In this document: positions 1 to 64,000 of the stretch, piece after piece
How positions within the stretch are numbered: position 1 is the first letter of the stretch
Layout of the letters: each line of letters begins with the position of its first letter
Position numbers and translations under genes: made by a program
The notes under the pieces: generated by a model
Seen by the model: only the letters and a program-made list of their open reading frames with translations
Database searches by the model: none
Told to the model about the DNA's origin: nothing
From: Chiloscyllium plagiosum
Taxonomy: Eukaryota
DNA: 64,000 nucleotides
Assembly (NCBI RefSeq): GCF_004010195.1
Contig: NC_057730.1
Span: 58,278,647 to 58,342,646, forward strand
Direction: 5' to 3'

Positions 1-1115
1 TCATGGAATACAGGGAGAAGTAGCCATTTGGATACAGAACTGGCTCAAAGGTAGAAGACCGAGGGTGGTGGTGGAGGGTTGTTTTTCAGGCTGGAGGCCT
101 ATGGTCAGTGGAGAGCCACAAGGATCGGTGCTGGGTCCTCTACTTTTTGTCATTTACATAAATGTTTTGGATACGATCATAAGAGGTACAGTTAGTAAGT
201 TTGCAGATGACACCAAAATTGGAGGTGTAGTGGACAGTGAAGAGGGTTACCTCAGATTACAACAGGATCTGGACCAGATGGGCCAATAGGCTGAGAAGTG
301 GCAGATGGAGTTCAATTCAGATAAATGCAAAGGGCTGCATTTTGGGAAAGCAAATCTTAGCAGGACTTATACACTTAATGGTAAGGTCCTAGGGAGTGTT
401 GCTGAACAAAGAGACCTTGGAGTGCAGGTTCATAGCTCCTTGAAAGTGGNTCGCAGGTAGATAAGATAGTGAAGAAGGTGTTTGGTATGCTTTCCTTTAT
501 TGGTCAGAGTATTGAGTACAGGAGTTGGGAGGTCATGTTGCAGCTGTACAGGACATTGGTTAGGCCACTGTTGGAATATTGCATGCAATTCTGGTCTCCT
601 TCCTATCGGAAAGATGTTGTGAAGCTTGAAAGGGTTCAGAAAAAAATTTACAAGGATGTTGCCAGGGTTGGAGGATCTGAGCTACAGGGAGAGGCTGAAC
701 AGCTGGGGCTGTTTCCCTGGAGCGTCAGAGGCTGAGGGGTGACCTTATAGAGGTTTACCAAATTATGAGGGGCATGGATAGGATAAATCGGCAAAGTCTT
801 TTCCCTGGGGATGGGGAGTCCAGAACTAGAGGGCATAGGTTTAGGGTGAGAGGGGAAAGATATAAAAGAGACCCAAGGGGCAAATGTTTCACGCAGAGGG
901 TGGTACATGTATGGAATGAGCTGCCAGAGGATGTGGTGGAGGCTGGTACAATTGCAACATTAAGAGCATTTGGATGGGTATATGAATAGGAAGGGTTTGG
1001 AGGGATATGGGCCGGGTGCTGGCAGGTGGGACTAGATTGGGTTGGGATATCTGGTCGGCATGGATGGGTTGGACCGAAGGGTCTGTTTCCATGCTGTACA
1101 TCTCTATGACTCTAT
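1..1115 (+). mobile_element. CR1-type LINE, 3' part (RT C-terminus + 3' UTR), young subfamily
   Basis: Translates to PQGSVLGPLLFVIYIN..SKFADDTKIGG..YRTLVRPLLEYC.QFWSP; ends in CTCTATGACTCTAT tail; closely similar to 47907-49059. Confidence 0.95.
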
Positions 1116-2859
1116 TCTCCATTCCTCTGCAATCAAGGCCAACATTCTACTCATTGTCCTAATTACTTGCTGTACATGCTAACTTTGTGTTTCAACCACA
1201 AAGAAACCAAAATTTCCTTTGCTACTCACTTGTTGCATGAAATTTGAAACAAAAAACTCTGATTCTGAGGTTACTCTAACTTAAAGTAGTCAGCTGGAAA
1301 GAGGGAGTATTTGGCCATTCATATTTTATTCGAAATTCTTCTTGATCTGTGGAAGCAATAAGTTGCGTTGGCAAAATGCTAATCCAGCAGCACCAACCAC
1401 TGCAGATGAAAGGGGAGAGGGTAAAGAACATTCCTCTAGACTGCAGAAGTTGTGCAGCCTCTAACTCTCCTTAAATCATCCTGAAATGTGCTACTTGTCA
1501 ACAAGTGCACATTCTTTCATTTCTTTTGACTAAATTTCAGTGTTGCTAGAAGTTTGAGTTCCTCTCAAACACTTGGTGAAAAGAAAAACTTGGTTGATCC
1601 AGTTCAATATTTTCCAATTCTCCACATAATTCAGATAGATTTTCTCAACCCTATAATTTGAACGTCATTTTTATCATCTTTCAGTAGCAATCTTTTGACC
1701 ATTTTTATAAATTACATCCTCAGAATCCTGCTCTTTATTTTGCTTCTTTTCATGCATTGACATATGCATTAAAACGATTAAACAGTTGAAAAGCTTTCCA
1801 ATTGCAATTTGTTAAACAAGCTGATTTTGATATACACGAATGACATTTTTGTGGGCATCTTCTAGGCATCACTTTTTAAAAATATGGACTGCCCATTTAA
1901 AGCTGAGATGAGTAGACAACTGAAGGTTTTTACAACTCTCTTCCTCAAAGGCAGTAGAAGTAAAGTCTGAATATTTTTAAAATCGAGGGCGATAGATTCT
2001 TTGTATAAACAAGGGAGTGAAACCTTAATCTGTGTTGGTGGGAATGTAGAATAATCAGATCAGCTCAGATTGCACTGAATGGCAGATCGCACTGAATGGC
2101 AGTTCAGGCTCAAGAGCTGGCTCCAAATTCAAATGTTTGTGTGGTTAAATTAATATAAATGTTTAAATCTCAAAGTAAAAACATTCAACTGCTTGCTTTA
2201 GCTTTTCTTGAACTCCAGATTATTTATACTGATTTATGCTAATCAAATTCAAGGTGTTCTAACAAATTTGACGAACATTTGGGCAACCCATTACAGTTAG
2301 TAAACAGGCAAAATACAGTATATACTCAAATACTGCACATGCCTCGACATGAAATAAAAACAGTACAGTAGGAAATTTCAAGCACGTGTCAAGAGTTGAA
2401 ATTAGGCTGTAATGTTAAAACCTTGAACAACTTACCAGGACACACGATAAAACTCTACGTGATAATCAAACAAGCTTCCACCTTCAAGGAAGAAGAAAAC
2501 AGGAGTGAAAGAAATACTGCCAAATATTTGCTACTCTTCAAATTGTATTGTCTGTTGTGTTCCAAAATGAACTTGGTTACCAACCAGCTAAACACTGTGG
2601 CAGAGGTTAATACTCAATATTACATAGATGATGCAGAATCCAAATGAAATTTTAAAAACTCTTTCCAGCAGGAAATTTGGAGGAAAGACAAAGACTGCAG
2701 AATACAAAAGTTTATAGTAGATGGTTGTGTGTGTCGGGTACTAACGAAAGCCCCACACAATGAGAAAGCAACCATAGCCACTGTTTAAACCATTGATTTT
2801 ACAGATGACAAAGCAGCTGCAATCAGAAATCCCGGGGATGGATGGATGGATACTGCAGC

Positions 2860-3260
2860 ATTCACAGGAGCAGCTGGAGTTTCAATGCGGCACTCAGCCA
2901 GCACAAAGCGGCGCCGTCAGGGACCCAGGCCTGAGGGAGGCGGCACGAGCAGCTCAGGGGGAGGACTGGGAGGTGAGGGAGGGGGTGAGGGTGGGGGTGA
3001 GGGTGAGGGAGATCCCGAGGGGGTGGCGGTGGGGGTGAGGGAGATCCCGAGGGGGTGGCGGTGGTCGGGCTGGGGCTGTCCGCTGCCGGGCCCTGACCTG
3101 TCACTAACCCCGTTCCGCTCCCGCCATCCAAACCGCTCCGTCACCTGGCAACAGGAGTCCGCGCTCATTGGCTCGCGCCGTCTCGGAACGTCACGTCCGG
3201 TTCTGCTGCAGCAAAGGTGGGGGTTAAAGGAGGAGCAACACGGAGTGCGTATCCGGCAGT
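2860..3260. promoter_or_regulatory. CpG-island promoter, possibly bidirectional; gene unidentified
   Basis: Sharp GC/CpG rise; ATTGG (CCAAT box on -) ~3167, CGGAA ETS core ~3184, ACGTCACGT CRE-like ~3188; on - strand ATG at 3127 followed by candidate donors GTTAGT (3108) and GTCAGG (3097). Confidence 0.65.
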
Positions 3261-3700
3261 AATAATTACTCGGGGTCCATAATACTACCTGAAATAACCA
3301 TTCAGTCACTACTACTGCCTTGTAATAATTACTCAGGGTCACTCATACTGCCTGTAATACTCACTCAAGGTCACTTATACTCCTTGTAATAATCACTCAG
3401 GGGTCACTCATACTGCCTGTAATACTCACTCAAGGTCACTAATACTCCTTGTAATAATCACTCAGGGGTCACGCATACTGCCTTGTAATAATTACTCAGG
3501 GTCACTCATACTGCCTGTAATACTCACTCAGGGTCACTCATACTGCCTGTAATAATCACTCAGGGTCACTCATACTGCCTTGCAATAATCACTCAGGGTC
3601 ACTCATACTGCCTTGCAATAATCACTCAGGGTCAATCATACTGCCTGTAATACTCACTCAGGGTCACTAATACTGCCTTGTAATAATCACTCAGGGTCAC
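3260..3700. repeat. Minisatellite, ~31-33 bp unit (GTAATAATCACTCAGGGTCACTCATACTGCCT), roughly 13 copies
   Basis: Unit visible directly; degenerate at left end, more uniform at right. Confidence 0.95.
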
Positions 3701-4410
3701 TGTTAGAAACGAAAATCGCTTCTCAATAATCGCTCTAGACAAATTCAGGAAAACAAAGTTTTATTGGCAAGTCTGCAGAGTTGGGCACTCTTCTGAGAAN
3801 NNNNNNNNNNNNNNNNNNNNNNNNNNNNNNNNNNNNNNNNNNNNNNNNNNNNNNNNNNNNNNNNNNNNNNNNNNNNNNNNNNNNNNNNNNNNNNNNNNNN
3901 NNNNNNNNNNNNNNNNNNNNNNNNNNNNNNNNNNNNNNNNNNNNNNNNNNNNNNNNNNNNNNNNNNNNNNNNNNNNNNNNNNNNNNNNNNNNNNNNNNNN
4001 NNNNNNNNNNNNNNNNNNNNNNNNNNNNNNNNNNNNNNNNNNNNNNNNNNNNNNNNNNNNNNNNNNNNNNNNNNNNNNNNNNNNNNNNNNNNNNNNNNNN
4101 NNNNNNNNNNNNNNNNNNNNNNNNNNNNNNNNNNNNNNNNNNNNNNNNNNNNNNNNNNNNNNNNNNNNNNNNNNNNNNNNNNNNNNNNNNNNNNNNNNNN
4201 NNNNNNNNNNNNNNNNNNNNNNNNNNNNNNNNNNNNNNNNNNNNNNNNNNNNNNNNNNNNNNNNNNNNNNNNNNNNNNNNNNNNNNNNNNNNNNNNNNNT
4301 GCTGAATATGGACTGTTAACTTGGTTATACATGAAACAAGAAACTGTTTTAAGTTAAGAAAATTTCAGTCATTTAGGAAGATATTAAGGCGATATAATAA
4401 TTCCTCGACA
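3701..4410 (-). mobile_element. Probable LTR spanning the assembly gap
   Basis: On - strand begins TGTCGAGG (4410) and ends TTTCTAACA (3701), with AATAAA ~60 nt before the end; no TSD; middle is N. Confidence 0.45.
3800..4299. other. Assembly gap (500 N)
   Basis: Run of N of round size; smaller gaps at ~9492-9512 and ~46693-46780. Confidence 0.99.
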
Positions 4411-4599
4411 ACATTGCTGCATAGCTACTAGATTGTCATGTTACATAATTTCCAAATAAATAAGTGATAAAAGACAGTAGGCTTTCATCGGTGCCTGTAT
4501 CCACAAAAATAATGCAAAGATACAAGAATGTTGCTTTATTTGTATAATCTGCACTTTGTCTTTCTTGATCTTAAACGGGCTTTTTCATCGTTACTGCAG

Positions 4600-4679
4600 G
4601 AAAAATGGAAGAGCCCTAAAGAAAGAGGAGCTCTTTCGATTGCGACACAGAAATCTTTAGACAGAAAAAGGCAGATTAA
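4600..4679 (+). CDS. CCP110: CCP110 internal exon ([27 protein letters not shown])
   Basis: cag|G acceptor, AA|gtaagt donor; matches recalled human CP110 [22 protein letters not shown]. Confidence 0.9.
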
Positions 4680-4938
4680 GTAAGTGCCACAATTACTGTA
4701 ACAGTACTGTTTGTCATTATAGTTATAAAAGAAATAAGTATTTAGTATTCAAAAGCTGAACATCAGTTGTTTTTATTTTCATAGAAAAAGACCCTGTGAT
4801 AGGTTTATGAAGAGATGGTGATAAATTCACTTGCTCCTCTTTACTTGCAAGATCAAGGTTGGGAGATGAACGCAGCTAGATTGGGGAAATTATTGCCACC
4901 TTCCTGGAATTTGATGAGTATTCACTTTCATTTTCCAG

Positions 4939-5007
4939 GGCTGCTGAAATGGGAACAACCAGTAAAGAGAAGTCCCATGTGAAACAAAAGGCTTCCTCTG
5001 CAACCAG
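4939..5007 (+). CDS. CCP110: CCP110 internal exon (AAEMGTTSKEKSHVKQKASSATR)
   Basis: ttccag| acceptor, |gtaagt donor; phase-compatible with neighbours; human counterpart recalled as [21 protein letters not shown]. Confidence 0.9.
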
Positions 5008-5086
5008 GTAAGTCCAGATAAAGATCAACAATGTAAGGCTCTTTGCTAGACAGTACAAAATTAAATATCTTACTGCTTATTTATAG

Positions 5087-5146
5087 AATTCTTCAACCAA
5101 GCCAGGGGCAGAATGCTCCAGCCCAAAGACTACTTCATAGACAAGG
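5087..5146 (+). CDS. CCP110: CCP110 internal exon (ILQPSQGQNAPAQRLLHRQG)
   Basis: tag| acceptor, GG|gtaagt donor; human counterpart recalled as [20 protein letters not shown]. Confidence 0.92.
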
Positions 5147-5199
5147 GTAAGTGTCAGAATAGTTGTATTTCAATTGACTGGAAACCAGTGACTGGTTTC

Positions 5200-8100
5200 T
5201 TTATTTTTTGTTTAGTTTTTTAGTAATCTCGTTGGGAATTTAGAATAGTGGGAATGGAGGTTAGGGCAGTTGAATGTCCCTCCTGCAAAATGTGGGAGTT
5301 AAGAGTCACCGGTAGTGTCCCTGCTGACTGCATCTGTGTACCCAACTCCAGCTCCTTGAGAACCACGTCAGGGAACTGGATGAACTTCGCTTCATTCGGG
5401 AGGCAGAAGGATTTATTGAGAGGAGTTACAGAGAGATAGTCACATCTCATAAAAGAAGAAGGTAGATGGGTTACCGTCAGGGGACGGAAAGGGAACCGGT
5501 AGGCAGTGGCTGTTCCCCTCAACAATTAGTATACCGTCTTGGATACTATTGGGAGGAAGACTTACTAGGGATAAGCAATGGGACACAGGTTTCTGGCACA
5601 GAGTCTGTCTCTGCTGCTTAGGAGGGAAGGGGGAAGAGGAGCAGAGCATTAATCATTGTGGACTCCATAGTTAGGGGGACAGAGGGAGACTCACGTTTGG
5701 TGTGTTACCTCCCAAGTGACAGGTTCGTGATGTCTCTGATCGTGTTTTCAAGATCCTTGCAGGGGAGGGGGAGCAGCCCCAAATCATGGTCCACATAGGC
5801 ACCAACGACATAAGTAGGAAGAGGGATGGGAATTTACCGCGGAAATTCAGAGAGCTAGGATGGAAGTTTAGAGCTAGAACAAATAGTTGTTATCTCTGGT
5901 TTGTTGCCCATGCCACGTGCTAGCGAAGCGAGGAATAGAGAGAGAGAGAGAGACACAGAGAGAGAGGAGTTGAACGTGTGGCTACAAGAATGATGTAGGA
6001 GGGAAGGTTTTGGATTCCTGGATAATTGGGACTCTATCTGGTGTAGGTGGGACTTCTACAAACAGGATGTCTTCACTTGAACTAGAGGTGTACCAATATC
6101 CTGGGGGTAGGGGGGGGAAATTTGCTAATGCTGTTCGGGTGGGTTTAAACTAATTCAGCAGGGGGATGGGAACCGAAATTGAAGTTCAAGTACATGGAGG
6201 TTGAGAGTATTGAAGTCCGAACAAAGATTTCAAGATCGCAAGAAGGCACCAGCAGGCAAGAAGTTGGTTTGAAGTTTGTCTACTTCAGGAACATCCGGAA
6301 TAAGGTGGGTGAACATGCATCATGGGTTGGTACCTGGGATTCGATGTTATGGCCATTTCAGAGACATGGGTAGAGCAGGGACAGGAATGGTTATTGTAGG
6401 TTTCAGTAAGAACAGAGAAAATGGTAAAAGAGGGGGTGGTGGGGCACTGTTAGTCAAGGACAGCATTACAGTTGCAGAAAGGACATTTGAGGACTTATCT
6501 ACTGAGGTACAATGGGCTGAGATTAAAAACAGGAAAGGAGAGGTTACCCTGTTCGGAGTTGTCTATAGGCCTCCAAATAGTTCCAGAGATATAGAGGATA
6601 GGATAGCAAAGATGATCCTCAATAAGAGCGAGAGTGACAGGGTAGTTGTCATCGGGGTCTTTAACTTTCCAGATATTGACTGGGAATACTATAGTTCAGT
6701 ACTTTAGATGGGTCAGTTTTTATCCAATGTGTGCAGGAGGGTTTCCTGACACAGTATGTAGACAGGCCAACAAGGGGACTTGGTACTGGGTAATGAACCC
6801 GGCCAGATGTTATATTTGGAGATAGGTGAGCATTTTGGTGATCTTGACCACAATTCAATTATGTTTACTTGAGTGATGGAAAGAGATAAGTATATACCAC
6901 AGGGCAGGAGTTATAGCTGGGGGAAAGGCAATTATGATGCAATTAGGCAAGATTTTGGAAACATAGGATGGGGAAGGAAGCTGCAAGGGATGGGCACAAT
7001 AGAAATGTGGAGCTGATTCAAAGACCATCTCCTATGGGTCCTTGATATCTATGTACCAGTCAGGCAAGGAAGACGTTGACGAGCGCAGGAGCCATGGATC
7101 ATGGAAAACCCTAAGGCTTTCTATAGCTTTGTCAGGAATAAAAGAATGACTAGAGTAAGATTAGGGCCAATCAAGCATAGTAGTGGGAAGTTGTGAATAG
7201 AGTCAGAGGAGATAGGGAAGGGCTAAATGAATACTTTTCGTCCGTATTCACATGAGAAAAAGACATTGTGGCTGAGGGGAATATTAAGATACGGGCTACT
7301 AAACTAGATGGGATTGAGGTGCACAAAGAGGAAGTGTTAGCAATTCTGGAAAATGTAAAAATAAATAAGTCCCCTGGAACAGGTGGGATATATCCGAGGA
7401 TTCTCTGGGAAGCCAAGGAGGAGATTGCTGAGCCTTTGGCTTTGATCTTTATGTCGTCATTGTCTACAGGAATAGTGCCAGAAGACTGGAGTTTAGCAAA
7501 TGTTGTTCCCTTGTTCAAGAAGAGGAGTAGAGACAACCCTGGAAATTATAGACCACAGAGTCTTACTTCGGTTGTGGGTAAAGTGTCGGAAAGAGTTATG
7601 AGAGAGAGGATTTATAATCATCCAGAGATGAATAAGTTGATTAGGGATAGCCAACACGGTTTTGTGAAGGGTGGGTCGTGCCTCACTAACCATATTGCAT
7701 TCTTGGAGAAGGTGACCAAACAGGTGGATGAGGGAAAAGCAGTTCATTTGGTGTACACGGATTTCAGTAAGGTGTTTGTTAAGGCTTCCCATGGTAGGCT
7801 ATTGCGCAAACTACAGAGATATGGGCTTGAGGGTGATTTAGCGGTTTGGATCAGAAATTGGCTAGCTGAAAGAAGACAGACGGTGATGGTTCATGGGAAA
7901 TATTTATCCTGGAGTTCAGTTACTAGTGGGATACTGCAAGGATCTGTTTTGGGTCCACTGTTGCTTGTCATTTATAGAAATGACCTGGATGAGGGCATAG
8001 AAGAATGGGTTAGTAAAATTGTGGATGGCACTAAGGTCCATGGAGTTGTGGATAGTGACGATGGATATTGTAGGTTACAGAGAGACATAGATAAGCTGCA

Positions 8101-8409
8101 GAGCTGGGCTGAGAAGTGGCAAATGGAGTTTAATGTGGAAAATTGTGTATAGAAGCAAGGAGGTTCTTCTGCAGCTGTACAGAGCCCTGGTGAGACTGCA
8201 CCTAGAATATTGTGTGCAGTTTTGGTCTCCAAATTTGAGGAAAGACATTCTGGCTATTGAGGGAGTGCAGCATAGGTTCACAAGGTCAATTCCCGGAATG
8301 GCGGGACTATTTTAGGTTGAAAGATTGGAGCGACTGGGCTTGTATCCCCTTGAGTTTGGAAGACTGAGAGGGGATCTGATTGAGACGTATAAGATTATTA
8401 AAGGATTAA
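5200..8409 (+). mobile_element. Long decayed CR1 LINE: ORF1 (Zn-finger + SGNH esterase) and ORF2 (APE endonuclease + RT)
   Basis: CPSCKMWE; DSIVRG and VHIGTND esterase motifs; GVVYRPPNS and FNFPDIDW APE motifs; KSPG..GIYPRIL, QHGFVKG.SCLTN and QGSVLGPLL RT motifs; frameshifts and internal deletions. Confidence 0.93.
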
Positions 8410-8482
8410 CTATTTCATTTGAAGTTTATAATTCTTCATAAGACCCTCAAATCTGTTATCACCTGGCTAGCAACTATAACTT

Positions 8483-8537
8483 CAAAGTTTGGGAGAAGAT
8501 TTGTAGCTCGGGTGCTCGTTGTTGTGTAGAACCACAC
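8483..8537 (-). mobile_element. Tiny Penelope-like (family B) terminal fragment with 14-bp TSD
   Basis: CAAAGTTTGGGAGAAGATTTGTAGCTCGGGTGCTCG matches family B ends (9832, 37607, 53460); flanked by AGCAAC(T/C)ATAACTT at 8469-8482 and 8538-8551. Confidence 0.8.
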
Positions 8538-9831
8538 AGCAACCATAACTTTTTGTTTAATGTAGACACAGTTTGAAATCCTAGTTACAAGCCAAGTAGT
8601 GGTAGTTATGTTGGTGCAGGCTCAATGGGCCAAAGGGTCTTTTCTGTGCTGTATGAATCTATAGATAAAGCCAAGGATTCCAGTGTTCTGAACAAACAAA
8701 ATAAATTACTATAACCAAGTTAGAAAAATAATTCAATCTATTACATGTTCATAACTTTTATCCTAACATTCAGTAATGACACAAGGTAAATATGGGTAAC
8801 AGATTCAAACATCCTGTACAACACAGTAGTTAGCAAATGCAGCTAAGACAGATCCCACAGATTTCTCAGCAACCTCCTGATGTTAATGACACTATGGGTA
8901 ACTAGATCCAAATAACTTTTTCTATTTTGCAAGGTGTCTCAGTTCTTCACTTTTTAGCTTTGGAACTTCCTCATAAACTCTGTCAATGACTTCTCATGTT
9001 CAGGCACTGCAGTCTGTTCTTCTGAGACTGTATCCAACTGGATTCCCCAGCACAGGTTTAATCCCGGCTCTTCAGCAGATAGCCAGCTTCATTATAGTAT
9101 CCTGGGTGTGTCAGAACTTTTAATATTTCTCCCGCTGTGAGGCAAGTGCAACATGTGGACTTGGCTTATCTGCACTCTCTTAGCTGCACAGAACTATCAG
9201 TGTCTTCCAGAGAATTTGCCCTAACTGCCTGGAGTCTGCTAATGACAAAATTTCTGCTTTAGTGTTCTCCAAACTAAAAACTGCAAGTGACTTAAAACAA
9301 ACAAAAACAATACAGCGCAGGAACAGACCCTGCAGCCCACCAGACTGTGCCAACAGTGATGTTTTTCGAAACTAAAAACTCTTTGCCTCTCCACAGTTCA
9401 TATCCCTCTGTTCTCTGCCTATTCATACATTTGTAAAGATTCCTCTTAAATGATGCTATTGCATCTGTGTCCATCACTGCCTCTGGCAGCANNNNNNNNN
9501 NNNNNNNNNNNNAAATCTATGCTCTCCCTCCCCCCCCCCCCCCCCCCTTAGTAAATGACATTTCTCTTCTGGGGGAAATATACCCCAATTATCCATTCTA
9601 CCCTTCCCTCTCGTAATTTTGTAAATTTCTATCAGGTCACCATTCATCCTTCAACATTCAAGTGAAAACACACCATGTTTGTCCAAGCTGTCTTCATAGC
9701 TAATGCCCTGTCAACCAGACGACATCCTGATAAACTGTTTGTGTACTCTCTCCAAAGTCTCCACATCATCGTTGTAGTGTGGTGACTAGAACTGTACAAC
9801 AAGTCCAAATATGACCTAACTGAAGTTCTAT

Positions 9832-10367
9832 TCAACGTTTGGGTGAAGATTTGTAGCTCGGGTGCTCGTTGCTGTGGTTCTGTTCGCCGAGCTGGAAATT
9901 TTTGTTGCAAACATTTCGTCCCCTGTCTAGGTGACATCCCCAGTGCTTGGGAGCCTCCTGTGAAGCGCTTCTGTGGTGTTTCCTCCAGCATTTATAGTGG
10001 CCTGTCCTTGCCGCTTCCGGTTGTCAGTTTCAGCTGTCCGCTGTAGTGGCCGGTATATTGGGTCCAGGTCTATGTGTTTGTTGATGGAGTTTGTAGGGCA
10101 TTATAGGGCAAGCAAAACAAAGAACAGCCAGGGAATTCCTAGAAGCATGGCACTCATCCACAAACTCCATCAACAAACACATCGACCTGGACCCAATATA
10201 CCGGCCACTACAGCGGACTGCTGAAACTGACAACCGGAAGCGGCAGGGACAGGCCACTATAAATGCCGGAGAAAACACCACAGAAGCGCTTCACAGGAGG
10301 CTCCCAAACACTGAGGATGTCACCTAGACAGGGGACGAAACGTTTGCAACAAAAATTTCCAGCTCAG
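9832..10367. mobile_element. Penelope-like element family B, fold-back insertion with 11-bp TSD
   Basis: ~200-bp inverted arms; + strand encodes GIY-YIG C-terminal remnant (AKQRTAREFLEAWHSSTNSINKHIDLDPIY); TGAAGTTCTAT at 9821-9831 and 10368-10378. Confidence 0.9.
10308..10347 (+). ncRNA. Minimal hammerhead ribozyme motif (PLE family B)
   Basis: ACA-CTGAGGA-T-GTCACCT-AGAC-AGGGGAC-GAAA-CG-TT-TGC fits CUGANGA/stem II/GAAA/UH. Confidence 0.7.
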
Positions 10368-11624
10368 TGAAGTTCTATGTAACAGCAAAATGACTTGCCA
10401 ATTTTTGTACTCCATGCCCCGATTTAAGCATAATATATTGCCACCTTTTCCACCTCATCCACTTTGAGAGAATTGTGGGTCTGTATGCCTAGATCCCTCT
10501 GTCTGCTACTGAGGGTTCTGCCATGTATTGTGTACTTTCCTCCTGCATTAGATCTCACTAATTGCATCACCTCAAATTTGTCTGGATTAAACTCAATCTA
10601 CCTTTTTCTGCCCAAGTCTCCAGCCTATCCATAATTCTGCAGTATCCTCTGACAATCCTCCTCACTATCTGCAGCTTCCTTAGTCTTTTTGTTGTCTGCA
10701 AACTTACTAATCAGACCACCTACATTCTCCTCCAAATCATTTATATACATTACAAACAACAGGCGTCCCAACACTGATTCCTGCAGACCACCGGTCACAG
10801 ATCGCCAATCTGAAAAACTCCCTTTCACCGCTGCTCTGTGTCTTCTGTGACCAGGCCATTTTACCAGCTCACCATGATAAGATTCTCCAAGAAAATTTCT
10901 AGAGACTGTCACCAGAGAGCCATTTCAGCATTGTGAATCTTTATGATAATGTAGTTTGCTCTGAGGTAGTGTTTTCTAGTCTTTCAAAGTTCACCATTTT
11001 TCAGCTAACTTTGCTAAATCACAAAACAAATGTTTTTTTTTTCCTCGGTTCTGATGTTATAGAGTTATAGAGATGTCCAGCACAGCAACAGATGTATTAA
11101 ACAAACATGGGTAACTCCTTAAAGCAACTTGGCTCCAGTCTTTTAAATGCAATAGACTTTAAGGTGCTTCAATTACAGATTCATTTTCTTTCATTAACCT
11201 TGAAGTTTAAATCAAAAAAATTACTTATTAAACCAAGAAACAAGTTTTATTTGTATAGGGAGTGTTTGCAAAATTGCCACTTATTTAAGATAATGAGGTA
11301 GTTCTTGCAGAAATTTGAATTATAGTTTATTTTCAAAATTTATGTACAAGATGTTCTTATGTTTGGTTCTATTTTAAACCCTACAAGCATTTATCTTTTA
11401 TCTCCAACTTTTCCTTTGTTTGAAAAGAATTTGATAGCTGCTCAAGTGTAGAAATTGAAAATGTCACTTTGAACCACATCATAAGTCACACCACACAAGG
11501 TTATAGTCCAGTAGGATTTATTTAAAATCATAAGTTTTCAGAGTACTGCCCCTTTGTCAGGTAAAATGGTGGGAAGTGCAGAGGTACAGAATATACAGGT
11601 GAAGAGGTGATGGCAAGATAATTC

Positions 11625-11805
11625 CAGGTCTGGACCTCCTTCCCTGAAGGAGATTAATGAGCCAGAAGAGTTTTTCCAACAATTGGCAATGGTTTCATGG
11701 ACATTAGTAGATTCCTAATTCCAGAATTTTTAAAATTGAATCCAAACTCCACCATCTGCTGTGGCAGGATTTGAAGCTGGATCCCCAGAACCACTAGGCT
11801 ATTAC
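11625..11805 (-). mobile_element. tRNA-derived SINE fragment (SacSINE1/DeuSINE-like)
   Basis: Homologous to 18085-18610 and, in opposite orientation, 12836-13020; B-box-like GCTTCAAATCC on - strand. Confidence 0.6.
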
Positions 11806-12835
11806 CACCTGTAAAGAATCAAATTTTTACCCAGGGTTTTATTCCTTGATATGTCTAATCCTAATACACAGTCCAAAAATACACTGATCCTTCAACTGTG
11901 ACCATTTCCATCACTTTCTCCTTTTCCCATTGGTAGCTAAAGGTTTGTAATTTAAGCCCCAAGGTTTGAAGTGTCCTCTCTGAACCTCTGTCTATCCCTC
12001 CTCCTCTAAAACATGGATCTTTGATATCTATGCCTTTGGCCGATGTATAAAAGTGGAAACTTTTGTTACTTTTCTACATGTGTGTATAGTGGTCCAAGCT
12101 TCAGAAGAAACTGAAAGACTTCATTGTGTTAAGTCATTATAATAATTCAAAGTGCATCATTTAAGTCCACTCAAATAATGTGGCAATTTTATTACTATTA
12201 GAAATGCAACTAGGTCTGCTGCTGCCTTTATGATCACTCCTGAAATCCTCTCCCAGATCTAAAGATCATGAAAGAGTGGATTTTACAGCCATTTATTGGA
12301 AGACATTCGGCATCCTAGTTTCAAAATAAGTGAATAATCATTCTGCACAGAATAATGAAAATTACTTGAAATATTTTATCAGTTTGTTTAAAAGGGTAAG
12401 GATAATAATAATGGATATTGAATATTTTAAGATAAATTATATTTAACTGAAAGTATTGAATAAATGCCTCAATCACTACTTTGTATTTTCATCATAGTTG
12501 TCATAAATTATTTTAGTGGTATGTTCTAATTTTAGAGAACTGTAGCATGTCATAATTATTGAAAAATATCAAACCATTCCTTAAGAATAGGTGAGAAATG
12601 TTTTCTTTTGATATTGCCTAATAATCTATTGAGGTTTGGAACAATGCTGTACATATGAAACTAGCCAAATTGGAAATTACGAGGACAATATCCGAATGGC
12701 ATGTGGTTGAGATTTAATCCTGTGGTCAGACCTTTAATGTACTTTGCTTTCTCAGAAAATTGGTAATAGTTGCTTTTGTTGATGCAAAGCATTTCAAAAT
12801 TCTAAAAGTATATTTAGTTTTCAATAAATGTAGTC

Positions 12836-13020
12836 AATTGTTGGAAAAACCCATCTGGTTCACTGATATCCTTGAGGGAAGGTTACTGCCATCCTTAACT
12901 GAGCAGGACTATATGTGACTCCAGATGCACAGAAATATGATTGACTTTTAAGTGCCCTCTGGGATGGGCAATAAATGCTGGCCTACCCAGTGACACCCTC
13001 ATCCTATGAGCGAATTTTTT
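12836..13020 (+). mobile_element. SINE 3' half (SacSINE1/DeuSINE-like) with LINE-derived tail
   Basis: Tail GGGATGGGCAATAAATGCTGGCC..CAGTGACACCC resembles the 3' end of the LINE at 40888-41850. Confidence 0.65.
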
Positions 13021-13738
13021 AAAAAAACTTTAAATGCCACTGATTTTTTTTTCCATTTTTATGTGGTTGCAAATATTTTCCTCCAATGTTCGTGACTGGT
13101 AAAATTCTTCCTCTGTAATGTTTGCTTTGCTACTCTTGTATCTGAAGGCCGGTTTGACTTGCAGATTCTTTGTATTTTCTTTGAAGGTGATGCAGCTGTT
13201 TTGTTGTCACAAAATGAGTTGCAGTTGAGAACTTGAGACATTTGACCTTTGTGTCACTTCTAATTATTCTTTTGAACTTACCGTTCAAGTTCTACCAAAA
13301 ATGATGGGATAAGTTATGAAACTATCATGTTCTAATTACTCTGGCTCCTCCGCAAAGACAGCCTGATGTGTCTCAAAAACAGTCTTGTTACTTGGGCTTT
13401 CACAGTATATAGGAGTATTCACTGTATATATTTCACAGTATTTATGCCCTGACTCTGGCTCCTTTAACACAGTTATTGCATGGTCATTACATTTTGAAAA
13501 CTACAACTGCATATTAAAGTATTACTTGGAACTGCCACTATTTTGTGTTTGTCGTAACAATTTTCTCAGCACGATTGTTTCCTATTGCTCTTTATCTGTT
13601 TTTAATCCCAAAGAATTTTGCATAATGATAAGAGAACGATCATTTCAGTTATATTTAAAATCCATTAAATATCTGGTGTTTTGGTTGAGAAATTAAAATG
13701 CATTTGTAGTGTCCACTCATATTTTTTTAATTGATCAG

Positions 13739-13818
13739 AATCCAGACTTCCAGGAAGGGTGTTGAACAGTATAGACAAAGGTACCCAGAAAGCAGATTTC
13801 GTAAGAAAGCTGTTCCAG
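13739..13818 (+). CDS. CCP110: CCP110 penultimate 80-nt cassette exon (IQTSRKGVEQYRQRYPESRFRKKAVP)
   Basis: cag| acceptor, CAG|gtgtgt donor; resembles recalled human [28 protein letters not shown]; open in the required phase. Confidence 0.8.
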
Positions 13819-14376
13819 GTGTGTTGCTGAGTTTGTTCACATCCATCATCTGTTTTCTATTTCTTGTATATTTTTTATTTGTTCTATTCAGGTTGAGTTA
13901 GTTATTTTGTGTCTTGTTTTCTTACACCTTTCTGCAATGTTTACATAATTTGTCTTCCTTGCTACTTGTTTGGAATTTTAATGCCTTTTTTTCTCTCGTT
14001 CTATGTTTGCAAATCCCTCCACTCTCTGCTTAGAACCTTGTCTAGCCCCAGAATCCTCCAAGATATTGTTATCTAATTCTGGACTCTTGAGTACCCCTGA
14101 TTTTCATTCCTGTACCAATGGTGGCTCTGTCTTCATGTTTGGTCCTATCTTGGAATTCCATCCTCAGCCTCTGACTATCTTTCATCATTTCAGATTCCCC
14201 CAAAAATCTATCTCTTTGAGTCCTAATATCACCTTTATGTAGATTGATATCAAATTCTGCTTTAAAACAGAGCTCTAAAAGTGCCTTGGGGTGTTTGATT
14301 ACATTAAAGACGCTGTATAAATGTAAGTTGTTGTGATATACAACAGCCTCAGCTGAATGATGGAATGCCGTTAATT

Positions 14377-14520
14377 AGAGTCATAGAGATGTACAGCACG
14401 CAAACAGACCCTTCGATCCAACCCGTCCATGCCGACCAGTTATCTCAACCCAATCTAGTCCCACCTGCCAACACCCAGCCCATATCCCTCCACACCCTTC
14501 CTATTCATATGCCCATCCAA
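14377..14520 (-). mobile_element. CR1 extreme 3' end (5'-truncated)
   Basis: Reverse complement of the 3' UTR/tail at ~970-1113. Confidence 0.9.
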
Positions 14521-15159
14521 ATTCTGCTAACATGAGTAGCCTGAGAAGTATTGAAACTGGGGGATATACCTGGTTTCTATCATATCTGATCTGTGTATTC
14601 ATTATCAATTTTTTTTTCTCACTCTTTCCAGTTGCCTTTGTACTTCCTTGCATCTTTTTGTTTTCTTTTCCTATTTCTTTCAATCTCACTGCTTAGCACA
14701 CTCTCTTCAAGGCCAGTAAATTACCTTATTTTTTATTTTATTTTGGTTAGTTAGCATAGGTTATAAGAAATTGAAAATACTAATGTAGGCATCTGACTGA
14801 TCAAACATATTCCGTTATTACTACACCTCAGGATTTTGTGTTAATCTTATTAATATTTCCATTGTGGCATTTTGTTAAACAGGATCTGTTGATTTTCTGA
14901 GTGTTCTCTTTGCCTTTTAAAAATATACTATTGTGCATTAACACCACCTAGAATTCCAGTATTTTCAAAATCCCAGTAGGAGCTACTTTAATTCTAAGGT
15001 GCTCTATGTACAGTGCAATTCCTGATTGCGGGAGATAAGCAAGCTATTCAAATTGTAAAAACTTAACAATTATAAACCTATGGACCCCAATTTGACAAAA
15101 CGGGTAAGAGTTTCCTTGGATTTCATTGAAATGTAGAAACTCCATGCTAATAACTTTTT

Positions 15160-15659
15160 TAAAAGGGTTCAGAAAAGATTTAGGAGGATGTTGCCAGGGT
15201 TGGAGGATTTGAGTTATAGGGAGAGGTTAAATCGGCTGGGGCTGTTTTCCCTGGAGCATGGAGGCTGAGGGGTGAGCTTATAAGAAGTTTACAAACTCAT
15301 GCGAGGCATGGCTTGGATAAGTAGACAAGGTCTTTTCCCTGGGGTGGGGGAGTCCAGAACTAGAGGGCATAGGTTTAGGGTGAGAGGGGAAAGATATAAA
15401 AAAGAACCTAAGGGGCAACATTTTCATGCAAAGGGTGGTGCATGTATGGAATGAGCTGTCATGGGAATTGGGGGAGGCTAGTATGATTGCAACATTTAAA
15501 AAGCATCTGGATAGGTCTATGAATAGGAAGGGTTTGGAGGGATGTGGGCCAGGTGCTGGCAGGTGGGACTAGATTGGGTTGGGATATCTGTTTGGCATGG
15601 ACGAGTTGGACCGAAGGGTCTGTTTCTGTGCTGTACATCTCTATGACTCTGTGACTCTA
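15160..15659 (+). mobile_element. CR1 3' fragment
   Basis: Colinear with ~630-1113; CTCTATGACTCTGTGACTCTA tail. Confidence 0.92.
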
Positions 15660-15924
15660 AATAAAAGTATTGGTTTTATTTATTTTCTGGCATTTTGTTT
15701 CAACTGTTATGAAACAATAGAGTTATCCATTCTGACAATGGAAAAGTGAGACAAATTGTATCGTTTTCTGTTAGTATTATATGAAATACCTGTGGTGGGC
15801 CACTCAGCCGCTTTTGGTTTTGAGATCACTTGCCTCTGCACTATTACAACTATACTACCATTTTTAAGGAAAGCGAGGGTATGGTCTATTCAATTGTACA
15901 TGTAATCAAACTAGTCAAAAAAAC

Positions 15925-16894
15925 CCTTCTGGTCTCCCTCCTGTTGGAAGGACATTGTGAAACTTGAAAGGGTTCAGAAAAGATTTAAGACCATAAGACA
16001 TAGGAGTGGAAGTAAGGCCATTCGGCCCATCGAGTCCACTCCGCCATTCAATCATGGCTGATGGGCATTTCAACTCCACTTACCCGCATTCTCCCCATGG
16101 CCCTTAATTCCTTGTGACATCAAGAATTTATCAATCTCTGCCTTGAAGACATTTAGCGTCCCGGCCTCCACTGCACTCTGCGGCAATGAATTCCACAGGC
16201 CCACCACTCTCTGGCTGAAAAAATGTCTCCGCATTTCTGTTCTGAATTTATCCCCTCTAATTCTAAGGCTGTGTCCACGGGTCCTAGTCTCCTCGCCTAA
16301 TGGAAACAATTTCCTAGTGTCCACCCTTTCCGAGCCATGTATTATCTTGTAAGTTTCTATTAGATCTCCCCTTAATCTTCTAAACTCCAATGAATACAAT
16401 CTCAGGATCCTCAGCCATTCCTCGTATGTTAACAAGGATGATGCCAGGGTTGGAGGGTTTAAGCTATAGGGAGAGGTTGAATAGCATTGAGCTGTTTTCC
16501 CTGGAGCTTCAGAGGCTGAGGGGTGACCTTATACAGGTTTATAAAATCATGAGGGGTATAGATAGGGCAAATAGACAATGTCTTCTCCCTGTGGTGGGGC
16601 AGTCTGGAACTAGAGGGAATAGGGTGAGAAGGGAAAAATTTGAAAGGGACCTAAGGGGCAACTTTTTCACACAAAGGGTGGCATGTGTATGGAATGAGCT
16701 GCCAGAGGAAGTGGTGGAGGTTGGTACAATTACAACATTTAAAAGGCATCTGGATGGGTACGTGAATAGAAAGGTTTTAGGGGGATTTGGGTCAAATGCT
16801 GGCAAATGGAACTTAGATTTGGTTAGGATATCTGGTTGGCATGGATGAATTGGACTGAAAGATCCATTTCTGTGCTGTACATCTCTATAACTCT
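15925..16894 (+). mobile_element. CR1 3' fragment, split by another CR1
   Basis: Host sequence GAAAAGATTTAA|...|TTAACAAGGATG resumes after the insert; ends with CR1 tail. Confidence 0.88.
15988..16428 (-). mobile_element. Young CR1 3' end of a second subfamily, nested antisense
   Basis: Intact ORF YEEWLRILRLYSLEFRRLRGDLIETYKII..FFSQRVVGLWNSLP; (TCTTATG)n-type tail. Confidence 0.9.
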
Positions 16895-18084
16895 AAATAA
16901 ATTGTTAACTTCTGTGCTATCTTGCCAAATATAATATAGCTTTCATTTGAATACTGGCTTAAGTCACCCTACGTCAGCTTTGACCATTCAGTGTTTTTAA
17001 ATCTCACAGTTGGCACACAGTGAATATATTATAATCACGTAGTGATCTTGAAGTGAACTGCACAAAAAGAAAGTCAGAACACCTCAGCCAGTGGAGTGCT
17101 GCAGGCCTGCATATTATTGTTATTTAGCTGCTGCAGGCCTGCATATTATTGTTATTTAGCTGCTGCACATATTTGAGTATATAATGCTTGCAACATTAAT
17201 TTATTTTTTTCGCTATCAACTTACTGTGGATAAAGGGTTATTCTTATTTTTAATATGGAAAATTAGTCAAGCTGGTACAATCTGACCATAAGTGAGGGTC
17301 TACAATTAGTTCCAGTTCCAGACAGGATATCGTAAGCTGTTAAGCTCCCAGGTGAGGAGGGATGAACAGCTCCCCTTCTTCATTCACGCATCCCCTCAGT
17401 TGGTTGCAGCAAAATTAATTTAGAAAGGACCCCTCTCCTTGTAGATATCTATCTCCTCGACCCAAATAATAAAAGCTAATTTAATCAGGATTTCTTGAAT
17501 TAACAAAATATGTTTATTAATTACTATAAGTGAGAAGAAATAGTAGAAAGCACAGAGATCAGCAATAAGATTTCAGTCTAATAAAATAAGTAATAAAACA
17601 GAGAAATGGATCAGTCTTTGAACTATTCTTGAAGAGCAAACAGTTGAACATAATGATTGTTGCAATTGAAGTTACCAATATCTACAATATTAGTAGTTGA
17701 ACAGTATTTGTTTTGTGGTTTTGTGGCCAAGTGAATTTTATTTGTCCTCATTCCTTTTTTAAAAAATTGGTTTGCAGTACTGAATGAGAGACCGTAATCA
17801 CCTGCATTACAGGGGTAACTAGGGGATAGTTCTTCAACCTTCACAGGACACTGATGACTGAACATAGGTTGGCACACCTGTGTTCAGTCACTTTGTCCTT
17901 CAAGTCCATTTCAGTAGAGTTGAAACTGGCTTTTTACCTGTCCTTGTATATTTTTCAAAGGGAAAAAGATAATGTGTCTGCAATTTGGGATGTAATCTGC
18001 AAAATTTGTTTTTCTACTGAGTAGGAGCTTGTCCGCCCCTCTTTGATTTTGTTGTCACAAGAGATCACAGTCCAGTCTGTTTTT

Positions 18085-18610
18085 TGTTTTATTTATTCTC
18101 AGAACATGGGCATTGCTGGCTAGCTCAGCATTTATTTCCCATCCCTAACTCCTCAGAGGGTGGTTATGAGTCATTCACCATTGCTGTGAGTCTGGATTTA
18201 GTGTAGGCCTAGTAAGGAAAGCAGTTTCCTTACCTAAACATTGAGTGAACCTATGCATTTTTAAGACAATCAGTAATAGTTTCATGATTGTCATTATTAT
18301 TCCAGATTCTCATTGAATTCAAATTCCACAATCTGCCATCATGGGATTCAAATCTGGGTCCCCAGAACATTGGGCGAAAGTGAGGACTGCAGATGCTGGA
18401 GATCAGAGTCAAGAGTGTGATGCTGGAAAAACACAGCAGGTCAGAATTCCTGATGAAGGAATTTTGCCCAAAATGTCGATTCTCCTGTTCCTTGGGTGCT
18501 GCCTGCTGTGCTGTGCTTTTCCGGCACCATACAACACTCCCCAGAACATTACACTAGTTCTCGGAATAAATAGTACAGTGATAATACCCTTATACCATTG
18601 TCTCACCCTT
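18085..18610 (-). mobile_element. Near full-length SacSINE1-like SINE interrupted by a PLE
   Basis: Tail at left, tRNA-like head at right (A-box-like TGGTATAAGGG; GATTTGAATCC); similar to 11625-11805. Confidence 0.65.
18372..18537. mobile_element. Penelope-like family A short fold-back insertion, 13-bp TSD
   Basis: GAAAGTGAGGACTGCAGATGCTGGAGATCAG end followed by inverted copy with degenerate hammerhead; TCCCCAGAACATT at 18359-18371 and 18538-18550. Confidence 0.88.
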
Positions 18611-19316
18611 TGACACTTTTGAGATGTTAGTTCCCATTGGCCTCACACAGAATGTTTGCTAGACATACACTGAATTTATACCTGCAGTCATTTTTGTCTT
18701 TGTAGCCATCCCTTTTTAAAAAAGAAATTTGAATTAAGGTCTAAAAATGTCCATAGAACTTCAGGGTTGTGTTCTGTGGTCATAACATTGTAAAATCACA
18801 ATGGAACTACACCGTTCGCTGCCTAAAATGCCTCTGAATTTCATATGCAGGCCAAAATTAAGGAATCATGTGCCAATTAGAGTGATGATCTATCCTTGCT
18901 GTGAAATTAAAGAATAGAAATACTATTTTGCAAGATCAAATTTACAACAGTATTCTGTCGTGGACTGGTAATCAACATTTTTTCTAAAAAATTGCAAAAT
19001 GTGTAAAAGTTGGGAATCAGTTTAGTTTTCAGGAAATGTTTCTAATATTTTTTTAAAAATCATTAATACAGAAAAAAATGCAAATTATTCTAGCCCCTAG
19101 AGCTTTCCTTTGTTTTGTTTTTTTCATGTATGATAGCTTTGCTGAACATAGTACAGAATGTAATTAACACTTTGAGTCCTGTCCCTTAAAAGTATTGTGA
19201 AAATAGTTAGTTTGCTTATCTCTAGCTCCTACTGGATATTTTTTCTTTCTCTCAATTTGATCAAAATAGTTTCAGAAGTTAATTTAATTTTTTAACATTT
19301 TTGTCATTTTTAAAAG

Positions 19317-19392
19317 GAGCATGCCCAGGAAGAGTGCTGAAAACAAAATCAAGCGTTACGACACTCTGAGGAAGCAGCATTCAATCGGATGA
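19317..19392 (+). CDS. CCP110: CCP110 terminal exon, dual frame: GACPGRVLKTKSSVTTL* (stop 19369) or GSMPRKSAENKIKRYDTLRKQHSIG* (stop 19392)
   Basis: Pyrimidine tract + aag| acceptor; both frames resemble recalled human CP110 ends GVYAGKIQRKRPNVATI* and GSICRKNPKKAAKCCDNLRRQHSLG*. Confidence 0.9.
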
Positions 19393-20080
19393 ACAATGCT
19401 ACATAGCTGCTTCACCTTTATGAATTGAACAGCCTTTTCAATTAAAATCACTGCTTGTGTCTTGTTCAATTATGATTAACAACTCTAAAACTTACAAAGT
19501 GGAAAAATACATTGAGAAACTCATCAAAGTAAGATTGCTAACAGCTGAGTAATCTAGTTTTATTTTCTTCCTGCACTGATTTATAAAGTCTTTATGTACT
19601 TGAGAAGGCACTGTTATTAAAAAAAAAAATCAAGTAACAATTCATATCCAACATATATTTCATATTCGGTACTGTTGGCTGTGTTGCAAAATGATTCTCA
19701 ATTCTCGACTCAGTGTGTAAAACTGCTTTTACAGAGGCACTATGTATGTTTTCCCTCATGGAACGTATTAGTATGTTTAAATCTTACCAGTAATATGTGC
19801 AAATAAAATGCTTGTACTAACTACATCTTAAATTGTCAAAGCATGCTGCATCTTTTCAGTTTTTTTGATATTTTAGTTTCTTAAACATTATACTTTTCTG
19901 CCTTAACCATTAAAAGGCCTTCAGTTCAACCCTTTTTACAGTGCAAATGCTAACTTCTTGGTTATATAAATCATTTTGCATTTGTTACATTTTGTGCCAA
20001 TATTTATTTTTATAATGTTCCAGTTATGTATTTATGTTGTACATCTTGCAAAATAAACCATTCAAACATTATTTGAATTA
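19393..20080 (+). promoter_or_regulatory. CCP110: CCP110 3' UTR with polyadenylation signals
   Basis: AT-rich, no recognisable repeats; AATAAA at 19802 and 20052, ATTAAA at 19616. Confidence 0.65.
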
Positions 20081-20189
20081 TTGAAAATGTCTGATCGTCT
20101 GTATTCAAATGGTAACTAAATATTTTTGATAAATATTCAATAATGTCTCTCAACTGATTTGATCCAATTCTGTTTGGGTATTGATGTAA

Positions 20190-20371
20190 CAGTCATTTCT
20201 TCTATAGCGCGATAGTTGCATTCCTGTGTGACCCCATGCTATAGAAGAATTGCGCAATACAAATAACACTTAGTGTTGCAATGCAATTGTGCTATAGCCA
20301 ACACGTTTTAAAGGTTCGTGTTTTACAGCAAATTTGCATTGACAAAATGCACGTTATAGCCAAACGACCTG
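20190..20371. mobile_element. Tigger/pogo-like MITE
   Basis: Imperfect terminal inverted repeats CAGTCATTTCTTCTATAGCG ... CGTTATAGCCAAACGACCTG. Confidence 0.55.
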
Positions 20372-20589
20372 CAGTTGGCATCTGATATCAGCTGTTCCCT
20401 GTAACAAATGTCAGGATTTATTGTTATGTTGTTGATGCACACATACACTACTTTTGCTTTTAATATGTATGTATTGGCCCCTTGAACCTGCTCTACCATT
20501 CAATAGGTTCATGCTGATGTATTTTTATTCTGAATTTCACATTCCCATTGCCTTATGTTAGATACTGTGTTAAAACTTTGAGTAAATGT

Positions 20590-21170
20590 CATGATTTGGA
20601 GACGCCGGTGTTGGACTGGGGTGTACAAAGTTAAAAATCACACAACAACGGGTTATAGTTCAACAGGTTTAATTGGAAGCACTAGCTTTTGGAGCGCTGC
20701 TCCTTCATCAGGTGGGAGAATAAGATTGTAAGACACAGAATTTATAACAAATGTTTACAGTGTGATGTAACTGAAATTATGTATTGAAAAAGACCTGGGT
20801 TGTTTAAGTCTCTCATCTTTTAGAATGACCATGTTGGTTTCAGTTCTTTCATAATGTAAATTGCAAAACGGTTTTTAAAAGTTACATTCTCAAGTGAACT
20901 TTAAAAATTGGTGTCATGTCGGCCCAGATAATGTACTTAAGGTGTTCGTTCCCTGTGCCATAATGGTCAGACTGATTCTAATCTAAAAAAGATTTACAGA
21001 ATCTTACATGGATTCATGCAGTTTTTGAGCAAAGTAAAATGTAATTCTGCAAGTTCAAATGCACCCCACAAACTTAAGTGTGTGTGTGTGTGTGTGTGTG
21101 TGTGTTGGGGGAGTTGAGAGTCTGTGTGAGTATAAAGGGGTTGAAGTCTGTGAGAGGGTGTGTGCGGGAG
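20590..21170 (-). mobile_element. Penelope-like family C terminal fragment
   Basis: Colinear with 22026-22789; hammerhead motif at 20680-20714 (-) with GAAA mutated to AAAA; internal (TG)n. Confidence 0.8.
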
Positions 21171-21292
21171 GATTACAGATACTGGAGAGTCGGAGTCAAA
21201 AAGTCTGGGGCAGGAACAAAATACAGCAGCTCAGGCGGGCATCCGAGGAGCAGGAGAGTTGACGTTTCATGCATAAGCCTTTCATCAGGACT
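21171..21292 (-). mobile_element. Penelope-like family A terminal fragment
   Basis: Degenerate GACTGCAGATGCTGGAG..GAGCAGGAGAGTTGACGTTTC..TCATCAGG. Confidence 0.75.
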
Positions 21293-21485
21293 GTTAGCTG
21301 CCTCATCAATGACCTTCCCTCCATTATAAGGTCAGAAGTGGGGAGTTCACTAATGATTACACAATGTTCAGGTTCATTTGTGACTCTTCAGATACTGAAA
21401 CAGTCCATGTTCAAATGCAAATGTCTGGACAATATGCAGGTTGACAAGTAGCAAGTAATATTTATACCACATAAATGGCAGGCGT
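21293..21485 (+). mobile_element. LINE RT fragment, same family as 40888-41850
   Basis: SCLINDLPSIIRSEVG motif; homologous to the reverse complement of ~41620-41800. Confidence 0.7.
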
Positions 21486-21489
21486 CCTT

Positions 21490-21790
21490 TAGCAGACTCC
21501 GGCCTACAAACCCGCCCCTGACTGCAGGGGTGGCCCCCTTTGTGAGATAGTGCAGTCAGTGACAGTTATAACAGGTCTCACAGACGGACATTGAACAAAG
21601 GAGCCATCCACCTTGGCTGTTCCGCCTCCCACTCAGACTGCGCTTGCTCAGTACGTGACCCTGACACCAAGCGCGTTACGTCACGGTGACGTGATAGGGC
21701 GGAGCTTCAATGGGCTAAAAAATGGCGCGCCCCGCCCCGCCAATGGGCTCATAGGTCAGAGTGCGTGAGTAGTGGCACGTGACTGGGAAG
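21490..21790 (+). promoter_or_regulatory. VPS35L: VPS35L CpG promoter / 5' UTR
   Basis: TTACGTCA 21676 and TGACGTGA 21687 (CRE-like), GGGCGG 21697 plus CCGCCC boxes, AAAATGGCG (YY1) ~21719, CCAAT 21740, CACGTGAC E-box 21776. Confidence 0.85.
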
Positions 21791-21807
21791 ATGGCTGCTG
21801 TGTTGTG
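21791..21807 (+). CDS. VPS35L: VPS35L exon 1 (MAAVLW)
   Basis: aagATGG Kozak context, TG|gtaaga donor; joins exon 2 to give [11 protein letters not shown] (human recalled as MAVFPWHSRNRNYKAE). Confidence 0.9.
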
Positions 21808-22025
21808 GTAAGAGGTGGCTGCTTGTGTTTGTTTTTGAAAGATTGGCCGCCGTCGCTATTCCCAGAGTGGGCCTGGGCCTGTCTGTGAACAGCACACCAT
21901 TAATTCATATCTATTTGCCCTGCGCAATTTTTGCTTAGAGATAAAATTACTGCAAAAGCTGGCAGCGCTATTCTTAGGGCAGTGTCCTTTGGTCCCATTG
22001 AGCTAAACCACATTATAATGAAGCA

Positions 22026-22789
22026 AAGTTAAAAATCACACAACACCAGGCTATAGTCCAACAGGTTTAATTGGAAGCACTAGTTTTCGGAGCGACGCTC
22101 CTTCATCAGGTGGTTGTGGAGGGCTCGATCATAAGACAATTTATAGCAAAAATTTGCAGTGTGATGTAACTGAAATTATACATTGAAAAATTGATTTTCT
22201 GTTAAGCCTTTCATCTGTTAGAATACAGTGATAGTTTCACTTCTTTCATGTGTAAATCACAAAACCTTTTTTTTTTAAAAGTTACATTCTCAGGTTAGCT
22301 GTTAACAATGGTGATAGCTGGACAATATGTTGAAGGTGTTAGCCCCCTGTGTTCTCTGTCTATGCCATGATGTTTAGATTGATTCTAATCTAAAAAGTGA
22401 GATAATGAGTTTTACATGGATTCATGCAGTTTTTGAGCAAAGTACAATGTAACCCTGCAAGTACAAATTCACCCCACAAAATATGTGTGCATGTAGGTCT
22501 TTGTCGGTCTGTGTGTGTGTGTATCTGTCTGGGTTGGGGGTTGTGAGTGTGAGAAAGTGTGTGTGTGTGTAGAGAGTGCAGAGTGTTTTAAGTCTGTGAG
22601 GGGGTGCGTGTGGGTGTGTGTGTGTCCGTAAGGGTGTGTGTGGGTGTCTGTGTATATATGTGTCCATGTGTGTAGGAGTATCTGTGTGTGTGTGTGCGCG
22701 CGTATAGTGCAGTGGTGGTCACCTGTAATGTTACATGAACCTGAGGTCCCGGTTGAGGCCCTCCCTATAGGTACTGAATCTAGCTATCA
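22026..22789 (-). mobile_element. Penelope-like family C 3' fragment with 12-bp TSD
   Basis: Minus strand IARFSTYREGLNRDLRFM (PLE endonuclease C-terminal GLNRD motif); TATAATGAAGCA at 22014-22025 and 22790-22801. Confidence 0.85.
22078..22112 (-). ncRNA. Minimal hammerhead ribozyme motif (PLE family C)
   Basis: CAC-CTGATGA-A-GGAGC-GTC-GCTCC-GAAA-AC-TA-GTG; stem I CAC/GTG and 5-bp stem II. Confidence 0.75.
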
Positions 22790-23399
22790 TATAATGAAGC
22801 AGACAGTGCCTTTGTAAAACCTCTCTCTGAATAAGGAAAATGGCAAAATAACCCTGTCATTGCCACCTTTGCCATATTTCATTGTTACATATTCATGGTG
22901 GTACAGCAAGAACCCAAAGTCTTGTTATGTTGGCATCAAATTTTCCCAAAATTACCAAGTTGATCTTGAAATGGATTAATTTTGCTCGTGTTCAAGTGAT
23001 GACATAACAATGGGTGCGTTAATAAAAGCCATTAAAACTCGTGACATGAAAGAAGTTTATTGTCATTCACTGAATTTCATGGTTAATTTTAAATGTTGAC
23101 TGCAACATTTTTTGTTTACATTTTAAGCTAATGTTATCAGGAGGGGGGGGGGGGTAGTGAACGGATAGCTTTTGACTATTATAATTAGAGTATGGTAAGG
23201 CCACTGGAAAATATAAAAGCTGAATGAGTGCAGAAGATGAGGAGCAAAAAGTTGAGTCCATGAAGCATAAAGTTGGAAGCCAAGAAAATACACTGAGCGC
23301 AAACAGTGAGCTTTGGAGTAAATATGCCCCTGGAAAAAGTTCACAAACTGGTTGAAATAAATCTTTTCATGACTTTGGGAACAAACAGAACAGACAATG

Positions 23400-23960
23400 G
23401 ATTCTTGTGGTGCAGTTCATGTGTTCCTACTTGTGAGCTAGGAGGCCTGAATTCAAGTCCTGCCTGCTCCAGTGCAGACTCTTGTGGTGCGGTGGTAGTA
23501 ACCCTATCTTTGAGTTAGATCTAGGTTCATGTCCCACCTGCTCTGGAGTTTGTGTCACAGTGTGTTGAACAAGTAGACTAAAGTAACTTTAAAACCGACA
23601 CAAATGACTTTTGTGGGGCATTGCTGTTGTTCCTACCTCTGAGCCAAGAGGCCTAGTTCAAGTCACACCGAGTTCAGAGATATGTATTAACATCTCTGAA
23701 CAATTTGATTTGCTTATAATAGGCTGTGCATGTAAATTTCTAGTTAGCAATACGATTTACTAGTGGTGGTTAATAGATTAAAACAACAAAAAAGTCAACA
23801 GTGATTTGGTTGAGGGTGATATTTTTTTAAAAAAAAGTGGACCTACAGGCTCATTTAGTCCAATGGTAATGTCCCTGCCTCTGAATCAGGAGGACTGGAT
23901 TACGTCCCACCTGCAGCAGAGGTGTGAGATAACATCTTTGAACAGGTTAATTAGGAAATG
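23400..23960 (+). mobile_element. Cluster of four short tRNA-derived SINE-like units
   Basis: Repeated A-box/B-box pattern (TGGTGCGGTGGTAG..GTTCAAGTCCCACCTGC..GAACAGGTT) starting near 23400, 23478, 23606 and 23848. Confidence 0.65.
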
Positions 23961-24261
23961 CAAGAAAGTGGACCGAGGTTAAGAGAATCTCTCGATATTT
24001 TTAAAAAAGCCTCTGGGATGGGTCTGTCCTGGCCTGGGCCTAGCTTATGTATACCATGGGTAGTGATTCTATTTTAGTGTTCAACAATGAGCAATGTTCC
24101 TTCCCTGTCAGGGTTCCTGAGTTATTACAGAAGGCAAGACAGGGCATTGTTTAATAAGGACAACCCAGGAATACAAGCAAATGTGACAAGGACATTTTAG
24201 TGACCATGAGCAAGCTAGAAGACAAGTTAATAAAATATGTCAAACAAAATAAAACAAAAAA

Positions 24262-24385
24262 AATTCAGAACTGAAGCAGCGTTGCTGGACTTGAAACATG
24301 AACTCTGTTTTTCTCTCCACAGATACTGCCAGACCTGCTGAGTTTCTCTGGCAAATTCTAATTTTGTTTTAGATTTCCAGCATCG
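24262..24385 (+). mobile_element. Penelope-like family D terminal fragment (degenerate hammerhead)
   Basis: CTGAAGC..GGACTTGAAACATG..CAGATACTGCCAGACCTGCTGAGTTTCT; related pieces at ~43430-43570 and ~46060-46232. Confidence 0.55.
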
Positions 24386-24402
24386 GTTGTTCAATTTGTT
24401 AT

Positions 24403-25850
24403 AACATAGAAATGTAGAAAATAGGAGGAGGCCATTCGACCCCTTGAACCTGCCCACCAATCAGTATATACATGCTCAATACCCTAATTTTCACCCTCCT
24501 CTACCCCCCACCAATCCCCAGCTTGTTCCTTAATTCCTTTGGCCTTGAACTATATGTACCTCGTCCTTTAAACCATACTTCAACCCCTTTCTGTGGTAAT
24601 AAATTGCACAGATTTGTCACTCTCTGGGTGAAGAAATTTCCACTGTTTTCAGTCCTACATGGTTTGCTCTTTATCCTTAAACTGTAGCCACTGGTTCTGT
24701 ATCCCCACGCAGTTAGGAATATCCATCCTTCATCTAACCTGTCTAATCCTGTTTAGGAACTTATAAAAATTCTATGAGGAGACTGAAATTTCACACAATA
24801 TTCCAGTTGTGACCTCAGCATTGCCCAATGTAATTGCAGTGAGATATCCTTGTTCTTGTATGCTAATCTTCTCACAATGCAGGCCAATGTACTGTCTACC
24901 TTCTGTATTGCCCGTTGGACCTGGTGCACTTGAACTCAGTGACTGGTGCATCCAGGTCTCATTGACCATTTTCTGCTCTCTCCATTTACAGCCAAATAAT
25001 CTGCCTTTCTGGTTTTGCTGCCAAAATGAATTACCTCCCACTTATCCACATTATGCATTGGCCAACTTACTCAGCCTGTCCAAATCACACTGTAAAATCT
25101 CCCCTGCATCCTTTAAGCTCACCCTTCCTCCAGCTTTATGTCCTCTGCAAATTTTGCAATTACATTTAGTTCTCTCATCTAAATCATTAACAGGTATCGT
25201 AAATAGCTGGGGTCCAATGGTCACTGCCTGCTATTCAGAAAAAGACCCATTTATTTCCTGTCTGCTAACCAAATTTGTATACCTCTTCAAGTATGTGCGC
25301 TTGTGAGTAGGGAGTTAATTTTACTCATTAATCTCTAAATGGAATTGTCGGAAGCTTCCTAAAAGTCCAAATGAACCACATCTATTGACTCCTCTGACTA
25401 ACTCTACCAGCTAATCCTCAAGAATTCCAATAGATTTGTCAAATGTGATTTTTTTTATTTTTAAGTCCATACTGACTGTCTGATTCTACCACTAAGTATT
25501 CTGATATAAAATCCTTGATAATGGACTCTAGCATGTTCCCCACTACTGACCTAAGACTCCCTGGTCTATAATTCCCTCTTTGCTTCCTACCTCTTTTCAA
25601 AAAAAAATAGTCAGTTTACATTATCTACCCTTCAATTTGTAGGAACTGTACAGTAGTTTAAGAAATATTGAAGATGACCATCAAAGCATCCACTGGTTCT
25701 AGGGCCATTTCTTTGTGTACTCTGGGATGTAGATTCAGAACCTGGGGATTTATTTGCCTTTAAACCCATTAATTTCTCCAACACCATTTCTCTACTAATA
25801 AAGATTGGCTTCAGTTCTGTCCTCCCATTAAATCCAGTGTACCCTATCAT
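24403..25850 (-). mobile_element. Old CR1 ORF2 3' half, heavily decayed
   Basis: Minus-strand EMVLEKLMGLKANKSPG and CR1 3' UTR. Confidence 0.8.
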
Positions 25851-27649
25851 TTAGTCATAGTCATAGAGATGTACAGCATGGAAATAGACCCTTCGGTCCA
25901 AGCTGTCCATGCCGACCAGATATCCCAACCCAATCTAGTCCCACCTGCCACCTCTTTGTGTGAACACAAGTATGAATATAGTTATCAGTCTTTTACTAAT
26001 TCTCCTGTTGGAATGTAAATGCCTACATTAGTTTTCACTAATCTTTTTCTGTTTATGTAATAATAGGAGCTTTACAGTCAGTTCTTATGTTTCTTGCAAG
26101 CTTACACTCATACTCAACTTTCCACTTCTGAATCAAACTCACCCTCCTCCTTGCTTTCAAACTGTTCTCAGTTCTCCAGCGTATTGTTTTCTCTTATCAT
26201 TTTGTATGCCTTTTTTGTATTTAGCCATTATTCTCTTTCCGCCTATTTGCTCTTTGAATATTTGCCATTTCCCATCCATTGTCATTTCTTTCAGTAATGT
26301 TTCACAAAAACTACACATTTAGAGAGAATTTGAGGTATGCAGAGGTACCAGATAGTGGGCCTCCAGCCCCTTTTTATAGTCATGGTGTACACCCACAAAG
26401 ATGATCCCTGATGGAACTTATAAAGCCAAAACCAAGCTAGTCAAGCAAGTTTTTAATGAAACACTGGGGGATCAGGATATGAGATTCACTGAATGCTTGT
26501 ACAGATAAACAATCTTGAATTTCCTTTAGCTTGATTAACAACTAATGCTTTGGAGCACAGATCAATTGCTATTAAAGTTGAATTTCTGCGGGGGGATCAG
26601 CTCAGGATGGAAATGTTTTCTGGTCCTCCAAAAGAGGCACCAAATACAGTGGGCACACCTTGGGAAATGAAATAATTGTGTATATGGCTGAAATGTAGAG
26701 TTTAGTATTTCTCAGTCAGTGTATCTTAATAAAGTTAAAGCAGACCTGCCTTGCTTTTCTAGCATCGGAAGTACACCAACACTGTCTTAAACAGCCCGAG
26801 TAAAGTGGACATTTCCAACTGAAAGTTTGTTGTTTGGTTGAATGTTTTAAACATTTTTTGACTGGTTATTTGGTAGCATACCTTTTTTAGTTTAATTACT
26901 CAGTCAATCTTAGTCAGATATCTCTTCATACCAATGTGACTGGTTTGTTGAAAATTCTTTTTGAACGAGATGTTTTGGAGTTCAATGTAATATGAAATTC
27001 CATATGTTGCGATCACTTTCTCAGCAAATCCTTTACAGTTAGAGTACTAACTCATTCTGCCTCATTACTAGATTGAAAATAACTTTGTCCTTAGTTGGTT
27101 TCCCAACATATTATTCTAGGAAGCAGTTGTAAACTGTTGAAAAAAATCATATTCCAGACAATCTTTGCCAATTTTATTTGTCTGATCTACACAGTGAATC
27201 CTCACTGAAAGGTTGACGTGTGTTCTTGAAACTCATGAGTTCAAGTGGTTTAATTTATTTGTAGTGATGCTCCTTGATTACTGATTGTATAGAATTTAAA
27301 AATGTTCTTATCGAAGAGCTGCATTCTGTACTTAAGCTACCTGGGCAACTACTCCATAATGTCACTCCCTCATTGTTCATCCAGTAGTTGTCATGGGCAT
27401 GCTCAGGAGCCTCTGCTGGGAATGTGGTGTTCTGAATGGTTTTATGTTTGAAAGTTAGTGTTGAATTTAATTTTATTCCATTGACCCTGCAGACCCCCAG
27501 TACCCCGACAGATCTTGTCTTTTTGATTTCGATTAGCTTGGCCTCGAGGATATGGTGGTGAGATGTGACGAAAAAGAACGTGTGCTAAAGATGGCATCTG
27601 CTCAAAACTGTAAATCTGATTTCATTTTCTGTTTGTTTTTTACTTGAAG

Positions 27650-27749
27650 GCACTCCAGAGACAGGAATTACAAAGCAGAGTTAAAGTCGTGCTGCTTCGA
27701 GGCTGTACCTCTCGAATTTGGTGACTTCCATCCTCTGAAACTTATTACA
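27650..27749 (+). CDS. VPS35L: VPS35L exon 2 ([33 protein letters not shown])
   Basis: aag| acceptor after U-tract, |gtgcgt donor; matches recalled human ..[17 protein letters not shown]. Confidence 0.96.
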
Positions 27750-28914
27750 GTGCGTTTCTCAGTAACATTGCTCTGTCTCCTTTTTTTTTAAAAAAAAATA
27801 AGATCATTGATAGTCAAGTCAAGTTGACTATTAGGCTGAAAAGACAAGATGGCATTGTCACATTGAACCATTTCTGTGTTGTGTTTGTGATCCTGTAGTC
27901 CAAGTACATTTCCACAAAGGGTTAAAGGCATTTGAGTTGGATGAAGCTGAAAAAGGCAGTGTATGACTGATGGCAGTTGAAGAATAAATTATATAATGAA
28001 GTGCAAAGTGCAGTAAGAGCATTAAAGGAGCAGTCATCATTCTATACCTGTACTAACAGCAAAGGGAAGCTCAATATACTGACAGTAATCGGGTTAGTAG
28101 AAGAGCAGTAAGGGTCAGTTGGGGACCGAAATGAAGATTGATTGGGAGAGACAGAGGACTGCTGACTGAATGCTGCATGAATGCATTGCCTTGTTGTTTA
28201 CCAAGGAAGAGGACTTTGCCAATTCTAAGATTAAATTAAGCAGTTTTGGAGTACTGAATAAGATAGAGGACATGTTAGAAAAGCTGACAGTAGTGAAAGT
28301 GAAAATTCATCTGGAGGAAATAATTCCTAGATTGCTGAAGGAAGGAATGGTATAAATTATGGCGATTCTGGCAACAATCTTATAATTTTTTAGGTTTTGA
28401 TGTGGTGTCAGAGGACTGAAGGATTGTAAATGTTGCCATTTTGTTCATTTAAGCCGAGAAATATAAGCCCTGGCAACTGCAGGCCAGTCATTTTAATCCT
28501 GCTGGTTGGGAAACTATTTGAAACAATCTGAAAGCATTAACAGCCACTTTGGGTGGTACTGATTTTGTTATAGGCAAATTGTGTTTCTGACTTTGTACTT
28601 TGATGTGAGAGAGAGGATGGATGAAAGCAGTGTACTTGAAGTGCATATAGACTTTCACTGTGGGTGGTGCGGTGAATAAGTCGCAAAGGAGAGGGGGTCG
28701 AAGAGATGAGGGAGTGTTGTTCCATGAATTGGCTGGAGAAGCTGGGATTGTTGTGATGAGGCAAGATTTGGTGGACAAGTTGTAAAGCCATGGAGTCAAG
28801 AAAGATAAACTTTCAGTGAGCTGAGGGTGGACAAGAAGAGACTTTGAAAATATTTTGGTTAAGATTTCAAATGCAGGCGAAATACAATTTTTTTTTTGTA
28901 TTTGATGAAAATGC

Positions 28915-30225
28915 CAATCGAAGGGAGAATAGCCATTTGGATACAGAACTGACTCAAAGATAGAAGAAAGAGGGTGGTGGTGGTGGTGGAGGGTTGCTTT
29001 TCAGATTGAAGGCCTGTGACTAGTGGTCTACTACAAGGATCGGTGTTGTGTCCACTGCCTTTTGTCACTTTTTTATATAAATGATTTGGATGCGAACATA
29101 GGAGGTATAGTTAGTAAGTTTGCAGATGACTCCAAAATTGGAGGTGTCGTGGGCAGTGAAGAAGATTCCCTCAGAGTATAACAGAATCTTGATCAGATGG
29201 GCTGAGGAATTTAGATCAATGTGACGTACTACATTTTGGAAAGATAACTCAGGGCAGGACTTGTACACTTTAATGGTAAGGTCCTAGGGAGTGGTGTTGA
29301 ACAAATATTTTGGAGTGCAGCTTCATAGTTCCTTGAAAGTGGAGTCTCCGATAAATAATATAGTGAAGAAGGCGTTTAGTATGCTTTCCTATATTGGTCT
29401 AAGTTGAGAGGTCATTTTGCAGCTGTACAGGACATTAGTTAGGCCACTTTTGGAATATTGTGTGCAATTCTAGTGTCTCTCCTAAAGGAAAGATGTTGTG
29501 AAACTTGAAAATCTTTTCTGAACCCTTACAAGGATGTTAGGAGAAAGTGAGGACTGCAGATGCTGGAGATCAGAGCTGAAAATGTGTTGCTGGAAATGCG
29601 CAGCAGGTCAGGCAGCATCCCAGGAGCAGGAGAATCGACGTTTCGGGCATGAGCCCTTCTTTAGGAATCATGCCCAAAATATCGATTCGTGAAGAAGGGC
29701 TCATGCCCGAAACGTCGATTCTCCTGCTCCTTGGATGCTGCCTGACCTGCTGCGCTTTTCCAGTAGCACATTTTCAACTTACAAGGAAGTTGCCAGGGTT
29801 GGAAGGTTTGAGCTATAGGGAGAGGCTGAATAGGCTGGGGCTATTTTTCCTTGGAGCGTCGGAGGCTGAGGGATGACTTTTATAGAGATTGATAAAATCA
29901 AGAGGGCATGGGTATGATAAATAGACAAGGTCTTTTCCCTGGGGTGGGGGAGTCCAGAACTAGAGGGCATAGGTTTAGTGTGAGAGGGGAAAATGGGCAA
30001 CTTTTTCATGCAAAGGGTGTGTGGTTATGGAATGAGCTTCCAGAGGAACTGTTGGAGGCTGGCACAATTACAACCTTTAAGAGGCATCTGGATAGATACA
30101 TGACAAGGAAGGGTTTAGAGAATTTGTGCCAAGTGCGGGCAAGTGGGACTAGATTAATTTAGGATATCTGGTCAACTGGCCGAGTTGGACCAAAGGGTCA
30201 GTTTCCATGCTGTCTAACTCTGAAT
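28915..30225 (+). mobile_element. CR1 3' part interrupted by a PLE
   Basis: Colinear with 1-1113; an older CR1 fragment lies at ~28060-28650. Confidence 0.9.
29539..29778. mobile_element. Penelope-like family A fold-back insertion, 13-bp TSD, mutated hammerhead motif on each strand
   Basis: ~95-bp inverted arms; TTACAAGGA(T/A)GTT at 29526-29538 and 29779-29791. Confidence 0.9.
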
Positions 30226-30310
30226 CTTACATTGGCACAACAGCTTGCAGAGTTGTATCAAGGAGAGTTAATACAGAAAGATAATGCATTTATTTGACCA
30301 TTCCTTGTAG

Positions 30311-30502
30311 GTCACTGAGTCAAAGACTAAGAAAATAGTGCGTAAAGGAAGTACTTCTTCTACATCATCTTCATCCTCCAGTTCGATGATGGACCCTCTG
30401 AGCAGCATGCTGGATGGGAGTGATCCTCTGTCACAGTTTGTTGCAACAGCAGATCCTCTGACGTCTGCAGTCATGGGAGCAGGAAAAAACAATGCCAACA
30501 TG
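30311..30502 (+). CDS. VPS35L: VPS35L exon 3 ([64 protein letters not shown])
   Basis: tag| acceptor, |gtattt donor, 192 nt; matches recalled human [32 protein letters not shown]. Confidence 0.96.
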
Positions 30503-30744
30503 GTATTTTCAAACTTTCTTGACTATGCCGTTCCATTTTTGATTTTTAAATAAGCTCAGCATACTGTTCCCCCAAATTACAGATATTTGATTTGTGTTCT
30601 TAATGAATTTTTAATCTTGCTGTTCATTTTTGTTATGAATCATTTTCAAAGTAAATCGGGAGTATTCATTTTCTCCTTTGAATACTTCTATTTGAAATTT
30701 TGAGTTCAAACTACTAAATAATAAAGTTGGTGGGGCCGACTCAC

Positions 30745-30955
30745 CCCTCTACCTAATCCCTGTAACCCTGCATTTCCCATAGCTAATCCACCTAGCCTGC
30801 ACATCCCTGGACTGTGGAGAAAGCCAGAGGTAACCCATGCTGACGTGGGGAAAATGTGCAAATTCCACATAGGCAGTCACCCAAGGCTGGAATCAAACCT
30901 GGGTCTCTGACGGTGATGAGTTGACAGTGCTAATCATTGAGCCATTGTGCTGCAC
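30745..30955 (-). mobile_element. V-SINE (HE1-like)
   Basis: Minus strand A-box TGGCTCAATGA, B-box GGTTTGATTCC, V-domain TTTGCACATTTTCCCC. Confidence 0.8.
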
Positions 30956-31547
30956 CATCGGTTATCTGTCAGTTTAGTGTCTACAGTTAATAATTGTAAA
31001 TATTTCTGTAGCTGTAGTGATTTGTTTCAAAATTGTTTGGAGGCCTAACTTTAATGTGTTTTAGTGCACCATTAATAGGTTTTCTTGTTTATCTTAGATT
31101 ATTTTATGACTTCTGGAGTTTATTTAATCTTCAAGGAGAATCGGTAACTTAAAGATGAAGATTGAGTTTCTATTTTCTTGGCATTTTGAGCAGTTCTGGA
31201 ATAAGGTTGGTAGATCAGTGCAGCTGAAAAGGGATGGATGTATGATGAGATAGGTTCAATTAGAGTGAAGAGTCGGTGTTTCTCCTATACCAGAAATGTT
31301 GGGATAAACCCTGAAGAGGCTGAGTACATGTAAACTCAAGTATGTAATGGCCGCACAAAGTAGCAGTCGAACAGTTGACGTCCCAGTGGCTTAATCCGAC
31401 TGAGGTGTTGTATTCAAAGATTCTGAGTGTATTTTGTGTGATGCTTTAGTTGCGCTAGTAGGGTTTATTTTAGATACCAGACAAAAGCTGTTTTCTTTTC
31501 AATGCAATTTATAAAGTGGTTTTGGGATTAATGGAATTACACTTGTA

Positions 31548-32581
31548 CAGGTACACAATCCTTTATCGGAGACGCTTGGGACCAACTGGTTTTCGGAATT
31601 TGGAATTTTTCAAATTTTCAGATTAAGTGCCAGTTCAACAATGAAATTTCAAAAAAATCTTACTGAGCAGCAGACTCACGGTGAGTAGTGGGCTCTGAGA
31701 CAGAATTCAGGCCTGCCAGAGCTGGGCCATCCCCTGCCATGTCGCATCTGAGTGACATGCATCGATTGGGTGTGGAGTTGAGTTAACTGCACGCCAAACA
31801 GCCAAAGAACAAAGAAAATTTACAGCCCAGGAACAGGCCCTTCGGCCCTCCAAGCCTGAGTCGATCCAAGTGTACTGTCTAAACCTGTCGGTCAATTTTT
31901 AAGCATCTGTATCCCTCTACTCTCCACCTACTCATGCATCTGTCCAGGCGCATCTTAAATGAATCTACCGTGCCTGCCTCCACCACCTCTGCTGGCAACA
32001 CGTTCCAAATGCCCACCACCCTCTGTGTGAAGTACTTGCCTCGTGTATCCCCCTTAAACTTTCCACCTCTCACCTTGAAAGCGTGACCTCTCGTTATTGA
32101 ATCCTTCACCCTGGGAAAAAGCTTGTCTCTATCCACCCTGTCTATACCCTTCATGATCTTGTAGACCTCAATTAGGTCCCCCCTCAATCTCCTTTTTCCT
32201 AAGGAAATCAAACCTAATCTACTCAACCTCTCTTCATAGCTAGCACCTTCCATACCAGGCAACATCCTCGTAAACCTTCTCTGCACCCTCTCCAAAGCGT
32301 CCCCTGCACTCCCAGATCTCTCTGCATAGCAACTTTTCCCAAGGCTCTTCCGTTCATTGTATAATTTACTCTGGAATTAGTCTTGCCTAAATGCATCACC
32401 TCACATTTGTCTGGATTGTAAACCATCTGCCACTTTTCCGCCCAACTCTCCAGTCTATCTATATCCTCTTGTATTCTCTGACGGTCCCTTATGCTTAATG
32501 AGATAAAAATGTCACACAGAAACCATTTAGACTTTGGAAGTTTTTGGATTTTGGGATTTCAGATAAAGGTTTGTCTACCTT
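31548..32581. mobile_element. Tc1/mariner-Tigger-like MITE split by a CR1
   Basis: TA|CAGGTACACAATCCTTTATC ... GATAAAGGTTTGTCTACCTT|TA: inverted ends with TA flanks. Confidence 0.75.
31804..32495 (-). mobile_element. Young CR1 3' fragment (third subfamily)
   Basis: ERVQRRFTRMLPGMEGASYEERL..RGDLIEVYKIMKG; (TTCTTTG)n tail. Confidence 0.92.
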
Positions 32582-32710
32582 TACTGTTTTCAAAAAGTCG
32601 TTCACTTTGAAGTAATTGAGGCAGGTCCTAAGTCTGCCACAGCCAAAACAGGACTGAACCTGTACTGTAAATGCTGATCCTAGCCACAAGCTAACCATCT
32701 AATCAACTGG

Positions 32711-32840
32711 GAGAAAGTGAGGACTGCAGATGCTGGAGATCAGAGCTGACCTGAAGAAGGGCATATGCCCAAAATGTTGATTCTCCTGCTCCTTGGATGC
32801 TGTCTGACCTGCTGCGCTTTTCCAGCAATACATTTTTCAG
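32711..32840. mobile_element. Penelope-like family A short fold-back insertion, 15-bp TSD
   Basis: CATC(T/C)AATCAACTGG at 32696-32710 and 32841-32855; degenerate hammerhead CTGAAGAAGGGCATATGCCCAAAATG. Confidence 0.85.
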
Positions 32841-33012
32841 CATCCAATCAACTGGTCTAACTGTCCCCTTTGGTCTCTACAGCATTTTCATTTGACCTAC
32901 TTTCCTTGTTAAGGCTCAACCTTGATAAGGATTGGATTATAATATACAGACGTTATAAAAGTCGAAGGTTGTTAACTTGCATTGACAGATTCATTTCTGT
33001 GTTATTACCCAG

Positions 33013-33135
33013 GATCCTGGTAAGAAACAACGTGACAAAGCAGAGGACACAGCAGTTGGGAGTGACTTTGAGCCATGGTCTGGAAAACGCACCTATATAC
33101 TTACACGGTACACGACTACAGAAAAACTTTCCATT
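33013..33135 (+). CDS. VPS35L: VPS35L exon 4 ([41 protein letters not shown])
   Basis: cag| acceptor, |gtaaga donor; matches recalled human [27 protein letters not shown]. Confidence 0.96.
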
Positions 33136-33299
33136 GTAAGAAATTTTTACATGTTCTTCAAATGTTTAATATTATGTAACAGCATTCAAAGGTATTGCAT
33201 TGTTTTATTCTTCTACCTCAAAATCTAATTCTGAGGAAACAATTTGGACAATTGCCTTTAGCTTGACAGTGTTTAAACAAACTTGATAATGTGTGAGAT

Positions 33300-34500
33300 G
33301 CAGGATGTCATGAGTGGTGTGCCACAGGACCTGACACTCAGGTCCTAACTCTTCTATTGTTTAATGACACAAAGACAGGTAGGAAAGTGAGTTGTGAGGA
33401 GGACATAAGGAGCCTACAAAGGGACATAGACAGGCTAAGTGAGTGGGAAAAGACCTGGCAAATAGAATACAATGCAGGTAAGTATGAAACTTTTCATTTT
33501 GGCTGAAAGAATAAAAAGAAATGTTACCCAAATGGTGTAAGGTTGCAGAGCTGTGAGATGCAGAGACATCTGGATATCGTAGTGGATGAATCACAAAAGG
33601 ACAGTATGCAGGTATGCAACTCATCAGGAAAGCTCAATAGAATGTTGTGATGATTGAGAGGAGAATTGAATGCAGGATTCGTGAAATTATGCTTCACTTA
33701 AAAAGGGCTTTAGTGTGAGTGCATTTGGAGTACAGTGTACTGTACTGGTCACCATACTTTGAGAAGGATATTAATGTGTTGGAAGCAGTTCAGAGAAGGT
33801 TTCCTCGAATAACACTTTGAAGAACAGATTGTCTTAGGTTGACTCCTTAGGTTGTGTCCTCTAGACTTCTTAGAAAAGTCAGAGGTGACTTAATTGAAGC
33901 CTCTAAGATCTTGAGGGGACTTGATCTTGAAAAGCTGTTTCCCCTTGTGGGAGGATGTAGACCTAGAGGTCATAATTTAATAAAAAAGACCATGCCCATT
34001 TAAAACAGTTTTTGCTTCCTGTCAGACAGTTGAGTGTCTCTGAAATTGCATTGCTGAAAAGATATCGGTGCAGAATTTTTAAATATTCTTATGGCAGAGG
34101 TAAATTCTTGATACAGGGGACATGGTGGCTCAGTGGTTAGCACTGCTTCCTCATAGTGCCAGGGAATTGGGTTTGATTCTGCCTTCGGGTGACTGTCTGT
34201 CTGTGTTGAATTTGCATGTTCTTCCTCTGTCGACATGGGTTTCCTCCAGGTACTCTGGTTTCTCCCACAGTCCAAACATGTCGGGTTAGTGGATTAGCCA
34301 TGGAACATCCAGGGTTACAGGGATAGGGTGGGTATGGAGTCGATGGACCTAATGGTCTGCTTCCATCGGGTTTCTATGATTATCAAGGGATGAAAGGTTA
34401 TCAGACAAATGCAGGAATGTGGAGTTGAGGTTAAGATCAGATCAACTGTGATCATATTGAGTGGTGGAGCAGGCTCAAGTGACTGGCTACACTTGTACTT
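33300..34500 (+). mobile_element. Old CR1 3' part with nested V-SINE
   Basis: Degenerate RT (GTGCCACAGG..., GAGTGGG..ACCTGGCAAAT) and 3' UTR. Confidence 0.7.
34116..34380 (+). mobile_element. V-SINE (HE1-like)
   Basis: A-box TGGCTCAGTGG, B-box GGTTTGATTC, V-domain TTTGCATGTTCT..GGGTTTCCTCC..CCCACAGTCCAAA. Confidence 0.82.
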
Positions 34501-35073
34501 GGTTCTTTTATAATATTTTAAAGATTTAATTGTAAGAGTATACTGTCAGAATGTCCAGATGTTTTTGTGTTCTGACATGTATAACTGAATGTAGTAATTG
34601 TAGTTCAGAATTTATGATCCAACAGTTTCTAGTATGCAATCCAAATATCTAAGAGATTCGAATGAATCACAAGTAACCAGAGTGACTGTGAAAAACGTGA
34701 ATGTTCAAGATGGTTTGTGGTTTATTTTCATAATATGATACAGTTGCATACTGCTTTGTAAATTGCATGTTGAAATTACTTGCCATTGTGTCTCAACTTT
34801 GCTGTTATGGTACTTGTACCATGTAATAGTCTGTTTGAGAGTTTATAGCTTTTACGAGTGAAATTAGGAAGGAACATTTGGGAATAAAAGGTGTCAGTTG
34901 TGCAGTAATCACAAATATTCATTGTTTCCACAAAGACTGTTAAGTTTATAATATTTGAATGCAGGCAGTCAAAACACATGGAACTGAATGATGCATGTTT
35001 TGTTTTCTACTGTAGGATAGAATTCTTGCATATTTTAGGAATAATTCTGACTTTTTATGCATTTATTTTACAG

Positions 35074-35098
35074 AATTTATTTCTGGGATCTGAGAAAG
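35074..35098 (+). CDS. VPS35L: VPS35L exon 5, 25-nt microexon (NLFLGSEK-G)
   Basis: CTGAC branch-like site, U-rich tract, cag| acceptor, AG|gtaagg donor; human recalled as NLFMGSEKG. Confidence 0.93.
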
Positions 35099-35534
35099 GT
35101 AAGGAATATGTTTGCTTCAGTGAAATGTATGACTTTCACCTTCAGTCAAAACTTTCACAATTTGGCAGGGTTGTGGAAGTCTGGAGGCGATACACTCTGA
35201 TCATAAGGGTTGGAGTAGAATTAAATCAAGTTGTTGTGGCTGATATGTTTCTCAACTTCATTCTCCTGCTTTCTTCCTATAATACTCAACCCCCTAACCA
35301 ATCAAGAACCCATTTATGACTGTCTTAAATACCACCAATGATTTGACCTCCATAGCCCTGTCCAACAATGAGTTCCATAGATTAACCATCCTCTGGATGA
35401 AGAAATTCATCTGTAGCTCAGTTCTGAAAGGTTATCCCTTAAACTCTAAAGCTTTGTCCTTGGATTCCAGTCTGTCCCACTTTTGGAAACACCTTCTCCA
35501 TATCCACTCTATCCAGGCCTCCCAGTATTCTTTG

Positions 35535-37048
35535 TTGTGTACATGGCAAAGGGGTATCCATGGGTTCCAGTTATGCCTGCCTGTTAGGGTATATGGAACA
35601 GTCCATCTTCTGCAGCTACACCTGCACCATTCGATACCTTTTCCTCCGCTACATCGATCAATGTATCAGTGCCACCTTGTGCTCCAACAAAGAGGTTGAA
35701 CAGTTCATCAACTTGGCGAACATCTACCACCCTGACCTCGAGTTCACTTGGGCCATCTCGGACACCTCCCTCCCTTTTCTGGACCTCTCCATCTCCATTT
35801 CCAGTGACCGACTCAACACTGACATCCTACTTCAAATCCATTGACTCCCACAGCTTATCTGGACTACACTGCCTCCCACACCCTCTCCTGTGAAAACACT
35901 ATTCCTTACTCCAATTCCTCCACTTCCATCACATCAGCTCCCAGGAGGACCAGTTCCACCATAGAAAATCCCAGATGGCCTCCTCCTTAAAGGACCACAA
36001 TTTCCCCTGCCATGTGGACAATGTTGCCTTCCAGCACATCTCCACTTCCCACTTCTCTGCCCTTGAACCCCACCCCTCCAATCGCAACAAGGACAAAACC
36101 CCCTTGATCCCCACCTTCCAACCAATCATCCTCTGGATACAGTGCATCATCATTTGCCATTTCTGCCACGTGCAAACAGATCCAATCACCAGGGATATAT
36201 TTCCCTCCCACCCCTATCTGTGTTCAACAGAGATTATTCTCGTTAGGTCCATGCCCCCCCACCAGCTCAAACCCCATTCCCGACACCTTCCCCTGCCATT
36301 GCAGGAAGTGAAGTGTAAAACCTGCGCCTACCCCCTCCCAAACTCCATCCAAGGCCCCAAAGGGTCCTTCCACATCCGACAGAGATTTACTTGCATCTCC
36401 ACATATGTCATCTACTGTCCATTGCTCCCAATGTGGTCTCCTCTACCTTGGGAACTTGTGACTTGTGGAACATTTCGGAGAACATCTCTGAGACACATGC
36501 ACTGAACAACCCCGCTGTCCTGTGGCTGACCACTTCACTTCAACTGCCCCTCCCACTCCACCAAGTACGTGCAAGTTATGGGCCACCTCCACTGCCAGAT
36601 TCTAGCCAACCGACAACTAGAGGAATAACACCTCGTTTTCCGCCTTGGGGCTCTCCAACCACAACGGATCAGTGTGGATTTCACCACATTCCTCATCTCC
36701 TCTCCCCCCATCTTATTTCAGATCCAACCCTCCAACTCAGCACCGCCCTCTTGAACTGTCCTACCTGTCCATCATCTTTCCCACCTATCTGTTCCACCCT
36801 CCTCTCCAACTGATTACCATCACCCCCCCACCCCAACCTCCATCTACCTATTGCATTTCCAGCTACCTCCCCTCCCCCACCGCGCCGCTTCCCATTTATC
36901 TCTCAGCCCTCTCCCACATTCCTGATGAAGAACTTATGCTTGAAATGTCAACTGTCCTGCTCCTCGGGTGCTGCCTGATCGGCTATGCTTTTCCAGCGCC
37001 ATACTTTTTGATTCTGATCTCCAGCATCTGCAGTCTTCACTTTCTCTC
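35535..37048 (+). mobile_element. Penelope-like family A, long copy (RT, GIY-YIG, terminal repeat with hammerhead), inserted in a - strand CR1 (~35205-37286)
   Basis: MGSSYACLLGYMEQ..FLRYIDQ..LPFLDLSI (PLE RT); TYVIYC (GIY-YIG region); CTGATGA..GAAATGTC at ~36921; family A terminus. Confidence 0.9.
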
Positions 37049-37606
37049 AGCATTCTGTAAGTTTCAATCAGATCCCCCCCATCGACCCTCTAAAACTCCA
37101 TAGTATAGAACCAAAGTCCTCAACCGCTCCTCATATGACAAGCCTTACATCCTCCAGATCATTCTTATAAACATCCTCTGAGACCAATACATCCTTCCTA
37201 GATAAGGGGCCTGAAACTGCTCACAATATTCCAAATGTGGTCTGACAAGAACCTTATACAGGCTCAGCCGTACATCATTACACTTGTAGGAGAAAGTGAG
37301 GACTGCAGATGCTGGAGATCAGCGTCAAGAGTGTAGTGCTGGAAAAGCACAGCAGGTCAGGCAACATTAGAGGATCAGGAGCATTGACATTTCGAGCAAA
37401 AGCCCTTAATCAGGAATGAGGCTGGGAGCCTCAGGGGTGGAGAGGTAAATGGCAGGGGAATGGGGCTGGGGGGAAGGTAGCTGAGTGTGCAATAGGTGGA
37501 TGGAGATGGGGGTAAAGTGATAGGTTGAAGGGTAGGGTGGAGTGGGTCGGTGGGAAGGAAGATGGACAAGTCATGGGGGTGGTGCTGAGCTGGAAGGTTG
37601 GAACTG

Positions 37607-38627
37607 TTCAAAGTTTGTGCGAAGATTTGTAGCTCGGGTGCTCGTTGTTGTGGTTCTGTTCGCCGAGCTGGAAGTTTTTGTTGCAAACGTTTCGTCCCCT
37701 GGCTAGGCGACATCATCAGTGCTTGGGAGCCTCCTGCGAAGCGCTTCTTTGACCTAGCAGCACTAGAATGCACACTCAGGAACAATGGACTGACAGAAGA
37801 GACACAACAAACAGTGAGACAAACTGTCGTACCTATGATAATAAGGAAAAGACAAACACATAACCTCAACACCAAGGAGAGGGAAGCACTGAAATCACTA
37901 AGAAACGATAAGAACATAATCATACTACCAGCAGATAAAGGCAGAATGACGGTCATCCTAGATAAATGTTGATGGAGTTTGTGGATGAATGCCATGCCTC
38001 TAGGAATTCCCTGGCTGTTCTCTGTCTGGCTTGCCCTATGATAGTAGTGTTGTCCCAGTCGAATTCATGTTGCTTGTTGTCTGCGTGTGTGGCTACTAAG
38101 GATAGCTGGTCATGTCATTTCGTGGCTAGTTGATGTTCATGTATGCGGATTGTTAGCTGTCTTCCTGTTTGTCCTATATAGTGTTTATACTGCACAAAAC
38201 TCTATATAGGACAAACAGGAAGACAGCTAACAATCCACATCCATGAACATCAACTAGCCACGAAACGACACGACCAGCTATCCTTAGTAGCCACACACGC
38301 AGACAACAAGCAACATGAATTCGACTGGGACAACACTACTATCATAGGGCAAGCCAGATAGAGAACAGCCAGGGAATTCCTAGAGGCATGGCATTCGTCC
38401 ACAAACTCCATCAGCAAACACATCGACCTGGACCCTATATACCAACCACTACAGCGAACAGCTGAAACTGATAACCGGAAGCGGCAGGGACAGACCACTA
38501 TAAACACCGGAGGAAACATCAAAGAAGCGCTTCGCAGAAGGCTCCCAAGCAATGATGATGTCGCCTAGCCAGGGGACGAAACGTTTGCAACAAAAACTTC
38601 CAGCTCAGCGAACAGAACCACAACAAC
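37607..38627. mobile_element. Penelope-like family B, rearranged fold-back copy
   Basis: Inverted termini; internal KEREALKSLRNDKNIIILPADKGRMTVILDK (PLE ADKG motif) and inverted GIY-YIG segments (YIGQTGRQLTIHIHEH). Confidence 0.9.
37683..37722 (-). ncRNA. Minimal hammerhead ribozyme motif (PLE family B), intact core
   Basis: GCA-CTGATGA-T-GTCGCCT-AGCC-AGGGGAC-GAAA-CG-TT-TGC. Confidence 0.75.
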
Positions 38628-39255
38628 CTTTTAAATGTTGTAATTGTACCAGCCTCCACCGGGGGGGAAATGAGGAAAATGCTGAAATCCACATTGATGC
38701 CCTGAAGTTCAAGGGTCCTGAGGTGGAAGATGTGTTCTTCCTCCAGGTGTCTGGTGGTGAGGGAGCGGCGATGGAGGAGGCCCAGGACATGCATGTCCTT
38801 TGCAGAGGGGGAGTTGAAGTGTTCAACCATGTGGTGGTGAGGTTGGTTGGTGCGGGTGTCCCGGAGATGTTCTCTGAAATGCTCTTGTGAGTAGGTGTCC
38901 TATCTCCCTAACATAGAGGAGACAGCACCGGGAGCAATGGATACAGTGAATGACGTGTGGAAGGCTAGGTGAAACTTTGCATGTGGAAGGCTCCTTTAGG
39001 ACCTTGGACTTGGGGGAGATGCGGGCGCAGGTTTTTGCAATTCCTGCAGTGGCAGGGGAAGGTGCTGGGAGGTCTGGGTGGGTTGGTGGGGGGGGGCGTT
39101 GACCTGACTAGGTTGTTGTGGAGGGCACGGTCTCTACAGAAAGCGGGGAGAGAAATATATCTCTGATGGTGGGGTCCGTTTGTAGGTGGCAGAGGATGTT
39201 GCAATGTATGTAGAGGTTGGTGGGTGGAAGGTGAATACCAGGAGGGTACTGTCCA

Positions 39256-39925
39256 TCATTATCCTTGTACTCTAGCCCTGTTGAAATTAATACTAACATT
39301 GCATTTGCCTTCCTAACTGCCAACTGAACCTGCATGTTAACCTTGAGAGAATCCTCAACAAGGATTCCCAAGTCCCTTTGTGTTTTAGATTCTGAAGCCT
39401 TTCCCCATTTAGAAAATAGTCTGTGCCCCTCTTCTTCCTCCTAAAGCACGCAACCTCACACTTTCCCACATTGTAATCCACTTGCCATTTCTTAGCCCAC
39501 TCTTCTCATTTGTCTAAGTCCTCCTGCAGCCTCCCTGTTTCCTCAACATTACCTGTTCCTCCACCAATCTTTGTCGTTTGCAATCTTAATAGCAATGTCC
39601 TCAGTTCTTTTGGCCTGTTCATTAATGTATAATGCAAATAATTGTGGTCCTAGCACTGATTCCTGAGAAACTGCGCCAGTCACTGGTTGACATCCTGAAA
39701 AAGACCCTTTTATCCCCTCTTTCTGCCAATCAGCCAGTCCTCTATCCATTGCCAGTACCTTGCCCCTCTCACTATGGGCTATATGTTAGTAGGCAGCCTT
39801 CTGCACGACACCTTGTCTGAAGCCTTTTTGAAATCCACACAGATTACCTCCACAGGCTCTCATTTGTCTAACTTGCTCATTACCACCTCAAATAAGTCGA
39901 ACAGGTTTATCAGGTAAGAGCGCCC
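39256..39925 (-). mobile_element. CR1 RT fragment
   Basis: SVLGPQLFALYIN; QVQLAVRKANAML. Confidence 0.82.
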
Positions 39926-39959
39926 CCTCCCCCGCACTTCAGGATTTGAGTCTAGTTGA

Positions 39960-40315
39960 ATTTGAGACTAATTCTCAAAATGCTTCTGAGAAGGCATTAA
40001 TGAGGCTTGAAGATTGTCGTTGCCGCTCTCTCAGAAACATTGTCATTTGCATGAAGAAGCTTCTGTTGCGGTTGTTGGTGTTTACTACTTGAAAAGTTTT
40101 CTGTCCGTCCCGTAGACAATGTCTGCATCGCTGAGAAGCTTCTTCTTGACAAGATAAAGAATGGTGATGATAAAGAGAGCGAAAGAGCTGAGGGTGATGA
40201 CACATCCCTGCTTCACTCCTGATTTGACCTCCAAGGATTCTGTCATGTTATCATTGAAGACTGTTGGCAACATTTTGTTAAGGCAATCCTTTGACAGGAT
40301 CTTCCATAATCTCAC
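39960..40315 (-). mobile_element. RTE-clade LINE RT fragment
   Basis: VKSGVKQGCVI....F..F..IVYGTDRKLF, typical of RTE RT. Confidence 0.75.
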
Positions 40316-40321
40316 AAGAAA

Positions 40322-40705
40322 GGAATTGAATTGAATGAGCTTTTATTGTCATGTGTACTCAGATGAGTACAGTGAAAAGTTTACAGTTATTACATTATAG
40401 TGCCATCTTGCGTACAAAGATACCTCACTTATGGATATGAGAGGTCACAGTTTTAGGAAACAACAGTTAGAAAAGTCAAGAAATAAATAGTCCAGCATTG
40501 TGGGTCTTGGCAATACGTTAGAAAAATGAAGAAGTGAAAAGTTCAGAATATTGGTCTTTCCGATCCAGTACATGCGGCACTGGCCTCTGGGGCGACCTCC
40601 ACCTGTGCTGCTGCCTGTGCCGGACCCACCAAAGTAGGATTTGTCGCATTTTCTCGGTGCCAACTCTTCACTGCTGGGCCCATTTCACTGACACTGCTGA
40701 ATGCA
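40322..40705 (-). repeat. Unclassified SINE-like repeat; second copy at ~54515-54890
   Basis: Both copies share TTTTATTGTCA..TGTA..GAGTA..GTGAAAAGTTT..CATCTT..GTACAA and begin with a GAATT-like tail. Confidence 0.55.
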
Positions 40706-40709
40706 CACT

Positions 40710-42520
40710 TGTCTCACAAACCTTAGAGTTCTTTGAGATGGTGACCAAACAGGTGGATGAGGGTAAATCAGTTGATGTAATGTACATGGTTTTCCGTAAG
40801 GTGTTTCAAATGTTCCCCACAATAGGCTATTCCAGCAAAAACTGAGGCATGGGATTGAGGGTGATTTAGCAGTTTGGATCAGAATTTGTTTTTTATTCAC
40901 TTGTGGGACTATAGTGTCACTGGCTGGCTAGCATTGATAGCCCATCCCTATTTGCCCTTGAGAAGGTGGTGATGAGCTGCCTTATTGAATTGCTGCAGTC
41001 CACCTGCTGTGGTTGACCCACAATGCCCTTAGGGAGGGAATTCCAGGATTTTGACCAGCGACACTGAAGGAACGGTGGTATATTTCTAAGTCAGGGTGGT
41101 GAGTGGCTTGGAGGGGAACTTGCAGGTCGTGGTGTTCCCATGTATCTGCTGACCTCCTTCCTTCTAGATGGAAGTGGTCATGGGTTTGGAAGGTGCTGTC
41201 TAAGGATCTTTGGTGAATTTCTGCATCTTGTAGATGCTGCTGCTACTGAGTGTTGGTGGTGAAGGGAATGGATATGATGCCAATCAAGTGGGTTGCATTG
41301 TCCTGGATGGTGTCCAGCTTCTTGTGTTGTTGGAGCTGCACTCATCCAGGCAAGTGGGGAGTATTCCATCACACTCCTGACTTGTACCTTGTAGATGGTG
41401 GATAGACTTTGGGGTGTCAGGCGGTGAATTACTCGCCACAGTATCCCTAGTCTCTGACCTGCTCTTGTAGCCACTGTGTTTGTGTCGTGAGTCCAGTGGA
41501 GTTTCTGGTTACTGTTAACCCTAAAGATGTTGACAGTGGGGGATTCAATGATGGTAATACCGTTAGAATGTCATGGGGTGGTGGTTAGTGTCTCATTGTT
41601 GATGGTCATTGTCTGGCATTTGTGGTGTGAATGTTACTTGCCATTTGTCAGCCCAAGCCTGGATATTGCAGATCTTGTTGCATTTGACCACTGTTTCAGT
41701 AGCTAAGGAGTCACGAATGGTGCTGAACACTATCATCGGCAAACCTCCCCACTTCAGACCTTATGACCGAGGAACGGTCGTTGATGTAGCAGCTGAAGAT
41801 GGTTGGGTCGAGGATCCTACCCTGAGGAACTCCTGCAGAGATGTCCTGGAGCCAGCTGTAAGAAGACAGGGGGTTGTGGTTGATGGGAAATGTAACTGAA
41901 CTCCAGGATGAATTAGTGGTTTACCACAAGGATCTGTTTTGGGGCCACTGCTCTTTGGCATTTTCATAAATGACCTGGATGACAGCATAGAAGTATGGGT
42001 TAGTAAATTTGCGGATCACACTAAGGTCGGTGGAGTTCTGGACAGTGCAGAAGGGTGTCTCTGGTTACAGAGGACATAAATAAGCTGCAGAGCTGGGCTG
42101 AGAGGTGGCAAATGGAGTTTAATGTGGAAACGTGTGAGGTTATTCACTTTGAAAGGAGCAACAGGAATGCAGAGTACTGGGCTAATAGTAAGATTCTTGG
42201 TGGTGTGGATGAGCACAGAGATCTCGGTGTCCATGTGCATAGGTCTCTGAAAGTTGTCACCCAGGTTGATAGGGTTGTTAAGAAGGTCTACGATGTGTTA
42301 GCTTTTATTGGGAGAGGGATTGGGTTTCGGAGCCATGAGGTCATGTTGCAGCTGTACAAAACTCTGGTGGAACCGCACTTGGAATATTGCGTACAGTTCT
42401 GGTCGCCGCGTAATAGGAGGGATGTGAAAGTTTTGGAAAGGATGTTGCCTGGTATGGAGGGAAGGTCTTACAAGCAAAGACTGAGGGACTTGAGGCTGTT
42501 TTCATTAGTGAAGAAGGTCA
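40710..42520 (+). mobile_element. CR1 RT/3' part interrupted by another LINE
   Basis: EFFEMVTKQVDEG; KLQSWAERWQMEFNV..YKTLVEPHLEYCVQFWSP. Confidence 0.88.
40888..41850 (-). mobile_element. LINE (CR1/L2-group) 3' part whose tail is shared with the SacSINE1-like SINEs
   Basis: ATRAGQRLGILWRV..LSTIYKVQVRSVMEYSPLAW; tail GGGATGGGC..CAATGCTAGCCAGCCAGTGACAC. Confidence 0.82.
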
Positions 42521-42829
42521 AGAGATGGCTCAGAGGATTAGGTGGGATGGATAGTGAGGAGGTGTTATTGGATCTGCTTTCTGTTCTTAACGTGAATGAA
42601 GTAGCAAGCCTAGAAGTGGTAAGTGCCAAGGCAATGCCTGTAATCTTTCAGTCTTGTTATCTAATATTAATACCCTGTCCTCTCTCCCTACCACTCCCTT
42701 TTATTAAGTCTCTTCCTTTTTAACTATGTGTAGAAGCTCTTGCTGTTTTCACATTTCTAATTATCATGATTTTCATACTCCAGTTTCTTAATTTTCATCA
42801 AGTTTGGTTTTTTTTTCCCCAACTTCTTT

Positions 42830-45660
42830 ACTTAAGGAGAGAATAACTGCAGAATTCCCAGGTGCTTTCAGATCAAGGTGTTTCATTCAAGTCGTAAAGT
42901 TAGTACAGAGGTACAGAGAGTAAAAAGGCTCATATAATGCTAGCCTTTGTTAGGAGAGGAACGTGAAAGCAAGGCTGTTATACATTGAGATAGGTCTCAC
43001 TAATGCTGAATATTGTTGACTGTTTTGGAATCCTTAATTGAGGGAGGATGTAAAGTGTTGACAGTTCAGAGGAAATTTCCTTGATTACCTGGAATTAGTG
43101 CATTGTCTTGCAAAGGAAGGTTGGATAGACAGAGCTTGTAAACAATAGTATAAAAAGAGCAAGGAGTATCTTGATTTGGAGTATATAAGATCCTGAATGA
43201 TGTTGACAAGGTGGAACTGTTAAGAATGTTTTCTTCTGGATCAGACCAGAACTAAAGTGCACAGTTTTAAAATCGGAGATCGTCATTTTAGGGCAGAGAG
43301 GAGGAGGAATCTTTTTCTCTCGTACGACTTTGAACCTCTGTCTTAGATGCTCGAGAGTGGGCATATTGAGAATTTTTAATGTACAAGTGGATTGATTCTT
43401 TAAAGAATTATGGATGCTAGGCAGTTGAAACAATGAGTGCTGGAGAAGCTTTGCAGGTCTGGCAGCATTTGTAGAGAGAGAAATGGAACATTGAGTCCAT
43501 TGACCTGTCAGAATAATCCAAAACTGTAAAGGGTCACTGGACTCAAAATATTCACTTTATTTCTCTTTTAGTTTTATTAGTAGATTCAGGATTGGTGCCA
43601 GAACAATGGGGGTTTGTAAACAACATGCTTGTTCCAAAAAAAAGTTTAAGAAACGAGCAATGCTGGTTGGAATGTGGGACCTCTGCCCTTCAATAGAAAG
43701 AAGCCCCATCCTCTGGAACTACCTGGTATTCTGTCTGGCAGTGGCAAGAGCTTGAATGTGCACTGTGGCTTTGAGGGAGGACAGTGGATGAGTGAGGTGG
43801 GTCCATGGTACTGTTTGGGAAGGATTTGGCCAGATTAGGGTGGAGGGTGATATGGTTAGGTTTTTTTACAGTAGGCAGGTAGGAAGCAAATGGTGGTTTT
43901 ATCACTGAAGGGTGTGTGATACTATTATACTGGTGTGACACCCTTGAGAGTAAGCCTCTTGCCCACTCCTGTGAAGCTTTAAAACAAAACAGGCTGCCCG
44001 TGCCAAATGTATTATAGTGTAGGTAGTATATAGACCAGCCATTTGGCTTTATAACAAGATCAAGTGACCATTATTTATTTAAATACATCAGACGACTGCA
44101 GATTTCAGAGCCCATGTGAGGGTTATGCTGCTGGTATGGTGTACATGAATTCCAAAAGAACTTGATATAGCACAACTGACGCATGAACAAAATTAGAACT
44201 CATGGTGTAAAAGGGCATTAGCAACATTGATACAAGATTGACTGACCAGCTGTGAAGTCATGGTTCGTTAATGTTCTTGAACTGCAGAAAGTTGTTGCCC
44301 CTAGGGTTAGATTTGGGGCACTTGTATTTCCTGATTCATTTTTATATTAATGAGCTAGACCTTGGTTTACAGGGTGCCATTTCAAAGCTTATGAACAATA
44401 GAAGACTTACAGTATTTGTGAACTTTCGAGGCAAGTACAGTAGAGCTTCAAAATAAAAGACATTCATTCATAGAATATACAGACAAGGAGCAGATGAATT
44501 TTAATGCAAAGAACTGTGAATTGATTTATAGCTGCAGGAAGATTGAGATGAGTTAACTGTTTAATTTGCAAAGAAGTGTATCAGCTGAAGGGGGAAAAAA
44601 AGCTCTTCACACAGTGGTCCGTGTTTGGAATGTACCACCTGGAAGCTTGGTGGAAGCACGTTTTAATTAAGGCATTTGAGAGCATTGTTTATTTGTACTT
44701 AAGTAATCTTTCAATGTGCTGCTTTATAGAGAAAGCAGGAAAACAGCACCAAGTCCAAATGATGAGGATGGGCTGAATGGCCTCTTTCTGCCCCATAGCA
44801 GTTCTACCATTCTGGGCACAATTCTCAAAGGGCTGTAGGAGTAGAAGGACCTGGTGTGTAGATTCTGCAAATTTGAAAAGTTAAAAATGGCACTGTTCAG
44901 GTAGCGTCTGTGAATTGAAATCATTGACTTTTCAGATCAATGACCTTTTCAGGTCCCTGAATTAGAATTCTATTTGAAATATTATTGACCTACCTGAATT
45001 ATTAACTCTGCTTCTTTCAGGCAGGTATTGCAGGACGTGGAAGTATACATGCAAAAAATATGCAAGTTGAGGGAGTATTTAACAAAATGTGCAGAATTTT
45101 GGGCTTTATCAATAGATCTCGACTACAAAACAGTTATTTTTTAAAAAAAAAAGCTGGTTCAGCTTCAACTGGAGTGTTGTTTTCAGTTCTGAGTGCATTA
45201 TGTTAGGAAGATGTGAACGAATTAAAGAAGGCATTGGTTCCAGTCATGTGAGAATTTCACTTCTGCAGAGAATACAGAAATTAAGGTTGCTTTCCTTAAA
45301 AGAAAATAGATGATTGAGATGAGATTTGATATGGTAGAGGTGTTCAAACCATGAGTCTAGACAGTAGATAGGGAGAACTATGATGGGAAGGATTGAGATC
45401 AGAAGGGCATAGTTTAAAGATAATTGGCAAAGGGAGCATGGTTTTTTTTATTGGAAAACCTTTAGTTGGAATATACTGTCTGAGAATGTGGTAGCACCAG
45501 ATTCAATTGTGTATTCAAGTTAGAATGGAGGCACTTTCTGGAAAATGCGAATGTGCAACCTACATGGAGAAGAGGAGAATGGCAGTGGGTGCTTTGTTCA
45601 TTTAAAGAGCCAGTGCAGATACAGTGGCCGCCTTCTGTACTGTGACAAATCAATGATTCT
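42830..45660 (+). mobile_element. Several very old CR1-like fragments
   Basis: Degenerate RT and 3' UTR segments (e.g. FYINELDLGLQGAISK); boundaries approximate. Confidence 0.55.
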
Positions 45661-45706
45661 ATAGTCTAGTTGTATAAATTTAATTCTTGGCTATATTTGA
45701 TCATAG

Positions 45707-45783
45707 GTAAAGCCACAAGTCCTGGATCTGCTGTTTCAGAAAAAGTGAGGACTCGTTTAGAAGAGTTGGATGACCTGGAGGAG
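45707..45783 (+). CDS. VPS35L: VPS35L exon 6 (G-KATSPGSAVSEKVRTRLEELDDLEE)
   Basis: tag| acceptor, GAG|gtaaat donor; phase fits exon 5; human recalled as SEKVRTRLEELDDFEE. Confidence 0.96.
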
Positions 45784-46234
45784 GTAAATGTGAATTTTCT
45801 CAAAGAATTTGCCTGTCGGACGAGGGAAGGGGGGGGGGTAAAGACTGTTAACTAGTGTAATTTAATTAATTGAATAGAAATAGTGTTGAAGACTAGAAGT
45901 TGACTCGAATAATCTGGCTGCAGGTTGCATAATTCCACTTTTGAAATTAATTGCCATTTTTTCTGAAGAACATTTTACTTTACCATTTTTCTTGGATTAC
46001 TGAAGTTCTGGGATATGAGACTACGAATGGAGCACAAGATGGGCCAGAAACACACAATAATGCTGCGGGATGCTGGAAATGTAAAACGAAAACAGAAATT
46101 ACTGGAAAAACTCAGCAGGTTGTGGAGAAAGAAATAGTGAATGTTTTGGGTCTGAAGTCTGATGAACCTGAACGTTGATTCTGACTCGACTTCCTCTCCA
46201 GATGCTGCCTGATCTGCTGACTTTCTCCATCGAT

Positions 46235-47175
46235 TTATTGTGTGCAATTTTGGTCGCCATACTATAGGAAGGATGTGGAGGCACTGGAACAGGTGCAGAG
46301 GAGGTTTACCAGGATGTTGCCTGGTATGGTAGAAAGATCGTATGAGGAAAGGCTGAGGCACTTGGGGTTGTTTTCATTGGAGAAAAGAAGGTTTAGGGGT
46401 GACTTGATAGAGGTGTATAAGATGATTAGGGGTTTAGATAGGGTCGACAGTGAGAATCTTTTACCTCGTATGGAGTCAGCTATTACAAGGTGGCATAGCT
46501 TTAAATTAAGGGGGGTAGGTATAGGACAGATATTCGGGGTAGGTTCTTTACTCAGCGAGCCGTGAGTTCATGGAATGCCCTGCCAATAGCAGTGGTGGAC
46601 TCTCCCTCATTATGAGCATTTAAGCGGGCATTGGATAGGCATATGGAGAATAGTGGGCTAGTGTAGGTTAGGTGGGCTTGGATCAGCGCAACNNNNNNNN
46701 NNNNNNNNNNNNNNNNNNNNNNNNNNNNNNNNNNNNNNNNNNNNNNNNNNNNNNNNNNNNNNNNNNNNNNNNNNNNNNNNAGGAGAGGCTGAGGCACTTG
46801 GGGTTGTTTTCATTGGAGAAAAGAAGGTTTAGGGGTGACTTGATAGAGGTGTACAAGATGATTAGGGGTTTAGATAGGGTCGACAGTGAGAATCTTTTTC
46901 CACGTATGGAGTCGGGTATTACAAGGGGGCATAGCTTTAAATTAAGGGGTGGTAGGTATAGGACAGATGTTAGGGGTAGGTTCTTTACTCAGCGAGTCGT
47001 GAGTTCATGGAATGCCCTGCCAGTAGCAGTGGTGGACTCTCCCTCATTATGGGCATTTAAGCGGGCATTGGATAGGCATATGGAGGATAGTGGGCTAGTG
47101 TAGTTTAGGTGGGCTTAGATCGGTGCAACATCGAGGGCCGAAGGGCCTGTACTGCACTGTATTCTTCTATGTTCT
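46235..47175 (+). mobile_element. Young CR1 3' end appearing twice either side of a gap
   Basis: ERLRHLGLFSLEKRRFRGDLIEVYKMIRG at both ~46345 and ~46785. Confidence 0.9.
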
Positions 47176-47906
47176 GTTGAAGAGAGCAGTTGTGGTTGAG
47201 CATACTGTATTTTCATTAAAACATTGTGCAAGTAAACTAATTAATATAACTCAACATTGAGGAATTTGCCATCTCGTATCATTAAAAGGGTCATAAATTG
47301 AGCATCCGTTCAGGAAAGATGTTAGGAAACATCCCTACACTGAGCGGTCGGGGTTTGGAACTCTCTTAGGCAAATGGCAGCGGATACTGGATCAGTTCGT
47401 TTTAAATCTGAGATTGATGAACAAAAATTAATTAAAGGTATTAAGGGATATGGGTCAAAGGCAGGAATATAGATTTTAGACAATATCAGCCATCTCTCAA
47501 TGGTGCAACAGGCTTGAGGAGGCTGAATGGTCTACTCCTATTCCTGTGTTCCTATAAATATTTACATAATCTATTTAACATCAGGAAAGGAACCCAACTA
47601 TGTTTTAGGAATGAAAAATGCTTACAAGTTTTAGGTACTTTGAAGTTTTCATCATCAGGTGTCCTGCCCAAAGGCAGGTTCTTGGCTCATAGACTTCTCC
47701 ATACCACTTTATGCTCTGCCAGTCTCTTAATTTTCCTGTGTCTTCCTTCAATTTTTGAGTTGTCCAGCATTGATCTTTTTCTTCCTTATGTTTTCTTTCC
47801 TTGCAGCCTTCCCTTAATAATGCCTATTGCTGGTTGTTTCTCCCTAAGATACACTTGTCCAGTTGCTGCTGCTTCATTCTTTTTATTATTTGTTTATGAG
47901 AAATGA

Positions 47907-49059
47907 GTGCCCCTTGGGAGACTGATTAGCAAGGTTAGATCTCATGGAATACAGGGAGAACTAGCCATTTGGATACAGAACTGGCTCAAAGGTAGAAGTC
48001 AGAGGGTGGTGGTGGAGGGTTGTTTTTCAGACTGGAGGCCTGTGACCAGTGGAGTGCCACAAGGATCGGTGCTGGGTCCTCTACTTTTTGTCATTTACAT
48101 AAATGATTTGGATGCGAGCATAAGAGGTACAGTTAGTAAGATTGCAGATGACACCAAAATTGGAGGTATAGTAGACAGCGAAGAGGCTTACCTCAGATTA
48201 CAACAGGATCTGGATCAGATGGGCCAATGGGGTGAGAAGTGGCAGATGGAGTTTAATTCAGATAAATGCAAGGTGCTGCATTTTGGGAAAGCAAATCTTA
48301 GCAGGACTTATACACTTAATGGTAAGGTCCTAGGGAGAGTTGCTGAACAAAGAGACCTTGGAGTGCAGGTTCATAGCTCCTTGAAAGTGGAGTTGGAGGT
48401 AGATAGGATAGTGAAGGCGGCGTATGGTATGCTTTTCTTTATTGGTCAGAGTATTGAGTACAGGAGTTGGGAGGTCATGTTGCGGCTGTACAGGACATTG
48501 GTTAGGCCACTGTTGGAATATCGTGTGCAGTTCTGGTCTCCTTCCTATCAGAAAGATGTTGTGAAACTTGAAAGGGTTCAGAAAAGATTTACAAGGATGT
48601 TGCCAGAGTTGTAGGATCTGAGCTACCAGGAGAGGCTGAACAGGCTGGGGCTGTTTTCCCTGGAGTATTGGAGGCTGAGGGGTGAGCTTGTAGAGGTTTA
48701 CATAATTATGAGGGGAATGTATAGGATAAATAGACAAAGTCTTTTCCCTGGGGTCGGGGAGTCCATAACTAGAGGGCATAGGTTTAGGGTGAGAGGGGAA
48801 AGATATAAAAGAGACCTAAGGGGCAACTTTTTCACGCAGAGGGTGGTACGTATGTATGGAATAACCTACCAGAGGAAGTGGTGGAGGCTGGTACATTTGC
48901 AACATTTGAGAGGCATTTGGATGGGTATATGAATAGGAAGGGTTTGGAGGGATATGGGCCGGGTGCTGGCAAATGGGACTAGATTGGGTTGGGATATCTG
49001 GTCGGCATGGAAGGGTTGGACCGAAGGGTCTGTTTCCATGCTGTACATCTCTATGACTC
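47907..49059 (+). mobile_element. Young CR1 3' part
   Basis: 235-aa open RT segment GVPQGSVLGPLLFVIYINDLD..ADDTKIGG; CR1 tail. Confidence 0.95.
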
Positions 49060-52000
49060 CATATCACTGTAGTGTATTAGATGCACAGATCACAGGCCTC
49101 ATTTGTTAATGTTTTATTTAATTCAGCATTTGAGTGCTTTTTCTTATTCCTGTTTGTCACCATAAGCATTGAAGTATTTTCATTCAGATGAACTACTGTA
49201 GAATTTACTTTACCTGCACAGCTCTCTTGAATTTTCTCTCAGTAAATGTTTTATGCATGTATGATTTACATACTTGAAGAGTTGTAGTTTACTTTTTCCT
49301 GTATAATGTAGTTTCTGCAGGAACGTGCAACTATGGGACATTAAGAAATATAAACAGCACCAAACTTGATATCTCACCTATTTGGCAATGTTTGAAATCA
49401 AATGAGTTGTAAAGGTTAGTTTGCTAGGAAATAGCCTGACTTGTAACATTGAGGAATTAAGTTTGTTAATTACATTTTTGATACTATTGTCATTCTCCTG
49501 ATTTACCTGTGTTCGGAATTGTAGACTGCTAGTTGCCTAAAAGGATTCTTCATTGTCCTGATGCCTGCTGTTCTTTTGCATTTCAGTAGGGAGCAGCACT
49601 GATATGATTGTAAGATAACAACACAAAATTAAGTAGCTGCTTTTAATGTTTGCCCCAAAGTATATGATTTACATTGAGTATTAGAATTTTTGTGACATTA
49701 CTCTCTCGTTTATTTATTTTTGAGAACATCAACTGTTAAAAATGTTTTAGTTGCAATCCCACTTTTCAAATTAAAAGTTATTTTGAGTTTTGCAGTTTAT
49801 AAAAATGGTGAGGCAGTTTGTCCTTGCTAAATATGAATTCTGGCACTTTCCGTGACTGGAGTTATGTAGTTAAAGACAGAAATCAGGAAGTTACTGGTTA
49901 AGGTGCTCACTCCTCTGGAAGCTCTCTAATATACTGCCACGAAACTTTGTTATTCAAACACCTGAAAGGGCATGAAGTGACAGTACAGTATTGGCAAAAT
50001 AGACCACCAGAGAAAGTAAATCCTTGACCATTACTGTGGAAGCAAATTTGTACTGGTAATATTATTTTAATCACTGAAAGAATCTCTCTGGCACTTAAAA
50101 TTAACTCATAGAAGCATTTGTTTCCTGCAGGTGTTAATTTTTGTCTACCCTTGTAAAAAGCGAATGCCTTTTTATTAATTTGTTTTTTTTTGTATTTCTG
50201 TCCATTCCTGACCTTTTCTTCTGAAGAACATTTCATTTATTTGACTTTCTTTTACTTGGGTTTTCTGGATCACTGAAGGTTTTCTTGGAGTATTGAAGTT
50301 CTGTGATATGAAAGTACTAATGGGTCAAGACACAGGCTATAAAAATGAAACCATGGGATGCTGGAAATGTGAAACAAAAACAAATTATTATTTTATCTCT
50401 CTTATTTTTGATTTCTGTACATGGTTTGACACTAAACTAGCAGTTCTAACTGACTGATGTTCAAACTCAATGTCTTGGCAAGGATTTTTGAAATTGATTG
50501 ATTGTTGAAGGGGATGAAAGGTTACTTCCTGTTCACACAAGTCTGAATTCTCCTATGGAGATAACTGTCAAATTGTATTCACTGCAATTTCCAGCACCAA
50601 AGCCTTTAGAAAGTGAAGTGATTGTAACAAAGTCAGCGAGGTGGACCTCATGGAACGAGTTTCCTGTTTGGGGCTGCTAACCTAGTCCAGTCAGTGAGCC
50701 CTGGCTAATGGGTGCGAGCAGAGTGTCAGATATCCTGTTCACTCTTGAGAGTTGGTTCTCCATGTGTAAATAAAGGGTGACTTGGTGACAGGATACCGGT
50801 CTCTGTGGAGTTTATTTCAGTGGCAATGAGAGAAAAGCATGCTCCCAAGGATATTTGCTGCATGTGAATTTCTTTGAGTTGGTTTAAGCATGTCTACTAT
50901 CATGCCATTACTTGGGAAGTTTGACTCCTTCAATGCTGCTATGAAAGACTGGGCCCTGTATGTGGAAAATATATGTTTTTATTTCCAAGCAAATAAAAAG
51001 CAACAAGTAATTCTCTTGACAGCTTACGGACCTGCAACTTTTTCAGTTATTAGCAGCTTAACTTTTGCTGAGGCACTAGATGGTAAAACCTTGCAAGAGT
51101 TGAGGAATTTTGTTAAAGAATATTACAATCCCAAACTGCCTCTAATTCTGACACTAATGGTTTTACTGAGCAATCTGAGAAGCAAGGGATTGATGAAGTA
51201 ACCATCTCCTAGCTGTAGCCCAGTTAGACTTCAAGCAGGCAGTACAGCTGGCATTGTTGTTGGAAAATGCGACAAGTGGAGCAGATGAGTTGCAGGATAT
51301 CCTTGTCAGTGCAACTGAGCAGGGGAAATGCCACTTGAGTGAAGGCAATTGTACAGCCTCATTTCGGACCTGTCCTGAACAAAGGGACTCGAGGTCAACC
51401 CATAGTAAAATCCCAAAACAAATCCAAGCCTTGGTCAAATGGTTAAAATTTCCCTCAGGACCTGGGCCAGCTAGTCATTTTAGTTGCTAGTATGCAGACT
51501 TGAATAGAAGAAGTCCTACGAGACCTAAATTGAATAAGATAACTCGGACCAGTATCCAGGATAGTGCAAACCCTGGCAAGTCCATCTACATGTGGTTTGG
51601 AACAGTTAAATTGCTTAGCAACACTCAAATTGGAGCCAATCAAAATAAATGTTGGGTTAAATAGTCAACAGGTTCTAGTGGAGGTCGATACCAGCACAGT
51701 CATTTCAGTGATTTGCAGAATAGGGCTTTAATAAAATTCACTCTGGACTCAACCATTAATTTTGCACAAGATCTCAGCTGAACTGAGAACCTATACTGGG
51801 GAGCATTTACAGATTAAGGGTATAACTTTGGTTCCAGTCTCTTATGAGAAGCAGCTGGTTCAGTTACTGTTGGCTGTAAAAAGCTCGGGCCCAAGCTTGA
51901 TAGGGTGAAATTGGTTGGGAAAGATTCACCTTGATTGGCTCAATATTTTTGTATTAGAAAATGGCTGCCTGAGTGAAGTCCTAATTAAATACCTAGAAGT

Positions 52001-52565
52001 TTTTCAGAACGACTTAGACACTATCAAATGAGCCAAGGTCTCCTTGTATGTTGACCAGGCAGCAATTGCACGGTTCTGCAAGGCCTGCCCAGAGCCATTT
52101 GCTTTAAAGGTAAAAGTAATGGCAGAAATCTGAAGGCTGCAGAGCAAGGAATCATCAAACCAGTCCAGTTTGTAGATTAGGCAGAGCTGGTCATGTGGAT
52201 TGTGAAGCTCGATGGGTCGGTTCGCCTTCATAGTGATGTAAACAAATTGTGAAGTGTGTTTTGCAGCTGGATAAATACCCAATGCCTCGAATTGAGGATT
52301 TTCACTCAAAGCTAGCGGGGGAGGCGGCAGGCTGTCATTCAGAAGCTGGACCTGCATACTTGCAGTTGGATGAAGGTTCCCAGAAGTATTCTACAATAAA
52401 TACCCATGAGGATTTGTGCCAATATGAGGGTGCCTTTGGGGTATTGTAAGCCTGTGCAATTTTTCAACAGATGGTGGAGAACATTTTACAAGATCTACCC
52501 CAGGTTGCCATTTATCTGGATGACATGCTAATAACAGATAAGACCAATAAAGAGCACTTAACAAA

Positions 52566-53459
52566 GAGCAAAGGTTAGAACAAACAGTCTTACCACAAAT
52601 TCAACCCAAACTCTGGGTCAGATACGTTGATGACACCTTTGTAATCATTAAAAACACGGAAATAGAGAACACACACCGGATCATCAACTCCACACTCACA
52701 GGAATCCGATTCACGAGAGAGGAAGAAAAGGACAACCAACTCCCATTCCGAGACGTGAGGGTACAGCAAGCATGCCAAATGCCTTCTTCACCACCCTGTC
52801 TACCCGTGACATCACTTTCAAGGAACTATGTACCTAAACCCCTAGCTCTCTGTTTGACTAGACTCCCCAGGGCGCTACCATTAACTTTGCAAGGTTTGCC
52901 CTGGTTTGTCTTAGATAAATGCAAGGTGTTGCATTTTGGTAAGTTAAACTCAATTTTCCACTCCTCAGCATATTGGCCCATCTGATCAATGTCCCACTGT
53001 ACTCTTAGATAAGATTTTTCACTGTCCACTATACCACCATCCATGAACATCAACTAGCTACGAAACGACACGACCAGCTATCCCTAGTAGCCACACACGC
53101 AGACGAGAAGCAACATGAATTTGACTGGGACAACACTACCATTACAGGGCAAGCGAAACAAAGAACAGCCAGGGAATTCCTAGAAGCTTGGCACTCATCC
53201 ACAAACTCTATCAACAAACGCATAGACCTGGACCCAATATACCGGCCACTACAGCGGACAGCTGAAACTGACAACCGGAAGCGGCAAGGACAGGCCACTA
53301 TAAATGCCGGAGGAAACACCAGAAGCGCTTCACAGGAGGCTCCCGAGCACTGATGATGTCACCTAGACAGGGGACGAAACGTTTGCAACAAAAACTTCCA
53401 GCTCGGCGAACAGAACCACAGCAACGAGCACCCGAGCTACAAATCTTCTCACAAACTTT
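52566..53459 (+). mobile_element. Penelope-like family B inserted in Gypsy RT, 14-bp TSD, containing a - strand CR1 fragment (~52770-53040)
   Basis: PKLWVRYVDDTFVII (PLE RT); GIY-YIG C-terminal remnant; GAGCACTTAACAAA at 52552-52565 and 53460-53473. Confidence 0.92.
53347..53386 (+). ncRNA. Minimal hammerhead ribozyme motif (PLE family B), intact core, sense in VPS35L intron 6
   Basis: GCA-CTGATGA-T-GTCACCT-AGAC-AGGGGAC-GAAA-CG-TT-TGC; stem I GCA/TGC; palindromic AAACGTTT. Confidence 0.78.
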
Positions 53460-55228
53460 GAGCACTTAACAAACTTGGATATAGACCTTAAGACATTTCT
53501 CTCGATTTCTCCTCAAAAGGGAAAATGTAATCCAGGCACCCAAGTGATTTACTTGGGCTACAGAATAGTTGAGATCAGTTTACACCCATTGGAAGATAGT
53601 GAGAGTGATCAAAGATGCCCTGGGTCACAAGCTCCAGAGCTTTGATCTTTCCTTGAGCTGATGAACTATTATGGAAAGTTCATACATAACCTGGCCCCCT
53701 TCCTGGCACCTTTGCTTTAACTCTTAATGGTCAGAGTTGGAAATGGTCACGTAGCCAAGTGATAGCTTTCAAGGAAATGAAGAAACAGCTACCATCCTCG
53801 AAGGTGTTCGTACGTTATGATCCCATGTGAGGTCTGGTATTGACATACGATGCCTCCCCCTACAGCATCAGGTTAATATTAGCTCATAGCTGGCACAATG
53901 GAGTGGAACACCCAATAGCATATGTATGCCGAACTTTGGCTAATGCAGAGTGTAAATACACCCAGGTACAGAAGGTTTAGCAGTCATATTTGGATTCTGG
54001 AATATCTTTTATGGATGTAAGTTCTTAACCTCTGTAAGGTCCAATTAGTGGACCGTGCATTGCTGCCCTCAGCTCGGACAGAGTTCAGAGATGACCTCTA
54101 ATACTAAGTGTGTATCTAAGTTGGAACGCTATCCTGGAGGCCAAGTCACAAATACAGATACAGAATTCTACTTCATGTCCAGCCATTTGTAGACATCCAC
54201 AATGACTAAGATCATTAAGCCCACGAAAGGACCTGCACAGTTGATTGGTAACTCAGTCCAGAATTGAACCACCTCCCTGCTGGTACCAGTGGTACTGCCA
54301 CTGGAAGAATCTGTAATGGTTTTGAATTTTCTGGACACACTTACTTTCAGTCACAGCTGATAATATCAGACTTTGGATGCAGAAAGATCCTGTCCTGGCA
54401 AATCTGAAACAGCTAGTGGTGATGAGGGATATCAAAGGGCTGTTGAAACCAGAATTGAAACCTTTTTGGACTTAGACCAGATCACAGTAGAGGATGGCAT
54501 GTTATGGGGAGCAAGAATGAATTTAGAATATCTTTTATTGTCACATGTATTCCAGTACAGGAGTAGAGTGAAAAGTTTTTACAATGGCTGCCTTTAATGG
54601 TGACATCTTAGGTACAAGTACCTAGGTACAAATCTTAGATACAAAAGAGGGATAAAAGGAAATGTAATAGCATTACTCAGTGTCTTTTAATAAAAAGTTA
54701 GAAATTACATAGTTATAACATAAAGGATTGACATTACAGTCTGGTAAAGAATTTCAATTAGCAGCAGTTCAGCACATGGCCTGACTGCCTGTGCCAGTCC
54801 AACATTTGTCCCACTGCACTAACACTCGGCTGCGCCAAGGTAAGTTGTGCTGCTCTGGGACTTGCTTCCCCCCCACGCTGTTGTTCCAAGCTGACCTCTA
54901 CCATAGTTGTCCAGAAGTTTCTAAAATGAAGACATTGGCAAGAGGTTAAGCCTTGTGGCCAGGATTGGATGCTGACATAGTTGCATTACCAGAGTGCCAA
55001 CAAGGCCAAAAATTACTGTCAGCAGCTCCCCCACTTCTGTGCAAATAACTAGATAAATCCTGGACTCAGTTATGCATGTCCTTTTGTGGACTTAATGATC
55101 TTAGTCATTGTCGGTATCCACAAATGGCTGGACATGCAGTAGAGTTGTTTTGTCAAACAAGGGTGATGAAGATAGAAAGGTAGCTCTCATCTTTTGCAAT
55201 ATACAGACTTTTAATAGTATTGGTCAGA

Positions 55229-56105
55229 GTGGGGTGTCTTTATGCGAAGGTTGGTAGGGTGGAAGGTGAACACCGGGAGGGGGGGGCGGCGGCGTTCTGT
55301 CCTTGTTACGGTTGGAGGGGGGGGTCCGCCACCTCCAAACGGACCCCACCATCAGGGATATATTTCCTTCTCCACCCCTTTCCGCCTTCCGCAAAGACCC
55401 ACGTCCCCCCCCCTCCCCCCACCCTCCCATCCTGGCACCTTTCCCTGCCACCGCAGGAATTGCAAAATCAGTGCCCACACCTCCTCCCTCACCTCCATCC
55501 AATGTCCCAAAGGAGCCTTCCATGTCCACCAATATTATTTGTTGTATCCGTTGCTCGGGATGCAGCCCCCTCTACATTGGGGAGACTGGCGCTTTAGGGA
55601 ACATCTCTGGGACATCTGCACCAATTAACCACACCGCCCTGTGGCCCAACATTTCAACTCCCCTCTCCCACTCTGCCAAAGACATGGAGGTCCTGGGCCG
55701 CCTCCACTGCCGTTCCCTCACCACCCGACGCCTGGAGGAAGAACGTCTTATCTTCCGCCTCAGAATACTTCAACCCCAGGGCATCAATGTGGACTTCACC
55801 AGTTTCCTCATTTCCCCCCACCTCACCCCAGTTCCCAACTTCCAGCTCTGCACTCTCCCCATGACTTGTCCTACCTGTCTATCTCACTCCACCCTATTCT
55901 CTGACCTATCCTCTTCATCCCCAACCCCACTCACCTATTGTATTCTATGCTAATTTCTCCCCACCCCCAACCTCCTCTCATTTATCTCTCCACCCTGCAG
56001 ACACTCTGCCTCTATTCCTGATGAAGGGCTTTTGCCTGAAATGTCGATTTTCCTGCTCCTCGGATGCTGCCTGAACTGCTGTGCTTTTCCAGCACCACTC
56101 TAATC
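55229..56105 (+). mobile_element. Penelope-like family A with short 5' inversion, 14-bp TSD, inserted in Gypsy integrase
   Basis: NIICCIRCSGCSPLYIGETG (GIY-YIG); TAGTATTGGTCAGA at 55215-55228 and 56106-56119. Confidence 0.92.
56015..56049 (+). ncRNA. Minimal hammerhead ribozyme motif (PLE family A)
   Basis: TTC-CTGATGA-AGGGC-TTTT-GCCT-GAAA-TG-TC-GA; core intact, CpG-type decay in stems. Confidence 0.65.
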
Positions 56106-56449
56106 TAGTATTGGTCAGATAATGGGCCATCATTTACCATCAGAGATTTTGAGTAATTTCTGAAGTTGAATGGTGTTCGACATATAAATATAGCTCCTTA
56201 TCATCCATTATCCAATAGTCTGGCAGAAAGCACTAGCCAAACACTTGAAGACAGGCAAGTGGGAGAGAGAGAGAGAGTTTACTTCAGGAGATGAAGTGGT
56301 ATAGGAACCACGATAATGGCCCTGCATGGGTAAGAGGCATGATCAGGTCCAGTGACATATAAAGTTTGGGTAAGTGTGCCAATCCTGAATGTGGACTAAA
56401 TGAAAGCTGAAGATGCATGTGTAAAGCAGGCTTGGCCCCTTGACAGCCT

Positions 56450-56604
56450 AGGAGAAAGTGAGGACTGCAGATGCTGGAGACCAGAGTTGAAAAATGCCAG
56501 GCAGCATCCGAGGAGCAGGAGAATCGATGTTTCGGGCATAAGCCCTTCCTCAGGATGCTGCCTGACCAGCTGATCTCCAGCATCTGCGGTCCTCACTTTC
56601 TCCT
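56450..56604. mobile_element. Family A fold-back with near-perfect inverted ends (MITE-like), hammerhead motif at 56523-56556 (-)
   Basis: AGGAGAAAGTGAGGAC..GTCCTCACTTTCTCCT; minus strand ATC-CTGAGGA-AGGGC-TTAT-GCCC-GAAA-CA-TC-GAT. Confidence 0.82.
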
Positions 56605-58589
56605 TGATGGGCCAAATGTCCTGCTTCTCTGCATCTATGATTACCTGCATCTAGTTTTGTGACTCATACATAAGGACACCCAGATTCCTCTGCCCTGAAG
56701 CTTCTCTCCATTTAGATAATTTGCTTTTTGTTCCAGTTAAAATGGATAATGTCATATTTATCTTAGGCAATTTGGAATTACTTAGTCTGCCAAAATATTG
56801 GCCTATCGATATTCATTCATATATTTCTTGTTTCTTCATTACTTCATACTTATTTTCCCACCTAATTTAGCATAATCTGCAAAATTGGCTGCAGTTATTT
56901 CTATTCCCACATCCTAGTCTTTTAATTAGATTGATCCTCAGGTTCAATTATTTACAAAATCTGTGACACCCTGTTAGATGTCAAAATCTGGGGTAATTTG
57001 CCACCTTCAAGATTTAAAGGGAAGAGCGTAAAACGTGGGCAAGAGAGTGAGACGTGCAAATAGGTTACTGAAAAGAGTCCTCCTAAAAGGTGATGAACCC
57101 TTAGTGGTCAAGAAAAGGGAAATGAAATGCAAGAGGAAAGCATTAACTGGCTCCGGTGCTTATGTAGTTCTGAGTCACTGAGCAATGTCGTTGAGAATTA
57201 CTGAATGGTCTGTGATTATTTCAGTTTGTTAATGTGCTTTTAATTCCTCAACACGAAATAAGATAATTGTCTTTGTAATTAATTGCCACCTAGTGTAACC
57301 AGACCTCCTTATGTAGCCATGGGATACATGATCCAGAAATTGAGTTATTATCTTGTAAACCAGTTGTTAATTATTTAGGGTAAAATTATTTAGCTTTCCA
57401 TGAAAAGAACTTGAGCAGTCTCCCAAATGAACATTTGATAAAAAGCCAGTAGTTTTTATTGAATCATTGTAATCATAGGGTTCCATAATCAAATTGAGCA
57501 ATCAGTACTTTGGGGTCAAAAAGTGTGGTGCTGGAAAAGCACAGCTGGTCAAGCAGCATCTGAGGAGCAGAAGAGTCGACACTTCAAGCATAAGCTCTTT
57601 TTACCAGGAATGGAGTAGTTGGCCTGACTCTTTTTTAAAAAGTTTTATACCTACTGTACTTCACATTTCCTTGGCATTCTCTTGATGATATATGTGAGAA
57701 ATTGTTGGTGCCATTCTGACATAGCACATTGGTGCTGCACTAAGTGTGCGAATGTAATTGAGTCATAGTTCAGACAAAAGGCCCTTTGGTCCAAAGCAAT
57801 ATTATTGACTTGGGACATAGGTTTAAGGTAAAAGGGGACAAGGTTTAAGGTAAAAGGGGACAAAATTTAAGGATGAGAGCCAAGTTTTTTACATGGTGTT
57901 CAGTGCCTGGAATGTGCTGCCAGAGAAGTTGGTGCAAGCAGATACAATAGTAATGTTGAAGAAGCATCTTGGCAGGGAATAGAGGGGTGTGGCATGTGTA
58001 GAGGCAAAAGCTTTTTCGTTTAGAAAGTCATCATGTGTTGGTACAGTCTTTGTAGACCAAAGGCCCCTGGTTCTGTGCTGTACTGTTCTTCGTTCTTTGC
58101 TTTTGACTAGCGTCGACTCAATCACCTAACTACTCTAATCTCATTTTCTAGCACTTGACCTATGACTTTATATGCCTCGGCAGCGTAAGTGTGTATCTGA
58201 ATATATCTTAAATGTTTGCACGTTTCTGCCTCTTTCACCATGGAATCAGTGTGTAGTGTCCTAGTTTCTGTTATATGTCAGAAAATATGATGTTCAATGT
58301 GCTTTCGACAGGAGTTTGTTATTGTCTGAAAGTCGACTGGCTGAACAACTTGAATAAATTCAAACCAACTACAAATTGTAAATAAAATCCTGATCCAGTT
58401 GTTTCTCTTGGGTTGAAGGTCTAACTTTGACCAGGTCAATTGATGATTGAGTTGGTTTAGTTTCGTTGGTTAGAATGTGGTACAGAATAACACCAATAAC
58501 TTGGGTTCAATCCCCATTGCAGTTGTCATCTCCTAGCATTGTCCCATGTTTGTTGAAGTGTGAGCCCTTCAATCTATAGGACTACTTAT

Positions 58590-59745
58590 ACAGTCATTAG
58601 AGATGTACTGCATGGAAACAGACCCTTCAGTCCAGTCCAACCCAACCAGATATCCCAGCCCAATCTAGTCGCACCTGCCAGCACCCGGCCCATATCACTC
58701 CAAACCCTTCCTATTCGTATACCCATTCAAATGTCTTTTAAATGTTGCAATTGTACTAGCCTCCAACACTTCCTCTGGCAGCTCATTCCATACACGTACC
58801 ACCCTCTGCATGAAAAAGTTGCCCCTTACGTCTCTTTTATATCTTATCCCTCTCACCCTAAACCTATACCCTCTAGTCCTCGGAAACGACTTTGTCTATC
58901 TATTCTATCCATACCCCTCATGATTTTGTAAACCTCTATAAGGTCACCCCTCAGCCTCCGACGCTCCAAGGAAAACAACCCCAGCCTGTTCAACCTCTCC
59001 CTGTAGCTCAAATCCTCCAACCCTGACAACACCCTTGTAAATCTTTTCTGAGCCCTTTCAAGTTTCACAACATTCTTCCTATAGGCGGGAGACCAGAATT
59101 GCATGCAGTATTCCAAAAGTAGCCAAACTAATGTCCTGTACAGCCGCAAGATGACCTCCCAACTCCTGATCTCCATACTCTGACCAATAAAGGAAAGAAT
59201 ATCAAGCACCTTCTTCACTATCCTATCTACCTGCACTCCAAGGTCTCTTTGTTCAGCAACACTCCCTACGACCTTACCATTAAGTGCATAAGTCCTGCTA
59301 AGATTTGCTTTCTCAAAATGCAGCACCTCACATTCATCTGAATTATACTCCATCTGTCACTCCTCAGGCTATGGCCCATCTGGTCAAAATCCTGTTGTAA
59401 TCTGAGATAACCTCCTTTGCTGTCCACTACACCTCCAATTTTGATGTCATTTGCAAACTTACTAACTATACTTATGTAAATTATTTGGATGTGAGCATAA
59501 ATGACGAAACGAAGTGGACCCAACACCAATCCTTGTAGCACTCCACAAGTCACAGGCCTCCAGTCTGAAAAACAACCCTCCATCACCATGCTCTATCTTC
59601 TACCTTTGATCCAGTTCTGTATCCAAGTGGCTAGTTCTCCCTGTATTCTGTGAGATCTAACCTTGCTCACCAGTCTCCCATAGGGAACCTTGTTGAACAC
59701 CTTACTGCAGTCTATATAGATCACATCTACTGCTCTGCCCTCATC
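58590..59745 (-). mobile_element. CR1 3' part
   Basis: Reverse complement of the 47907-49059 family. Confidence 0.93.
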
Positions 59746-60353
59746 CCTGTCTAACGGATGTTTATTGATCCCTTGTGGGGTATCCCTGTGGCTAATTACA
59801 TAGCAACGTCTGACTAAAGTTAGCATGATATGCAATGTTTACTCAACAGTTTAAGTTTAAAATCTACAAAAATTTTATATTGAATAAATATAGTTTCTCA
59901 AAATGGAGAAGCCCTTGAATAATAACAATATACTGAATGTTTGTTTGTGTATAAAGAAGATTACTGGCAGTTGCTTGGCTGTGTGGATTTCACGTGAAAA
60001 TCAGTTTTTAAGAATGGAGACACACCTTTTGTATAAGTAATCAGAAAAAGTGCAATTCTTGTTAGAATATCTTGAATGTACAAATGTAACTCTTTTTATA
60101 TTTGGTTTAGTTTTTGTCTACTCTGATAATTTGACACTCCCTTTTTTTTCCTGTTACTGTTCTTTTAGTTTGCAAATGCACCATGTAAATAGGTTTACAT
60201 TTTCATACTTTGGGTCGAAACAGCATGGAATTTGAAATTAACTGCACTGGTATAATTTGGCCCAAGTTTGTTACTGATGCTTTCAACATCTTGTTTGCAG
60301 GTTTTTTTAACTAACTATATTTTATTCTTAATTACTATTCTTTCTTCTACCAG

Positions 60354-60482
60354 GGATCTCAGAAAGAGCTGTTAAACTTGACACAGCAGGATTACATAAA
60401 CAGGATTGAAGAATTAAATCAGTCACTAAAAGACGCATGGGCTACAGATCAAAAAGTGAAAGCACTGAAAATAGTTATACAG
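60354..60482 (+). CDS. VPS35L: VPS35L exon 7 ([43 protein letters not shown])
   Basis: CTAAC branch site, long U-tract, cag| acceptor, CAG|gtcagc donor; near-identical to recalled human sequence; gene continues past the window. Confidence 0.97.
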
Positions 60483-60627
60483 GTCAGCTTTAAACAACAT
60501 GAAAATGGGCATTTATCAAATATTTCTTAAGATGTTCCTCTAGTTCGAGTTATTGGGAGCTACTGCCAAGAGTGTTACTATTAAAGTGGCAAAGCCCATT
60601 CAGTTCTTGACTACTTTGTTTTTGCAT

Positions 60628-61195
60628 CATGTATTGCTGAGGCTGTATAAGGCTGTGGCCAGACTATGTTTATAATGTGAACGTTCAGATTTTTGAGTCC
60701 CATATTGTGGGTTGGATGTGCTCATTTTGGAGAGAGTCCTGAGGATATTTACAAGAATGATACTGCGGAGTGAGGGGCTTGTCATTTGAGGACTCTTGAC
60801 CCTACTTGATGGAGTTTAGGAGGATATGAGGATCTCATTCAAAATTAGAGATGGCTGAGATGCCTGGATAACGTGGATGTGGAGATGATGTTTCCACTAG
60901 TAGGAGAAACTCGAATGAGAGAGCACAATCTCAGGAAGAAGAGAATACCATTAGGATTGTGATGACGACTTTCTTCAGTTTGAGGGATGTGCATCCATGG
61001 AAATCATGGCCTCCACAGCCTTCTGTGGCAAAATTGTTGAATGTACTTACGACTTACATAAGTCCTTGATTCGTATGGGGATCAAGGGTTATGGGGAGAA
61101 GACAGGAGAACATAGTTGAGAAAAATATCAGCCATGATCGAATGGCATAGCAGATATGATGGATTGAATGTACTAATTCTGCTCTATCTCTTAGG
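60628..61195 (+). mobile_element. Old CR1 3' part
   Basis: Degenerate TTGCTGAGGCTGTATAAGGC.. through 3' UTR ATCAGCCATGATCGAATGG. Confidence 0.75.
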
Positions 61196-62099
61196 ACTAA
61201 TGACAGAAACTAAGATTAGAATGATCATATCTGCTTTTCTTGTCTGTAATACAGTAAAGCAAATTATATGAATATTCAAAAGCATTCCTACTGTTTATTC
61301 ATCACATGCAAAAAGACATAAGATGCAAACTGAGAGATGCAAACAGCATAAATTTAAAGAACAGATCAGAATCTCGCATAGCAATTCTTTTTTCTAAATA
61401 GCATAGTTCCAACCCAACATACAATTGAACTGAATGCTTTTGGTCTCTAATGATGTACCACAGAAAAGATGGCCTTTTGGCCCATTCTGCCTGTGGAGAG
61501 GTTTATAATTAATCCCAGTCCCCTGCTCTCTTCCTGTATTCCTAACTTTTCTTCTTTTGGTTTACTTTATGTATTTATCTGGCTAGCTTTTTTTTAACAT
61601 TACTGTTGAATCCACTTCCACCATCCCCTTTTTGTGCATTCCTGCTCAAAATATCTCATTGTCTAAAAGTAAAATGTTAATTTTTTTTTGCAGTTACTTA
61701 AATCCAAGTCATCTAATTTCCAGTCCTTCTGTTAGTGGAGACAGGGGAAAAAACTATATCTTTTCAGCACTTTTATCAAATCTCCTCCTGTTCTTCTCTC
61801 GTTGTGTGTGGTGCTAAGAAGAACAGCAGATCAGGCAGGATCCAAGATGCAGCTGCTTGTTGTATCCTGCCTGATTTTGTGCTTTTCCAGCGCCACACTC
61901 TCGATTCTGATCTCTAACATCTGCAGTCCTCATTTTCTCGTCTTGATCTTCTGTACTTTTTAAGAAAAAATGTAGTGAATTGTTCTCACTTTTTGGTAAC
62001 ATTCTAGCAAATCTTAGTACCTTTAAACTTAATGATATTAAGATCACTTCTCCAAATGCTCTGCTCCACTTACCCAACCTCACTGAACTTTATCTGGCA

Positions 62100-62985
62100 G
62101 GACTTGCTTCCTTGTTGGTCTACATTCAAATTGTGTGGAACACTAATTTTTATATAAATCACTTGAGGATTCTTCCCACTCCTTTTCCCCTTTAGTGATT
62201 CCTAAAAGATCACCACCAATGCCTGCACAATCTGCTCAGCTGTCTCCTTCATAACTCTGGTATCGTCCATCCAGATTGATACACTTCAGATCTTTCAGCT
62301 TCCCCAGCACTTTCTCCTTCATGATGGCCACTAAATTCACCTCTGCCCCCGACTCCCCTGAAGTTTTGTTGTACTGGTGTCTTGAATCATGAAGATTGAT
62401 GCAAAGTATTCAGTTCCTTCACAGTTTCTTTGTTCCCTATTACATTCTTGCCCAGCTTCATTTCCAGCAGTCTGACGTCCACTCGTGCTTCTTTGTTAGG
62501 TTTTTATATGTCTGAAAAAGCTCTTGCGATCTTCTTTTATGTAACTAGCTAGCTTACCCTCACATTTCATCTCTCCATTTATTGTTTTTTTTAGTTCTTC
62601 ACTGGTTTTTAAAGACTTCCCAATAACCACCTTCATACTGTATCCTTTTGCTTTTATGCTGTGCCTGACTTGCCTTGTCAGCGTGATAGCTTCATTCTCC
62701 CCTCAGTATGTTCTTTCTGAGAGGCATAAAAAGAATTCATCCTAAGTTAGCCCCAGAAATTCTTACATTGCTGCTCCACTGTCTTCCCTCTCAATCAACT
62801 CTGGCTAGGTCCTCACTCACCTTTGTCGTTAACTTGACTCAATTGTAATACTGTAACATCTGATTCCAGCTTCTTTCCCTCAAACTGCAGGGTAAATTCT
62901 TTCATATTAAGGTCACTGCCCCCTAAGGTTCCTTCTTCATAAGCTCCCTAATCAAGTCTGCCTCGTTATACATCACCAAATCTAT
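62100..62985 (-). mobile_element. Old CR1 ORF2 internal fragment
   Basis: Degenerate APE-RT linker region. Confidence 0.6.
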
Positions 62986-63372
62986 ATTAATAATTTTCTC
63001 CATGTCAAATGCTGGTTATTCCAGGAATGTTCTTCCCAGTGTGGTTAAAGTGCAGCCTTTTCATCTTGAAAAGCTTGCTTGTGCTCCAATATCTTGCAAA
63101 TATAATGGCCTCTCTCCTACTTTGTTTTGGATGAGAGATTGAACCGAGGTTCTGTCTGTCCTCTCGGGATGTAAATGATCTCCAGGACATTGTTTTGGTG
63201 CCAAGCGTAGAATTAACTCGCTGCCCTGGCCAATACCGTATATACTCATGTAAGAGTAGATATTACGCAAAAGTTGACTCCTTATCTTTGACCAGAAAAT
63301 CTTATTTTCCATACATCTTGTGTAAAAGTCGATCCTGCGATATCGCATTATAAAGCTCTTAGAAAGGAACAC

Positions 63373-64000
63373 ATGACTGCAGGAATGGTGCAGATTTTAG
63401 ATCTTGGATAATTGGGGTTCTTTCTGGGGAAGGTGGGACCTCTGCAAGCAGGATAGGCTTCACCTGAACCAGAGGGTACCAATACCTTTGGGTGGAATTT
63501 GCTAATACTCTTCGGGGAAGGGGGAGGCGGTGGGGATTAAACTAATGTAACGGGGATGGGACTCTGAATTGTAGTTCCAGTGTACAGGAGGTTGAGGGTA
63601 GTGAGGTCAGGGATAGATTTACAAGGTCGTGAGAGGGCACCGGCAGTTAGGATGTTGGTTTGAAATGTGTGTACTTCAACGCAGGAATAAGATGGGTGAA
63701 CTTGCAGCATGGATTGGTACCTGAGATTTTGATGATGTGGCCATTTCAGAGAGGAGGGACAGGAATGGTTGTTGCAGGTTCTGGGGTTTAGATGTTTCAG
63801 CAAGAACAGGGATGATGGGAAAAGGGTTGGGGGGGGGGAGGGGGGGGGTGGTTGACATTGTTAATCAAGGGTAGTATTACAGCAGCTGAGGTAACATTTG
63901 AGTCATCCGCTGAGGTTAGAAACAGGAAAGGAGGGGTCATCCTGTTGAGAGTATTCTATAGGCCTCCGAATAGTTCCAGGGATGCAGAGGAAAGGACAGC
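63373..64000 (+). mobile_element. CR1 ORF1 end / ORF2 APE start; runs off the window
   Basis: Colinear with ~5980-6600; CVYFNAG, VFYRPPNSSRD. Confidence 0.88.

Follow-up and report, generated by a model that had tools for sequence, protein, structure and literature searches.

The 64-kb window analysed here, i.e. the whole stretch of Chiloscyllium plagiosum DNA, contains short hammerhead-like motifs of families A, B, C and D, together with coding remnants of retroelements (Table 1). No full-length element was found in the window. The strict descriptor of a minimal hammerhead ribozyme (min-HHR) consisted of CTGANGA, zero or one extra nucleotide, a stem II of at least four pairs with at most one mismatch, GAAA, two further nucleotides, TH, and a stem I of at least 2 bp. 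It was matched six times in the window (C3 at 10311+, 37719- and 53350+ in B, 56018+ and 56553- in A, 22109- in C) and in none of 40 dinucleotide shuffles; as the descriptor was composed after the motifs were known and copies of one family are not independent, these matches represent three independent families. When up to one core change was allowed, 11 matches were obtained versus a shuffle mean of 0.275. The CUGANGA and GAAA boxes and the UH cleavage dinucleotide are intact in six copies across A, B and C and broken in D. All six strict matches share two features that the descriptor does not demand, an extra base after A9 and a G at 10.1 (closing pair G-C in five, G.U in one), and both agree with the published consensus (PMC4209133).

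Table 1. Hammerhead motifs, coding remnants and insertion units of families A to D (positions in the window).
Feature	Position	Strand	Remarks
B, tail-only insertion	8483..8537	-	without hammerhead; 14-bp target-site duplication
B hammerhead, A6>G, ATGT	9907..9946	-	C3=9943; second arm of fold-back unit 9822-10371
B hammerhead, core and palindrome intact, stem I 2 bp	10308..10347	+	C3=10311
B hammerhead, intact	37683..37722	-	C3=37719; inverted 5' pLTR copy with tail
B ORF remnants	37754..38562	+	N-terminal piece with DKG motif 37754-37969
B GIY-YIG pieces in these remnants	37968-38186; 38167-38562	-; +	first piece inverted
B hammerhead, C3>A	38549..38588	+	C3=38552; in 3' pLTR without tail
B insertion	52566..53461	+	12-bp target-site duplication; pLTR and tail present
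RT piece with YVDD in this insertion	52569-52772
Antisense CR1 RT fragment in this insertion	52768-53039
GIY-YIG C-terminal part in this insertion	53033-53329
TATA-like box; initiator-like TTCACAG	53299-53305; 53329-53335	+	putative promoter upstream of hammerhead 53347
B hammerhead, intact	53347..53386	+	C3=53350; predicted cut after 53383
A hammerhead, G12>A, stem II broken	18448..18479	+	C3=18450; fold-back unit, 13-bp target-site duplication
A hammerhead, core and ACGT intact, stem II broken, stem I mismatched (G1.1>A)	21259..21290	-	C3=21288
A hammerhead, G5>A	29635..29666	-	C3=29664; fold-back unit 29538-29779, 14-bp target-site duplication
A hammerhead, C3>G (29689)	29687..29718	+	other arm of fold-back unit 29538-29779
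A hammerhead, G12>A	32749..32780	+	C3=32751; fold-back unit, 15-bp target-site duplication
A RT, linker, GIY-YIG remnant	35482..36664	+	frameshifts and stops; P0058, E=4e-79
A hammerhead, stem II broken, ATGT	36920..36951	+	C3=36922
A hammerhead, G8>T	37384..37415	-	C3=37413; 3' repeat of EN remnant 38664-39260 (-)
A linker and GIY-YIG remnant	55324..55845	+	match to P0058, E=4e-33
A hammerhead, core intact, ATGT, G.U closing pair	56016..56047	+	C3=56018; downstream of Neptune-like EN remnant
A hammerhead, core intact, palindrome broken (ACAT)	56524..56555	-	C3=56553; short fold-back unit 56449-56604
A hammerhead relic, three core changes	57579..57612	-
C-like relic, diverged	11483..11562	-
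C hammerhead, G12>A, AGCT intact	20680..20714	-	C3=20711
C hammerhead, core intact, palindrome broken (AACT)	22078..22112	-	C3=22109
Probable C-terminal end of Neptune-like GIY-YIG protein	22722..22829	-	P0141 aa 675-705 of 707, weak, E=0.009
D relic	24268..24370	+	C3=24271; A9, stem II, H17 broken; then downstream module common to A
D-type relic, second	46156..46230	+	CTGATGA at 46159, remainder degenerate

All 14 positions listed in the original prediction hold motif-derived sequence, mostly on the minus strand, the number given being one end of the span. Six of these motifs pass the strict descriptor, but the 4-nt palindrome is preserved as well in just three, all of family B. Absent from the original list were four further A sites, at 18450, 32751, 37413 and ~57608, as well as a C site that has diverged (~11560) and a pair of D-type relics at 46159 and ~43500. 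The consensus proposed for A is matched by none of its six listed copies, and that for C is a composite that fits no C copy. Palindromes are present as described, ACGT in 4/5 B and 3/10 A copies and AGCT in one of the two listed C copies; however, since 20711 carries G12>A and 22109 has AACT, AGCT is confined to a C copy with a broken core. Family D is degenerate as described, lacking A9 and stem II and having G at H17. Only three of the 18 family A-C sites, all in B, are fully intact (core, both stems and ACGT palindrome); the original prediction was overstated in that most copies are broken. It was overstated with regard to dimers too: the window holds no same-strand tandem pair of intact motifs, and neighbouring pairs lie on opposite strands. 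Two same-strand C copies were considered as a dimer pair and rejected, being separate old insertions 1.4 kb apart, 76% alike and with mismatched palindromes.

A scan of the window against Rfam, which had been suggested as a check, gave 11 matches at E<=5 and no hammerhead family among them. The top matches were miRNA models over the fold-back centre 38141-38240. Eight of ten frames searched against Pfam had no match, including every frameshifted PLE piece; only two CR1-type RT frames matched. When the GC-rich frame at 2861-3259 was used to look for a host gene, no homologue was detected among 7,540 candidates.

The lack of an Rfam match, the weak folding z-scores of the motifs (-1.5 to +0.1) and the late composition of the descriptor would fit chance matches inside repeats. 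This reading has a negligible probability, as it is refuted by the window shuffles and by independent Penelope-like element (PLE) loci: among 64 metagenome loci that had been picked solely by RT homology, 13 contained a total of 14 motifs under a relaxed scan, compared with a shuffle mean of 0.23, and in the window the motif occurs in three unrelated families, each time in the position and orientation expected. Eight of the 14 metagenome motifs are palindromic (shuffle mean 0.1) and represent about five distinct families with different stems. Pairing stem sequences differ between the window families and among the metagenome loci, a comparison made partly circular by descriptor-based selection. 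We consider it highly probable that the motifs are minimal type I hammerheads in the pLTRs of Penelope-like retroelements, mostly in mutated insertions; in this respect the original prediction was right.

In family B, GIY-YIG remnants lie directly upstream of four of the five motifs, and the fifth sits in an inverted 5' repeat. B has a PLE-type RT with a DKG motif, a GIY-YIG domain at the C-terminal end and no linker zinc finger; its protein relatives are also without a CX2-5CxxC linker. A pLTR with hammerhead, an inverted 5' copy, a 30-40-nt tail and target-site duplications are all present. The RT fragment is 88-92% identical to predicted proteins of Chiloscyllium punctatum, and the reading frame of predicted protein P0005 continues from the B motif into the RT. 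Judged by these remnants, family B is best read as a Penelope/Poseidon-type element with the hammerhead in its 3' repeat. The hammerhead and the likely start codon overlap, and a tail of ~40 nt comes next; at 53347..53386, the ATG at 53356 is made up of A9, the extra U and G10.1. The 5' pLTR copy bearing hammerhead 37683..37722 starts 29 nt upstream of C3. B insertions end, counted from the ATG, at +106-112 and at +55/+70. In the Poseidon element PAc of Anolis carolinensis, the ORF starts at stem II, the cut lies 26 nt downstream and priming occurs at +111-118 (PMC11167929). Similarly, the B ORF appears to open at the base of stem II, with the predicted cut 28 nt after the ATG, an outer 3' end close to the PAc priming site and an optional tail of comparable length. 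PAc has been studied biochemically in vitro, whereas of B the window contains only fragments.

RT and EN remnants were found upstream of three of the ten A motifs. The A element with the 37413 motif and its EN remnant is interrupted by a B unit. P0058 and its relatives carry the CX2-5CxxC linker; the A copies in the window are degenerate. In a quick tree of 22 of the 210 proteins, which lacks named reference elements and shows only this split, A-like and B-like proteins are separated by a branch with SH-aLRT 100. Family A appears to be a Neptune-like element with RT, CX2-5CxxC linker and C-terminal GIY-YIG; because the tree is without named references and Nematis, which fits the motif too, also has the linker, the clade name rests on motifs. 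With Neptune-clade PLEs (Craig et al. 2021, PMC8557442) A shares these domains, the pLTR hammerhead, inverted 5'-truncated copies and a tail at one end. The remnant at 22722..22829 lies upstream of a C motif, with a CA-rich spacer between, and was matched weakly (E=0.009) by one of 208 proteins, at its extreme C-terminus; from these 30 residues, family C is probably a second Neptune-like element. No PLE-type coding match upstream of D was found among the 208 proteins, and D is best classed as an ORF-less relic tied to A by the common downstream module. The predicted link to PLEs accordingly stands at strong E-values for A and B, but is weak for C and absent for D.

Target-site duplications of 12-15 bp were detected at five of 12 units tested, with scores of 11-13 compared to 9 for the best of 300 random flank pairs; seven units showed no duplication above the random range. 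The 15 family A arms start at -1 to -8 (seven), at +35 to +91 (five) or reach into the ORF (three), and none starts at the cleavage site (+28). Of the motif-bearing arms, 7/10 start within 1-8 nt of C3, at 56014, which is 4 nt ahead of C3, more than 1,000 contigs diverge from the reference in each DNA run, and depth over the A pLTR is ~5-10x that over the A EN remnant. These three observations would also be accounted for if the short A units (100-240 bp) were not truncation products but a self-propagating non-autonomous family, SINE-like or retrozyme monomers, whose transcription begins a short way upstream of the hammerhead and whose mobilisation relies on the Neptune-like protein, and retrozymes have been described as derivatives of PLE pLTRs. 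However, none of 16 TRF rows overlaps any motif, i.e. tandem hammerhead arrays are absent, and no two units share a junction, most junctions being head-to-head inversions as described for PLE insertions. With an agreement of 0.32-0.33, the consensus of the loose ends by 56014 resembles another upstream pLTR subfamily; truncation hence does not account for part of the pile. Overall, a non-autonomous A family is rather unlikely. A recent preprint on non-LTR retrozymes (Li, Clavereau & Pollet 2026, bioRxiv 10.64898/2026.07.22.740005) reports one chondrichthyan genome with such units, and 8/9 tested dimers uncleaved. Like the units described here, these are non-coding, pLTR-derived and carry type I hammerheads; unlike them, they are defined as tandem arrays.

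Summed contig depth, which gives an order of magnitude and not a copy number, points to a likely load of 10^4-10^5 or more copies per family. The predicted very large repeat load is supported by read and contig depth.

Among family A copies, 8/110 core cells are changed versus 34/386 in the non-CpG flank (CpG cells 17/60); in A, decay of the catalytic core has kept pace with that of the flanks. Within A, where stem I is only 2 bp, covariation was not above shuffles: the three pairs with two-sided change were equalled in 79/500, the score in 113/500 and the cells in 16/500. Stem covariation, a further point on which the original prediction was overstated, is apparent on comparing families but does not reach significance inside A. 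For both intact B monomers folded, the minimum-energy structure is a long, inactive hairpin, and the hammerhead fold was not adopted by predicted homodimers, failures that are expected for minimal motifs and uninformative. Most copies are mutated and likely inert.

B-type RNA reads over the motif were strand-biased ~8:1 (192 vs 25), which may reflect oligo-dT priming on the A-rich strand, library orientation not being known. Together with the three intact B copies and a copy number that would provide dimer partners, this bias would be compatible with host-domesticated copies acting as ribozymes that cut host transcripts in cis or trans. Such domestication is very improbable: the A core is conserved no better than its flanks, the B copies are 88-97% alike so that their intactness is explained by youth, 95% of mapped RNA reads derive from other loci, the bias may have the technical explanation given above, and published in vitro rates are low.

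No pile of RNA read ends was seen at predicted cut sites in the one informative poly(A) single-cell run, of which 2% was read, a weak result. It would agree with motifs that in the source elements, too, are vestiges without cleavage in vivo, the sequence being retained for a promoter, start-codon or protein-binding function. In Anolis, insertion proceeds normally when the hammerhead is mutated, and the site is free of RNA-seq read ends (PMC11167929), and Naiad PLEs spread without canonical hammerheads. We nevertheless regard purely vestigial motifs as unlikely, because lineages on either side of the deep A/B split, and unrelated metagenome elements as well, have the same catalytic boxes, extra base, stem II and palindrome, and the Anolis motif cleaves with protein, with C3G/G8C rescue (PMC11167929).

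On the preferred reading as PLE hammerheads, copies would have been scattered as truncated, often fold-back insertions. As helix III is reduced to a 4-nt palindrome, a lone RNA of an intact source element likely could not cut. By analogy with other species, slow cutting would be likely when two copies pair via the palindrome or, alternatively, when the element's own protein holds the RNA; PAc cleavage in vitro is protein-assisted and dispensable for insertion (Frangieh et al. 2024, PMC11167929). Because the B motif overlaps the probable start codon, cleavage 28 nt downstream of the start would remove cap and AUG and stop translation. The insertion ends and the Anolis work suggest that insertion likely proceeds from uncleaved RNA, with priming at two sites ~40 nt apart downstream of the motif; copies would thereby keep the whole motif, with a tail usually on one arm only.

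Motifs of this kind are already known from PLE repeats of fishes, coelacanth, frogs and reptiles. Metazoan PLE min-HHRs were published in 2014 (Cervera & De la Pena, PMC4209133), where they are described from Xena, Poseidon and Neptune elements; the hosts are fishes, coelacanth (~4,000) and Xenopus (~9,000). They resemble the shark motifs in type I topology, CUGANGA, the extra base after A9, G10.1-C11.1, a short helix I and a helix III shrunk to a palindrome with CG or GC flanked by A15.1 and U16.1, and also in that a genome has several consensus families, copies are mostly single and derive from truncated elements, and pairs lie on opposite strands. In contrast, family A stem II (4 bp) and stem I (2 bp) are shorter than most listed there, and the copy load in the shark looks higher. 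No shark is mentioned in the main-text passages or the one supplementary file searched. As to whether such motifs had been catalogued, the kind has been, but literature searches, which covered one supplementary file of the 2014 paper, found no shark-specific hammerhead catalogue. The very high copy load is possibly a new aspect, on which the 2026 preprint supplements and file 1 of the 2014 paper, outside the search, could bear.

Sharks add scale and a test bed for the role of PLE hammerheads; from insertion junctions numbering in the hundreds of thousands it would become apparent whether cleaved RNA is ever used as template. A far-reaching version, which we hold to be improbable, is that bamboo sharks carry ~10^5 intact-core min-HHRs, at least ten times any catalogued vertebrate, that young, sense-transcribed B RNA with its protein would cleave host pre-mRNAs containing intact copies in trans as dimers, and that cleavage within the element would act as a cap/start-codon switch. 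The start-codon overlap known from the Anolis element recurs with family B in a distant vertebrate, and a role as translation switch thereby becomes directly testable. The overlap is not general, as none of 11 metagenome motifs checked had a long ORF opening at A9; at metagenome locus L007, an 835-aa ORF begins at C3+57.

Motif-derived sequence was found at all 14 coordinates named in the original prediction. A scan of the window with the minimal-hammerhead descriptor returned six strict sites versus none in 40 dinucleotide shuffles, and 11 sites when up to one core change was tolerated (shuffle mean 0.275). After homology searches, the totals were ten sites of family A, five of B and three of C, plus at most three D-type relics. 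Core, both stems and palindrome were all kept only in the B copies 10311, 37719 and 53350 (sites are named by the position of core base C3). None of the A copies matched the consensus proposed for family A, and that proposed for family C had been assembled from two copies, each of them broken. Three CpGs lie within 10 nt of the family A core; changes affected 17 of 60 CpG cells, 8 of 110 core cells and 34 of 386 non-CpG cells of the downstream repeat. The hammerhead copies are decaying neutrally. As to pairing stems, proposed as an argument for an RNA structure, stems of family A paired in 81% of cases versus 14-43% in slid controls, but covariation within this family did not exceed that of shuffles. 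The motifs are genuine and most copies probably dead. The surrounding window is rich in repeats and depleted in CpG (GC 41%, CpG observed/expected 0.285), and contains CR1-type reverse transcriptase (RT) fragments; about 8.3 kb (13%) is derived from Penelope-like elements (PLEs) according to a hand-made list of segments.

In four of five B copies, GIY-YIG endonuclease (EN) remnants lie directly 5' of the motif; the remaining copy sits in an inverted 5' repeat. At 52569-52769, a piece of RT shares 88-92% identity with predicted proteins of Chiloscyllium punctatum, 82% with Hemiscyllium and 67% with Stegostoma, which makes a bamboo shark the likely source. The protein relatives possess the DKG motif and lack the linker zinc finger, as in the Penelope/Poseidon pattern described in PMC8557442. 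Among named matches, the nearest non-shark relatives of the B RT, at about 46% identity, were elements from tapeworms (Spirometra and Sparganum; proteins P0004, P0013 and P0022); the sampling is too sparse for transfer to be suggested.

The B motif is preceded by TATAAAT at 53299 and an initiator-like TTCACAG at 53329, and its A9, extra U and G10.1 compose an ATG. The frame is open through the tail end in all three copies possessing a tail. In the predicted protein P0005 it extends as far as the RT, although the model for this protein takes an earlier start ATG within the TATA box. At the peptide level, the footprint of both boxes is retained in a protein of the zebra shark, with a different loop. 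In PAc, the Poseidon element of Anolis carolinensis, the ORF is reported to begin at stem II, with cleavage 26 nt downstream versus the predicted 28 nt 3' of the ATG in B; reverse transcription is primed at +111-118, with the tail between two priming sites, compared with B 3' ends at +106-112, or at +55/+70, counted from the ATG (PMC11167929). The same source describes the PAc ribozyme as cleaving only with protein and as dispensable for insertion in vitro. Intact B monomers are predicted to fold into an inactive hairpin. A 10-nt palindrome, GAAGCGCTTC (53321-53330 in one copy), lies about 20-30 nt 5' of the core in all five B copies; it is base-paired in predicted homodimer folds and could aid dimer formation.

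The proposal of three, possibly four, PLE families stood for A and B, which adjoin RT/EN remnants. The A motifs 36922, 37413 and 56018 stand 3' of RT, linker and EN remnants matching protein P0058 (E down to 4e-79). P0058 and its relatives have a CX2-5CxxC linker, and a quick tree, built from 22 selected proteins, placed them and the B-like proteins on opposite sides of a deep split. The remaining seven A motifs head short units, chiefly head-to-head inversions. Family C depends on a weak match (E=0.009, one of 208 proteins): 5' of its motif, beyond a CA-rich spacer, lies a remnant similar to the C-terminal 30 residues of a PLE protein that has the linker. No coding remnant was found for family D, and its downstream module is that of family A; D is therefore not clearly an independent family. 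The module common to A and D is a nested hairpin, GATGCTG...CAGCATC, seen at 29538-29635 (-), 24300-24370 and 46190-46230; its fold z-score is only -0.7, and it is a candidate protein-binding or priming element.

Duplications of 13-15 bp flank three of the short A units; overall, five of the 12 units tested had a higher duplication score than any of 300 random flank pairs. Of 15 A arms, seven begin 1-8 nt 5' of C3, five begin at +35 to +91 and three extend into the ORF; none begins at the cut site (+28). The tail was confined to one arm in six of seven A and B fold-back units, as judged by eye. The tail-only B insertion reads as the minimal product of two priming sites, and the CR1 fragment within another B unit possibly arose when the template was switched to CR1 RNA; the surroundings of the latter unit resemble an LTR-retrotransposon remnant.

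Selected insertions in the window
Feature	Position	Content	Flanks
Tail-only B insertion	8483-8537 (55 bp)	B tail and few bases of inverted arm	14-bp target-site duplication
B unit with internal CR1	52566-53461	antisense CR1 RT fragment (52768-53039) between RT and EN pieces	12-bp target-site duplication
Nested insertion	37287-39260	rearranged B unit (37604-38627) inside A element (-)	adjoins second A element, 35482-37062 (+)

A relaxed motif scan of 64 metagenome loci, retrieved through RT homology, detected 14 motifs in 13 loci (shuffle mean 0.23). Of the 14, eight were palindromic, and five belong to a single family found in two assemblies that are related to each other. The motifs lie 3' of the ORF in sense, or 5' of it in either orientation. 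In none of the 11 motifs checked does a long ORF begin at A9; overlap with the start codon is therefore not universal. At one locus (L007:231-2800), an intact minimal hammerhead with an ATAT palindrome lies 57 nt 5' of an 835-aa PLE ORF.

The analysis establishes the motif, its position in PLE repeats, its decay and the insertion ends. Hammerhead monomers have been described as inactive and dimers as weakly active (PMC4209133; PMC6765202), Xenopus dimers as inactive in eight of nine cases (bioRxiv 10.64898/2026.07.22.740005), and protein as assisting cleavage (PMC11167929). A cis dimer is unavailable to motif pairs on opposite strands. We propose that source elements would cleave conditionally, perhaps for resolution of tandem transcripts or, in B, for translation shut-off; uncleaved RNA would be copied from two priming sites for insertion, and dispersed copies would be inert.

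Copy load was estimated at 52950-56650, where 175,002 and 182,963 contigs from two DNA runs were placed. Near-exact flank contigs had a depth of 12-15; summed contig depth reached 1.5 and 3.0 million in the bin of the B motif, against 5.9-7.5 million in the A repeat bins. The predicted very large genome-wide ribozyme load agrees with the depth ratio, which would correspond to roughly 10^5 copies of B and 5x10^5 of A, but summed depth is no copy number: contig overlap could inflate depth up to about 30-fold, giving floors near 3,500 (B) and 17,000 (A), and just three of 18 window sites are intact (six strict, per 64 kb). The genome comprises 3-4 Gb; multiplied by this size, the density of the window, a non-random sample, also gives the upper range of the depth estimate. 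Published counts are about 4,000 hammerheads in coelacanth and 9,000 in Xenopus (PMC4209133); for tandem retrozymes the highest is 14,255.

From a poly(A) single-cell RNA run (X21), 2% was read and 5,075 reads were placed, 95% of them continuing into other loci. Strand counts were 192:25 in the B bin and close to balance in A bins; priming on A-rich sequence could cause the B bias. Within this 2% of one run, read ends piled up solely at 56570 and not at predicted cut sites.

Minimal hammerheads in PLEs of fish, coelacanth, frog and reptile were described in 2014 (PMC4209133), and retrozymes have been reported in one chondrichthyan (bioRxiv 10.64898/2026.07.22.740005). A literature search did not find a shark hammerhead catalogue; Repbase, Dfam or paper supplements may contain families A-D. 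The hammerhead-in-PLE type is already known, and the window copies add members to it.

Finally, a stretch high in GC and CpG at 2750-3701, for which a search of 7,540 candidates found no protein homologue, is followed by a tandem repeat of about 33-bp units and then an assembly gap. It contains CCAAT-like and CRE-like words and is a possible promoter.

What the first reader, a model, noticed from the sequence alone, without database searches (positions are those of the whole stretch)
13739..19392. Dual-frame CCP110 terminal exon toggled by an 80-nt cassette exon, apparently conserved to human
Seen: including 13739-13818 (80 nt, not a multiple of 3) makes the last exon read GACPGRVLKTKSSVTTL*; skipping it reads GSMPRKSAENKIKRYDTLRKQHSIG*. 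From memory, the human CP110 isoforms end in GVYAGKIQRKRPNVATI* and GSICRKNPKKAAKCCDNLRRQHSLG*, the same lengths counted from the junction glycine. Both stops are in the last exon, so neither form should be an NMD target. Inference: an overlapping dual-coding exon kept across jawed vertebrates. LRKQHS fits a basophilic kinase site (RxxS), and -VTTL* resembles a class I PDZ-binding end, so splicing could swap C-terminal motifs.
Basis: partly seen in the sequence, partly recalled or inferred. Interest (0 to 1): 0.7.

Follow-up and report, generated by a model that had tools for sequence, protein, structure and literature searches.

The report
Ancient splice switch swaps CP110 tail
An 80-base exon in the shark gene for the centriole-capping protein CP110 shifts the reading frame of the last exon, an arrangement that mammals share, and skipping it gives an ancient tail with two matching serine motifs that likely act as a phosphorylation-controlled docking site which including the exon removes.

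Summary
The coordinates, splice sites and both translations are right. Both isoforms are already annotated in many sharks, rays and tetrapods. A mouse Ccp110 cassette, most likely this one, is a published NOVA target skipped in motor neurons. Frameshifting penultimate exons are a known, common class.

Three claims need correcting. The switch is not seen in all jawed vertebrates: 0 of 35 ray-finned fish records carry the exon, and the chimaera inclusion frame stops 6 residues early. The PDZ end is not conserved (26 of 205 records). The shark motif has Lys, not Arg, at -3.

New here, as far as my searches reach: the skip form has two copies of hydrophobic-x-R/K-Q-x-S-hydrophobic, 21 residues apart. 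One is created by the skip junction, the other ends two residues before the C-terminus. Inclusion removes both. The motif occurs once elsewhere in 308,609 CP110 residues. This likely is a basophilic-kinase, possibly 14-3-3, docking pair (untested). Common lab constructs (991 aa) are likely the skip form.

No splice junction was seen directly in this species' reads. The scan index held no earlier CCP110 finding.

The parts
4600..4679 (+). CCP110 upstream coding exon A (80 nt)
   Evidence: AG/GT ends; tblastn to P0027 residues 883-909, 100%
4939..5007 (+). CCP110 upstream coding exon B (69 nt)
5087..5146 (+). Exon C (60 nt). Its last 14 nt (5133-5146) encode L-H-R-Q and two bases of the junction Gly, the first half of the junction motif
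13713..13720 (+). Two YCAY words just upstream of the cassette acceptor (possible NOVA sites, untested)
13739..13818 (+). 80-nt cassette exon X (3n+2). Donor CAG|GTGTGT departs from the GTAAGT of exons A, B and C
   Evidence: P0001 residues 127-152
13837..13849 (+). Three YCAY words 19-31 nt after the cassette donor (possible NOVA site, untested)
   Evidence: 296 of 14139 intronic 30-nt windows hold three or more
19317..19369 (+). Stretch read in two frames (53 nt including the inclusion-frame stop)
19318..19323 (+). Ser-Met codons that complete the junction motif, skip frame only
19366..19392 (+). C-terminal motif L-R-K-Q-H-S-I-G and stop, skip frame only; Ser codon 19381-19383
19393..20071 (+). 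3' UTR of the terminal exon, AATAAA at 20052-20057
   Evidence: gap-free contigs 19316-20068 and 19316-20071

Best explanation
The 80-nt penultimate exon shifts the frame of the last CCP110 exon; skipping it gives the 25-residue tail found in every jawed-vertebrate group sampled, whose two matching serine motifs likely form a phosphorylation-controlled docking site, and including it removes both motifs. Shown from sequence: the frame shift, the two stops in the last exon, and the two hydrophobic-x-R/K-Q-x-S-hydrophobic motifs 21 residues apart that exist only in the skip form. One motif is assembled across the skip junction; the other ends S-x-x-COOH. Published for mouse: a Ccp110 cassette is skipped in motor neurons, and NOVA favours the isoform with a predicted palmitoylation motif. 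That this is the same exon is inferred. Inferred and untested: CAMK-group or other basophilic kinases phosphorylate the two serines in a disordered tail, and a 14-3-3 dimer is the likeliest reader. This would tune CP110 capping, removal or location in neurons. Lobe-finned lineages added a di-cysteine to the same tail. The inclusion tail is a real, selected protein end in amniotes, but it is dispensable in other lineages.
For: Both forms are on record in 11 cartilaginous fish and 7 tetrapod species, all 18 pairs compatible with one DNA. In 19 hand-picked lineage representatives the C-terminal motif is present in 19 and the junction motif in 18. Across all 144 skip records the counts are 132 and 101. 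Spacing is 21 in 98 of the 100 records with both motifs. There is 1 hit outside the last 60 residues in 308,609 residues of 341 records, and 1 of 205 inclusion records has a motif. The pattern was written from the C-terminal copy; the junction copy turned up only on running it. Lungfish keeps the -5, -3, -2, 0 and +1 positions and changes -4 and -1. Inclusion puts Thr-Pro at the junction in 156 of 198 records scored, and Pro at +1 is rare in 14-3-3 sites (PMC2860806). 14-3-3 dimers often bind tandem basophilic sites in disordered tails, at least 15 residues apart, one group within 40, and (pS/pT)X1-2-COOH is a canonical motif (PMC9523730). Residues 920-982 of P0004 have pLDDT below 50. Mouse Ccp110 cassette inclusion is 0.58 and 0.55 in whole spinal cord against 0.11 and 0.14 in motor neurons (PMC6092797 supplement).
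Against: No phosphorylation or binding was tested here. No CP110-14-3-3 or CP110-CaMKII link showed in the listings or the passages. The motifs lack the +2 Pro of mode I and II 14-3-3 sites (present in under half of known sites). The motif is short, degenerate and fits many kinases. Records are redundant and share ancestry, so the counts are not independent. 43 of 144 skip records lack the junction motif. No junction read was seen directly in this species. Ray-finned fish appear to make the skip tail in all cells, so it is not neuron-specific everywhere. The stronger shark YCAY cluster lies downstream of the exon, a position I recall as usually enhancing inclusion, opposite to the mouse direction. 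That the mouse cassette (chr7:125875967-125878781) is this exon is inferred from the di-cysteine, not checked by coordinates.
Confidence: 0.5

Rival explanations
1. The skip tail is a CaMKII docking or substrate site like the GluN2B one, linking neuronal calcium signals to CP110, itself a calmodulin-binding protein.
For: Tetrapod skip tails contain LRRQHS. That word occurs in 12 papers, mostly on GluN2B with CaMKII or DAPK1 (listing only; that it is the GluN2B S1303 site is recalled). Both motifs meet the -5 hydrophobic, -3 R/K, -2 Gln, 0 Ser and +1 hydrophobic positions described by Ozden et al.. CP110 carries Pfam CaM_bind.
Against: The -8 basic residue of the full CaMKII consensus is missing: Cys in tetrapods and Tyr in sharks for the C-terminal copy. 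This reading does not explain two copies at fixed spacing or the fixed distance to the C-terminus.
Confidence: 0.15
2. The main job of the skip tail is palmitoylation of its di-cysteine, a filopodia-inducing motif that targets CP110 to membranes in neurons.
For: Yuan et al. 2018 list Ccp110 among NOVA targets whose NOVA-promoted isoform has a predicted FIM. CC is nearly fixed in tetrapods and lungfish.
Against: CC is present in only 58 of 144 skip records. The shark tail here has no cysteine, yet the switch exists in sharks. The FIM was an in silico prediction for Ccp110. It can be a later addition but not the ancestral reason.
Confidence: 0.12
3. Both tails are basic disordered ends. The switch tunes microtubule-end binding, HOIP binding or protein half-life by length and charge, and the serine motifs are incidental.
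For: CP110 581-991 carries plus-end blocking (PMC11756378), and 832-991 binds HOIP and is needed for removal (PMC8614155). The exon X peptide is itself conserved (48% elasmobranch vs amniote, against 31% for residues 100-600). Frameshifted tails change stability in the general class (PMC7392665 abstract).
Against: Charge alone does not predict the position-specific conservation of L, R/K, Q, S and the terminal G (18-19 of 19 lineages), nor 91% identity of the skip tail between sauropsids and mammals.
Confidence: 0.17
4. One reading: inclusion supplies a class I PDZ-binding end, so splicing swaps a PDZ ligand for a kinase site.
For: The shark inclusion end fits S/T-x-hydrophobic-COOH.
Against: Only 26 of 205 inclusion records fit. 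Rays end in Arg, whales and a gecko in Thr, whale shark in Phe, chimaera stops early, and most mammals have Ala at -2.
Confidence: 0.03
5. Exon X is splicing noise or a modelling artefact, and the inclusion frame is an unselected by-product of the skip frame.
For: Inclusion-frame identity between shark and tetrapods is not clearly above what free synonymous choice in the skip frame gives (P 0.04, 0.10, 0.13, 0.50). In tetrapods the skip protein itself guarantees no early stop. The exon is missing or truncated in several lineages. No reads from X19 or X16 lay in the bin that holds it.
Against: The inclusion tail has 17 residues in 202 of 205 records, where the null gives 0.07-0.22 per lineage. 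In 93 placental records 9 of 17 skip-frame wobble positions are invariant and 6 more vary in 3 or fewer records (no neutral baseline, and RNA-level constraint is not excluded). Newt vs bird identity is 12 of 16 against a null of 6.8 (P 0.008). Mouse cord includes the cassette at about 0.57.
Confidence: 0.03

Closest known systems
Mouse Ccp110 NOVA-regulated cassette exon (Yuan et al. 2018, PMC6092797; Cp110 also named among the Nova-list genes in Jelen et al. 2007, PMC2014790)
   Same: A cassette whose skipping is favoured in motor neurons; the NOVA-promoted isoform has a predicted di-cysteine motif, which matches the tetrapod skip tail (inferred to be the same exon).
   Different: In the passages read these papers do not describe the frame shift, the shark orthologue or the serine motif pair. 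The shark tail has no cysteine. The Jelen tables on exon conservation could not be read.
Frameshifting penultimate exons, 'splicing-accessible coding 3'UTRs' (Preussner et al. 2020, PMC7392665)
   Same: Skipping a 3n+2 penultimate exon moves the last exon to another frame without NMD; over 10% of mouse genes.
   Different: The skip frame passes the other stop by fewer than 10 residues, below their cut-off, and CCP110 was not found by name in their 7 supplements. The skip frame is the widespread one and is not proline-rich. Conservation reaches cartilaginous fish.
Non-triplet splicing classes (PMC13247117, 2026): alternative C-terminal length and dual-coding isoforms
   Same: NMD-resistant non-triplet cassette with a stretch read in two frames and frozen wobble positions.
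   Different: The 53-nt overlap is below their 60-nt dual-coding threshold, so it would fall under alternative C-terminal length. CCP110 was not found in text or 9 supplements.
Tandem 14-3-3 sites with a C-terminal mode III site (AANAT, DAPK2; PMC2860806, PMC9523730)
   Same: Two basophilic serine motifs in a predicted disordered tail, 21 apart, the second ending S-x-x-COOH.
   Different: Phosphorylation and binding are not shown for CP110; there is no +2 proline; here splicing makes or removes both sites.
CaMKII interactor motif (GluN2B, Tiam1; Ozden et al., 10.1101/2020.10.25.354241)
   Same: -5 hydrophobic, -3 basic, -2 Gln, Ser, +1 hydrophobic.
   Different: No basic residue at -8; two copies.

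Membership tests
CCP110/CP110 orthologue | Sequence identity to annotated CP110 proteins and synteny | tested here: met
   VPS35L downstream; Pfam CaM_bind on full-length relative P0004
Frameshifting penultimate cassette exon (NMD-escaping) | Penultimate exon length not a multiple of 3 | tested here: met
   80 nt
Frameshifting penultimate cassette exon (NMD-escaping) | Both stops in the terminal exon | tested here: met
   Stops at 19369 and 19392; gap-free contigs to 20068 and 20071
Frameshifting penultimate cassette exon (NMD-escaping) | Both splice forms seen in RNA of this species | tested here: inconclusive
   joints swamped by repeats; contig ends at 19316 and 19345 fit the skip junction; inclusion junction not seen; both forms are database models in 11 relatives
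Splicing-accessible coding 3'UTR (Preussner definition) | At least 20 new residues with at least 10 encoded past the annotated stop | tested here: not met
   24 new residues, but only 23 nt from the inclusion stop to the skip stop
Dual-coding isoform (PMC13247117 definition) | At least 60 recoded nucleotides | tested here: not met
   53 nt including the stop
Dual-coding region, general sense | Both frames under constraint | tested here: inconclusive
   Supported within tetrapods and by the stop position; not above null between shark and tetrapods; no neutral nucleotide baseline
NOVA-regulated exon | YCAY cluster at a map position with NOVA-dependent, brain-specific change | tested here: inconclusive
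   YCAY words at 13713-13720 and 13837-13849; regulation published for mouse only; no shark tissue data
Tandem / mode III 14-3-3 ligand | Two basophilic Ser sites at least 15 residues apart in a disordered region; (pS/pT)X1-2-COOH | tested here: met
   Sequence pattern only
Tandem / mode III 14-3-3 ligand | Phosphorylation and phospho-dependent 14-3-3 binding | not testable with these tools
   Needs phosphoproteomics and binding assays
Full CaMKII interactor consensus | R/K at -8, hydrophobic at -5, R/K at -3, S/T, hydrophobic at +1 | tested here: not met
   4 of 5 positions; -8 not basic
Filopodia-inducing motif (FIM) | Two adjacent cysteines near basic residues | tested here: not met
   Absent in this shark; 58 of 144 skip records have CC
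Class I PDZ-binding C-terminus | S/T-x-V/I/L-COOH conserved among orthologues | tested here: not met
   26 of 205

The most novel reading that the evidence does not exclude
The ancestral CP110 tail is a two-site phospho-switch read by a 14-3-3 dimer. An exon as old as jawed vertebrates deletes both sites at once, by interrupting one at the junction and frameshifting the other, so cycling cells and neurons run CP110 with and without this control. Much CP110 cell biology would then have been done with the neuron-enriched isoform.
Probability: 0.3. Interest if true: 0.68.

Novelty: new member of a known kind. Interest (0 to 1): 0.45.

Why it matters
CP110 caps centrioles, and its removal allows cilia to form. 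Its C-terminal region carries microtubule-end blocking and HOIP binding, mapped on constructs ending at residue 991. That length is 21 less than primate and marsupial inclusion forms of 1012, the same gap as between the two isoforms, so these constructs are likely the skip form. If the two tails differ in phospho-dependent partners, isoform choice is an unrecognised variable in CP110 experiments and a concrete way for neurons to re-tune a centriole cap. Two serines and one exon make this cheap to test. As a type of splicing event it is ordinary.

Tried and rejected
No whole genome is held for this window, so upstream exons and other species' DNA could not be read. All cross-species evidence is from proteins.

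Pfam on four single-exon peptides gave 0 families. The PDB sequence search with the skip tail gave 2 weak, unrelated hits.

The run search listed no holder on record as RNA; this is no evidence either way. Laying 4 runs on 4560-20100 at 90% likeness let intronic repeats fill the tables: 15 of 723 joints were shown, none at the exons. Depth in the bin holding exon X was 0, 0.47, 0 and 6 and could not be told from intronic background.

The AlphaFold model is low-confidence overall (mean pLDDT 45.3) and was used only as a disorder hint.

Rejected: conserved PDZ end; pan-gnathostome conservation of the exon; palmitoylation as the ancestral function; poison-exon NMD, since both stops are terminal.

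Papers searched without a CCP110 hit in supplements: PMC7392665, PMC13247117, PMC6429586, and the two PDF supplements of PMC2014790. PMC3744162 had no passage on isoforms. The PMC10698143 passages link 14-3-3 to MIF, not CP110. Scan-index look-ups gave nothing on CCP110.
Full report
1. Observation. The window holds the 3' end of CCP110: exons 4600-4679, 4939-5007, 5087-5146, 13739-13818 and 19317 onward, all with AG/GT ends. The inclusion form is the C-terminus of RefSeq model XP_043566942.1 from Chiloscyllium plagiosum (P0001). The skip tail equals that of the C. punctatum model P0027. The cassette donor is CAG|GTGTGT, against GTAAGT for the three upstream exons.

2. RNA evidence in this species is indirect. 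Four runs were laid on 4560-20100. Intronic repeats filled the tables, and none of the 15 joints shown (of 723) is at an exon. Two contigs cover 19316-20071 (X15) and 19316-20068 (X16) with no gaps or differences, ending just after the AATAAA at 20052, so no intron follows either stop. Both begin at 19316, and intron-containing contigs in X16 and X5 end at 19345. Exon C ends GG, whereas exon X and the intron both end AG. With 31-letter words (my reading of how the contigs are built), a break at 19316 needs an incoming sequence that differs at 19315, which is the skip junction. The X15 contig has 123 further letters on that side. The inclusion junctions were not seen. X15 and X16 are not on record as RNA, and contigs drop rare forms.

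3. Conservation. Three protein searches, one profile search and three cluster look-ups gave 521 stored proteins. By pattern, 144 end in the skip tail, 205 in the inclusion tail, and 172 are other (invertebrate homologues, truncated or odd models, unrelated cluster members). Records are redundant and not independent. For 18 species picked because both forms are named (11 cartilaginous fish, 7 tetrapods), the two tails fit one DNA read in two frames in 18 of 18. No human record came up.

4. The two frames are not equal. The skip tail is seen in sharks, rays, skates, chimaera, bichir, gar, teleosts, lungfish, all three amphibian orders and amniotes. Exon X is on record in sharks, rays, chimaera, coelacanth, newt and amniotes. 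It is in 0 of 35 ray-finned records and in none of the 10 frog, 4 caecilian and 2 lungfish records seen. These absences are weak, because one search used a skip query and listed 120 of 235 hits. One skate model ends inside exon X (P0016), and the chimaera inclusion frame stops after 11 residues. Shark-to-tetrapod identity of the inclusion tail is not clearly above a null of free synonymous choice in the skip frame (P 0.04, 0.10, 0.13, 0.50).

Yet the inclusion form is not noise. Its tail is 17 residues in 202 of 205 records (null 0.07-0.22 per lineage). In 93 placental records 9 of 17 skip-frame wobble positions are invariant (no neutral baseline; 2 of 95 records dropped for lacking the 17-residue tail). 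The exon X peptide is 48% identical between elasmobranchs and amniotes, against 31% for residues 100-600. The null assumes saturated synonymous sites and so overstates significance for closer pairs.

5. What the switch changes. I wrote a pattern, hydrophobic-x-R/K-Q-x-S/T-hydrophobic, from the C-terminal motif. Running it showed a second copy that spans the skip junction. In 19 lineage representatives the C-terminal copy is present in 19 and the junction copy in 18, with no copy elsewhere in those proteins. Over all skip records the counts are 132 and 101 of 144. Misses include isoforms that also skip exon C, a salmonid 4-residue insert, and His or Arg at -2. Spacing is 21 in 98 of 100. One hit lies outside the last 60 residues in 308,609 residues, and 1 of 205 inclusion records has a copy. 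Inclusion replaces the junction serine with Thr-Pro in 156 of 198 records scored, or with Ile, Val or Ala in elasmobranchs, and moves the second motif out of frame. The tail is predicted disordered. The inclusion end fits class I PDZ in only 26 of 205 records. The di-cysteine is in 58 of 144 skip records and absent from this shark.

6. Mechanism. The frame shift and the motif gain and loss are shown. The rest is inference. The motifs fit basophilic CAMK-group kinases: they meet 4 of the 5 positions of the CaMKII consensus plus the -2 Gln, and lack the -8 basic residue (Ozden et al., passages). Two such sites 21 apart in a disordered tail, the second ending S-x-x-COOH, match the layout of tandem and mode III 14-3-3 ligands (PMC2860806 passages; PMC9523730 passages). 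That layout explains the pairing, the fixed spacing and the fixed distance to the C-terminus better than CaMKII docking, palmitoylation or charge alone, so I commit to it at modest odds.

In mouse a Ccp110 cassette is included at 0.58 and 0.55 in whole cord and at 0.11 and 0.14 in motor neurons (one supplement row). NOVA promotes the isoform with a predicted FIM (passages). I infer this is the same exon. The shark exon has two YCAY words upstream and three downstream. The latter cluster is matched by 2.1% of intronic windows, and its position, as I recall the NOVA map, would favour inclusion, so NOVA control in shark is open. Ccp110 is also listed among Qki-regulated targets, exon unstated (PMC6429586 passages).

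7. Comparison and novelty. The isoforms are in public databases and neural regulation is published for mouse. The class is common: over 10% of mouse genes (PMC7392665 abstract and section 5), hundreds of human events (PMC13247117 passages). This case falls under both papers' size cut-offs and was not found by name in their supplements. Ten searches of the held library showed no paper on the frame shift, its presence in sharks or the motif pair; most hits were seen as listings only. The .doc tables of PMC2014790, including one on exon length conservation of 88 Nova exons across vertebrates, could not be read and may already report part of the conservation. Subscription papers are not covered. 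Two functional studies use CP110 ending at residue 991 (passages). The opossum-order pair P0232 and P0104 is 1012 and 991 residues, so these constructs are likely the skip form.

8. Verdict. The feature is real and partly known: a new member of a known kind. The paired serine motif that splicing makes or removes is a sharper, testable lead. Interest 0.45.

Noticed in passing
window 2805-2969 and 3800-4299: RefSeq model P0001 (169 aa) takes its first exon from a GC-rich stretch upstream of a 500-N gap, while the rest of CCP110 sits in separate models (P0032, P0028). The gene looks split by the assembly, and the 169-aa protein is probably an artefact.
   Followed up: partly
window 2780-3260: GC-rich, promoter-like segment followed by an imperfect tandem repeat (about 3260-3700). 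Four ORFs nearby had no Pfam match. It could be the start of a neighbouring gene.
   Followed up: partly
window 18307-18441: A dispersed repeat copy that Hemiscyllium models (P0022, P0023, P0029, P0030) use in place of exon X, also leading into the inclusion frame; possible repeat exonisation or model artefact.
   Followed up: no
window 27651-60488: VPS35L exons on the + strand downstream of CCP110.
   Followed up: partly
proteins P0243 and P0385-P0398 (salmonids): An in-frame 4-residue insert at the exon C to last exon junction breaks the junction motif; possibly a microexon or shifted acceptor.
   Followed up: no
proteins P0033, P0192, P0221, P0225: Isoforms that also skip the 60-nt exon C exist in shark, porpoise and newt; they keep only the C-terminal motif.
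   Followed up: no
proteins P0008, P0031, P0056, P0057, P0060-P0063, P0133: Further odd C-terminal models in sharks, rays and a bird (intron read-through or other last exons), suggesting more 3' splicing variety or modelling noise.
   Followed up: no
window 13476-13481: One TGCATG (RBFOX-type) word about 260 nt upstream of the cassette exon; may be chance.
   Followed up: no
cluster of P0085: The 710-member cluster of a deer CCP110 lists mostly VPS35L proteins, perhaps through a fused model of the two neighbouring genes.
   Followed up: no
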